From Raja brachyura (Eukaryota): a stretch of 64,000 nt of DNA. This document shows, piece by piece, positions 1 to 64,000 of the stretch. The DNA is taken from the NCBI GenBank assembly GCA_963514005.1, contig OY740789.1, positions 13,082,001-13,146,000 of the forward strand, written 5' to 3'. The translations under genes were made by a program, and so were the position numbers. The notes below the pieces were generated by a model. It worked only from the letters and a program-made list of their open reading frames with translations. It was not told where the DNA came from and ran no database searches. How positions within the stretch are numbered: position 1 is the stretch's first letter; the number at the start of each line of letters is the position of its first letter.

Positions 1-1124
1 TCATACTTTCACAATTACACAGGTTGACTGGAATTCTTCATCAGAATATGCCATATGGACTTGTAAACTGCTGGTGTTTTCACTTGGGATGGAGGACCCC
101 TCACAAATGGAGGAGACCCAACCAGACTTCTCTAAAGGTCACTGGTTATTGAAAATAATCCAAAAGGTCTACTGCAAAGCTAAATGTACAGAGGGTGAAA
201 AGAATCTTGGAAGGAATATATGTTTCCTCACATTGTAAAGTGCAATTTTCATTAAAAAAATTTGTAAAGCAACTCACAAATATGGCCAGTTTAGTACCAG
301 AGAGATTCCAATTGTGAAGTGATAAGGAACAGCCCAAATCCCAGCGAGTAACAATCCAGCAACAGAATAATGACGAAACAAAATGCTGGAGTAACTTAGC
401 GGGACAGGCAGCATCTCTGACAATATAATGACTTTTTCTAGCAGCAGCAAGGAGCAACATAAATCAATTACCCATATAACCAACCAGGAGGGAGACAGAG
501 CGAGCTGGTGTTGATGCTGGGGGCAGCGGTGCAAGGGCCAGGAGAAGTGCAAGGAGAGCTGGGGATCCAGTGTCCGAGAGTGCAGGAAGCAGTTGATAAG
601 CCAGCACCAGTGCTGGGGCAGCAGTGGGGCAGGAGAAGCGCGAGAAGGCAAAGGACAAGGAAAGTGTGAGACGGCAGGAGCGTGTGACAGTGGGAGCTGA
701 AAGCGGAGCACGGTAGTAAGAGGGAGTGCAGATAAACGCAAGGACGAGAGCAAAACAGAGATTGAGGGCAAGTGTCAGACAGAAATCAAGATCACACGTG
801 TGAAGATATGCGTTGGGCTGGAAACGAGGGATATCGCAATAAAGTGAAGGAAAGGGAATGTGAGGTCCACAGAGAGATCATAAAATGTACAGAGGGAACA
901 AAAAAATGCAAGGGAAAATAATGATACACTCATGATAACGTTTCACTGAAAGTAATATTATTTGCATCATTTGGGTGAGAAATTCAATGTAAATGTATTT
1001 TTTGTTGACTTACTATGTTCAGCAAGTAAATCTTTCAAAAAATTCAGACAATCTTTGCCTTTTGTAACTCCGAGATCATCTGTTAATGTCTAAGGCAATT
1101 GTGAAAGAGTTTAAAAGAACTGCC

Positions 1125-1134
1125 TTTATTTATT
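1125..1134 (-). promoter_or_regulatory. Overlapping AATAAATAAA, candidate AREL1 polyadenylation signal (3'UTR about 1.75 kb)
   Basis: Plus strand reads tttatttatt; 1100-2857 has no recognisable repeats, as expected for a 3'UTR. Confidence 0.45.
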
Positions 1135-2857
1135 TGTAACAAACAAATTGTATTCAAACTCATTCTCACATTTTTTCCTCAATTGTGCATTTTGCAGTCA
1201 GGTTACAGCCTTGACTATTGCAGCTACATGCCTACATGTCTGATTTATACCAGACTTGGCCCGGTGTGATGGAGGAATGTAAAGGACAGCGAGTCAACGT
1301 TTTATTTTGTGTGAGTGTGAGAAAGAGGACATTCTTTCTCACACTCTCACAACAGTTGTACTTCCCTTTTCCTGGTATATTGTATGACATCAGAGTAGAA
1401 GACAGAAAAATGTTGATAAGGGACAAGGAACACTATTTTGAAAACACCTCCTGTTCTATCTGGCTGGCTATGTGTACAGCATCTTTTCTCAAACTGAAAT
1501 ATTAAATTCAATGATACTCTGCCTTCTTTTCAATTTGCAATGTCCCAGTAATTAAAAAAAACTGGACCCATGCAGTCTGGTTGGCCTTCAGTTGTGCAGA
1601 AAACTTGCCTTCAAACACATTTGCTTATACCACACAATAATTGACCGATTTTCCACTCATATTATCTGTGATGTACGACAACCTGCTAAAACATGCATTT
1701 CAACCACATAACACATTTACTTATTTCTAAAGAGGTCTTCATAACAATGTTCCAAACGCAATCTCTTTGGGAATATGATAAATTTGATGACAAAGGGAAA
1801 GGAGGCTTGCTTATCTTCTGTCTTGAGATAAACAAAAACATTTTAGTTAATGTGCAGTATTCTATTTACAAAGATCTGCTGAAGAAATGTACCACTCCAG
1901 CATTGCAACCTCTTGATTATTAATCAACTCATTGTTCTTCCACTTCATTACCAGAATCATTTGACATTTTTCTGCTGAAACTTCCATCTGGAAACTTGAA
2001 TGAATTCTTACAACAAAACAATTGATTGCGGCCCTGTGTTTGGTTGACATCCACCTTGATTTGGATAACAAAACACAACTCAGAAAATGTGCAGGACTTG
2101 GAAGTTTGTGAGGTTGATTGTAAAGTTCTGTCGTAAAGATAAAAGGACAACAGCTTGTTGGAAGGTGGCGCCCAAGCTAGTCGACTCCCTGCGTGCTGGT
2201 CTCAGACATGGATCTGCAAGCACACATTACATTCGCTCCACTAAACTCAACTAAGGTTCCGTCAATGGGATAATTTGGGAGACAGGGCACAAAATCTGGA
2301 CTTACTTGTGGTTTTCTTCACAGTCGAGTGCTTGGCTCTGTTGCATAAACTTGCAAGGCTATTGGAATTCTCAGTAACTCGAGACAGAAAGTCTAGGTCT
2401 GAGCACTTTTTCAGCCATAGGGACAAAATGGCGGTGGACACAGACTACTGTTTGCTACAATGACCAGAGTGTTCTTTTTTATTTCCATCAAATTTCCAGT
2501 CTGATGGTAGATTCTTCAAGCTTCCCCCATATTAAGCCATCGGTGAATCAGATAAACAAAGGAGCATTCTGTGAAAGTTCTGTTTCCATGTTGAAACTGA
2601 GCACTTGTCCGCCAGGTGCTTGCCGGGCTGTTTGGAAAACATTGACTGCAGCATACTGATTTCACAGCATCTTTCAAACCTTCTTGTCAAATGTCTGAAG
2701 GGTCAGGTCAGAATAGTACAGAGGCATTCGTTGCACAATCTATGTCCAAATGGCAGAGAGGGGAAAACCAGGGGGATCTTGGATTTATAACCAGACAGAT
2801 CCTGGGTCCTGTGCTGCTGCCACTGGATGGGTCATCGTGTGCCAAAAAGCCTTAGAA

Positions 2858-2960
2858 TTACAGCATTCCAAACCCTTCACTGCCTTCATTAATGGCCAGT
2901 TTTAACATCTTATGCAGCTCTTCATATGAATCATAGGTTGGAAGGCACAACTGGTTAAAG
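2858..2960 (-). CDS. AREL1: AREL1 last coding exon (C)[33 protein letters not shown]
   Basis: AG acceptor at 2962-2961 and TAA at 2860-2858. The catalytic Cys codon TG|C is split across the last intron. Confidence 0.96.
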
Positions 2961-5900
2961 CTGGAGATACACATTAAAAGAGAGATTGATCAGTCCAAAA
3001 ACGATTTGCAGTAGATTATTTTTTTTCTCTCCAGCATAGTCATTAAATATTTACTCAGTGCTGACAATATAACGCTGCTGGTCCCTAAACAAAGATATGT
3101 CCTCCACAGGTTGGCATGCAACAAAAACTGTTCACTGTACCTCAGCAGGCGTGACACCAATCTAAACTCAAACATTGAGGATGGGGGGGGGGATTACCAA
3201 CTCTCAATTCGGTGGTTTGTACAGGATTTATATTATTCCAATAACACCCTTTTCCCCTCTAAGACCATACACCATCTGTTGCTGTCCATTCCACTCTCTT
3301 TCTCGTTTTCTCTTTTTTGATCTCTTCTCCCGACGGAGATGCTACATTTTCCGTATCGTATCTCCGTCCACACTGCGGCTATAACATCGTGAAGCTGCCG
3401 TTCCCTTTGTTAGGAATCGACTTCGGGAGCTCCAACCGCAGGAGCTCCAACCGCCCCGATCGTCCCAACGTAGGGGCTTCGATCGCCGACAGCGGGAGCT
3501 TTGATCGCCCCGACTGCGGAAGTTTCGATTGCCCCGACCACGGGAGAAAAGAAGGTATAAGTTATTTGCCTTCCATTACAGTGGGGAATGTGAGGTCGCC
3601 GAAAAAACAAGGTGGATGTGCTGCCTGCACTGGTGAGGACTGGGAGGGAGTGCCGTGAGTGCAGTGATCGCGGTGTTTTGTGGGGACATGGCTCCATGAG
3701 GACATCCCGGAGTCTGGTGCGAGTGTGGATGGCTTTCTGACTGTTCGGGCGGACAGGGACTGCGGAGAGAGTGACAGGGGTCGGTACAACTCTGGCCACA
3801 TCACGGTGGAGGAGTGTGTGTGTGACCCGGACATTGAACTGATGGTGGGCCTCCGCTTATGCTGTGTGCCCTGGAGATTCTCACATGCTGTTGTGCTGGC
3901 TGTTTAAGTCTATGTTTAATTTTTATGTGGTTATATATCTTCTTGCTTTTTTTGTATGACTGTTGGCAAATCAAATTCCTTGTTTACAGACTTGGCTAAT
4001 AAATTAATTAGAGTTACAATTTCACTTCACACTCTTTCCTGTTGCATGTGTTCTAACTACCTGTGGATGTGGTTAGGGATGATAGTCCCAATTGGGGAAA
4101 AACATTTTCAGCAGACAATATATCAAGTACCCACCCACAGACACATCCCTTTTGCTGACCCACTCACCAGGTATGAGCTGTGGGCAAGGAACTCTGCGTA
4201 GGTGCTGCAATGATCTGGAAAGATGGGCACATTGCCACAAATCCTCCCGGCGGTAGCTGGGAAGAGCCCGTGGTGAACTGCAACAACCGAGCAAGTTCCT
4301 CTTGAGTGAAACTTGACACCACTGTCCAGAACCACTTCATTACCTGTGGTGGAGGTGGGGCGGGGGTAGGAGTGAGCAAAGAGGAAGGGACAGGGAGAGA
4401 AACACGCAGACATATGATTTAAGATTTGTCAATCTTATTCGCTGTCATTTATCAATGTTACATTTCTGGTGGGTTAAATACGAAACTGGGAAGATCTTTC
4501 CACTCAATTGTGGGGATTCAACATCAAATCATTAATCTCTATAATCTTCCCACTCGACCTTAACTTACCAGGATAGGGTCTGCTAACAACAATCAGCTCC
4601 TTAAAGGATCTTTGCTGAAAACTCCAATGAGCCAATCAAAATGGCCGGTCAGCGAAGGAGATTGCCTTTGACTGCCTGTAAAGTAAATAGTGACCCAACT
4701 CCACTGGCTTCGACCAAATGGCAACCTATTTTTAGTCGAGCCTTTTTTTTTTAATTTAAATTTATTTTTTTTAATAATCGCAGGAACATGGAAGAAGCCT
4801 CGAGTACGCGGAAACCACTTTCCACCATTAGGGAGAGTGACCAAAACCTCCGGGAACCTCACAGCAACCTTGGGTGGGGCGCAAGGTCTCCAGAGGTTTC
4901 CGTTCTGGTTTCCTAAGTGAGACAGGAGCATTATTTAATATTAAATCTAATGTATATTGTTGTTTGTATACTAACACTTCGCAATGCTAGCACGTTGTTA
5001 TAAACATCTTCAACATGAATCTAAGGTAGACACAAATGCTGGAGAACTTCAGCGGATGAGGCAGCATCTATCAGCATTTTTGTCTATATTAGAATTTTCC
5101 AGCATCTGCAGTTCTTTCTTAAACAACATGAATCTAAAATTATTTTTGATTGCTTAATTCTACACATTAAGCAATCAAATGTGTAGAATTTTCACGGCCT
5201 GCTAATAGTTTATTGTGGCTTAATTTAAAATATTTCAATAACATTTTCATTTTCTTATAACACCTGAAGGTCTGAGCTGTGCCAACCATGCCACTGCAAA
5301 TTCCCATTGCGTTATTATCTAGACTTGCCTTCTCTCGGAAATGCCAGGACCCTCCAACAATGACAGCATGAGTCTTGAAATCGGGAACATTGATGTTTCC
5401 AGTCCCACACATCAACAGCTGGAAGTCAGAAATCAATAATAGAAATTACAATAGCTTTATCACTTGATTAAAAAAGTGAACAGAACAGTTTATTATTGTC
5501 GCGTGTACTGAGGTACAGTGAAAAGCTTTTGTTGCGTGCTAACTAGTTAGCGGAAATACAATACATGATTACAATTGAGCCATCCACAGTGTACAGATAC
5601 ATGATAAAGAGAATAATGTGAATAACGTTTAGTGCACGATAAAGTCCAGTAAAGTCAGATCAATGATAGTGCGAGGATCTCCAATGAGGTAGATAGAAAC
5701 TCAGGACTTCTCTAATTAAAAAAGATATACCAGAGGATCTCGCACAATGTTGTTCACAGTTCAGATATTAAAGTGTATAATAATGGGAGCATTATCAGGT
5801 AGGATTAATGGTCGGTAAAAACCAGGGCATTATCAATTGAGATTATCGTCAAAGTAATAACATGGATATTATTTGGACTAATAGTCAACATAATGACGGG

Positions 5901-8900
5901 AACATTATCAATAAGGATTAATAGTGAAAGTAATAACTGGGACATTATCAATTAGGATTAACAGTCACAGTATATTGGGAGGTGGGCTATTACAGAATGA
6001 CAGGTTCACATACCCTGCATAAATAAAATTAAGTAATTTATAATTTTAAATTAATGTTTTTAATACATTTTTCAGCTGCAAGATGTACTTTGAAATGGGA
6101 GCTTCAAAAGCCACTGGTTGCAAAAATAATAACTGGTGAAGGATGTGCAAGAGTTCAATGAAAACAAAAATCAACCTTTTTTAATGCTGGCAACATGCAA
6201 AAAGTTAGACTAATGGGCCTGTCCCACTTACACGACTTCTTCGGCGACTGCCGGTACCCTGAAAATGTTCAACATGTTGAAGATCCGGCGGCGACCAGAC
6301 AGATGCTACGACTCTTTGGGCGACCGAGGAGACTACGCACGACCATACAGGCGACACCCCGGCGACATGTCGCGGGGTGAAGCTTGTATGGTCATGGGTA
6401 GTCGCCAAAGAGTCGTACCTTGTTCTGGTCGCCGCTGGATTTTCAACAGGTTGAAAATTTTCGGCGACCTATGACGAGTGCCAGCAGTCGCCGAAAATGT
6501 TGCGTAAATGGGACAGGCCCATTGTGCTTCAGATGCCAAAATTGTCTGTGTCTTTCTGGGGTCGTAAGCCTCTCTTTCCAGATTTCCAGCTCAGAACAGT
6601 GGGAAAGCTCTGATTTTAAAATAGACATGTGAGGAATGGAGATGCTGGAAGTTGCAAAGAGAGACCACATAAACAGGGTAAATCTAAAAGGTGTGAAGAC
6701 AGACCTAATCGGACTAAAGAAAAGCAGAAAGTAGTTGGGGGAGGAAAAAAAGCAGTTTAAGCTATAATGGAGAGTGGTAGACCACTAACAAAATGTTATA
6801 GATATATATACTTCACTTTTAGAACACCAAACAGTACAGCATAGGAACAGGCCCTTTGGCTCACTATGTCTGTGCTGAATGCGATGCTAAGACTGAACTT
6901 TTCAAATGCTTCAAAAGGAGGAAGTGGAAGAATGTGTTCTGGGTTACTTTTGTGAATATTTGAAGAGCTCTCTTGTCTCAAAAGGTAATGTAAAACATTG
7001 GGTCCAGTGTCAACCCAAATTGCAATTTGGGGAACTTCACATGGAAGCTGATGCTTCCTTAGGAAAAGAAAGGTCTGCAGTCTAGACATATCTTGCACGT
7101 ATAGTTCTTAAATGCTCAATCGACTGGCGAAGCCTGATAGCAGACAGCTGCCTTTGCCTCACACTGGTAACATGTATTGATGGCACATGATTGCCATCTA
7201 GTGGTATAAAGTAATTCAGTGTAGGGAATTTAAAGCTCTTTTCATAACTTTAGACTTGAGATACAGCGTGGAAACGGCTCTTCAGCCCACTGAATCCCCG
7301 CCGACTAGCGATCACCACCGTACACTAGCAGTACACTAGCACTATCCAATAAACTAAGGACAATTTACAATTTTTACCAAAGCCAATTGATGTGTTTGGA
7401 GTGTGTGGAAACCGGAGCACCGGGAGGAAACCAACGTGGTCACAGGGAGAACGTACAAACGACGTACAGACAGCATCCGTAGTTGGGAATGAACCCGGGT
7501 CTCTGGCGCTGTGAGGCAGCAACTCTACCGTAGCGCCACCCCTTATATCCTTCACAAAAGCAATTCTTTTCAATTTGCAACGCTTCCCGGTTGCCTAAAC
7601 TACCCGGCCCAGCAGCAAGCCATTCAGGATAGAAACCTTTTAAATTCAGCTCTGATCTGAGCAAATCCTGTTGGCATTGAGGAGAAACAAAAGATGAGGC
7701 CGGCTTGTTGAGGTGGTATTAGTGTCTGGCTTGATTGTGATATCCTTCAGCATAAAGCAAATTTTACATATGGAAAATACCTTACAGGAGAATGATAAGC
7801 GAACCCCAGTATTATTAGGGAAAGGAGTAGAATTAGGCCATTCGGCCCATCAAGTCTACTCTGCCTTTCAATCATATAACCATATAACAATTACAGCATG
7901 GAAACAGGCCTTCTCGGCCCCTCCAGTCCGTGCCGACCATTTATTTTCCCCTCTATTTACCGACCATTTATTTTCATGGCTGATCTATCCCTCTCTAACA
8001 CCATTCTCCTGCCTTCTCCCCATAACCTTTGGCACCTGTATCAGTGGAGCTACACACAGGATAAATAACAGCCACTTGGTCAGGGTAACAAAAATTGCCA
8101 GCAGCCAAGGAATTATTATCCAGCACCAAACACCCCTTCAACTGAGAAAGGAGCACCAAGGACGAAAAGTGAATGTGTGAAATGCAGAAACTACAAGTTC
8201 ATAAATAAAATAACACAGTCGTTACTTTTTCAGAATTGGTATTTAATTGCCTGGATAACTGATCTGGAGATAGCAGTTTAAATCTCAATAACATAACTCG
8301 GAATTTTAAATGTAAGTAATTAACTATATCCAAAATATGAATGAAACCGGTATCAGTCCTGGTGGGCTGAAACATTGGGAATGTCGTTTAAAACTCATCT
8401 GCTATATGCTCTGAAATAAGCATAGCAATCAATCAGCTCATAGGTAATTAAGTCTGAGCAATATATGTGGATCAGAGCTCTAAACAAACACTCAAGATAG
8501 ACACAAAATGCTGGAGTAACTCTGCGGGACAGGCAGCATCTCTAGCGAGAAGAAATGGGTGACATTTTGGTTCGAGACCCTTCTTCAGATTGTGAGTCAT
8601 GGTAGAGGGAAACATAGAAGGGTAAGGTGTGAAAACACAGATCAAAGGGGACGATGATCAAGGAAATGTAGAATGGTTTATTGTTAGCTGAAGGGAAGGT
8701 GACAAGGCATACAATCAGTCAACTTTAATCAGGAGGACAGTGAAACTAGTCGGAGAACTAGGATGGAGGAGGGACGATGAGAGGGAAAGCAAGGGTTACT
8801 TGAACAGTCCTGATTGAACTGATCCAGGATGGGGAGGAATCTGCCTACAGACGAAGTGACACAGCTGGCATCTTGGTGCCATCGCAACAACATGGAGCAC

Positions 8901-11900
8901 AATGCTCTTAATCGGTGGAATTGATTGTGGACTTTAGGAGAGCTGCCCCTTCCCTCTCCCCACTGACCATCAACAACACCACAGTCACATCTGTGGAGTC
9001 ATTAAAGTTCCTTGGAACCATCATCTCCAGGGACCTTAAATGGGTGGCCACCATTGACTCCAGAGTCAAAAAGGGCCAACAAAAGATTACGCCGCTGAGA
9101 AAACGCAATCTGCCACAGGCATTGATGGTCCAGTTTTATACTGCCATCATAGAGTCTGTCCTCATCTTCTCCACCCTGGTCTGGTTTGGCTCAGCCAGTA
9201 AGCATGACATCCGGCGGCTGCAGTGCATCGTTCGATCAGCTGAGAAGGTTGTTGGCTGCAACCTTCCACCCCCCATTGACAAACTGTACACTGCAAGGGC
9301 CAGGAAGCGAGCGGCTAAGATCATCTCTGACCCCCCTCTCACCCTGGTCACAAACTCTTTGAATCACTTCCCTCTGGGAAGTGACTCCGAACTGTCAAAG
9401 CCGCCACAGCCAGACATAAAAATAGCTTTTTTTCCACGAGCAGTAGCTCTACTCAATAACCAAAAGTCTGTGGCCTCATTTTGCTCTGGTATTTTATTTC
9501 ATTCACATTTCTAAACTATAATGTTTTATTCTTAATGGTTTACTGCATGCCGTGTTGTTACTTGCGAGCAGAGCACCAGGGTAAATTCCTTGTATGCATA
9601 CATACTTGGCCAATAAACTTATTCATTATTATTATTATTCATAGTTGGCTAATAACATTTTTTCAATTCAACTTGAAGTTGGAGAAATCGATATTTATAC
9701 CGCTGGGTTGTAAGCTACCCAAGTGAAATATGAGGTGCTATCCCAATTTGCAATGTGCCTCCCTCTAACAGTGGAGGCCACCAAGGAACGAAAGGTCAGT
9801 ATTGGAATGGGAGGGGGAATTAAAGTGTTTAGCAACCAGGAGACCACATAGGCCTAGGCAGACTGATCCGAGGTGTTCAACGAAACATGAACACCGTTGT
9901 GCATGGACATAGGGAATTATGTGCAAGTGTCAAGGCAACTGAGCCCATTCTAAGCACATCGTAAACAAGAATGTAGGCCAACAAACATTAGGCCAACCTG
10001 AATGTCAAGAATTATTAAGCAAGTAATAATGCTCCTAGTAACACCCAGTAACCCTTATCTGAAGCTTTGGAATAAACAATAATATGTCATGAAAGGGGGG
10101 TGAGAAAGGGGGTAGGCGAGTTGTGATTTTATTTCTTTCTGAACAGTCCTTCAATAATCAGTGTCTATATTTGCATGTGAAGACTGTCCAGACAGAAACA
10201 ATTGCTGCCTGTTGTTCTATATTGCAGCACGAATCCAGGGGGATGTCAGCAGCAAGTATTCTCAGGTTGATTAAAGCATGCACATATTATAACACTTGTC
10301 CCCAGGAGTGCCTTCCAACTGCACAAGATTATTGCATCCATTTCCTGCCAAGTCATTCTTGTCAGCCAAAGAGTGCCACATTATATGTATCTTGTGTATG
10401 TATTAGTGTTCTTTGAAAGCTGGATTAAGACCATCCCAATACATGTGTAGGAATGAACTGCAGATATAGGAAACATGTGTGGGAAAGAACTGGTTTAAAT
10501 CGAAGGTAGACACAAAATCAGGCAGCATCTCTGGAGAGATGGAATGGGTGACATTTCAAATCGTTTGTAGAAGGGTCTCGACCCGAAACATCACCCATTC
10601 CTTCTCTCCAGAGATGCTGCCTGTCCCGCTGAGTTACTCCAGCATTTTGTGTCGACCATCCCAATGCATGTTCACCTGGAAATTTCAGAATAATTCTTGA
10701 CTTGAACCTTCACGAGAGCGACTAACTGCACTCAAATCACACAATTATAATGCCACAGCTACACATAAAACAAATTGCTTCGCTTCCACTTAATATGACA
10801 ATCCAATTCTTCATTTTCTACTGTAGGAAAGAAAAGCATGAAAGCTATCTCGACACTTGATGGATACCAAAATCATCTTGTTCGTAATATGTACGGGAAA
10901 ATTGTGTTGTGTTTATTTATAGTGAATCAGAGTGTAGTTTCCCGACAAAAAAAAATGTACCACTTCTTGTAATTTGAATGTTCAGAGCAAGCGTAAACAC
11001 ATTTTTCAATATTTGGAGAAATCCCCTTAAATGTCTGTCACGGACAAGCTCACATCAAAGTGAATCAACTGCTTCTTGCGCATTACATACCTCCAACTCA
11101 TTTTCATCAAAAATTGCTAAGAGATTTTCAGGAATTAACTCATTTAAACCTAGGGGGAAAAAAAGTGAAAATATAAAATTAGAAAAGGTTCATATAAGTT
11201 TATGACTTTCAGTAAATTAATTGTGATTGTTTCGCTCCACTACTGGAAAAAATATCCCAATTTATATTTTCCCCAAAACCCATCAAAATTACAGGGGACA
11301 AAACATAAGAAATTGAAACATCAAGCCTGCTGCACCACTCAGTAACATCATGGCCGAATTTATATCTCATCGAAGTCACCCATTTCTCTTGATGTCCTTC
11401 ATTGTTTTAAAACCATGGCCTCAACCTTGAGCATACTCGAAGACTGAGCAATTGCAGGCCACTTGGGTAGCAAATGCTAAAGTTCTGCAATCTTCTGAAT
11501 AAAATTACATTCACTCAACTCTAAATCTCTACTCATGTCTGGTATAACTAGAGAACAAGGACTCCTACGTTAGATTCCTATTTATCCACTATAGCTCCAC
11601 CTTCAACATCATAATACCACCCAAATTCACCTATAAACCCCTCTCCCCTCTGCCATTTGACCTCGACTTTTTAATCCACAGACCACAATTAGCAAGGGTA
11701 GACAACAAAATCTCCTCCATAATAAATCACAACAACGCCACTCTGCAAGAATGATTTCTCAGTCACTTATTATACTCTCTGTACACTCACAACTGTTCGG
11801 CAAATTCAGTTCTAACTGCAGCTACAAGTTTATAGATGACACCACTGTGGTGGGACGAGTTACAAACAATGACGAGATGAAGTGCAGAAAGGAGATACAG

Positions 11901-14900
11901 AACTTAGTGACAGAACTGTGTTTGGACAATAAACCCTCCCTCAATGACACCAAGATGAAGAAGTTAGTTATTGACTCCAGGAAGCATGGTGGTGTAAGGC
12001 CCCAATCAGCACCAATGGTGCAGAAGTGGAAATGGTTGAGAACTTCAAGTTCCTTGACATTAATATTACCCATGATCTGTCGTGGACCAACCACATTGAT
12101 GCAACAGAGAAAAAGGTACACCAATGCCTCTACTTTCTGAGGAGACTAAGGAAATTCCAACACCTCTACCAATGCCTCTACCTATTGAGGAGACTAAAGG
12201 GGCTGTCCCACTGCGGCAACCTAATCTGCGAGTTCAGAAGAGTTTGCTCTCGACTCACACTCGCAGCATGGTCGACACGAGGTCCTAGGAAGTCTTTGTA
12301 ACTCTCCTTCATGCTCGAGAGTAGTCTCCACGTATGTCGCGGCGTATTTTTTAAAATGTTGAAAAATGCCCGTGAGTAAAAAAAGGTCGCCATGGAAGAA
12401 AAAAGATATTTAACTCATAGGTTTAGCCGAGGTAGGTCGTAGCAGATTGGCATGTTATTTGTAGGTAATCGAGGGTAGTCGAAGGTAGTCGTAGTCTTCA
12501 ACACAGTCGAAAGGAGGTCGAAGGTCATCGAATGAAGTCGTCTTCACTCTCCACTATGCGGTGTCAAATTTTCCCGAAGTTAGTCAAAGCTAGTCTTCCA
12601 CATAGTCAAAGAAAGTCGAAGGAGGTCTTCTACATTGTCGAAGGAGGTCTTTCAAACTCTCCTAAACTCGCCAATTAGGTCGCTGCAGTTGGACAGACCC
12701 TTAAAGTGAGCATAGTGGCGCAGGTGGCAGAGTTGCTACCTAGCAGCTCCAGAGACAAACGTTTCAGGCTACTTAACCGGGATGAGTCTGCCACAATAAC
12801 TATTAAGTACATACATTAAGCACATGCAGGCCTAAGCTTGTTTAAAGTATCGCTCCAAATGTAGCCTAACTAAAATTCCTCCACAGACCACTGGAATGCG
12901 AGTAGTTTGCAACTAACTGTTTTAGCCAGAAGGTCACAAACAGGCTGTAAAGATGCTGGAAGACAAGCAGATAACATTAACCAACACATTTTACTTAAAA
13001 TAAGGCCTGTGGATCGCCCCAGGTAACTCTTTCAACAAATACATGCAGTGACCAAATTCTAGATTTGTAGTTCTCTGCTGGGAATGGCATTTGAATGCTC
13101 AAAATTTGACATAAAAGTACTGCACATAGTTACTCATATTAACAAATTTCTTGCTCCATGAACAGACGTGGAAAAGCTATTCTGTACATTCAACACAATG
13201 ATTTGATAGGTTAATTATGCTCAACTTCACCAATAAGAGCAATGGCTCTGCTCGTTTTATAATCGAGTTTCATTGTAACAAAGTCATACCTTTCAGGAAA
13301 TATTCCACTTCCTGGCGCACCTGATTGGCTAGCCTGTATTGTGCAAGCATGTTCAAGTAGAATATCTTGTTGTCGTTGGTTACTGGTACCTGCGCTCCAC
13401 CAGCTATCAGCTCTATAACCTGAAAGTTAAAAGTATATTCAAAGTGAAGATCCAAAAGGGGAAATGCAGAAGCTTTCTTGGCCATATTGCCAATGGAATC
13501 AGTGATGCTAAATGGTGTATTGCCTCTAAGGTCTTAGGACAAGGAAGCAATGGGAAAGAAGTTTAAAAAAGAATTCCCACGGGGATGGGAGGGGGACACA
13601 GCTGTGCAGCAACCCTATGCAGCTGCCACACAACTCCAGTGGCCCAGTTTCAACCTTGATCTCGGCTGCTGTTTGCGTGGACCTTTCACATTCTCCCTGT
13701 GACTGAGCCAGTCTCCTTCAGGTGTTTCAGCTCCCTCTCACATCCCAGAGATGCACTGGTAGGTTAACCGCCTCCTGTAAATTGTCCCCAGTGTAGGTAG
13801 TGGCAGGAGGCTAGTTGACAGACAATCAAGGCTAGTTGACAGACATATGCGGGGTGAGAAAAGGTTACAGATGAATGGTGGGGAGGAGGGGGTGGGGCCA
13901 ATGAGACTGCACAGAGCTGACATGATGGGCTGAATAGGCTCGATCTGTATTGTACAAACATGAACAATGCAGAGATAGACACAAAGCGCTGGAGTAACTC
14001 AGAAGGCCAGGCAGCATCTCTGGAGAAAAAGAATGAGTGACACTTCGGGTCGGGACTCTTCTTCAGAGTCACCTTCGCTCAGTTTTGGCTTTCTGTCACT
14101 GTAAAGCTACATTTCTATTTACCTTCGATTTAATCTGAATGAAGTCTCCTTACTGCCATGGATATTTTTTCACAGCCAAATCTGAAACGTCGCCTATCCA
14201 TTTTCTCCAGAAATGCTGCCTGACCCACTGAGTTACTCCAGCACTTTGTGTCTAACTATTGGTATAAACCAGCATCTGCATTTCTGTGTTTCTACATTTT
14301 AAACAATACAGAGGTTTTGTATTGTTCACATTTATGCATGCAATCTAGAGGGAGCCCATTCAGGTTCATATCAGAACCTGTACGGGATAGCCCAGATATT
14401 GGAGGTTTTGCAGTAGCAAGCAGAAGCAGAATCCTCAATGTAAGGGCATGTTTAATAAAGAGATTTTTCGGGAGTTAAGGGATTTATTAAAATACAACAC
14501 CCCAAATCCCAAGTATTAATCAGTACCATTGGCTAACAAGTACTTGAATTGACTGAGTGAGGCAATCTTCAGTCTACATGAAAGAAAGGAAGTAATGTTT
14601 CACCTGACTCGGTGAAAAGCAGCAAATATGTATTCCTAACTAGAGGGATAGTAATATATTTAGGTTAAGAGGCAAGAAGATAAAAGAAAAAAGATAAGTG
14701 TATTTTAAAATATCCATGGCAGTAAGCAGACTTCACTCAGATTAAATCAAAGGTAAATAGAAATTGTAGCTTTATAGTGACAGAAAACATAACAAATGAT
14801 TCTTAACAAGAATTAAAATCAAATGGATTGACCTCTGAGATAATTAGTTGACAAGTGAAATACACAGGGCAGAAAAAGTTGATAAGTATAGGAAGAGAGT

Positions 14901-17900
14901 AAAACAGAAATTAACAATAAAAACACAAAAGAACCACAACATTTTTTGTAAATGTTAGTGAGAAAGGAAAGGGGAAAATTGACATTTCTCAGATTGGATA
15001 AACAGGGCAAGCAGCATTTCATGCCTTTGTAATGTAAACATTAAATGTATTTGTTGATGAAGGACAAAATAATTGAAGCAGTAATACTAACATTTGTTGA
15101 TAATACCATATTATTGGGGTACGAGAGAGAAATAAGGTAGGAGAATGGCAAATGAGATAATGGTGTGGAAGACGGAGAGATACAAATCAATGCTGAGAAA
15201 TACAAAGATGTACAGTTTTTAAAACTAAAGCAGGAAAAAGATTATGCATTTTAAATGTTTAGGCTTTAAACAGAAGTAGTACATAGCAACCAAAAACATG
15301 TTATTGGATTATACACTTTAAAGATATTGCTGAATACATCGGAACATTCACGGCTATAATACTAAACATTCCAATAATAAAATATCATTATATGCAGATG
15401 ATGTACTATTATACATCACCAATTCTCAAGTTAGTATTCCAAATATATTAAATCTTATAGAGGAATTCAGTTCCTTCTCAGGACTCAGAATAAACTGGTA
15501 TAAAAGTGAAATTATGTCAATAAAATCGCAAGTGCCGACACACGTTTTAAAATTGCCCTTTACAATTCCTGCAGAAAAATTCAAATATCCGGGTATCCAA
15601 GTAACCAGAAAATATAACTCTTTATTCAATGCAGACTTTCCGCCTTTAGTTACTAAATTAAACGCTCTTATTCAATTCTGGAAAACACTTTCGATGTCTC
15701 TAATAGGCAGAATAAATGCCATAAAAATGATTTTCCTCCCACAAATTCTCTATTTATTTCAATACCGATATATCTACCTAAAATTGTTTTTAAAAAAACC
15801 TGGATTCCCGATTACAAACTTTATCTGGGATTATAAATCACATAGAACCCATAAATGACATCTCTATAAACCCAAAGAAATGGGCTGATTGGCGCTCCCC
15901 AATTTCTTATATTATTGGGCAGTGAATATTAAAAATGTAATTTACTGGTTGGATAATGCATGCCAACAGGTAGACTGGTTAGTAATGGAGAGAAAGGATT
16001 GCTCGCCTTTTAATATAGGCGCAATCCTTCTCTCCCCAATAAAGTTGAAGAACACAATACATGAGAAAAATCCGATTATTCACAGCACTTTACGAATTTG
16101 GAGACAAGTAAAATCTACTTTTAAATTAAGAAATGTATCTCTTCTTTCACCAATAGCTAATAACCCGTTGTTTAAGCCATCTATTACAGATAAAATGCTT
16201 ATTTATTGGGAAAGACTAGGAATTACAAAGGTTGGATATTTGTACGAGAAGGGAAACCTCCTATCATTTCAGAAATTACAGTCGAAATACAATCTGAAAG
16301 GTAATCAATATTTTAGATATCTTCAAATTCGAGATTATTTGAAAACATATACCCATGATTATCAAACTCTGCTGCCAGACATACTAGACGACGGTATGAA
16401 AAGAAACTCTGACGCAAACAATCTAAATATCATACTTGTACAACATCCTTCTAAACATAAACATTCCATCGTCAGACGTAATTAGATGCGAATGGGAAGA
16501 GGAATTAGGCCTAAAAATCTCCAAAGACAGATGGGAAAAATATCTCTTATATATACATAATTGTTCGATTAATGTTAGACACATTTTAATCCAATTCAAA
16601 ATTCTCCACAGATACTACTACTCAAAAACTAAACTGAATAAGATTTTTTTCAAATATATCTCCTGTTTGCGACAAATGTCTCTCTCAAGAAACAACTATA
16701 ACACAATCCTTTGCCTCTTGCATAAAACTCCATAACTTTTGGAAAGAAATCTTTGAAATGTTCTCAAAATTATTAAAAACAAAACTGGACCCCCATATAG
16801 AACTGATTATTTTCAGAACAGCAGGAGCCTGCCCCAAGCTATCAATATTTCAAAGACATTTCCTTAATTATGGCCTGATAATGGCAAACAAACTTATACT
16901 TACATTTTGGAAAAATACATCTCCCCCAACTCTTAAAATGTGGATTACAAACATGTCTGAGATGCTACATCTTGAAGATATGAGACTTCTTAGCAGGAAA
17001 ACCAGAGCAATTTTCAAAGATATGGTCTCCTTTCATTGATTCATTACAAGGGTGGAATAGTGCAACACAACCTTGGAATTAAACCGATTTACGGACTGGG
17101 TGATGGGTGTGGTGAGAAGTGAAGCAGGTATATCAACACTATTTGGTTTTTTTTGTCTTTTTTTTCATTGATGTCTTTTTATTTTTTTTAAGTTTTTGCT
17201 TACTCACTCTTTGATTACACTCATTTAGAAGTTTAAGGGTTCTATTCTTACACATTCACTTTCCTTTTTCACTTTCTTTCTTTTTTGCTCTTTCATTTTC
17301 TATTTCATCTTTGTTAAAATTAAAATGGAAGCTGTACAATAAATGTATTCTGTCATATGCCGTGGTTTATACTTTTGTACACTGCTTCCAATAAAAAAAT
17401 ATTAAAAAAAATAAAAATAAAAGTAAAAAGATATTGCTGCAAAACTGATTTTCTCTTTGCACGAGTTGAGGCCACATTTGGTGTATTATGTACTTTTGAC
17501 AAGAATAACAATAAGCTAAAGCAAATTAGAGGCCATTCGATCCATTGCTCTTACGCTGGCCCTTTGGTAGAACTATCCAGTCAATCTCATTGCACAGCTT
17601 TTCTTCATAGCCTTGCAAATTCTTTTCAACACCATTTTGAAAGTCTGAATGGAATCTTCTTCCATCAATATTTCAATGCAATTTTTCTCGAGCACAACTA
17701 TGCAAAAATATATACTCAATTTACCTCACATCGTTTACCCAAGCAACTTAAATTGGCGTGTGCTATAGATACAATAGGATAGAAAATTTACACAAATTTA
17801 ACTGGATGCTTCGCAGAGCAATGGGTTACTTATGAAGTAGTGTAAGGAACCCGGAGGTGTACAAATCATGAGATGATTAGATGAAGTAAACACAGAGTCT

Positions 17901-20900
17901 CGTCCCAGAGAGGGGGAAATCAAGAACCAGAGGACATAGGTTCTAGTTGAGGGGGGGGGGAAAAAAAAAGATTTAATAGGAAACCGAAGTAAATTTTTTT
18001 TACACAAAGAATAGAATGAGCTGCCGGAGGAGGCAGTTGAAGCAGGTACTATTGTAACGTATAAGAAACATTTAGACAAGTACATGAATGGACAGGTTTA
18101 GAGGGATTTGGGCCAAACTCAGGAAAGTTGGGCTGAAGGGTCAGTTTCCACGCTGTATTATGTCAGAATGATGTCGTAAATTCATGATCGGTTACAATAA
18201 AAACAAAACCAGATTATTTTCTTTGGACAGCAATAGGCCACATTCAATTTTATTTCAGGAGCAGATAGAAAGTGAATTAATTGCAACTCTACCTTCTCTA
18301 ACTGTCCCGAATTGTTATATTTTTCCTCAGCAAAAACAAGGTCCATTTCACTCACATCATTCTTCAGAATGTAACAAACTTTACTTTTGTAGAATTCGGG
18401 ATCATCCGTTGCAAAATACTGAAAGGAGAAGTGATAAAATGGAGATGATCTCTAAATTGCATCACAAAAACCAGCACTTTACTTGGCAAAAACATAAAAG
18501 ACAGGAACATTCGATATATATTTTTAAAGAGTCGATATTTTTTTACAAATACAGAACATATTCACGATCCCCTTTTTAGTGTTACTAAATGCAAAAGTCT
18601 GAATTTTCTAACCAGTGTAGATACGTAATTTGCAAATTAACAAACAATCTAAACCAAATGCAGAATCCACACCAACCAGTTTCCAAAACATTATCCACTA
18701 CATAATTAAATTGAGGGGACTCTAAAGATAAAAGTGCATCTCTTCAGTCAGGAACTAACATGAAATGAATTCATTATTAAGATTATTTGCATCTGAAACT
18801 ATTAGACGTTAAGAGATATAGCACGGAACCAGGCCCTTTGGCCCACCGAGATCTCATCGATCGCCCCATGCATTAACACTATCCTACATTCCGGAGCCAA
18901 TTTTACAACGTACCAAAGCCAATTTACCGAGACCTGTACATCTTTGGAGTGGTAGGACACCAGATTACCCAGGGAAAACCCATGCAGTCATGGGACGTAC
19001 ATACAAATTCTGTACAGACAGCACCCTTAGGACAAAATCTGGGTCTCTGGCGCTATAAGACAGCCAAACTACATCTGGGCCATTGTGCCACCCCTGCTTC
19101 ACTGCCTGAATAATCTAAAACTGGCCATTAGCTTCAATACTAGCTGAAAATGATAAAGGACTGGGACTGGTGGGTGCATAGCGGTTGGGTCAAGTGTCAA
19201 ATAATTCAGAGTCTTAAGAGAATTGAAAAGCTAGCCTTACAACTAACAGTCATATCTGGGCTTTCTTGGATTTGAGGAGGGGAATAGTAGAAAGAAAAAT
19301 AAAACCAAATTAAACCCCATATCATCTTGCAACATGTATTGATTAGTTTATCTAAATTCCTTTGTCAGGTACTCTGAACTCACGCTGTTATACCTTTGTA
19401 AAAAGAAAAATGGGGATGTTGTAAAAAAGAAACAAAAACAGAAAATGCCAAACATGACTCAGCAGGTCAGGCACTGTTTGGAAGAGAAAGAGTTATTTTT
19501 TAAGGCCAATGACAGGACTGAGTCATAAGCATAGTGCAGCATGTTGTTGTTTTAAAGAAGGAACTGCAGATGCTGGAGAATCGAGGGATACACAAAAAGC
19601 TGGAGAAACTCAGCGGGTGCAGCAGCATCTAAGGAGCGAAGGAGATAGGCGACGTTTCGGGTCGAGACCCTTCTTCAGACAGCATAGTGGTTCAGCGCGA
19701 AGAGCTGCTACGTCAGAGCTCCAGTAATTCAGGTGCAATCCTGACCTCTGGTGCTGTCTATGTGGAGTTAGCACACTCTTTCCCGAGTTTCCTCTGGGAG
19801 CTCCAGTTTTCTTCTATGCCCTAAGAAAAACCCACGTGGGTTGATCTGCACTGGTGTATAGATAAATAGTAGAATTAAGGGGGCAGTTGATGGGCATGTG
19901 TGGAAAATAAAATTGGGGTTCAGCTAGGAATAGTGCCAAAATGTGTGTCTGATGGTCAGTGTGGACTTGGACTGAAGGACCCATTTCCATGCTATTTAAT
20001 TCTTACGACGATCATCTTTCATCAACGTAATATAATCACCACTTCCTAAAAGCAATCATGACTTCAATTTAAAGTAGTCCGTGCTTTCCCTCTCACTCCA
20101 TCCCCTCCTCCTTCCCAGTTCTCTGACCACTCAGACTGCATTTTATCTCTGAATCGCCCACTCCCCTGAGATTAGTCTGAAGAAGGGTCTCGACCCGAAA
20201 CGTCACCCATTCCTTCTCTCCAGAGATGCTGCCTCTCCCAATGAGTTACTCCAGCATTTTGTGCCTATCTTATGAAAGACAAGGTGTTAAACAAAGCCAC
20301 AAGTAATATTTTATCAATAAATCCATTACCTTATAATGCATCCGGAGTCCAATAATTTGTGCCAAGAATGAACGGGTAAAGCGAGCACAAACCAGTTGTT
20401 TATAAGCCCCACCCAAGGAAGATTCATACAAACATTTTCCAACTACTTTCCCTGCAAACTCATATAACTTTGGTCGGAGATGAGAAGGTCGCTCTGGGTT
20501 TGGATGCACCTGAATAAGCAAGAAATCCTGGTCATGAAGACAATCAGTGAAAAAAACTGGAAAAATCGGAACAGTGATATAATTTTTTTTTAAAGCTGGA
20601 AACACTCATCAAGGATAACCTGCTGAGCGTTTCCAGGATTTTCTGTTATTAAGTCATCCACCTGATAATTGGCAGTAGCCTCAATGTTCAGATTCATAGG
20701 CAAAGAAAATAATCCTACAGTAATAAAATCCTAGCCTGCCCAACCTCTCCCGATAGCTCAGCCCCTCAAGTCCTGGTAACATCCTTGTAAGTCTTCTCCA
20801 CACTTTGTCCAGCTAATAACATCTTTCCAAAATTTAACATGATACTCAAAATGTAGCCTAACCAACATCTTGTACAACTGACTGATGAAGATCAATGTAC

Positions 20901-23900
20901 CAAAAGCCTTCTTTACCTCCCTATCCACCTGTGATGCCACTTATAGGGAATTTGTCAGGTGTCCCCTCATCCTCTGGAAGATCTAGAGAAAACAGTCCAA
21001 ATTTGTTCAATGTCTCCTTAGAGCTAGGACCCCCAGATCCAGACACCATTCTGTTAAACCTGCACCCTCTCCAAGCCCTCCCCCATCCTTCCTGTAATCA
21101 GACAACCAGAACCGCACTCCATACTCTAAATGTGGCCAAAACCAAAGTCTTATAGCAGCATGGCACTCATACTCAAATCACCATGCAATGAAGGAGAGCA
21201 AACCATACCCCTTTTTTACTGTTCTATCTACACACCACATCTTACACAAGTAATAAATGCTGAAAGCAAAAAGTGCTGGAGTAACTCGGGAAGCATCTCT
21301 GGAAGACATTCATGGATGATCAGCCATGATCATATTGAATGGCGGTGCAGGCTCGAAGGGCCAAATGGCCTACTCCTGCACCTATTTTCTATGTTTCTAT
21401 GTGATGTTTCAGGTTAGGACCCTTCTTCAGACTCAAAACATCCGGACCCGAAATGTCACCTATCCACGTCTTCCAGAGATGCTGCCCAACCCACTCCATA
21501 ACCCATAGCACTTTGCGATTTCCTGCCAATGGTGAAAAGGCATGCTTCTCAATTGCATCATTCTCTATTTCTGATAATTAACATATTAGTTAGTTCTAGG
21601 CAAATATGATTTCTTGGAGTTGATAATCAGTAATTCATTACCATCTGAAATCAAATAGTGATATGGAAAATTCTTAACAGTTGAAATGTAAACTTACCAG
21701 TCCCTGGTTATTGTCACTGAAGTACATGAACAGGGCATTAATGGGGTCAAAGAGTGCTTTACAGGTTAACTCAAACCATTCCCTGCGTGGTCCACCCCAG
21801 TCCAGTGCTGAAACATTACATAAAAGTATCATTAGATTTTTTTCAGTGTTACTTCAGTAAAGCATTAGCTCATTTTGACATTTTATTTCTCCAGGCAGCA
21901 CAGTCCAGGGAAATGGACAGTCGATGTTTTACATGTTCTGAAAGAGGTGAGATGCCCAGTTTAAACATGCGAGGGAGTGGAGCTGAGCAAAGAGCTGGCA
22001 AGTGAAATGTGTCAGAAGAAACTGCAGATGCTAGTTTACACTGAACATAGATACAAAATGCTGGAGTAACTCAACAGGACAGGCAGCATCTCTGGAGAGG
22101 AGGAATGGGTGACGTTCCCCTAAGCAACCAATGAACCATCTCTCCCCCACCCTAGTTCTCCAACTATAGTTGCACTATCCTGCTGATTAATTTTACTGTT
22201 TATATGCCTCGTTGTCACCTTCCCCTCAGCCAACAATGAACCATTAGCTTGATTAACATCTGCTTTGATCTGTCCTTTTCACACCTTATATGCTCTTTGT
22301 AACCTTCCATATCTCTAGTTTCCTTCTCCTCGGACTCTCAGTCTGAAGAAGGGTCTCGAGTCAAAATGTCACCCACTCCTTCTCTCCAGATGTTGCTTGT
22401 TCCGTTGAGTTGCTGCAGCATTTCGTGTCTATCTGCTAGCAAGTGATAGGTGGGTTCAGGTGAGGAGGGGTTAATTGACAAATGGAGGCAGTGGGAGAGG
22501 GAAGGGTGGAGATAGCAAAAGAGGATGGGTGGTGGTGTGAATACACTAAAGGGCTGCAGATTAGGAAATCTGATAAGAAATGGAAGACTTGAACCAAACA
22601 AGAGAGGGGTGATAAGAGTAATCAAGAGATAAAATGATGAAATTTACTATTCTAAAATATGAATAATTCAGAGTTGTTATTTGTGAAACTAAATTGAGGG
22701 ACAAATGGTGTTGTTGATTTGCAATTTTGTGATCTTGTCTCAAAATAGTTTTTACAATCGATAATTAATGGATATGGTAGCAAGATAGTGCAGGGTGTGT
22801 GACATTAAGGGTTAATTTCAGGAAACATCAAATGCAGTGTTTTAGAAGAACTTTGAATATCACAAAGACATCTGTAACTAAGGTGACATTTAAATTGGTG
22901 TCAGTGTTGAAGGGAAAAGATGTGGTTGTGAAAGCAAATTTGAGCAGATATACATAAGTGCAAGAAATAAAATAGATAGCAATTAATCTGTAGTTCAGAT
23001 CTTGGGTAGTGAGTCAGCTCTGGCGGTTTTCTTGAGAGCATTTCTTTCTCTGACACCTTAACAGTTAAAAATAAGTATAGTACAAGATGTGGTGAGTCCA
23101 GCTGTACCACAAGTTCTTTGGATAGACACACTAGTTTGTGCAGTGAACATTAACTTATTTTAGGTCATAAGTGATAGAAATAGAATTAGGCCATTCGGCC
23201 CATCAAGTCTACTCTACCATTCAATCATGGTTGATTTATCTCTTCCTCCTCACCCCATTCTCCTGCCTTCTCCCCATAACTTCCGACACCTGTACTAATT
23301 AAAAATCTATCTATCTCTGCCTTACAATATCCATCGACTTGGCCTCTGCTGCCTTCTGTGGCAAAGAGATCTTTGCTATTCTGCATTGGCTGAACATGTT
23401 TAGGCAATTTGTCGACCAAGACACTTTTAACATCTATTCTCCTTAGACTTAGAATACCTCATTGTAAAATGTGGTCCCTTTTTTCAACTGAGGGATTTAA
23501 CCTCTACCATCTTGTTGACTAACTATATTCCACTCCAAGGCAATATAAAGATGGAACTGGATGAATTATACTCGACCGTCAACCCTTATAAGGCAGTAAA
23601 CCTTGATGCCTTATTTAACATTGCTGGTGACTTCAATCAAGCAAACTTCAGGAACGTATCTCCAAATACTATCAACATTCCCCAGCACCATGCAGTGTGT
23701 TCACACTCCAGACCACTGCTGTACCACCATCAAGTACACCTACAGCTCAATTCCTCACCCACATTATGGCCAGTCAGATCATCTGTTGCGTGTTACTTCT
23801 GCCGGGTTACAGACAGAGATTGAACTATGAAGCACCAACCACCAGAGTAATACAGCGGTGTGGTCTGAGGAGGCTACAGGTCTACTTCAGGAATGCCTGG

Positions 23901-26900
23901 AGTCAGTGGACTAGACCATGTTCAGGACCACATTAATCAGTTTGAATGAGCACACTTCAGTCATCACCAGTTTCATCAAAAAATTATTTGACGACTATGT
24001 TCTGACCAAGACAAACAAGATCCTTCCCAACCAGAGATTTTGGATGTAATGGAACATTAACTCTCTGCTAAACTCCAGATCTGAAGGGTTCAAGGGTGAC
24101 ACTGTCCTGTACAAAAAGACTAAGGAATGATCTTCATAAGGATACCAACAGAGAATTCCACCACTAGAGGCTCAGTTCAGTCAAGCAGATGGCAGGTAAC
24201 TGTGGTGCTGGACTTGCATACCATTGAAAGAGCTAATAGTCAAATCTAAAATGGAGTCATTCTTCTACAAAAGCATGGACTAGTAGAACAAAAGAATGGC
24301 TCAGTGCCAAGTCTGAATGACTTTGCAAATTATATGGAACACAATAGGGAGAACACGTTGTCTTTTCAATAAAGACATTAAGATGGCAGCCTGCAGTAAT
24401 AACATGTGCTTCATTCAAGGCCATAAAGCTTAGATTGAAAAAATTAGCTGACGCTCCAGAAATAAGTAATAACTTGTTATTGGATGACCTTGATTTGGAC
24501 CCAGCTTTCCTATATTGCGAAAGGCTACAGAATCTCTCAGTCATGCCATATTCAAACTTGGCAGGAGTGTTTTACTGATAAGAAAAATGTATAATTGTGC
24601 TAACTTCCCTTTGTTCTGTGCGTGGGAGCCCGAGACGCACTGAGCAACATTTGTGCTCGATGTAATCTCGCCGCTCCCATCTGACGAATCAATTAAAGAT
24701 TGCCACGGTTTACCTTTAAAGGTTTTTGTTGCTATCTGCTTTTTAAGAAACGAACTTTGACACCATCATGGGCTATAATGGAAGATCAGGGCAATCTTTG
24801 CCAAAAACACATCTCTACTAGATAAGCTCAATGTGTTTTATTCCCAGACAAAGTTCCACCATGGCACATTCCTCCCATCTCCCGCCAGCTCTCTCCCATA
24901 CAAATCAGTGGCAAAAAGTCAGATCTGCTTTCACAAGGGTAAATGCTTGGATGTAAAAGGATGTATCTCGGCTACCTATGGCGACTGCTCAATTCTTGGC
25001 CACCCAAAATTGCAAGTGGTAAACACAGCCAGTCTATCCAAGGCTCATCACTTCCTTTTATCAGTCCATCAACTTGGCATTTTGCATCAGGAAGACTGGA
25101 ACTTTCATCAAGAAAGTTTTATTCCTGGCTATTCCCTTATGACTCTTCTACCTTATGGGAGCCTGAAAGTCCGGATTTATGAACATTTTACCTCATATGA
25201 TTATTCTGTCATTGCATTTTAGTACTTTTCTGTACTATTTTTGGTTGTATCCATTGTTGTATTTATTGTATCTATCATTACCATGTGCACCATTTACTCT
25301 TCATGCAAATAAGTTAATTGCAATCTGGCGAGTATTTGACAATAAACTAATCTAATCAAATCTCTTTAGGTACTTCAAAGCAATTAATTTTGTTACACTA
25401 TGCTCTCTAAATCTAAATAGAGAATGAAATATGAAAACGTGAAGAAAGATGGTACAATGACACGACAAATGTGGTGCGATGTGGCGTTATTGGCAATGAA
25501 TAAGGGCGGCACAGAGGTGCAACGGTAGAGTTGCTGCCCAAGAGCGTTTGCAGCGCCAGAGACCCGGGTTCGATCCAGACTGTGGGTGCTGTCTGTATGA
25601 AATTTGTACGTTCTCCCCGTGACCGCGTGGGCTTCCATAATTCAGAGGTAATTAGGGTGTAAAATAAATTCCTATTTTTGTATGATGTGGCGTTATGGGC
25701 CACGTGTTATAAGGGACATAATAAAATGCTGCTTCTCAGAATGAAACTGATAATTTACGTTATTTACTGATAAGTTTGAATATTCTCACATTTTGAGACG
25801 TAAGTGTTTGAATAAAAGCAAGGCTACCAAAGCAAATTCCACACCCACCCAAATAAAACCTTGTCAAACTCTGTCATGGTGGCGCAGCGGCAGTTGCTGC
25901 CTTAGTGATTGCAGCGCCGGAGACCCGGGATCAATCCCGACTATGGGGTGCTGTCTGCACGGAGTTTGCACGTCTTCCCCGTGACCTGCGTGGGTTTTCT
26001 CCGAGATCTTCAGCTTCTTCCCACACTCCAAAGACGTACAAGTTTGTATGTTAATTGGCTTGGTATATGTAAAAATTGGCCCTAGTGGGTGTAGGATAGT
26101 GTTAACGCGCGGGGATCGCTGGGCGGCGCGGACCCATTAGGCCAAAGGGTCCGTTTCCACGCTGTAACTCTAAATCAATGGCCTCCACTGTCAATGACAA
26201 ATTCTTGATTAGAACAGGTGTCCAGGGTTATGGGGAGAGGCAGGAATAAGGTGGTAGAGATCAGCCATGATTGAATGATGGAGTAGACTCGATGGGCCGA
26301 AAGGCCTAATTCTACTCCTATAATTTGTGAATATTGACTTAATAAATTCTGTATTAAACTGCAAGCATTTTTGGAAGATTTGTATTTCTTACTACTAACC
26401 TTCCTCATCCTGGAAAATAACCTCAAAATTCTTGCTCCAATCAGCGGCCGAGAAATTTCGCGCTGCTTTCATGGACTGGTGGCATGTAGAAATTTAAAAG
26501 TGAAATTAAAGACAGATTAAGTTACTCATTAGAGTTGCTATCAAAATCTTTTTTTCGTGGCATACTAAAATCTGATGTTGTCTCTTAATACAACTTCCAA
26601 AGTTACAAAGCTTTAAAGTCAATTCAAAACTATAAAGTTAAACAGATGAATATAAAATGTAAAATGTGGCACTCTAAAGTTTTTTTTTAATCCTCAAGAA
26701 CAGTTAAATATACTACTGTTTAAATAATAATCTACTATTCTATTAGAAAAACAGGCAGCCAGCGAAATAAGTACGCACTCAACCCACCGACTCGAGGAAA
26801 TTGGGGCGGCTGACTTTTAGCACAATCTTTGTATGTGGTCGTTTCACATGCATCTGACGGAGTTCCCGCTGAAAGAAGTTTACTTTATCTTGGAACGTTT

Positions 26901-29900
26901 CAGAACCCCCTGAAAGAGGAGAAAAAAAAAAGAGCTTCTTTCTAATATCCATTCTGGTTAAGAAAGGGAAACTTTGATATCTGGGAGATTGCATTTATAT
27001 TAACCTTAGCAGAGCTGATCCATCACCAAGCAACAAACTCAAATATAAAATGCCTTCAATACCCCATTTGGGATACAAATCGTATGCCACAGCTCTTTAA
27101 GTAGGGAGGTCCATCCCCAATTTAATTTCTCATCCCGAGTTAATTATTCCTGACTATACAGCATTCCCTTTGTGTTGCCTGAGCTGCCAGTGTAGATCAC
27201 CTCTTCAATTCCTCCAGTTAGAATAAACAGATGGGTCCCTTGCACAATTAAAATGTCACATTACATGGCGATTAATAATTTCCAGTGACCGATTACAATA
27301 TACGGCACAAGCACGTCATGGATCACAGTTATAGAGATTGCACAAAAAAATATTAAATTACAAAAATAACTCTACAGGAGTTATTCAATACCAAGTATAC
27401 TCATGCAGAAGGATGGGAATGAATTGTAGCTACAAAGGACAGACGAAACAAAACGCAAGTAAAATGTAGTATGAACTAAAATTAATTGTTTTTTTAAATA
27501 CATTAAATTACAGCTTTCCCTAAAATAAGCCTATTATGCAGTAGTCCTCAGGCAACGAGACAGGTAGTAACTAGATTCAGTCACATGAAGACGTGACATT
27601 CAGATCCAAAATAACTTGGCTGCCAGTTTTTTCTTTTCTTTTGCATCCTAGTAAGTGGCTAATATCCACTTGGCAGTTCTTCTGAGCCTTCTCCTTTCCG
27701 AGCTGAAGACATGGGCACTTTGCCGCTCAAGAATCAGGGGACTGAATTTGCATCCAAGTCGTACTTGGCAGCATTTTGACACTCATGTTCCCTCTTTAGC
27801 TGTCAGGTTTAATTGCATTAAAAGTTAACAGCAATGCTCCCTATCTGTCCCTTGACACCTATGTACCAATAAAAACACATAAGCTTTCCATCCTTACCAA
27901 TGTTGTTATGCAGGAAACGGATAAATGTTGCTGCCATGATATTTCTCTCTTTGCAACTAAGTTCCACAGGAGGTTGTATCCCATCATCCACCACTAATGT
28001 TTGGAACTTTTGCACTGGGTCTAGACCATGGTAGTAAAACTGAGAAGACAAAGGCATTATTATACATATTTTCCACCAATGTGCTCTCCAACTATAGTCT
28101 TTTGAAACTCAGTCTGCAATTCTATTGCTGTTTTGTACCAAGCATCCACATTACATTGCTTGGACAGTGACAGACATTTTGGCTTGAAGTGTGGATTGAA
28201 AGAAAGATTCGGGGGTGGAAGATTGCAACCTTCACGTGGTCCACCCTGTTTCGACTGATGCAATCAACACAACTGTGCACAAACGGAAGATCAAATAGAA
28301 CACGTTGTCCAACAACTTTAGGCTGTGCACGCCACACGAAAGAAGAAAGAAAGATTCAGAATCGAATCTAACCCTGTCTTCATGGATGCTGACAGCAGCT
28401 CACTGGAGTGCAAGGGGGATTGATAACTCCAGCTAACTGGTCGTATACATCAATCAAAGAGACCAACTATGGAGTGCCCGTAGTACCCTAACAAACAAAA
28501 GTTAACCCTTAGCAATCTAACGCTGGATACATCTTGCAAAAATAAATATAAAACATGCTACATGGTGCATCTATCCAGTCTGCCATTCCCCCATCACAAT
28601 ACCCAGAAAGTAGATGTACAGAAATCAGACCCACCTTTGTTCCTGGACATACTCTGAAAGTGAAAAGTCTCCATGGAATGATTTTCAGGTAGAATTCCTT
28701 CACCGAGAATTGCTAGAAAACAAATATTCAGTCCACTATTTGGTTTATACCATTCACCAAGTACGTTACTGTTAATTGCTTAAGGTTTTACGTTTTAAAT
28801 ATTATTTTGTGGCGAGTAAGAGACGAGCGATACCAATAACTCTCATATAGTGTCTTAAGTAGCATTGATGTATTTAGCCAAGCTTAAGAAAGCGAGATGA
28901 GAGCATGGATTATTTGCCTGCTGCCCTCTATATTAAAGGAAGTAGCTGAAAAAAAACAATCAAATGAGCAGGATTCCTGCAATACCAACCACTCAATTGC
29001 AGATTGAGATAACCAGATTCAATTGCAATGAGATAGCGTCCTGATAATATTTAATAGCCAGATAGACAAATTGTCCAAGAGTGGCATGTACCCTGACAAA
29101 TACATTACTCCAATAAAAATGAATCCTGCATTGTTAAGCAATAGAGATTAACATTAGTGAGCCAGCTTATTATAAAATTCCATATTCTGTTTTAAACTGA
29201 ATTTAAAATTCCACATGTCTTTGGGTTGTTAGTCCAAGCCTCTGGTTTACATTAATTTAATCACTGCACCACACTGCCCCTTGCATCCGTTTAGCGATCA
29301 ATCCTTCACCGTTTAGGTATTGTGATTGAACAGAAACTCAGTGGACCAGTCACACAAACCCTGTGACTGGAAGAGGAGGTTAAAGGCTGGTTATCTTTCT
29401 GTGAGTAACTCATCTCCTGATACCCAAGCCCTTTCCACTATCTGCAAGGCATATCAGGAGTGTGATATTCAACTTTTGGCAGTCCTGGTTCCTACATTAC
29501 AGGAAGGATGTGGAGCCTTTGGCGAGGTTTACCAGAATGCTGTGGAAGAGGTTTACCAGTGTAGAAGAGGTTTACCAGATGCTGTCGGGACTAGAGAGTA
29601 TTAGCCAAAAGGAGGTAGACAAGATTGCTGGAGAAACTCAGCAGGTGACTGAGTTTCTCCAGCATTTTTATCTACCTTCGATTTTCCAGCATCTGCAGTT
29701 CCTTCCTAAACATTTCGCCAAAACGAGGATTTGGATTGTTTTCGTTAAAGTATCGGAGGCTGAGGGGGAACCTGATAAAAATTTATAAACTCACGTCACC
29801 TGCCTTTGCAGATGATCCCCAGGGAAATTTCAAACAGAAGGCCTGTTCACAGCTGAGTGAAGAGGCCCAGTGGCAAGTATTAGTACGAGAACTGCAGATA

Positions 29901-32900
29901 CAGTGACCACATGGGTTTTCTCCGGGTACTCTGGTTTCATCCCACATCTCAAAGATGTGCCGGTTTGCTATTAATTGGCTTCAGTAAAGTCGTAAAGTTG
30001 TCCCTGGTGTGTCGGAAGGGGTGAGGTTTCGGGTCGAGACCCTTCTTAGTGTCCGGTTCTGCTACCTATATTATCTTGACAAATATAGAGGCCCTCCCGG
30101 CAGTGTTTAAACTAAATGTTCAAAGAGCATTGAAGAACTAAAAAAAGTTTTAAATAAATGTAACACACTAAAAACAATTGTTACAATGACAATTTTTTTT
30201 AAAATTTGCTGAAACTAAATTCTCCTTAACAACCCCAGCACCACAATTGTTTCATTTCATTTATTTTAGTGAGCACGTTGGTCTTGCAGATTAAGCTGGC
30301 ACAGGCTCAGCAGGCAGAATTACCAGCCTAAGTGCAGGGAAACTGGAGGAGGCCTGTCTGCCAATCATGCCACCATGAAAGTTCGCGCTAGTAGCAGCTG
30401 TGCATTGGGCTCCAAATTAAACCTAGAGCTGAATGCACAGCACAGCTCCGAGCAACAAAGCTCAGAGCCCCAACAATGGCTCATAGTTGGAATGGAAAAT
30501 TGTAGTTCAGCCTGTGTTCGGGAATCCTGGGCGCCCGCCAGTTAAGTGGGTAAAGGTCGGAAGACCCAAGCAGATCTGCCATAATGAAAGCTGACGATCG
30601 GGGGTATTATTCCTCCCACTAAGAACACTTCAGTGTCATATTGAAATTACTGCAGATTTAGATGGGGAAGTCCCATGTTATTGAGTCACAGATCTAAGGT
30701 TTGAATTATCCTCGATCATAGTCATGTAAATCACATTTTGGAAAATAGTCAGGAATTCCATCCCATCGGAAGACTGTTCATTTTACCTCCTTTCAAAGTT
30801 CAAAGCCAGAATTAATGAAAATGCTTTCAGGCAAGCATGAACAATTTAAATACTAATTCTTGAGAAGGGCTCATCACATTTTTAAATTCAATTGTACTAG
30901 TAAGCAATTCACAAGTCACAAAAAAATAGTAACGTTACATAGGTCAATAAACAATTGCAAATCATTTACTTCACAGTTGGCATTTTGAACCTTATGGCAA
31001 TTATTACTTATTAATCACCTATGATTGATGAGTTTGCCCAATGAGTATCCCCAGCTCAGATGTTTGCATGAAAAGCAGTCCATGGATAACTAACATCATG
31101 ATATTCACTTGCTAATAGCTGCTCAGTGCCGACGATCCCCATTATTAAAAGTAGCCGAATTGAGAAATGTAGTGTCACTGCTATAATAGGGGAATGTCTA
31201 ATAGTACATTTGGATGCATCCTCTTCCTTGAGAACATTAGTATAGCCTTTATTTATTTAACAGCACTACATTCCAGTTGGCCACACCTATAAATAAGTCA
31301 TTAAGCATGTATTCAGGCCCTTTGTACATTGAACCTCCACTAATGGGAGAGTCTAGGAACAGAGCCCATAGCCTCACAATAAAAGGAGGTACCTTTAGGA
31401 AGGAGAGGAGGAGGAATTTCTTTAGTCAGAGGGTGGTGAATCTGTGGAATTCATTGCCACAGAAGGGTGTGGAGGCTGAGTCAATGGATAGTTTTAAGGC
31501 AGAATGATAGATTCTTGATTAGTACGGGTGTGGGGATCATGACAGAAGCTTCCTCGTGGCGAATCCCAGAAACAACGACACAGTGACGTGTCGGGCGACC
31601 AATTCTGTCAACATGTTGGTCAACGACGAAAGGGGTTATGGGGAGAAGGCAGGAGACTAGGCTTGGGAGGGAAAGATAGACCAGCCATGACTGAATGGCG
31701 GAGTAGACAATGGGCTGAATGGCCTGATTCTGCTATCACTTGTGAACTGTCATGACTAAGTGGCTCATAGTCAGATGGTTTCAGTCAACAGAGAACCAGA
31801 GGCAGAGCTGTACTATTTGCTCATAAGGCACCTGCTATTACAAGGAAGAATATACCTGGAACAAGCATTAATAGCAAATGACAGCTATGCTTTGACAATG
31901 GTATAGAAAACTTGGAAAATTACATCACGGTCTCTGCAAAAAATCCTACAATTCTAAGAAAAGGAGTGATGCAGCTGTAGGATAACAGATTCCAAAATCA
32001 AATCCATCTGCAGACAAATACCTTTATATCCACATTACTGCTTTCCTCACTCCCTCTCAGTCTTTAAGAACGACATCTGACTTGTGTTTCTCCATCACTG
32101 GGTCCATGTCAATCCTTGTTCAATGTTTCCTTATCTTCAAATTACATTAATGTACAATTTAACAACCTCAGTCTATGCTTGCCCAGGTCTGGACCTGATC
32201 AAAGGGCCTGTCCCACCAGGCGATTTTTTAGGCGACTGTCATAGTCGTAGCAGGTCGCCAAAAAAACGGTAACTGGACTAATGGGCCTGTCCCACTTATG
32301 CGATTTTTTAGGCGCCTGCCGGCAATTTCGACAATGGAATTCACCGAAGTCAGCACCGGCGCCAACCTATGTCACCTGGCGACAACCTACATATAACCGT
32401 CGATTCTCCAGCATCTGCAGTTCTTTCTTTAACACTTTGTCTACTCCACTGCGATATCTCCTCAAGGTATGCCTACTTTGAAGAAGTTCTCCTCCTCCCT
32501 ACGAAGACAGTTTCACAACCTCCTCTCTAACTACTCCCCCTCTGTGATACCCCCTTCCCTCCAACTCTACGACCACATCCTCACCCAGACTCGATACCAC
32601 AGCCACATCTGCTTCCTCGGGGCCTGCCTGCGCCTCCATTTCATACCTCGTGGATTCCAGCTCCAATTCTCTGCCTCCCAGTTCGGGCCCCAGCCGGACT
32701 ATCGGTACCGACTGGCCATCCGCCGCCACACTGTACAATTCTCCAACCGGGCATTAAGATCCACCCTGGTTGCGATGTGCCGGCACCAGCAGGACCTCGC
32801 ATTGACTCTCCCGAATCTTCGGGCCTCACTCACCCAGACCTGCAACGGACCGCAACTACACTACATCCTCCGGAAGATCCACCGCTTCAATCAACAATTC

Positions 32901-35900
32901 CTGTCCCACCTTACCTCCACCAAGGACCTGAAATTAGCCCGCCTCCAGGCCGTTCCAGCCACCGACAATCCCCGACTCGACCGCCCGCAGGCCCCAGGCC
33001 CCAACTCTGGCCCGAGCCGCTGGCCTGAGTCCCCCGACGCCATCTTGGCCACAAGGAGCGCCTCCAGGACTCACCAGGACGCCGCCTTCACCGACCTCCA
33101 CGTCGATGCTGCCGCCGACCTCCACCTGCCTACCGATGATGCGCAGCCTCGCTGCCTGCCCGGTAACTCTGTTAATCTCCCCCTCCCCGATTCCACCGCC
33201 CATCACCAGCATAACGCGACTGCCGAACCTCGCCGCCCCCTGTGACCACCTAACCTCATCGCCGCACCGGGCCCATCCAGCATCGCCGGTGTACTGGGCC
33301 CGCCGAAGATCACAGGCGCACCCGCCTCACCTTGTATCGCCGCCGGACTGGGGCCCCCCGAACATGGCCGCCGCACCGCACCCCACTCTTCTCGTCGCCT
33401 CACCGGGCGGGCTGAACCTTGCCGCTGCCCCACCGACCACCCGCCCACCGGGACCACCCACGCATCGCCCGCCGACCCCGACTCCACTGCCCGCGGATTC
33501 CAACCTGCTGGCCCGCCGACCCACGACACTCCACTGCCCTCCAGCAGCCCGCAGACGTCGCCTCACCTACAGACTGGACTGTGCAGCGGGCCTGAAGCCT
33601 CCACGTTGCTCACTCCTCCCACCACTCTGTTTGTAACGGAACTGGGTCCTAGTGCCCGTCTCCCCAGCCCCGGTGACCTCAATGGCTATTCCACTGGGTC
33701 TTCCCCATCCCCCTCCTACTATGTAACCCCTGCTCTTCCCCACCCACACCACTTCCCCCATACCCCCCCCCCCCCACCCCCTGACCACCCTCCACCCCCC
33801 CCACCACACAACGTTCCGTCCTCAGTCCACTCACCTGCCTTCCTCCGGCCACAACCCCCATCCTTGCCGCGTGTTCACCATCCCCCCCGGAGCTCCCCCT
33901 CTCCGACACCGATAGATCGGTCCTCAGCAGAGGTCTTACCTTTGTCCCCCTCCGTCCCCACCTCAATGAGTTCCGCGCCCACCACGACTTGGAGCTCTTC
34001 TACCGTCGCCTCCGCCTCACAGCGTTCTTCCACGGGAATAAGTCCTCGCCCCCCACTGATGATCCCTTTTCCTGTCTCCCACGTACCCCCTCCTCGTGGA
34101 TCCCCCCTCGTGGCCCTCCAGCTTTAGAACTCTTTATACAGAACTGCTGTCGGGACATCAACCGCCTCGACGTCTCCACCCCCGTCTCACTCCAATCTCT
34201 TCCCCCCCCCCCGAACGTACTGCCATCGACTCACTCCGCAACAACCCAGACTGGGTTATCAAACCCGCCGACAAGGGAGGTGCCGTGGTAGTCTGGCGCG
34301 TCGATCTCTACAAAGAGAGTATTTTACCTTCTCCCCAAAATCCACAAACCCGACTGCCCCGGCAGACCCATTGTCTCTGCCTGTTCGTGCCCCACCGAAC
34401 ACATTTCCACATACCTTGACTCCATCCTATCCCCCTTTGTTAAATCCCTCCCCACCTATGTTCAAGACACCTCAGACACTCTCCGTCGACTCCACGCATT
34501 CCATTCCCCAGGCCCCAATCCTCTCATCTTCACCATGGACGTCCAGTCACTCTACACCTCCATCCCCCACCAGGATGGTCTCAAAGCCCTCCGGTACTTC
34601 CTCGACCAGAGGAGCAACCCATACCCGTCCACTGACACCCTCCTCCGCCTAGCAGAGTTGGTCCTTACCCTCAATAACTTCTCTTTTGACTCCTCCCATT
34701 TCCTCCAAACACAAGGCGTAGCTATGGGCACATGCATGGGCCCTAGCTACACCTGTCTCTTTGTCGGGCACATCGAACAATCTTTGTTCTCGGCGTACCA
34801 GGGCCCCACCCCCGACCTTTACCTCCGTTACATTGACGACTGCTTTGGTGTCACCTCCTGCACCCACACACAACTGACTGACTTCATCCATTTCACCACC
34901 AACTTCCATCCGGCACTCAAATACACTTGGACCATTTCCGACATTTCCCTACCACTCCTTGACCTCACCATCTCTATTGCAGGTGATACACTCCTGACCA
35001 ACATCCACTACAAACCAACTGACTCCCACAGCTACCTGGACTACTCTTCCCCCCACCCTGCTTCCTGTAAGGACTCCATCCCCTATTCCCAATTCCTCCG
35101 TCTACGCCGCATCTGCTCCCAGGATGAGGTGTACCACACCAGGTCATCACAAATGTCCTCGTTCTTCAGAGAACAGGGTTTCCCCTCCCCCACTATAGAT
35201 GAGGCTCGCACCAGGGTCTCCTCCATACCCCGCAACACTGCCCTCTCTCCCCATTCCCCCACTCACAACAAGGGCAGAGTCCCCTGGTCCTCACCTTTCA
35301 CCCCACCAGCCGGCGCATACAACAGACAGTCCTCCGCCAGTTTCGCCACCTCCAACGTGACCCCTCCACTCGCCACATCTTCCCATCTCCCCCCGTCTGC
35401 CTTCCGCAAAGATCGCTCCCTCCGCAACTCCCTTGTCAATTCTTCCCTTCCCTCCCGCTCCACCCCTTCCCCGGGCACTTTCCACACAAAGAGATGCTAC
35501 ACTTGTCCTTTCACCTCCCCCATCCACTCCTCTCAGGGACCCAAGCAGTCCTGCCAAGTCCGACAGAGGTTCACCTGCACCTCCTCCAACCTCATCTACT
35601 GCATCCGTTGCTCCAGATGCCAGCTGATTTACATCGGTGAGACCAAGCGGAGGCTGGGCGATCGTTTCGCCGAACACCTCCGCTCGGTCTGCAATAACCA
35701 ACCCGACCTCCCGGTGGCTCAGCACTTCAACTCCCCCCTCCCATTCCGTATCCGACCGCTCGGTCCTGGGCCTCCTCCACGGCCAGAGTGAGCAACACCG
35801 CAAGTTGGAGGAACAGCACCTCATATTCCACTTGGGGAGTCTGCATCCTCTGGGCTTAAACATTGAATTTTCTCTATTCTGTTAACCCAGGCTGCCTCCT

Positions 35901-38900
35901 CCCCTTCCCACCTCTCCCTCAGCCCTCGGGCCCTGGCATTCCTTCTCTCTCTATCTCTCCCCCACTCAAGTCGCACTAGCTTCTCATTTTCACACTACAA
36001 ACAGCTTACAATGGCCTGTTTCCTTTATCGTCGATACTTTTTTGCATATCTTTAATTCATTGTTCTTTATCTCTCCACATCACCGTCTATATCTCTCGTT
36101 TCCCTGATCCCTGACCAGTCTGAAGAAGGGTCTCGACCCGAAACGTCGCCTATCTCCTTCGCTCCTTAGATGCTGCTGCACCCGCTGAGTTCCTCCAGCT
36201 TTTTGTGTAACCGACAACCTACATCATCCTGGTGACAACGTACGACAGCACCTACGTCAGGAGGAGACAAGCTACGACAAGCCCATGGTCGCCGAAAAGT
36301 TTTGAACATTTCAAAACTCAGCGGCGACCAGAAAAACACTACGACCATTTGGGCGACTGAAGAGAATACTCGCGACCATACAGGCGACACCCCGGCGACC
36401 GTGTGGCGACAGCCTAGTCGCTGGCAGTCGCCCAAAAAAATTGCCGAAGTGGGACAGGCCCTTTAACCTCAAAGATGGGTCTGCAAAGCTCACCAATATC
36501 CATCCAAGCATAAACCACTTCAACATTTTTTGATAACTTTCTGACTTTGTCTGGAATAGCTTTTCAGATTAGTTTACGTTTATGTTGCTGGGAGATTAAA
36601 TTTGGTTCATATGTGGTGAACTCCAAGGAATATCCAAGTTATTCATGTTGTTGATCGTGACCCTTAGCTGGGGTACCAGATGGGATATTTAATAAATATT
36701 GGTTTCTCTCTCAATTTTGAAGTGAATGAAACGGCTTATAACCTATTCATATCCGGGATTCCGTAGAATTACAATTATTGCGCACAGCACGAGTCCCAAG
36801 GTATACGCCAAACCAACACCACTGTCCCCTAGCGTAGGGTTTTCAAATTTGCCATATGTTTGCTTATTGGTTGGTCATATGAGAATTCTCACTTTTTAAT
36901 GTTAGCATGAGTCAGTAGACAAGTAGCAAAGTAACTCAATTATGGAATGAGCTGCCAGAGGAAAAGGTAACCGAACAAGCTTCCAGAGGAAATAGTGATG
37001 GAGCGAGCTGCCAAAGGAATTGGTGGAGGCAGATGCAATTACTACATTTAAAAGGCATTTGGACAGGTACTTGGATAGGAAAAGAGTAGAGGGATTTCAA
37101 ATCAATGTACGCATACGAGATTAGTGAAGACAGGCATCACGATTTTTGAGTTGGGCCGAAGTGTTCATGTCTGAAGAAGGGTCTCGGCCTGAAACATCAC
37201 TTGTTCCTTCTTTCTAGTGATGCTGCCCGACTCGCTGAGTTACTCCAGCTTTTTGGGTCTATCTTCGGCTCATTTCCAAGCTGTACAACTCTAAAACTTT
37301 ATATAAGCCCATTCTCATATAGCTTGTGAAATTACTTTTGACGTGACAAAGAACAGAAAGCAGACAAAATTTGCTTTTAAACTTTTCTGTTCATTCATGT
37401 ATCGCATGTGCAAGAATCCATTAAATTGTTTTGTAAATTTAATTCCCACTGGAATTTTTCCAGAAGAATTTTTTCATTTTTCAGAAGACAGGAAAAATGC
37501 AGCATGACACGAGAGCAATCATATTATTCATACATGCATTTAAAGTGCTGGAGAGGGGCCCAAGTTTGTGACCTGCTGACTCAAAAGTGAGAATACTTAG
37601 CAGAGCCAAGGTAACACAACTGTTGTATAAACATCTTGAATTTCTCTCTCAATATCGACAATGATTTAGTGCCCAGATGTTTAACATTTTTCAGGTCCAA
37701 GAATACATAAATTAGTACACACAGTTCTTTCCGTCACGCTAATGTTCAGATCAAAATGCTACTAGGACGGCTCAATCTGATCACATTGTTAAATTGACAG
37801 TATATCAATGCTTTTCAACCCGACGACGTTCCTCCCTCCGACGCATAGACCAGAGGAAACATATAGCGAGTAATTAGTGCAAACCTAGTTTATTAGAATG
37901 TTTATTGAAAGAACCAGTCAGAGAAATTAATACCATCTACCATTAACTATGTGGTGAGAGGAAGCTTGCACCATTACAATCTGATAAATGAACAAGGACA
38001 TGATTTGCTTTATGAAATAAAAATGTTGTTCGCCAGCACAATTGTATAGATTTGCATAGGTCTTATTTGTGTATGAGATAAGGGGGAAACTAATAAGTGT
38101 GACACGTTTTAATTATCAGGAGATATTCTACAATCTGCCACATAGTCTGTTATTAGACAATGGTCCGAGTTAAAATTTGTGTATGGCTGAAAATTTATAA
38201 ATAGACGATAAACAGAGATTAGGATCAAACGATTAATTTTCAACATGGTGGAATGCTGCTACATATACTGCCTCTCAGTTGCTTACAATCTAAGAATTGC
38301 TTTGACAGCAAACAAAGTAGTATGTATAAACAAGTGTGGCAGCAATACAACAGCAATTGGTGAAGTAATCTGCAGAGGTAATGCAGGGCAGAGTTATTAG
38401 GGAAACCAGGTGGCACAATGTGGGAAGTATCAAATTTGCCATGTCGGGAGGAAGAATGGATGAGCAGAATATTTTTTCCATGAGAGATGGTTAGTATTCA
38501 AAGGGATAGTAAAGTGTGCTGACAATGTAAAATTAGGTAGGGAAGTAATTCATAGAGAGAATATATGGAACTATAAAATGATCATGCAAAGTAGCAGATA
38601 GAATATAATATTTATATCAGCCTGATAAAGTATAAGTGTAACATATGTCATTTCTTTTCATTCCATTTCTCTATTTTCCCCTTTGCACAGCAGAATTTGT
38701 GTAATCCACTGGGATAGCACACAAAACAATGTTTTTCACTGCATCTCAGTACACATGACAGTAAAAAAAGAGACACACTTTTGGATATGCAGGGAATGGG
38801 GGGGATATGGGTTATGTCTAGATAGATAGGAGTTGGTCTTGGCATCGTGCTCGGCAGATACTGTGAATCGAAGGGACCGTTCCTGTGTTCCTGTTCTATG

Positions 38901-41900
38901 TTAATATCAATAATTAAAGAACACCATCACGTATATAGTTCATGGAACGTTATTGCTGAGTTAATGTGGCTGAGGATGACAACCACATACTGATAAAGTG
39001 CTTTTATCAGCCCAATTCATTGTAGTCATGGTACATAACAACGTGGTAAAGGAATCCTGTAAAGCCATGTGCAGTGATACACGAGAACTATGAATTAAAA
39101 CTTTGGTGTCAGCAGTTAGGAGATTACCTCCAACAATGTACCCAAAGAAAATGTTGCTCCGAGTTGACATGTGTATTTCAAAGTATGCTGTTGTACTGCA
39201 GAGCAGTCTAACCTGCTCTGCGAAAAGCATATTTCTCATCAGTTCCAAGAAAGTTTTTTTTAGGACTCTTATTGTGCTTAAGTGGACAAGTATTTTTAGA
39301 ACATAAAATGTGTCCGAATTTTGCGTAATATTCAGATATTTCAGATGTTAGCTCAAATGTGGGGTAATGTTGGATGGAAGAGGGATGGGTAGAAATTAAA
39401 CTGAATTTTGTTGCAGGCAATGCATTGTATGTGTCAGTAGAAGTTAGTTATGCATTGTATGCTTCAGGGCAGAAGAAATTAGATGTAAAGGAGAATGTTA
39501 TGTACAGAATATGAAAGATGTCCTTGACGGTAAAGTATCTGTTAAATAACAGTGCATTTTTTGTTCTCATATGTATGTGCATGCGGATTTCTTGAAAGTT
39601 ATCAACCATTATTAAAATGTGTTAATCTTTTAATACATTATATTATTAAAATGTGCAATCCTGTTAAAGTCCAGGAAGGACAACGAAAATAAGCATGAAT
39701 CTCCCAATCTGATGAATTAACCAAGATGATATTTGGTGTTACGCTAATCGAACCCTGCAGAGAAGCTGAATATTTTTTCTGAAACCTATAGTGTCAAAAA
39801 ATCTGATAGGAGAATAAAAGCATTTATTAGCTGGGGCTATGCAAACAGTGGCAATGATGAAGGTTCCCATATTCAGTAGGAACAGGAGACCAAGCAGGAT
39901 ATTGCCTATCTGCGATATTACATTGTGACTTTCACATTGTCAGCCTAAAGTGGTTTCCCTCGAGCCCTTCTCAGATTTCCTCTCCTAGTTTTCTTGCCTG
40001 AATCATTGTTTACCTTTCTTCCACTAAATACATTGGGAAGCACTGAGGAAATAAAAGAGCACCATATAAATGTAGATCATTCAGATTTCTCGTTTCTCAA
40101 TTATGGCCTGATAATGGCAAAACAAACGTATACTTTAATTTTGGAAAAATGCACCCACCCCAACTCTTAAAATGTGGATTACTTGCATGTCTGAGACGCT
40201 ACATCTCGAAGATATGAGACTCGTCTTAGCAGGAAAATCAGAGCAATTTTTGGTCTCCTTTCATTGATAGTATGGTGCAACACAACTTCGGAATTAAACC
40301 GATTTACGGACAGGGTGATGGGTGTGGTGAGAAACAAAGTAGGTATATCAACACGTTTTGATCTTTTTTTTCTTTTTATTATTTTTTGTTTTTGTCTTTT
40401 TATTTTTTTAATAAGTTTTTACTTATTCACTCTGTGACTACACTCTTTGGTAATATAGCGGTTTACACATTCACTATCTCTTTCACTCTCTTTCTTGCTC
40501 TTTTTCTATTTCATTTGTCAAAATTTAAATGGAAGATATACAATAAATGTATTTTGTCATATGCCACGGATTATACTACTGCACACGGCTTCTAATAAAT
40601 ATATATATTTTTTAAATCTCCACCACAGCTCAAACTGAAAGTCGAGGTAAGAAAAATATACGACAACAACTTTAAATGCAAATATGTAACAATAGAATCT
40701 TATGTAACAATGGAAAATGCGACAAACACTCAGATCAAATGTGTCACCTGACTCTCAGCCTGAAGAAGGGTCTGGACCCGAATCATCTCCCATTCGTTCT
40801 CTCCAGAGATGCTGCCTGTCCCGCTGAGTTACTCCAGCATTTTGTGTCTACTCAACAGATCATGCAGCTTCTATAGAATGAAGAACGTTACCATTTCAGG
40901 TCAAAGACCCTTTATCAGAACTTCATTTAAAAAGTGAAATGAATTGAATTGTAATTTTCCTATTTGTTTCAATTAATATTATTATTTGAATGCATTTACA
41001 TAAAGTAATCATGTTTAAAGTGAATGAAGTTCGGATTAAGTATCTTTACCTTGAAATGTTAGCTCTGTAAGAGCACATAATAAATGAAAAAAAACAAAAA
41101 AACTGCAGATGCTGGAAACCTGATATAAACACAGAAATGCCGGAAACATTCAGTAGTTCAGCCTGAACTACTGAATGTTTCCGGCATTTCTGTTTTTCTG
41201 GCCCTTTATGAAGTTCTGACAGCATCTCTGGAGAGAACGAATGGGAGATGTTTCGGGTCGAGACCCTTCTTCAGGCTGAGAGTCAGGTGACACATTTGAT
41301 CTGAGTGTTTGTCGCATTTTCCATTGGGTCTTTTTTCCCCCATTTATTATGTGCTTTTACATCAAGCTTTAAATATTCAACTACTTTAATATTTTAGACC
41401 AGGATCGATAAAACTGACATCTGTGTTGAAGACCCAAGATTAATTATAATAGTAATAATTTAGGACAGATTTCATAGTCTTTTCCTACCTTTGGAGAAAT
41501 GTAACAATAAACTTTTTTGGGTTTCTTCACTTTCTCAATTGTCTGATCCCCATCTTTATCATCTTCTTCCTCATCAGTGGTGATCGATTGGTGTCGACTC
41601 GCAGTGGAATATGTGATTGGTGATGATTGCCAATGTGAATGAGCATAATTTGTTGTGCTATACAAGTAGGCCTCAAAATACACACTGCTTCCGGGAGACG
41701 AAACGTTCTTTTCTACTATATTCTTTTCATTTTCTATTATGGAAAAAAAGGAAATAGTGGATTAGAATTAATCTGATTAAAAATGTTTCTGAATGAAGAG
41801 AATACGCTTCATGCAGAAACACATCTAATCGGAACAAGCAGTATATATCGTATTTCAGAATGCCAAGTATTACTATTCACAACATAAAAATAGAAAATAT

Positions 41901-44900
41901 TGAAAACATGCAGGAAGTTAGTCAGCATCTGTGGAAAGAGAAACAGAGTTAACATTACAGGTTGAAGGACTAGGAAAGAGAGAAAACAAGTTAGTTTTAA
42001 ATTGCAGAAAGGGTAGGAGAATAGATAGGACAAACAGAATGTACTTGCCCTGCATGCCTTCTTTAAACTTTGCCTCTCTCACCTAATGCTAAACACTTTA
42101 ACCCCCCCCCCATTCCCACACTGACCTTTCTGTCCTGGGCCTCCTCCACTGTCAGAGTGATGTCCAGAGCAAATTGGAGGAACAGCACCTCATATTTCGC
42201 TTGAGCAGCTTACACCCCAGCGATATGTACATTGACCTCTCTAGCTTCAAGTGACCCTCTCTCTCCATCCCTCCTCTTTGCCTGTTCTCCGACCAGTTGT
42301 ACTGTCTCCGACTACATTTTATCTGTTTGCTTTGAACAGATTTTTTAAAAACGCTAACCGCTAACAATGATCTATTCCACATTTTCCTTGATCTCCATTC
42401 CGTTCGTCCTATTTTCCCACCTTACACTTCTTTATTTATGTATCTCCCTCTCACCTGACATCAGTCTGAAGAAGGGTCTCGACCCGAAATGTCAGCCATT
42501 CCTTCTGTCCAGAGATGCTGCCTGTCTAGTTGAGTTACTCCAGCATTTTGTATATCTTAATGCTATGCCCTCCAGTTCTTTGATATTTTCACCCTAGGAA
42601 AAAGGTTCTGACTGTCTACCATATCCATGCCTCTCATAATGTTATATACTTCCATCTGATTTCAAGGGGTGACCTGACAAAAGTGGAACAAGTTGAGGGA
42701 ATTTCCGCCTAGTTGGATGGCAGTGGAATGCAGTAGTGGATACCATGTTTAAGAAAGAACTGCAGATGTTGGATAAATCAAAGGTAGACAAAAATGCTGG
42801 AGAAACTCAGCGGGTGAGGCAGCCTCACCCGCTGAGTTTCTCCAGCATTTTTGTCTACAGGGGATACCATGTGGTCAACTGTGGCAAGCTATGCAGATAA
42901 AGAATGATGAAGGGAGATAATTTACCATGGTTACAATCATAGATTAGGTTGTCATTTGGAATTTTGAAAAAAATCTCCGCATGTGAAATGGACGATAACT
43001 TGATTTGGAGGGTTTCTTGATGCAGGAAAGGTGGACAGAAAATTGGGAGATAGCAAAATCTTGAAGGAATGGAAATGGAGCAATAGTTTGCAGAGAAATC
43101 TAAAATGACAATGTACTGCATTGTTAATAATTTGGGCTTCAAACCCTACTTACCACCAAGAATTATGATGTCAAACTCTCCGTTACCAATTAATTGATCC
43201 CAGTACTTGATAGATACCCGAAAACAACCTCTTCTCCACAAGGTCAGATTCAGAAGCACCAGGCACATGGTCTTATTTGAAGAAATGGTTTTGTTAAATA
43301 AAACATCTGATATTTCATTTTCAGGGGTGCCAAGCTGAAATACAAATGGGAGATGAATCAGCTTACTTAGTTTAGTTTAATGATACACCACGGTAACAGG
43401 CCCTTCGGCCCAACGAATCTGCACCGACCTGCGATCCCCGCACATTAAAACCATCCTATACTTTGGACATTTTTAATATTTATACGAACCCAATTAACCT
43501 ACAAACCTGTACATCTTTGGAGAAAACCGAAGTTCTCGGAGAAAACCTACGCAGGTCACGGGGAGAACGTACAAACTCCGTACAGACAAACACCCGTAGC
43601 CAGGATCGAACCCGGGTCTCTGGAGCTGTAAGCGTTGTCAGCAGCAACTCCATCACTGCACCACCATGCCACACATTACTTGCGTAATGCACTACTTACT
43701 TGGTGTTTTCACAATTTTAGCAAAATGTTTTAAAATCTGTGAACAGGCTATGCAAAGCACAGAGAATAAATTATTCAATATCAGTTTACATCCATAATAT
43801 TCCATTTGACAAGAAAACGGATTTCAGCTGTTTTGCAATAGGGCTATGTAGAGTAGAGGTCAGGCATTTCCTAAAGGGATTGGAGGAAAATACAGAGAGA
43901 AGCTACTTCTGAGTGGTCATTAATTTTGCAATATTCATCGGTGGCAGTGATATTTTGAGTCCACAACTACCCAATCCCATTCCCTTCACAGTGTGCAGCT
44001 GGAAAATAACTGGGTCAGGAGAAAAAACAGCTCAAATATATCTTCCAAAAGTAAAAGCTCACCCACGAACATAAGTACTTGCGTTTCAAGATATTTCTGG
44101 TTAAAAATGCAACCACCTTATTTCCATTCCCTCCCTTTCACCATAAACCATGTGCGACCAGCTCTCAGGCACATTACTGGGCTATCTTAAATCACCCATT
44201 AGGAAGAATGCAAGGACAGGGAAATGTTCAAACTTGCTTTAATTTGTCCTATGAAGGGCAGGTCTCCAAATACATCCAACATTTAATAAAGTCATGGAGT
44301 CAGACATCATGGAAACAGACCCTTCTGCCCAACTCATCCATGCCAACCCGATTTCATAGCTGGGCTAGTCCCATTTGCCCATATTTGGCCTATAGCCTTC
44401 TAAACCTTTTTCTATCCATACACTGGTCTAGGTGTGTTTTAAACATCGTCATTGTAGCTGCCTTGATAATCTACTCTGGAAGCTTCATCTATATAGGCAC
44501 CACCCTCTGCATGAAGACATTTTCTTTCAAGTCTCTTTTAAATCTTTTATTTCTCACCTTAAATCTATGCCCTCCAGTTGTTGATGGCTCTACCTGGCAA
44601 AAGACTGAGCATTCATCTATGCTTCTCATGATTTTGTATACCTGACTTCTGTGCTCCAGGGAAAAAAGCCCCAGCCGCTCCTTATAACTTGACTCCCCCC
44701 CCCAGTCCTGGCAACATGCTGATGATTCTTTTCTGCACCCTCCCCGGCTTAATGACATCTTTCCTAGGCCACGGTGACCAGAACTGCACATCATACTACA
44801 AATGTGGTTCAGCAGTAGTTCAACTCCTGTACTCAATATTCCATTGAAGTCAAGCACACCAAATAGCTTCTTCACCAGTGAAGAAAGCTAATGGCATGTT

Positions 44901-47900
44901 GGCCTTCATAACAAGAGGAGTTGAATATAGGAGCAAAGAGGTCTTTCTGCACTTGAATAGGGCCCTGGTTAGACAACGCCTGGAGTATTGTGTACAGTTT
45001 TGGTCTCCAGATTTGAGGAAGGACATTCTTGTTATTGAGGGAATGCAGCGCAAGTTCATGGGGTACTGTCATATATTGATAGAATGGAGCGACTGGGCTT
45101 CCCGATGATGGGGGAGTCCAGAACCAGGGGCCAGAGTTTAAGAATAAGGGATAGGCCATTTCGAATGGAGATGAGGAAAAACTTGTTCACCCAGAGAGTT
45201 GTGAATCTGTGGAGTTCTCTGCCTCAGAAGGCAGTGGAGGCCAATTCTCTGGATGCTTTCAAAACAGTGTTAGATAGAACTCTTAAAGATTGCGGAGTCA
45301 AGGGATATAGGGAGAAGGCAGGGAGGAGGTACTGATTGTGGATGATCAACCACGATCACAGTGAATGGCAGTGCTGGCTCGAAGGGTCGGATGGCCTACT
45401 CCTGCAATATTGTCTGTGGTCCATCTACCCGTGTTATCACTTTCATGAAAGTGTATATCTTCACACACTGTCCAGGGCCGTACCATTTATTGTGCAAGTG
45501 CTGCCCTGGTTTGACTTACCAAAACACAGCAACTCACACTCGTCAGGGCAAAATTGCATCTGCCATTCCTTGGCCCACTTCCCTAGTTGATCCAGATCCT
45601 TTCATAAATTCAGTCTTCCTCACCACCCAGTACACCACTAATTGTGGTGTCATTAGCTACATCCTAACAACCTAGTGTAACACAATGGTAGTCTAACTGT
45701 CTAACCTGCTATCTACCGCATGGTAGAACTGATAGCATAGACATTAACGGAGACTTGGATCAATATTACCTTAAAAGAATAACAAGGGGGCAGAGATATA
45801 AATTAATTTGAGGAAAGGTTAGAGGGAATTTGAGGAAATGGGTTTTCACTCAATGAGGATTGAAAATCTGAAACTCACTATTTGAAAGGGTGGTGGGGGC
45901 AGAAACCTGTATTCAAAAGGTATTAAGATGACCACTGGAAGTGCCAAAGGTTGGGAACGGGAACTAACTTATAGCCCATTTTTAACTTGCATGATTTTGT
46001 GAGACCAAATAAGTGCTTTGAATTCTTATGAATGCAAGGATTTGTAAATCATCGGCTTCAAATCAGAAATCACTATAAAACATCACTTTGTGCTCTACCC
46101 ATTCAGATGATACTCGTTACTTCAATTTATCTGGAATTTTGGCTGAGTTTTTGAAATTCTCTGTTACAGGAAGCAACTTTCCAGGAATAATTTAAACAGT
46201 TACACCAAGGCATAATTTGTTATTTTATTCCAACTATTTCTTATTTTGCTATGTTGCGATCACTCACCTCTTTTATTTGCACCCTGTAATTATCTTGATC
46301 AACAATGGCCAGGGCATTACTTGTTGGATTATCATATTCGTCGCGAGGGGCGATCTGCAATGTGTGTTCCTGCCCACTTGTCAATACCAGAGTGGAGAAG
46401 TGGAAAAGGATTTTTGTTTTTGCTGGAAACACTATTCCTATAAATGGAGGAGAAAATAGCTTTCATTTTAACTATTGAGATAAGAGAATTAAATGTTTTT
46501 GCACTTGCAAATTGAATTGCAGGTCAAATTCAGGCAACCTCCACTGGGATGGCAAGAGGACATAGATAGCTCGGAAAGAAAAGTGAGGGGATTGGGTGGG
46601 GTGTTACCTGAAATTGGGAGAACTCAATGTTCGTGCCTTTGGATTGTAGGCTACCCAAGTGGAATATCAGATGCTGTTCTTCCATTTTGCGTGTGGCCTC
46701 ACACTGGCAAAGGAAGAGGCTAAGGACAGACAAGTGATATGGCAATGGAAAGGAGAATTGCAATGGCTGGCAACCTTGAGCCAAGAACAGAAGAGAGCAG
46801 GAGGATTGTGGAGGGCTTGGGGTGGGGATACCATAGTGGGTAACCCCAAAGGCATCCTTCTTATGTGTCCAATTTATGGATTAAGGACTGAATTGTTCAA
46901 AATCGTTTCAATTTGAAATCAGATAGCAGAAAATAATGGCATTAAAAATCAAAGCTTTATTGGAACTTTATGTCATTTTCTCGTGCTTTCTTACTGATTG
47001 TCAAACTAGAAAAAAAGACGCGTTAACAACTTGTGGGTTTTAGGTATTTCAAGATATGTGCCCACATGTTAGTTTATCAATTGTTAATTTTTTACAAGGA
47101 AATCTCATTATAGATATTAGACTGCAATTTTTGAGAATTGCAGACAAGGTGAAATTATACTGTAAACAGTAATTCTCAAATAAATGACAAAAAAACATCA
47201 GGACAAAACAGTGACAGAAATATAAACATGAATAAACTTCTCCTGTTTGAACATTTGTTGTTCACAACAGACCTGAACGGGGCAGGGCATTCCAGTAATC
47301 TGCAAAGAAAGAAATTGCTATTTCATCACTACCTCCACTGATTCTGCAATTCAATATGCCACGGAGAAGGACTAAATAAAGGTCAAGCTTTCCCCATATT
47401 GCCCATCCCCACTATCAGGCAGAGCAAAATAGAGGATGAGGCATTTAGATTTATTTTTAGCTACCACTTTTGGATAACTTCACACTTACAAATGGTGTAA
47501 AACCAGAAAATATTGTAAATATTCAGGTAAGAACTGTGGAGAGAGATAACATTCATGATCGGGTGAGCGACCTTCAATCAGAACTGAGCATCGAACTGAA
47601 AGATAAACCATATTGCGACTTCTTCCACAATTAGCCATCAGAATATTTCCACCAGGTTCAGCAACTGTGCCATTTTGCTTTTTATTACTAATTTATGGAG
47701 CCCGGAAGCAAGGTTCTTGTTCATACTGCAATAATTGTTGCGTACCGTTGTCAGATTAACTGAGAGACAAAGCAAATAGGTAAATCTAAACCTTATTAAA
47801 AACATACACACATTCACACCTACCAGGTTGAAATGTTTTGTAGTATGGGCTGTAAGCCACATTCAGTCCTCCGAGTTTGACTATGACTTCATACCTTCCT

Positions 47901-50900
47901 GCCTTCCTCACTGTGAAGCTCACCTTCACCATATTATCATTTTGTGCCTGAAGCACTTCCTGTGTAATAGGAACATCTATCCCCAGTTCCATGTGCGAGA
48001 TGTGAATTCGTAAGCCCACTGGGCGATGCGCAGGGAATGGTTGCCCATTCTTATAGAACAACTATACAGGGCGATAAGAAAAAATATTTACACTGGTAAA
48101 TAATGTGTTAATACACCTCCTGATTATACACGTCTGTGATGGTGAAAAGATAAAGCAGAGCAGAAGATAAATAAGATTAGCTTCTTTCAATTGAACATAA
48201 ACAGGCACCACAAAGATTGCAACAAGTTGATCACAGAAATCTTTCAATAAAAACATCCTTTTAAAATGCAATGGTCTGCTTCTGAGCACATTTAATTATA
48301 AGTTTGCCTTGACTAAGGCAGCATTGAACATTCAGCCCAATGGCCTCGGGTTGAGGATAGGAGACAGAGACAATCTGCTCCTTCTACTATTGGGAAACTC
48401 ACCTGGATATTGCTAAGACCACAATGCACTCAGAGTGAAGGCATTATCTATATTTTAACCAAAATTCACAGCCTGGGCTTAATGGAGACTTTTCATAATT
48501 AAGTCTCCATTAAGCCCAGGCTGGGAATTTTGGAAAATTGGAATTTTAATTATTTCATAATTAAGTAGAACAGTTTTCCAGATTTAAAAGAAGAATGGGA
48601 ATGCTCCCTACTTCTAAATCTCACTTACAGAACCTCATTTATGTTGCAAAGGGCAGTACTGGATTAGCCTTGAAAACCAAATACCTGCATTTTTACTTTT
48701 ATTTCTCTCACACTGAACAGGTGAGCCTTTAATCAGCGTGCAATTATATGCAAAGAAATGCAGCTTTCAACTACACCTAATTTCCAGCTCAATTACCTTT
48801 TATCTGACTGATACATTGTTTGCTGAGAAATTCAACTCCTAAATATAACAGTCACACTGCATTGTAATTTGTGTCTGAAACTCATTTCCATGGATATAGC
48901 ATTATCTAACTTTCACAAATTACAATGCATAATACCTGGGAATACATTTCTAGATGGTGAATTGCTGCTCCTCACAATTGCTGTTCCACAGTTCCAGTTT
49001 GTTTCTGCTTTTATGACCTCCCATGCTTTGTCCTGTCCTACAACTCTTCTAGCTTTCTTTCCCGTACCCCTGCAATCAGTCTGAGGAAACCCAACCCAAA
49101 ACGTCACCTATCCATGTTCTCCAGGGATGCTGCCTGACTGACTTCAGCATTGTGTCTCTTTACAAGACAAGTACATATTCAAATCAGATTCAAGAATGAG
49201 GTGTCACTTTCAAAGGATAATTCTTCATGTAAATCCTTATTTTTTTAGGCCAAATCTGCCCCTTCCTGTGGTTCAATAGGACATGAAGAGGTGAATGGCA
49301 TATAACATTGTTCTTCTAACATATTGACAACAGCATTCTTTAAAGTATTAACACAGGTTAAATAATCCTCCATTGTTATGATGGATCCTCCTGTACAACG
49401 TTATCCGGTTAACTCAGAAATCCTTTGAAAGGTTTTGAGAAGACATAGCTATGTGCTGCACAGTTGCAAGTCCAACTAGCTTTACAGCACTCACAGATAT
49501 TCAAAAAAAAAGTTATCATTGCTACAGATCTCTATTTAGGCATCTGCTTTTAGATATGTGCATGCTTTTGTTCAAAAGGCCTTAGATTTTGTTTGCAATA
49601 ATTGCTTTTCATTATAAATCCTAACATTCACAATTGTAATTAAAACAGTGTACTTTTATCATTGCCGACTATAATTAAACCCCTCGAGTATAAAACAAAT
49701 AAACTACAAAAAAAAGCCTTTCAGTAGTTTTAAAAGCAAAGAAGACTATTTTGTTTTACGCACATGTATTCTAAAGGTCAAGATGCGCCCTACTTCCTGA
49801 GGGTCCTTCCAATCCCAGGTGACCAGGCACGACCTTGGATCCAAGTAGTTTCCACGGACATAGTCATAAATGGTTCGGTTCGCCTGTCGCCCTCTGTGGT
49901 CATTCTGAAGAAAATTAATTACCCGGGCCACGAGTTCGTACAGAAACTTCACGGTAAAGAAGAAAGCTACGATGGAAACTGCAATCCCACCTGCACGAGA
50001 ATAAAGAAATCATACATTGAGTCGATGCTAGGCCGCAGAGCATTTCCCATCAGTTGCATCACTTAACTTAGTTTTCCTGTAACCTATTCCCTCTCATGTC
50101 TGTTGGCTCCTTGACATTCTCCTGCCAACCACTTTTATTAGGTAAAATTCATGTGCTTCTTTGATATGCAAGAGAAAACCAGAACACCTGGAGGAAACCC
50201 ATGCCGTCTCAGGATAAACATGAAGACTCCTCCCAAACATCAGTGCAAAGAGCAAAATTCTTCTGCAGAGAGACTTCCAATCTCACCCATCTGACATCTT
50301 CAGCTCTTACTTGCAAAATAATACGGTTTTACAGATCCCCTTTCCCTTAACATTGTGATGCTTAACTGAATATAGTCCAAGGGTACACAAAAGGCTGGTA
50401 AAACTCAGCGGGTGCAGCAGCATCTAAGAAGCGAAGGAGATAGACAACGTTTCGGGCCGAAACCCTTCTTCACACTGATGGGAGGTGAGGGGGGCGGGGA
50501 GAAGAAAGGAAAAAGGAGGATGAGCTCGAGGGCTGGGGGAGAGGTGAGAAGGGGAGGAGACAGCAAGGGTTAACAGAATTGAGAAAATTCAATGTTCAAG
50601 CCCAGCGGATGCAGACTCCCCAAGCGGAATACGAGGTGCTGTTACTCCAACTAGCGGTGTTGCTCACTCTGGCCATGGTGGAGGCCCAGGACAGAGAGGT
50701 CGGATACGGAATGAGAGGGGGAGTTGAAGTGCTGAGCCACCGGGAGGTCGGGTTGGTTATTGCGGACCGAGCGGAGGTGTTCGGCGAAACGATCGCCAAG
50801 CCTCCGCTTGGTCTCACCGATATAGATCAGCTGGCATCTAGAGCAGCGGATGCAGTAGATGAGGTTGGAGGAGATGCAGGTGAACCTCTGTCAGACCTGG

Positions 50901-52804
50901 AAGGACTGCTTGGGTTCCTGAAAGGAGTGGAGGGGGGAGGTAAAGGGACAAGTGTAGCATCTCTTGCGGTTGCAAGGGAAAGTGCCCGGGGAAGGGGTGG
51001 AGCAGGAGGGAAGGGTAGAATTGACAAGGGAGTTGCAGAGGGAACGGTCTTTGCGGAAGGCAGACGGGGGGGGGGGGGGGGAAGATGGGAAGATGTTGCG
51101 AGTGGTGGGGGTCACATTGGAGGTGGCGAAACTGGCGGAGGACTATGTGTTGTATGTGCCGGCTGGTGGGGTGAAAGGTGAGGACCAGGGGGACTCTGCC
51201 CTTGTTGCGAGTGGGGGAATGGGGAGAGAGGGCAGTGTTGCGGGGTATGGGGTGCAAGCCTCATCTATAGTGGGGGAGGGGAATCCACGTTCTCTGAAGA
51301 ATTAGGACATTTGTGATGACCTGGTGTGGAACACCTCATCCTGGGAGCAGATGCGGTGTAGACGGAGGAATTGGGAATAGGGGATGGAGTCCTTACAGGA
51401 AGCAGGGTGGGAGGAAGAGTAGTCCAGGTAGCTGTGGGAGTCAGTTGGTTGAATATTCAGTTGGTTGAATATAGTCCAACTTGTGCTCACAGACTTGTGG
51501 TCTCCTCAAATATATCCTCATTCATTTGTCTTTGCTACCATGAAAACAGAAAATCTGGGAGTCAAGCAGCATCTGTGAAGAAAAGCGGAGTTCACTTCTC
51601 TCTGCAGATGCCATTTGTTTGTTGAGTTTCTTCAGCATTTTCTGTTTATATTTCAGGTTTGTTGCTGTTTTTTGGCTTTTATGTTGTCTTGCAAGTCTTG
51701 CCCGCAGAGGACAATCATTTACAACTTCCGAGCCCTAGGATTGCCATATTGCAATGTTTACTGCCCATAAGGAAAGACAACCATACTCAAAGACCCCATC
51801 TGCTTTATCTTCTGAGGAACAGGCACAGTGGTCACACGTTGCCAAAAACCTATTCCAAAATATCAGAGACTACACTGAAGCACCGTTACTCCTTTGAGAG
51901 ATCACTCTGATCATCACCTGCAATGATGTCCTACGCAGCCTGTCCCCACTGGATTCCCTAGGAGCACTGTTGTATACCCCTCACATCACTGTAGCATACT
52001 GCCCAGTAGCTGTAAGTGTTGTAGGCACTGTAGTGTGTCCCCTCAAATGCTAGATTCAGAGACCACATTTGCTGGGTTGATTGTCAACGGCGACGATAAT
52101 CACAACACGTTAACTAACGGCAACACTACCAGTTTCAGTGTAGCGATACACAGGAAAGCCTTGCAAACAAAACCTTGTTCTGTGAATCTTGTAAATGAGG
52201 CTCTCAATTTTTATAAGAAAGAACTGCTGATGCTGTGTTTAAATCGAAGATAGACACCAGATGATGGAGTAACTCAGCGGGACCGGCAGCATCTCTGGAG
52301 AGAAGGAATGGGCGATGTTTCTGGACGAGACCCATCTTCAGACTGAAGAAGGGTCTCGACCCGAAACTTCACCCATTCATTCTCTCTGGACATGCTGCCG
52401 GCCCCGCTGAGTTACTCTCAATTTGTGCTATTCTCAATTTTTATAGGTCTTCTATTAGCAATATTAGAGCAACTCACAAATCTCCTTTACTACCATTAAT
52501 AGATTGCAATGAAACCTAGCTCAGGGTATCCATTGACAGTGCTATACCACAATTAGAGTAAAGTGCTTGGACTTTTAACAAGTAAAGTCAAACCGAAATT
52601 ACAGCAACTTCCTCCAGAAATACAGGGAACATCTTAAAATGCAGTGAAAGGACAATATTTGCATTCATGAAATGAACATAAAATCAGTTTCTTCATCATG
52701 CTTGATTGACAATCCCTTTAATAATGCTAAAAAACAGCTTAAGTGCTCAAATTTAGAAATCTACGGAAGGAATTCAAATTGCACTCACCAATGACGACAA
52801 TCAT
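2858..52804 (-). CDS. AREL1: AREL1, apoptosis-resistant HECT E3 ubiquitin ligase 1; spliced CDS of 18 exons, 2469 nt, 822 aa
   Basis: Hand-spliced exons give [25 protein letters not shown]...[14 protein letters not shown]...[11 protein letters not shown]...[40 protein letters not shown]. This is collinear with vertebrate AREL1 as I recall it. Every junction is phase-compatible. Confidence 0.97.
3290..4015 (+). mobile_element. Internally deleted Rex1/Babar-like LINE remnant
   Basis: Endonuclease-like TWLHEDIP...[10 protein letters not shown], short tandem repeats at 3425-3540, and a 3' end (aaattccttgt...ttggctaataaa) shared with the copy at ~9590. Confidence 0.55.
4168..4343 (-). CDS. AREL1: AREL1 exon VMKWFWTVV...LPTAHT(C), HECT C-lobe
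   Basis: cacag acceptor, gtgagt donor, 176 nt, [16 protein letters not shown] motif. Confidence 0.96.
5025..5123. mobile_element. Short fold-back Penelope-terminus-derived insertion
   Basis: 14-bp TSD caacatgaatctaa at 5011-5024 and 5124-5137. Confidence 0.7.
5329..5418 (-). CDS. AREL1: AREL1 exon [30 protein letters not shown]
   Basis: ttccag acceptor, 90 nt; donor is non-canonical AAG|GCAAGT. Confidence 0.93.
5775..5980. repeat. Degenerate minisatellite, unit about 39 bp, about 5 copies
   Basis: Recurring gggacattatcaattaggattaatagtcaaagtaataac-like unit. Confidence 0.7.
6214..6521. mobile_element. PIF/Harbinger-like MITE
   Basis: TIRs tgggcctgtccca...tgggacaggccca, preceded by TAA, CpG-rich and non-coding. 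Confidence 0.8.
7255..7542 (-). mobile_element. tRNA-derived V-SINE (HE1-like)
   Basis: tRNA-like head ggtggcgc..ggtagagttgctgcctcacagcgccagagacccgggttc and core tgtctgtac..gtttgtacgttctcc. Confidence 0.75.
8496..8803 (-). mobile_element. Penelope 3'-terminal fragment with a degenerate hammerhead-like core; resumes at about 9670-9890 after the LINE insertion
   Basis: Similar to the terminal module at 35990-36212. Confidence 0.65.
8808..9645 (+). mobile_element. 5'-truncated Rex1/Babar-like LINE (RT C-terminal part)
   Basis: ORF 8915-9514 ELIVDFRR...[13 protein letters not shown]...[10 protein letters not shown]...VWFG; tail aataaacttattc(att)n. Confidence 0.8.
10447..10653. mobile_element. 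Fold-back Penelope-terminus insertion with a partial hammerhead-like core
   Basis: Inverted arms; 18-bp TSD (1 mismatch) at 10429-10446 and 10654-10671. Confidence 0.75.
11091..11149 (-). CDS. AREL1: AREL1 exon (G)[19 protein letters not shown]
   Basis: cccctag acceptor, gtatgt donor, 59 nt, HECT F-x-x-x-E-L-E motif. Confidence 0.94.
11640..12197 (+). mobile_element. Degenerate Rex1-like LINE RT fragment
   Basis: [17 protein letters not shown] and [22 protein letters not shown] motifs in shifted frames. Confidence 0.7.
12198..12701. mobile_element. PIF/Harbinger-like MITE with TAA TSD
   Basis: TAA|aggggctgtcccactgcggcaacctaat...attaggtcgctgcagttggacagaccct|TAA, with internal gtcgaagg repeats. 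Confidence 0.82.
13290..13419 (-). CDS. AREL1: AREL1 exon [18 protein letters not shown]...EVEYFLK(G)
   Basis: tttcag acceptor, gtatga donor, 130 nt. Confidence 0.95.
15330..17425 (+). mobile_element. 5'-truncated, frameshifted L1/Tx1-like LINE (ORF2 RT to C-terminus, T-rich 3'UTR, A-rich tail)
   Basis: [62 protein letters not shown]; aataaa plus A-rich tail at 17389-17425. Confidence 0.88.
17850..18160 (+). mobile_element. CR1-like LINE 3' fragment
   Basis: gaatgagctgccggaggaggcagttgaagcagg...catttagacaagtacatg, typical of CR1 3' regions. Confidence 0.6.
18293..18418 (-). CDS. AREL1: AREL1 exon [42 protein letters not shown]
   Basis: Translated by hand (absent from the ORF track); tttcag acceptor, gtagag donor, 126 nt. 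Confidence 0.94.
18810..19095 (-). mobile_element. V-SINE (HE1-like), diverged
   Basis: Similar to the copy at 7255-7542. Confidence 0.65.
19651..19678 (-). ncRNA. Minimal type I hammerhead-ribozyme-like core, intact copy on the AREL1 sense strand
   Basis: Reverse complement reads CTGAAGA-A-GGGT(CTCG)ACCC-GAAA-C-GTC. Confidence 0.6.
20177..20204 (+). ncRNA. Minimal type I hammerhead-ribozyme-like core, intact copy
   Basis: ctgaagaagggtctcgacccgaaacgtc. Confidence 0.6.
20330..20509 (-). CDS. AREL1: AREL1 exon [21 protein letters not shown]...GLRMHYK
   Basis: ttcag acceptor, gtaatg donor, 180 nt. Confidence 0.96.
20735..21230 (-). mobile_element. CR1-like LINE fragments
   Basis: [32 protein letters not shown]1 ORF2 C-terminal motif. 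Confidence 0.65.
21698..21807 (-). CDS. AREL1: AREL1 exon (A)[36 protein letters not shown]
   Basis: HECT D-x-G-G-x-x-R-E-W-F motif; tttcag acceptor, gtaagt donor, 110 nt. Confidence 0.95.
23440..24230 (+). mobile_element. Highly degenerate Rex1-like LINE endonuclease region
   Basis: [10 protein letters not shown] and DHCCTTIK..Y...[13 protein letters not shown]-type motifs in shifted frames. Confidence 0.6.
25876..26175 (+). mobile_element. V-SINE (HE1-like), near full length; a partial copy lies at about 25505-25637
   Basis: ggtggcgcagcgg...gagacccgggatcaatccc head and gtctgcacggagtttgcacgtcttccccgtgacc core. Confidence 0.78.
26400..26475 (-). CDS. AREL1: AREL1 exon [25 protein letters not shown](A)
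   Basis: accag acceptor, gttagt donor, 76 nt. Confidence 0.94.
26788..26909 (-). CDS. AREL1: AREL1 exon (G)[40 protein letters not shown]
   Basis: Long polypyrimidine tract then ttcag acceptor, gtgggt donor, 122 nt. Confidence 0.95.
27898..28039 (-). CDS. AREL1: AREL1 exon [47 protein letters not shown](G)
   Basis: ctcag acceptor, gtaagg donor, 142 nt. Confidence 0.95.
28635..28712 (-). CDS. AREL1: AREL1 exon [26 protein letters not shown]
   Basis: ttctag acceptor, gtgggt donor, 78 nt. Confidence 0.95.
31330..31745 (+). mobile_element. CR1-like LINE 3' end
   Basis: [10 protein letters not shown]...[19 protein letters not shown]. Confidence 0.78.
34535..35885 (+). pseudogene. Penelope RT plus GIY-YIG endonuclease coding remnant
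   Basis: ORF 34535-35791 plus shifted C-terminus [24 protein letters not shown]. Confidence 0.85.
36120..36147 (+). ncRNA. Hammerhead-ribozyme-like core in the Penelope 3' terminal region
   Basis: ctgaagaagggtctcgacccgaaacgtc about 235 bp after the endonuclease stop, where PLE hammerheads are expected. Confidence 0.68.
40092..40615 (+). mobile_element. Second, shorter 3' fragment of the same L1/Tx1-like family
   Basis: Collinear with about 16860-17400 (aattatggcctgataatggcaaa...ggaattaaaccgatttacggac...aataaa). Confidence 0.85.
40708..41326. repeat. Nested inverted duplication: ~107-bp arms plus an internal perfect palindrome at 41131-41193
   Basis: 40708-40814 is the reverse complement of 41220-41326 with about 2 mismatches. 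Confidence 0.88.
41489..41733 (-). CDS. AREL1: AREL1 exon (E)[24 protein letters not shown]...[13 protein letters not shown]
   Basis: aatag acceptor, gtagga donor, 245 nt. Confidence 0.94.
42085..42558 (+). mobile_element. Penelope 3' fragment (endonuclease C-terminus plus terminal module, hammerhead-like core at 42466-42493)
   Basis: [16 protein letters not shown] in translation; ctgaagaagggtctcgacccgaaatgtc. Confidence 0.8.
42784..42858. repeat. Perfect palindrome with 37-bp arms and a 1-nt spacer, made of Penelope-terminus sequence
   Basis: gtagacaaaaatgctggagaaactcagcgggtgaggc-a-gcctcacccgctgagtttctccagcatttttgtctac. Confidence 0.92.
43154..43334 (-). CDS. AREL1: AREL1 exon [21 protein letters not shown]...[26 protein letters not shown]
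   Basis: Translated by hand; tttcag acceptor, gtaagt donor, 181 nt. Confidence 0.93.
43370..43672 (-). mobile_element. V-SINE (HE1-like)
   Basis: Same head and core as the other copies. Confidence 0.75.
44290..45665. mobile_element. Nested CR1-like LINE fragments: a plus-strand copy at about 44876-45418 inside an older minus-strand copy
   Basis: [43 protein letters not shown] (+); [11 protein letters not shown]...[16 protein letters not shown] (-). Confidence 0.82.
46268..46437 (-). CDS. AREL1: AREL1 exon (G)[37 protein letters not shown]...QIKE
   Basis: tttag acceptor, gtgagt donor, 170 nt. Confidence 0.95.
46545..46780 (-). mobile_element. Degenerate Penelope endonuclease 3' fragment
   Basis: [24 protein letters not shown]. 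Confidence 0.7.
47824..48061 (-). CDS. AREL1: AREL1 exon [18 protein letters not shown]...[11 protein letters not shown](G), filamin-like repeat
   Basis: tatag acceptor, gtaggt donor, 238 nt. Confidence 0.96.
48459..48533. repeat. Near-perfect hairpin: 33-bp arms (1 mismatch) and a 9-nt loop
   Basis: ccaaaattcacagcctgggcttaatggagactt-ttcataatt-aagtctccattaagcccaggctgggaattttgg. Confidence 0.9.
49764..49990 (-). CDS. AREL1: AREL1 exon (G)[22 protein letters not shown]...GRILTFRIH, including a hydrophobic segment
   Basis: tgcag acceptor, gtgcgt donor, 227 nt. Confidence 0.95.
50380..51454 (-). mobile_element. 5'-truncated Penelope copy of the same family as 32393-36212
   Basis: [46 protein letters not shown] region and terminal module. 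Confidence 0.9.
52216..52431. mobile_element. Fold-back insertion with back-to-back hammerhead-like cores, centred at 52342
   Basis: ...catcttcag-a-ctgaagaaggg...; 14-bp TSD tctcaatttttata at 52202-52215 and 52432-52445. Confidence 0.82.
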
Positions 52805-52860
52805 CAGGTCTCTTCTGGCAGTGCAAAATGTGATGCTAGAGGCAAAAAACACTGTTCCCA
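52789..52860 (-). CDS. AREL1: AREL1 exon (V)[23 protein letters not shown](G); the ATG equivalent to mammalian Met1 is at 52804-52802
   Basis: ttcccacag acceptor, gtgagt donor, 72 nt; RDLMIVVIG matches the RDLMFYVIG I recall from orthologues. Confidence 0.88.
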
Positions 52861-52968
52861 CTGTGGGAAAAAAGAGTCAGAATTAAGGACACAAACTTCC
52901 CTCAACTGGGGGTAAATGGAAAAGTGTGAATAGTTTTTTTCAAAATAAATTACAAAATGTTCACATAC

Positions 52969-53174
52969 CCATGGACCACTTTTCAATTCTGTGCCTTTGG
53001 GTCAAGTTATGAAAAAACCTAACCGTGCTCCCACTACACGTGTCCCCTCGAGGACCTTCCTTCCAAACTTGCGGTAATCAATGTAGAAGTAGCCCCAGTC
53101 GGTGAGTTTCCTGTGACTGGTCGCCAAACTGGAGCAGATCAGTTATGTTGCTGATGATTCCTAGCGATTTCAAA
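52969..53174 (-). pseudogene. AREL1: Disabled upstream AREL1 exon (formerly coding N-terminal extension, probably now 5'UTR)
   Basis: atacag acceptor, gtatgt donor, 206 nt. The entry/exit frame reads LKSLGIISNITDLLQF...LH*...HNLTQRHRIEKWSM with an internal TGA. The +1 frame reads DWGYFYIDYRKF. Confidence 0.7.
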
Positions 53175-54019
53175 CTGTATGGGGACAAGGAATTGGAAAG
53201 CTGATATATGACTGGTGTCAATTAAAAATGCAACCCATCTCAAACACTAATGCATTTATTAGAATGCTGAGGCTACAACAGCTTTGGCAGAGAGCAGGGA
53301 ATTAGCATACACTTTCTTAAGGTATTGTTAACTTCAACTTTAAACAAGGAAAAAAATGAATAATAAACTTTACAAGAACTATTATGTAGCATTTGGCAGA
53401 AGTGAATTGCAAAGCCAAATAAGGTGAATAAATCCATGATCTAAGCTTATGTTACGTATAGTTTTATTAAGTCTTAAGACATTGATCAGCTGCCTAGTAG
53501 AGTATTTGGAACTATGTTACACTATTCAAGAAGCAACTGGATTATGTTGTAGTGAGTAATGTGATAGCCAAACAAGAAAAAATGGTGAAGATAAGAAACC
53601 TTATCTTGCCAGTTGCTACCATGGCGGAAGAAGAAAAGTTAACTACACTGCAGAGTAATTATAGCTACATTGTCAACCTAGTAAAATTAATCCCCTCAGG
53701 TATTAAAGCAATGGGATGGTTCTGTTGTCATTTTGGGACAGATTAGGGATTGAGGGAAAGTTGACATTTGGAATAAAATTCTATCAAAATATTAGCCTAC
53801 GGATTGGGGAGATGGGGATTTAGGGTGTGGGAGGTGGTGAAATGGCAAATGAGTTTGGCCTTTTTGTCCGCTCCCTTTCTGCAAAGTATTGCCAGCATTA
53901 TTTGTTATAATTTTACAACTTAATGCATTTTTTTTTACCAGAATGCCCATTTCATCTAAGAATGTGACATATTCCCAGACGAGTCATTTTAAATTTTACC
54001 CTGGAGCCATTTATTAAAA

Positions 54020-54177
54020 CCAGGTAGACAAAAATGCTGGAGAAACTCAGCGGGTGAGGCAGCATCTATGGAGCGAAGGACTTGGTGATGTTTCGGGTCA
54101 AGACCCTTCTTCAGTCTGAGTTTCGCCCGCATTTTTGACTACTTTCGCTTTTCCAACATCTGCAGTTCCTTCTTAAA
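54020..54177. mobile_element. Fold-back Penelope-terminus insertion
   Basis: 12-bp TSD catttattaaaa at 54008-54019 and 54178-54189; minus-strand hammerhead-like core at about 54087-54114. Confidence 0.75.
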
Positions 54178-56208
54178 CATTTATTAAAATCAGAATCAGT
54201 GTAAACATCAACACAACTATACTGTTTTATTCTTAATGGTTTATATTTTATTCTCAATTGTTTACTGCATGTCATGTTGTTACTTGCGAGCAGAGCACCA
54301 GGGCAAATTTCTTGTATGTGTACATAATTGGCCTATAAACTTATTCATTCATTCAACTTTGACAAAAATATATTGTTACCCTATGAAAACTCGGTCTCGG
54401 TGACAAAGTAGTCAGAGTAATACAGCATGGAAACAGGCCCTTCGGCTGATTGAGTCCACACCAATCATCAACCAGATTTTGAAGAAATCTTGTTTATTCT
54501 CCATTAACACCCCCAGATTCTATTACTCACAAACACACTAGGGGCAATTTACAGTGGCCAATTAACATACCAACCAGCAGTACATCTTAGCAATGTGGAA
54601 GGAATATTGTTTACAATATTGTCCATTGAAACAGGAGCACCCAGAGGAAACCCACGCAGTCATCGGGGGAATGTGCAAACTTCTGCACAGGCAGCACCCA
54701 AGGCCAGGTGTGAGTCAGTGACTCTTCTAATGGCACCACTGTGTTTAGTTTCATTGATTATTTGCTGTGACAGTCCATGTAAAGTCAATGCCTTGGCTTG
54801 GATCCACAAAGCTTCCTTTGTTAAGATTCAACAATTTGTTTTACCTTTAAAAGGACTACAAACAATAATTGCAAGGTTATTACTGCATCACACACATATC
54901 AGATGTCACACAGGCTGAATTCATTCCTTATGTACTCTACATATCGCAGCTGAATACTTCCCTCAGACATCAATATAGAAATATTACAAATCAGGAGTGA
55001 GTAAGCCTTCAGATCCTCAAAGCTGCTCTGCCATTTAGGAAGATCACCACCACTGCTCAGATTGTGACTCAATTTCTACATTCCCACATGCCTGTGGAAG
55101 CATTTTACCTTTTTGTCAAGATTCTATCGATCTTTGCCTTAAATATATAGAAAAACCCTGGTTCCAGTTCTCAATGGGGAAGAGTTCCAAACACTGGAGA
55201 GAATAAAAACTGCTTTATCTCTGCCTTTGATGCGTAAGCCCTTAACTTCAAAAAGTTACCCTTAATTCTAGAATCTCCTGAAATAGAAAACATCTTTGCC
55301 ACATCCACCCAACCAATCCTTCAGCATACCATATCGTTCAAATGTTTCCCTATTAAAGTCCAGTGCATACACACCCAGCCTGTCTTACCTTACAAGACAA
55401 TTTGCCCATTTCAGATATTAGACCAGTAAACCTTCTCTGACACCTATTTTTTTTACATAAATCTTTTTGAAGATAGATTCTGACAATTATTGCGATCAAA
55501 TTCATTCATTTTCCCAAAAGTAAATGAAGAAACAGCTCAGCTAGAAAATGTGACATCAATAAAATTGTAATTACAGTCAATTATATCTGGTTAAAATAAA
55601 TCAGAAGTTGCATGCTGAAATATCAATTAGGGTTTGAAATAAAATCGGTAGATCTATTCTAGATCATGCCCAGTACTCGCCCCAACATCTTTCCACCTTG
55701 ATAGTGAGCTTTTACTAGATTGTGCAAATGGCTCACAAACCCAACACTTTGTGAATCTGGCAGAGGGAGAAAATAATTGTAAAACTTTGTTTGGAGACAC
55801 AAACGACTGCATATCCTGGAAACTTGAGCAAATAAAAACACAAACTGCTGGAGAATCCCAGCAGGTCAGGCAACATCTGTGGGCTGGACGGACAATGATT
55901 TGGATTGGGGCGCCACTTCAAGACTAAAATAGAGAGGAGATCGCTGGTAGAAAGAAAGAGGTGAGGGGAAGGGATGGAGGAAGAGTTGGCAAGTGATAGG
56001 TAAATCCAGATAAGGATGGGTAGATTGGCGGATGAGTCAGGTGGGGAGAGAAGGCTAGATAATTTTGCTTATGCTTCTTGTATGTTACTATTGGGATACA
56101 ATTTATAGATGAGCCCTCATTCCTAATAAGACTTGCTTTATCCAGCCACACCAGCATCATATATCCAAGAAAGGAAATTCAGCATTGTAATTTTCTTTTA
56201 AAACATAC

Positions 56209-56358
56209 ACGTGGTGATAATCTTCCAAACCCTGTGCACACAGCCACTTCTGCAGTGTTAACTTCTTTAACAGCCGGCGTTGGACAGCTTTTATCTCTTG
56301 AATCACACTGTCATCCACGGAATTTTCAAATATTAGCACTCCTCTAAACTATGCACAT
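56209..56358 (-). pseudogene. AREL1: Disabled upstream AREL1 exon: (D)VHSLEEC* then a shifted frame ...LQKWLCAQGLEDYHH(V)
   Basis: ttttatttgcag acceptor, gtatgt donor. 150 nt is incompatible with its entry and exit phases. WL-x-x-x-GLE-x-Y resembles a SAM-domain start. Confidence 0.68.
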
Positions 56359-56571
56359 CTGCAAATAAAAAAAGCAATGGGCTGAGTTTTTTCCTCTTGG
56401 AATAGAACCAGATCATCAATAGCAATACCAGTGAAATAAAGGCCCATATAATATATAATGCACAAAAACCCTGAAGGAAAAAGCAAAACAAACATTACAA
56501 TGCTAGATATCATAAATAAAAATAGAAAATGATGGAAACACTCAGCAGGTCCTGGCAACATGTTGCGGAGT

Positions 56572-56735
56572 GTCACCAGGGGGTCGCCTGTATGGTCGTG
56601 AGAGGTCTCCTAGTCACCCAAAGAGTCATAGCGTCTTTCTAGTTGCCCCTGAATTTTCAACAAGTTGAAAATTTTTGGAGACCTGTGACGGGTGCTGGCA
56701 GTCGCCGAAAAGGTCGCGCAAGTGGGACAGGCCCT
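56572..56735. mobile_element. Right half of a Harbinger-like MITE
   Basis: Ends aagtgggacaggccct-ttaa; interior matches about 6370-6520. Confidence 0.7.
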
Positions 56736-59700
56736 TTAACGTTCAGTTAAACCGAAGATAGGGGATCGAAGAGTAGAACAAAAAGGGGAAAACAACAAGA
56801 GTGCCAGAAAACGGGTACATCCGACAGTTGAAGTATAATAAATGTTATGTTTTACCAACAGCAGGGCTGTGGGACATGCCTATGTGGTTGAAAGAAAAAC
56901 GGAGTCAAGATCACAGATGTATGACAACAGAAAATATATTTTTCAGACAGAAAGTAAAAGTTACCTAAATTTGGGGAAATTGATATTGAAGGCTAGAAAA
57001 TTGGTCATTGCTCTTCAAGCTTGCAATGCGCTTTGTTGCGTTAGTGCAGGAGGGCATAGACAGATAGGTCAGTGTGGCACTGAGATGGAGAATCAAAATG
57101 GCTCACAACCAGAAGCTCCAGGTCACTTCTACAGACCCAATACGGGTGTATTGCAAAAATATCCTCCAATCTGCATTTGGTTCCTCCAAGGTGAACACTA
57201 AATGAAATACACTAAATTGGAAGACGTGTAAGTGATTTGTGTATTTTGTGTATTAACCAGCATCTGCAATTCCTCGTTTCCACAGAGGTACGAATGAATT
57301 GCTATTTCATCTGGAAAAACTGAGTCCTGAATGATGGAAAAATGTTAATGTTGCAGGTTGATATTTCATCAGAATTGAATGCATCGGAAAAATTACAAAC
57401 CAAAAAATTGACTATATGGTCTGGATCTTCATGAGAACACGCAATTTCATTGCACCCTGGTGTATATGACAATAACATAATCTAACCTAACCCTAACCAC
57501 TTTTTTTAGGAGAGTCATACAGCATGGAATCATGCCACTTAATCCGCCGAGTCCTCGCTGACCATCGATCATCATTCACACTAGTTCTATTATCTCACCG
57601 TCTCATCCAAATCACCGAGGCCAATTAAACTACAAACCTTTGAGATACGAGAACTCCACATGGACAGCACCCCAGGTCAGGATGGAACCTAGGTTTCTGG
57701 TACTGTAAAGCAGCAGCTCTACCAGCTGCACCATATATAGAGAGAGGGTTTAAGCTGAACTTACTTCTGACCCATTACTACATTTTCAAGATCCAGCGCA
57801 GCAGGCATAATGTTCTTATTGAAAAAGATATGAAGTGTTATCAAAAGTAGGTCAACGCTGACTTAATTTGATAAATCTACCTTGGGCATTAAATTGAAAT
57901 AATAACTGTAATTAACATTATTAAACATTAGTTACTGCTGTGAAAACTATCCCTGAACTATCGAAGTTAATGAATATGTACAAAGTTGTTACCGTCAAGT
58001 CGAGTTTATTGACATATGCACTAGTGCAGTGAGTTACAGTAAGCACAGGCACATAGACAACATTCAAAAACATAAAGTATACATAGATTACACACATTCT
58101 ACAAGTGTGAAAAGACCTCAAAAAATAAGACATTAGTACAAAACATTGATAAAATTGCTGGTAATGTTGATAAAAAAAATATTAAATTCAAATTGACCTG
58201 GAAGATCATCCTGCACATCCCGTTAAGGGTGTTTGATTCTATCTGTGTGGCATTTACATCCTCTTTACAACAAAAAGGAAGAATGACTGAACGTTATTGC
58301 CTTCCATCACAGTGATCACTGTGGTGGATGTTTATGCTAGATTGTATTGTGTGTTGTGTTCTTTTAATTGTATGGCTGCAAGATAACTCAAATATCATTG
58401 TACCTTAATTTGTGCATGGGGGGGGTGAGAGGCATTTGTTCCAAACATCAAAACGACCCCTCACTTTCACCCACCTATTACTTGCCATGCTTTGTCTTCA
58501 CTCTCCCCTATTCCAGCTTTCTTTACTCCTTCCATAGTCAGTCTCAATCCAAAACATCACCAATCCATGTTCTCCAGAGATGCTGCCTGACCCACTGAGT
58601 TACTCCAGCCCTTTGTATCCTTTTGCGTAATATTATTACTCATCCCATATCCTTGTCCAAGAAGTAATAGTCAAGCATCTCATATCTGCATTTGATTTTT
58701 ACATTCAGAACAGCTCATGGTGGACAGCCAGTCAAGTTGGATTATTTCATGTAAATATAAATTGGATTGCTTGGCATTATCAAACTATAGTGGCACAGAT
58801 CTTTAATGTAGGACAGTATTGAAATGGGGTCACTGTACTTTTTTTCAGAACTTTAGTTGCTTTTTATGTGATTTAAAATACTTCTAAAAACAAGGTCAAG
58901 AGGAGTTCTGAATGAGAAGGACATTGAACTCCCAAGAGTCAATTGCAAGATAAAAGCATTTCAAAAACTGATCCTTTGCCTTCTCATGCAAATGCCTCGA
59001 CAGTAAAAAAAAGTTACGATATAAAAGACACACCAACTGTTCACATGAATGGTCACAGAATGATTATAACAGTTAAACATTAAATAAAAACATTTCCTTT
59101 GTAACAATACACTTAGTTATCAAGGTACATTCCTACGAATGAGAATAATATTGGACTCAGTACTCAGTGGTGTCTTTTTAGCATTACAGATGCATTACTA
59201 ACAGCACCACTGTGCAAGGAAGCTGGTGTGAAACCCTGCCTCCTGCAAGCGCTCATACAGTTATGAAACAGTGATCTCATTACCACACACCACGGAACTG
59301 TGGCAACCTGCAGGAATAACAATGAGGGATGGAGCTGGTCAGATTGGATCCGCTGGTGGGCTGCTCATTGCTGGCATGTGGGGCTGACAGTATTCTGGCT
59401 GGCAGGGTGAACATAGGCCTTTCCTCAGTACTGGTATTTAACGGACTGCCCCGCTCCCTCGTCACCACCAAGGAAGCTGTGGGTTTCAGGTCTCTTTATT
59501 TGGCTACACAGTTGTCACACTCCAGAGATTTTGCTATGACAACAAGCCTGACAGCTAGCAGTGGAGAGGGCAGAGGTTTGTGCCAGCTCTCCAGTACAGC
59601 GGTGCATGGCCCAAGTGAATATCTTCAAATGGTTATGTGCCTATGAGTGTTCAGACTCCAGGACTAAGTGAAATATAATGAATCAGCTTTTTGCCGAGGT

Positions 59701-61336
59701 GTGCAAAACAGAGTAACAGTGCACACTTAAATATATTTCATTAGTTAAAAATAATTTTCTGAGCGTGCTATGAAAGGAAATGTATAATGCAAGCCATTTT
59801 TCTTTATTAAAGGTCATTTCAAATATAGCTACTTCAGCTATAAAACACCACATTTGTCTCACAGCTATCATTATTGTCGTTGTGATCAGCACATAGCTGT
59901 CATTTTCCAACTGCCTGCGGTTTGACCCTGCTTCACAGATTATACATAGGCAATTAGGACAACATATTCTATTCTGTAACTATCTACTGGGAAGTCAGTG
60001 ACTTGCAATCAAGCAAAGCCTAAATATGGATACAACAATAATCTAATTTTTTTATGAATTAAACATGCACCATGCTAAAAATTAACTGTATCAGGATAAG
60101 CTACTTGCAAATTCTGTCTTGCAATCAAATCAGTTTTCAAATTTAGCAAGCAGAAGTCAGGTGCATCTCTGCATGAGGGAAACAAAAAATATTGAGGTAT
60201 ATCCACACATTTTCCATAATGGATTCCTGCCAGTTGGATAAAATAGACACAGCCGGTTGCACATGAAAATTTGGCTGCCTGCCCTGTTCTCTTTGTTGCA
60301 TCAACGGTGACCTTGGAAAAATGCCACTGTGGCAATGCATACACCCCAAATAAAAAAATAAGGCACACTGCTCACTTTCCATCGACTGACCGAAAGTACG
60401 ATGTCAAAATGTTTTTAAAATGTGACTTTGATCTTAGTTTTCAAATCCGGAGTTTAAAGATTAGCGTTCAAAACACCTGATAAACACCTCACGGGATTGA
60501 CACATTTCACTCCTTAGCACATTCTAGTCATGGTGATTTTCCACTGCAACACATTTGCATTTAGATATTGGATGCCCAATAGCTTAAATTTGTCTGGGGT
60601 GCAACAGCCACAGTAATAAAATGTAACTGACATAAAAATCATTGAACTACATAAAGTATTGGAAAACTGGAGACATTTGAAAACTGATTTATAACTTTCA
60701 TTTTATTTAGTATTTTAGTAAAGTAAAAAGATCACAAGGAGATACACAAAAGTATTTAGACAAAATAAACTCAAAACCCTGTTAGAAATGCTAATATCAG
60801 TAGTGCACAGCATTTTTTCAAGAGGTAGTTAAAAGACCAGTAAAGATAAACCAGAAATGTAAACTGGCCAGATTATAAAGCTCATATCTGGGCAGCAAAA
60901 CGTATTGGCCTAAAGAAAGACACAAAGTTCTGGAGTGACTCAACGGGTCAGGAAGCATCTGTGGAGAAAATCGATTGGTGACACTTTTTTAGACCCCACA
61001 GGTTGTGCTGAAGGAATTTAGGAACCATAAATATGGAATACATCTCAAAAGATATTCTTCACCATCACAGTCCATCTCTGTATTAGAACCTAATCTCAAC
61101 TATCTCCCTCCCCACCACCACCACCCAATTTTGATTTGACCACTTTGAGTAAACACATTCAATGCACGTAAAAAAATTCTGGAGTATTAATCTTTATCTT
61201 AGTCCACACATTTAGTTTGATATTCTGTCCTTTCTATCATTGTTATTACCCGCTGCCAACTGTTATTACCCCAATATGAGAATTAGATACAATTCTAGAA
61301 AGAGTATATTTGGAACAAACCTCTCACTTCTGGGTA

Positions 61337-61650
61337 AGACACAGAATGCTGGAGTAACTCAGCAGGACAGGCAGCATCTCTGGAGAGAAGGAATGGATGA
61401 CATTTCCGGTCGAGACCCTTCTTCAGACTGACGTCAAGGAGGAGGGAGATAGATGGATAAAGAAATGTGAAGGTATGAAAACAATGCAAAGGGAATGGAG
61501 ATCAAGGAAAATGCAAAATAGATTATTGTTAGCTGGGAGAAGGTACCAACAAAGCAAACAGAGATAAAATGGAGTCGGAGACAGTAAGACTGGCCGGAGA
61601 ATTGGGAAGGGATGGAGAGAGAAGGAAAGCAAGAGTTTCTTGAAGTGACT
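61337..61650 (-). mobile_element. Penelope 3'-terminal insertion
   Basis: 16-bp TSD (1 mismatch) ctctcacttctgrgta at 61321-61336 and 61651-61666. Confidence 0.75.
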
Positions 61651-62819
61651 CTCTCACTTCTGAGTATTGCAACTCAAGAAGACGACAGTGACCTGGGGAG
61701 AGGACTAATGGAAATTCATCATAATGATAAACGGATAAATTGCAAGGACACGCTGCATAATTGCGGCTTATGTTTGTTGACTATCAAAGGTGAGAGTGTG
61801 ATCAAACTGAGATGACACAAAGGACCTGAAAGTTAGAGGTGATTGTTTAAGGGTGATATTCAGTAACATTTCTTCATCCGAATGGTAGTGAAAATGTGGC
61901 ATTCACCCTCCAAAGCTGCTGAGACTAGGTTAGTTAAAAAAATATCAAAACTAAGATGTGTACTAACCTATTTGGTAAGGGGATTCAAGAGGCATAAAAA
62001 AAGGCAAACTGAGTCGAGGAACAAATCAGCCCCGAATAGAAGAAACATCTGCAGCTGCATGCCCTAACTCTGGTCCTCCGTTTCGAACACTGTCCCGGAT
62101 GCCCAACAATGTTGAGAATTGGTTTAAAACTGATGTATTATGATGACAGCACCAAAGCAGCTGTATATTTTTTTCAAACAGTTGGCAATAGGAAACCCTA
62201 CAAAACCTTAGTTCGAAACAGCAAACATATTACGGAAAAGAGTAAATCAGTGTGCAGATTTTGATCCAATGCTCACAAGGCCAGCTATTCTCAATGTGTA
62301 GTTCAGCAGGAGGGATTTAGGCTTCCTACACATGTGAGAGACATGTACCTAACTTGGAACGTGTTCACAGACATAGTTCCATGTTAAATAACTATAAATA
62401 CTGTAAATAAATGCACATCAACAGTATTATGAGCTACAATGCTCCGTTTTCAGGTTTTTAAAAAAAACGTCTTCATCTACCCAAGAAAGTCATCCAAAAT
62501 GTTATAACTGGACTAATTATCTCAATTATAAAGTCAGTTTGGGGTATATCAACTACACAAGGATGCTGTTATGTGTACATGAAGCTCAGTATAAATAAAT
62601 CTCTCGTTAAGTCAAACCTCTCTGAACACTGAAAGGCTCAAAGTTAACATTTCAGGATAAATGAAAGGTCATTAACCTGGCAATTAACTAAGTTTCTCTC
62701 TCCACAGATGCCACCCTGATCTGGTGATTGTCTCCAGGATTGTATGTATTATTTTAGATTGCTAGCTTATGTAGATTGTTCTTATTCATGTATCACTGAA
62801 AACTGCCATTGTGTCTTAC

Positions 62820-62956
62820 CTTCAAATAAGACCTTGTATTCAAGAAGGTTGTTAGCACTGAGCCTTTCTTTAATCTGTTTCTTCCATCTCAGTTCCCAGG
62901 CCAGCACCCAAAAACAAAAGGAGATCAGGAATGTCAAGATACATGTCCTCTGACCA
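62820..62956 (-). other. AREL1: Upstream AREL1 exon with open frame GQRTCILTFLISFCFWVLAWELRWKKQIKERLSANNLLEYKVLFE(D)
   Basis: GAAG|GTAAGA donor; candidate tttgcag acceptor, so the 5' boundary is uncertain; hydrophobic stretch followed by WELRWKK; phase matches the exon at 56358. Confidence 0.65.
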
Positions 62957-63619
62957 CTGCAAATCAGCATGTATAATGAATCACAAGTTTCAGAATTCAG
63001 TTAAAACATTGAGAATATCACAACTCTGCTGTTGTTTGCTGTAAATTAATTTTGGCAGCACAATAATATCTGCAATGTTCCATGCTGAACTAGACTGGTA
63101 ACACCATTCACTCCCAAAGCCACACGTGAGCAAATCATGATTTTAATTTCATTGTCCAAGTTATTTCTAAGAGGGACTCCATTCTTTGAGAAGGAAAAAA
63201 AACCCCGAAAAAAATACATGAAAATTAGTGTCGTACAGCATTATAAAAGAATTACAAGGTTGGATTTATCTGGGATTATATTAGTTAGTGAGCCAAAATT
63301 AAAATTTTCTGTTACAACTCCCAGCCACCAAGGTACTTAGGTAATGCAGAGAAATGTCTGCCCTGATTAGGTCTTCTGAAAATCCTACAGTACTCCAAGA
63401 TCAAGATTTTATTTGTACTCTTGTTTGCAAAAAAACAGAACTCAATGACCCGATGGGCAATTGCATGGTCCAATTAATGTACCTAGGCCCAGAGTCAACA
63501 GACAGGATGAGTTCTTGATACTAATTTGAAATATATATTGTTTTACACTCTTAATCAAGGTCATTGTGTACCTATGATCAAAACCCAAGACTGTCCCTTT
63601 CTTGCCACAAATGAAGGCT

Positions 63620-64000
63620 GTCATAGACATAGAAACATAGAAAATATGTGCAGGAGGTGGCCATTTGGCCCTTCGAGCCAGCACCGCCATTCATTGTGAT
63701 CATGGTTGATCGTCCCCAATCAATAATCCGTGCCTGCCTTCTCCCCATATCCCTTGATTCCAACTAGCCCACAGAGTTCTACCTAACTCTCTTTTAAGTT
63801 CATCCAGCGAATTGGCCTCCACTGCCCTCCAGTACATCTGGGAGATTGTTTGTGCCTTCCTTAGTGAAGACAGATCCGAAGTACCTGTTCAACTCTTCTG
63901 CCATTTACTTGTTACCCATAATAATTTCACCCGTGTCTGCCTTCAAGGGACCCACATTTGACTTTGCTACTCTTTTTCCCTTAACTTATCTAAAGAATCT
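63620..64000 (-). mobile_element. CR1-like LINE 3' end with (catagaaa)n tail plus an adjacent internal fragment, cut by the window edge
   Basis: catagacatagaaacatagaaa tail; ggccatttggcccttcgagccagcaccgccattca. Confidence 0.7.

Follow-up and report, generated by a model that had tools for sequence, protein, structure and literature searches.

Short, mostly decayed copies of a minimal hammerhead motif in AREL1 introns of a skate: probable reverse transcripts of Penelope-like elements

Results

The stretch of 64,000 nucleotides of Raja brachyura DNA analyzed here (the window) holds the host gene AREL1, a long Penelope-like element (PLE), and numerous shorter copies carrying a hammerhead-like motif (Table 1). 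Mapping of the AREL1 exons from 62943 to 2861 placed all 19 motif sites listed in an earlier, sequence-only reading between exons, as its claim of a location inside one gene implied. An exact search for the 28-nt motif recovered the same three intact copies, with the same coordinates and strands, and allowing up to 3 mismatches gave 12 matches in the window versus 0.00 expected (100 shuffles). All 19 listed sites proved real, 18 of them by matches within 6 edits and the one at 49081 by nhmmer. The nhmmer profile search of the window returned 40 fragments, 21 spanning the motif, compared to 0 fragments in the reversed window; two motif-spanning copies, 40919-40850(−) and 55919-55802(−), were additions to the list. 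The previously estimated 20 or so dispersed modules thus compare with 21 motif-spanning copies, which represent about 19 independent events, because those at 40760 and 41274 share an upstream flank as one local inverted duplication and those at 52341 and 52343 are enclosed by a single target-site duplication; these counts come from one 64-kb window and relatives' contigs. The unit occupies ~5% of the window (3,090 of 64,000 bases). Rfam hammerhead families were absent from the 10 window matches obtained up to E = 1, and the exact motif gave 0 matches each in metagenome contigs and in viral contigs.

Table 1. Coordinates of the features in the window
Position	Strand	Feature	Remarks
2861..62943	−	Host gene AREL1 (HECT E3 ligase)	Exon mapping; copies intronic
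8490..9886	−	5'-truncated PLE: endonuclease end, pLTR, decayed motif	LINE-like fragment between pieces
10496..10657		Decayed copy and inverted partial arm	
13971..14288		Decayed copy (14066−) and inverted partial arm	
19537..19680	−	Short copy: motif intact (19651-19678); pLTR end and tail present	9-bp target duplication; sense to AREL1
20173..20271	+	Majority-subfamily copy, motif intact (20177-20204)	Partial pLTR before
21401..21493		Decayed interrupted copy (21430−) and inverted partial arm	
22012..22435		Decayed pLTR-bearing copy (22343+); inverted partial arm carries tail	
30014..30047	−	Motif-only fragment	
32380..32392		13-bp target-site duplication, left copy	
32393..32435	+	~40-nt tail; follows pLTR end in longer short copies	Loose end behind 36209
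32393..36211	+	Broken unit-length PLE, 3.8 kb, RT and GIY-YIG	One 3' pLTR; starts at tail
36116..36119	+	Cluster site of copies' 5' ends and joints	Just before core
36120..36147	+	Intact minimal type I hammerhead	Predicted cut after 36147
36212..36224		13-bp target-site duplication, right copy	
37169..37268	+	Short decayed copy	
40756..41278		Copies 40760(+) and 41274(−); older divergent copy 40919-40850(−)	First two: local inverted duplication
42088..42557	+	5'-truncated PLE: endonuclease end, pLTR, motif	AUGU stem III
49077..49161	+	Decayed copy	Another subfamily
50380..51450	−	5'-truncated PLE: RT C-terminus, CX4CXXC linker, endonuclease	Terminal motif C3>G
52210..52434		Head-to-head pair of short copies, joint at base before core	One 11-bp target duplication
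54017..54177		Short copy and inverted partial arm with tail	12-bp target duplication
55802..55919	−	Old, divergent copy; tail present	
61333..61430	−	Decayed copy	pLTR before

In the long element, the open reading frame is broken into several frames, with RT followed by a C-terminal GIY-YIG. Pfam matches to both were weak and below the cut-off; the translation was ~50% identical to PLE-type proteins of 880 to 960 aa (E < 1e-130). A CX2-5CXXC linker lies between RT and EN in 115 of 120 homologues and in the copy at 50380-51450 but is deleted in the long copy. This linker in the relatives suggests a Neptune-type PLE; Nematis also carries such a motif, as noted in the sections available from PMC8557442, which likewise describe as EN+ PLE features the 30- to 40-nt tail, inverted truncated copies, and target-site duplication present here. 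As had been proposed, one intact motif (36120) lies within the 3' end of the long element, 64 nt before its terminus.

Judged by its sequence, the motif is a match to the published minimal type I hammerhead (min-HHR) of metazoan PLEs. The earlier assignment to this type was borne out by the core, a G-C first pair of stem II, a loop-less palindromic stem III, and GUC. Two features formerly entered as caveats appear in another light in the consulted parts of Cervera and De la Pena (2014; PMC4209133): the extra A is instead a defining feature of the class, and a stem I of 2 bp is a published variant (Fig. S3 examples), helix I usually having 3 to 5 bp and in some motifs 2 bp. A descriptor combining the extra nucleotide, G10.1-C11.1, and palindromic 15.2-16.2 found 4 matches in the window, the extra base being used in 4/4, versus 0 in 100 shuffles. 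Complete core boxes (CUGANGA, GAAA, and UH) were present in 11 of 17 gapless copies, and the first stem II pair is G-C in 12 of 15 copies. Palindromic CG at 15.2-16.2 without loop 3 occurs in 4/17 gapless copies; the stem III CpG is changed in the other 13, 12 of them via CpG-type transitions. In each of the three intact copies, helix I has 2 bp, and the changes observed in this helix were one-sided only. Core, stem II, and ACGU palindrome are all kept in only 3/17 gapless copies, and 14/17 have lost the core, stem II, or Watson-Crick stem III, so the description "ribozyme-bearing" was overstated.

Four motif copies run into PLE coding sequence, continuously or through one LINE insertion, and the motif sits in the PLE pLTR in the copies at 36120 and 50473 and in remnants at 8588 and 42466. 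The remaining copies have common PLE 3' ends, the tail, and inverted arrangements, and they belong to several subfamilies, most of them unlike that of the long element. These junctions and shared ends agree with the proposed spread by PLEs and speak against the distinct nonautonomous family also proposed; the short copies resemble PLE products that were truncated and inverted and that derive from several subfamilies. Fragment 3' ends fell at model positions 98 to 105 in 23/40 fragments and at 125 to 134 in 8/40, forming two classes, the pLTR end and the pLTR end plus the ~40-nt tail, at 84 and 117 nt from stem II. In Anolis, PLE RT starts bound a 30- to 40-nt tail, the distal one lying 111 to 118 nt after the start of stem II (PMC11167929, relevant sections). 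Target duplications of 7 to 13 bp flanked 6 of the 10 insertions tested, 5 of them being ≥9 bp, a length with a chance probability of 0.4%. We favor, at a probability of roughly 0.85, the reading that the motif corresponds to the known min-HHR of PLE pLTRs and that reverse transcription of the pLTR by the element's own protein likely produced the scattered copies, which are short and mostly decayed.

Fixed 5' and 3' ends are also the pattern of a SINE-like unit, and 10 of the 21 motif-spanning copies start within ~3 nt of C3, as might be seen if the ~95-nt unit were a SINE- or retrozyme-like nonautonomous family with its own masters and transcription start, using PLE protein in trans. Non-LTR retrozymes derived from PLE pLTRs and bearing a type I hammerhead have been proposed, with one chondrichthyan genome positive, in the portion at hand of bioRxiv 10.64898/2026.07.22.740005; there, however, the defining feature is a tandem arrangement of units that each contain a complete motif, whereas 0 tandem arrays were found among the 40 fragments in the window. 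Moreover, the 19678 short copy belongs to the subfamily of the long element and is 97.9% identical to its end over 95 nt, the majority subfamily is also joined to coding sequence (8588 and 42466), and 19/40 fragments begin at scattered points within the unit. We consider such a family unlikely. Less probable still is that full-length elements recombined between their two ends and left the short copies as solo pLTRs. Solo pLTRs have been attributed partly to recombination or deletion (PMC3846280), and recombination of this kind should leave the 5' end fixed and the target duplication intact. It does not yield the head-to-head pairs within one target duplication (52210-52434, 54017-54177, and a further pair at 42748-42858) or the many internal 5' ends seen among the fragments. 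In addition, a ~95-bp stretch of homology is small for recombination.

A less-described point is that the 5' ends accumulate immediately ahead of the core, in relatives' contigs as well as in the window; the summed depth in the relatives' contigs, which is not a copy number, peaks at 36100-36187. An initiator-like start site is a credible cause, at slightly under even odds; a small palindrome or structure is a possible but doubtful one, and a 3' splice site is improbable. Penelope of D. virilis resembles the window element in having a pLTR with a short-helix-I hammerhead, and in that species an intron terminates a few bases ahead of the core (Schostak et al. 2008, PMC2377424, pertinent sections); in contrast, neither a conserved splice donor nor, among the joints listed, a spliced joint was found here. 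The hypothesis of an intron between the stop codon and the AG ahead of the core was weakened: the six copies that have this region lack a conserved donor, and the joints listed from relatives' contigs included no GT..AG joint into 36119. A ribozyme-cut template was rejected, as none of the 40 fragments had its 5' end 3 nt or less from the cut site (model position 34; the closest starts are at 28 and 40); the relatives' contigs, aligned to a reference unlike the majority subfamily right after the cut, are a weak test of cut-site ends. Go-back joints of 38 to 39 nt (head-to-tail core duplications) were rare and occurred in relatives only. That the copies are strong-stop-like cDNAs from a start 3 nt before the core, with RT jumps within a double hammerhead producing the go-back duplications, seems a long shot, and self-insertion at ATT just after the cut is a simpler rival; under the strong-stop reading, stem I would have only 2 bp because of the start site 3 nt before the core, and if true, it would be genomic evidence for PLE ribozyme dimers in vivo.

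Compensatory changes were found in 0/8 base pairs, those of stem II included, among 15 closely related copies, a set too little diverged to reveal them, and covariation was not above shuffles (467/500 at least as high). The 28-nt motif is identical in two subfamily consensuses that differ at 12/61 downstream columns (P = 0.015), but this conservation takes in loop 2 and N7 too and is therefore not specific to catalysis. Non-CpG changes numbered 4/121 in the core versus 61/636 downstream (P = 0.02) in 11 majority-subfamily copies that were picked by the motif itself, with subfamily mixing inflating the downstream figure. A core more conserved than the downstream region does not fit pure neutral decay. 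None of five folded stretches adopts stems I and II, whose energy was −3.9 to −4.2 kcal/mol versus an MFE of −7.9 to −12.5 kcal/mol, and a stem II/III dimer reached −12.7 versus −19.7 to −28.4 kcal/mol. In these models, the active fold is not the lowest-energy predicted fold.

At most three copies are predicted to cut themselves. In source elements, cleavage after GUC would require a dimer and probably also the help of protein, and that the motif cuts at all is a near-even call that we place just on the doubtful side. Its retention in source elements for a noncatalytic job, as an internal promoter or a protein-binding or RT-positioning signal with cutting lost, is conceivable at about one chance in three. 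Such a role accords with the 2-bp stem I, the disfavored active fold, and Anolis PLE core mutants that had no effect on insertion, with no RNA ends at the cut; conversely, the same sections of PMC11167929 report cleavage by the Anolis motif in the presence of protein, as well as its rescue by C3G/G8C. The D. virilis Penelope has an internal promoter with the downstream element RGACGTGY (PMC2377424, promoter sections), the stem III ACGT lies ~27 to 30 nt after the proposed start, and rotifer pLTRs have an Inr-like TCACT (PMC3846280), but this promoter likeness was judged by eye. Furthermore, all catalytic positions, the extra nucleotide typical of the class, and the palindrome occur together, as in the 56 motifs from 40 species of PMC4209133 (sections available). 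The noncatalytic alternative bears on activity alone and can stand together with the favored account of origin.

Discussion

The class described in 2014 is now extended to a skate genome. As far as the accessible parts of PMC4209133 go, the window motif shares with min-HHRs the CUGANGA box, extra nucleotide, G-C start of stem II, GAAA, palindromic 15.2-16.2, and UH, as well as the pLTR location and the occurrence as mostly single dispersed motifs, there ascribed to truncated PLEs; coelacanth and Xenopus have thousands of min-HHR motifs per genome. On the other hand, the Table S1 and Fig. S3 entries examined contained no cartilaginous fish, and the 4-bp stem II and 2-bp stem I lie at the short end of the range given. 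A literature search on Penelope or hammerheads in cartilaginous fish found no title on the motif; Lunse et al. may hold elasmobranch examples. Poseidon of Anolis carolinensis, as presented in the parts consulted of Frangieh et al. (2024, PMC11167929), is alike in two 3' end classes that bound a tail at similar distances from stem II and in insertion from uncleaved RNA. The window element differs in a linker that points to Neptune and in an ORF that starts after the tail (~32469), not at stem II.

The already inserted intronic copies are likely inert, with nothing that points to a function. Of the intact copies, the one at 19678 is oriented in the sense of AREL1, as co-opted ribozymes regulating AREL1 pre-mRNA from its introns would be. 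We nonetheless regard co-option as extremely unlikely: motif-spanning copies are split 12 minus to 9 plus without clear bias, the stem III CpG is gone in 13/17 copies, and the intact copies are simply young. The lone sense copy also has no dimer partner, since the other two intact copies are antisense.

With short copies that are very abundant and have defined ends, elasmobranch genomes offer a favorable fossil record from which to learn how PLEs insert.

Motif copies and their host gene

A sequence-only reading had listed 19 sites of a 28-nt hammerhead-ribozyme-like motif within one gene. The copies claimed as exact are present (see the table), and fuzzy matching recovered 18 of the 19 sites and a profile search all 19. 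At ≤3 mismatches, the window holds 12 matches, compared to 0 in 100 shuffles. The search profile, built from 15 motif copies, identified 40 fragments of the pseudo-LTR (pLTR)/motif unit versus 0 in the reversed window, and 21 of these span the motif (12 on the minus and 9 on the plus strand). An exon scan and protein search identified the host gene as AREL1, with the motif copies in its introns; most exons are 92 to 97% identical to the Leucoraja erinacea protein, with lower identities to a stingray and two sharks, a pattern that suggests a skate-like fish. Altogether, the motif observation is confirmed.

In type I hammerhead numbering, the motif consists of C3 to A9, an extra A, a 4-bp stem II whose first pair is G-C, GAAA, C15.2-G16.2, U16.1, and C17. 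A structural descriptor of it gave 4 matches in the window and 0 in 100 shuffles.

Features in the window
Feature	Position	Strand	Remark
Exact motif	19651-19678	-	
Exact motif	20177-20204	+	
Exact motif	36120-36147	+	in long PLE
AREL1 exons	62943 to 2861	-	
Long Penelope-like element (PLE)	32393-36211	+	flanked by 13-bp target duplication
Small element with inverted ends (~32204, ~36461)	32204-32392, 36225-36461		hosts long PLE
Pieces related to small element	near 6200-6520, 56570-56750		
C-rich stretch	32963-33809		~850 nt, within PLE ORF
Second PLE copy	50380-51450		5'-truncated; retains CX4CXXC linker
LINE-like RT fragment	8912-9514		separates two pieces of one PLE remnant
LINE-like RT fragment	15334-17039		
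Local inverted duplication	40700-41340		bears one motif copy and flank
Hairpin	48458-48534		77 nt, near-perfect; sub-threshold miRNA matches in Rfam

Origin of the short copies

The fragments share 3' ends: 23 of 40 stop where the pLTR ends and another 8 at the end of the ~40-nt tail that follows it in longer copies, 84 and ~117 nt after the stem II start, respectively. In the part of PMC11167929 covered, internal reverse transcription of an Anolis PLE starts at two sites bounding the tail, the distal one 111 to 118 nt past the stem II start; uncleaved RNA is the template, both DNA strands are extended, and ribozyme cleavage occurs only in the presence of protein. Consistent with such use of uncleaved RNA, none of the 40 fragments starts at the predicted cleavage site. 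Target duplications were found in 6 of 10 insertions tested (five of 9 to 13 bp, versus 0.4% by chance), three of the six enclosing head-to-head pairs, and four motif copies join PLE coding sequence. Because of these shared ends, duplications, inverted pairs, and coding-linked copies, together with the Anolis parallel, we infer that the short units are truncated or inverted PLE products and not the separate non-autonomous family proposed earlier.

The long PLE is exactly one unit, from the tail to the pLTR end, which could reflect a stop at a protein-bound site or a circular template. In this single case, the element begins where the pLTR ends, with an overlap of only 4 to 5 nt and no 5' pLTR. 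Its RVT_1 and GIY-YIG matches are weak; it is ~50% identical to 880- to 960-aa PLE-type proteins, and since this similarity is spread over several frames, the copy is broken. The CX4CXXC-type linker of the second copy is also kept in 115 of 120 homologues, which points to Neptune, going by the part of PMC8557442 covered. The C-rich stretch, for which neither the tested homologues nor the rest of the window has an equivalent, is a candidate low-complexity insert or intron.

Clustered 5' ends before the core

Among the 21 motif-spanning copies, 10 start within ~3 nt of C3, two (one duplicated event) reach ~15 nt further 5', and nine run on into pyrimidine-rich pLTR sequence, with copies 20177 and 55921 assigned by eye. 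Contigs from two sequencing runs of relatives, which do not show RNA ends, had loose ends, among the rows listed, before 36116 (965), 36117 (534), and 36118 (512) in X1, with low agreement (0.30 to 0.38), and at 36116 (131) and 36118 (57) in X15. The consensus of the 36116 row is rich in pyrimidines and probably represents other subfamilies; the 36118 row may stem from an A>G variant. The ends at 36117 form an AT-rich row with a final G, and three well-supported joints reach 36117 following one G, which would be compatible with a G derived from a cap. A small palindrome, TCAG-T-CTGA, also marks the site, and the 52341/52343 pair meets at its centre; the site further resembles a 3' splice site. 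In rotifer PLEs, inverted junctions carry palindromes and the pLTR an Inr-like motif, according to the part of PMC3846280 covered.

The same contigs contain 39-nt go-back joints from 36154 to 36116, carried by 8 contigs of X1 and 2 of X15, and one joint row from 36147 to 36116 has seven letters of the majority subfamily (most copies; distinct from that of the long PLE) between. Further rows join 36150, 36153, and 36154 to 36117 with one G between, their joint kind not given. These rows are rare head-to-tail duplications of the motif core, for which self-insertion at ATT and a template jump are candidate readings.

Decay, conservation, and folding

Intactness was scored in 17 gapless copies, leaving out four divergent or gapped ones (30050, 40918, 49081, and 55921). 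The core is kept in 11 of the 17, but core, stem II, and Watson-Crick stem III together in only 3; the stem III CpG is altered in 13. A covariation check across 15 closely related copies found two-sided changes at 0 of 8 pairs and covariation within the shuffle range. In folding predictions, the active hammerhead form was not favoured as monomer or dimer. An 8-bp stem pairs the pLTR with the tail in five tailed copies, among which it shows no two-sided changes.

Two subfamily consensuses have 0 differences across the motif versus 12 of 61 columns downstream (P = 0.015), which suggests constraint in the source elements, though not specifically on catalysis. In 11 majority-subfamily copies, non-CpG core positions changed less than downstream ones (4/121 versus 61/636; P = 0.02), which may be ascertainment. 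The stem III CpG (36144-36145 and equivalents) is lost in 10 of these 11, and its changes exceed those of three other CpGs (10/22 versus 11/66 cells; P = 0.01); the excess could be due to mutability of the sequence context, variants of the founder elements, or selection acting against copies with an intact motif.

Relation to published hammerheads

In the part of Cervera and De la Pena (PMC4209133) covered, recurring features of minimal hammerhead ribozymes (min-HHRs) in PLEs are an extra nucleotide, G10.1-C11.1, and a palindromic 15.2-16.2; most are single and dispersed and are ascribed to truncated PLEs. A helix I of 2 bp occurs in its Fig. S3 (Culex, D. virilis, and Oikopleura), where cartilaginous fish are absent among the entries covered. 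Therefore, the extra A and ~2-bp stem I, earlier raised as doubts, do not set the motif apart from the class. A literature search found no paper on the motif in cartilaginous fish, with Lunse et al. and the retrozyme preprint supplements (one chondrichthyan) outside its reach. The hammerhead class itself is already in print, and the skate motif, with its predicted cleavage, would be a further member.
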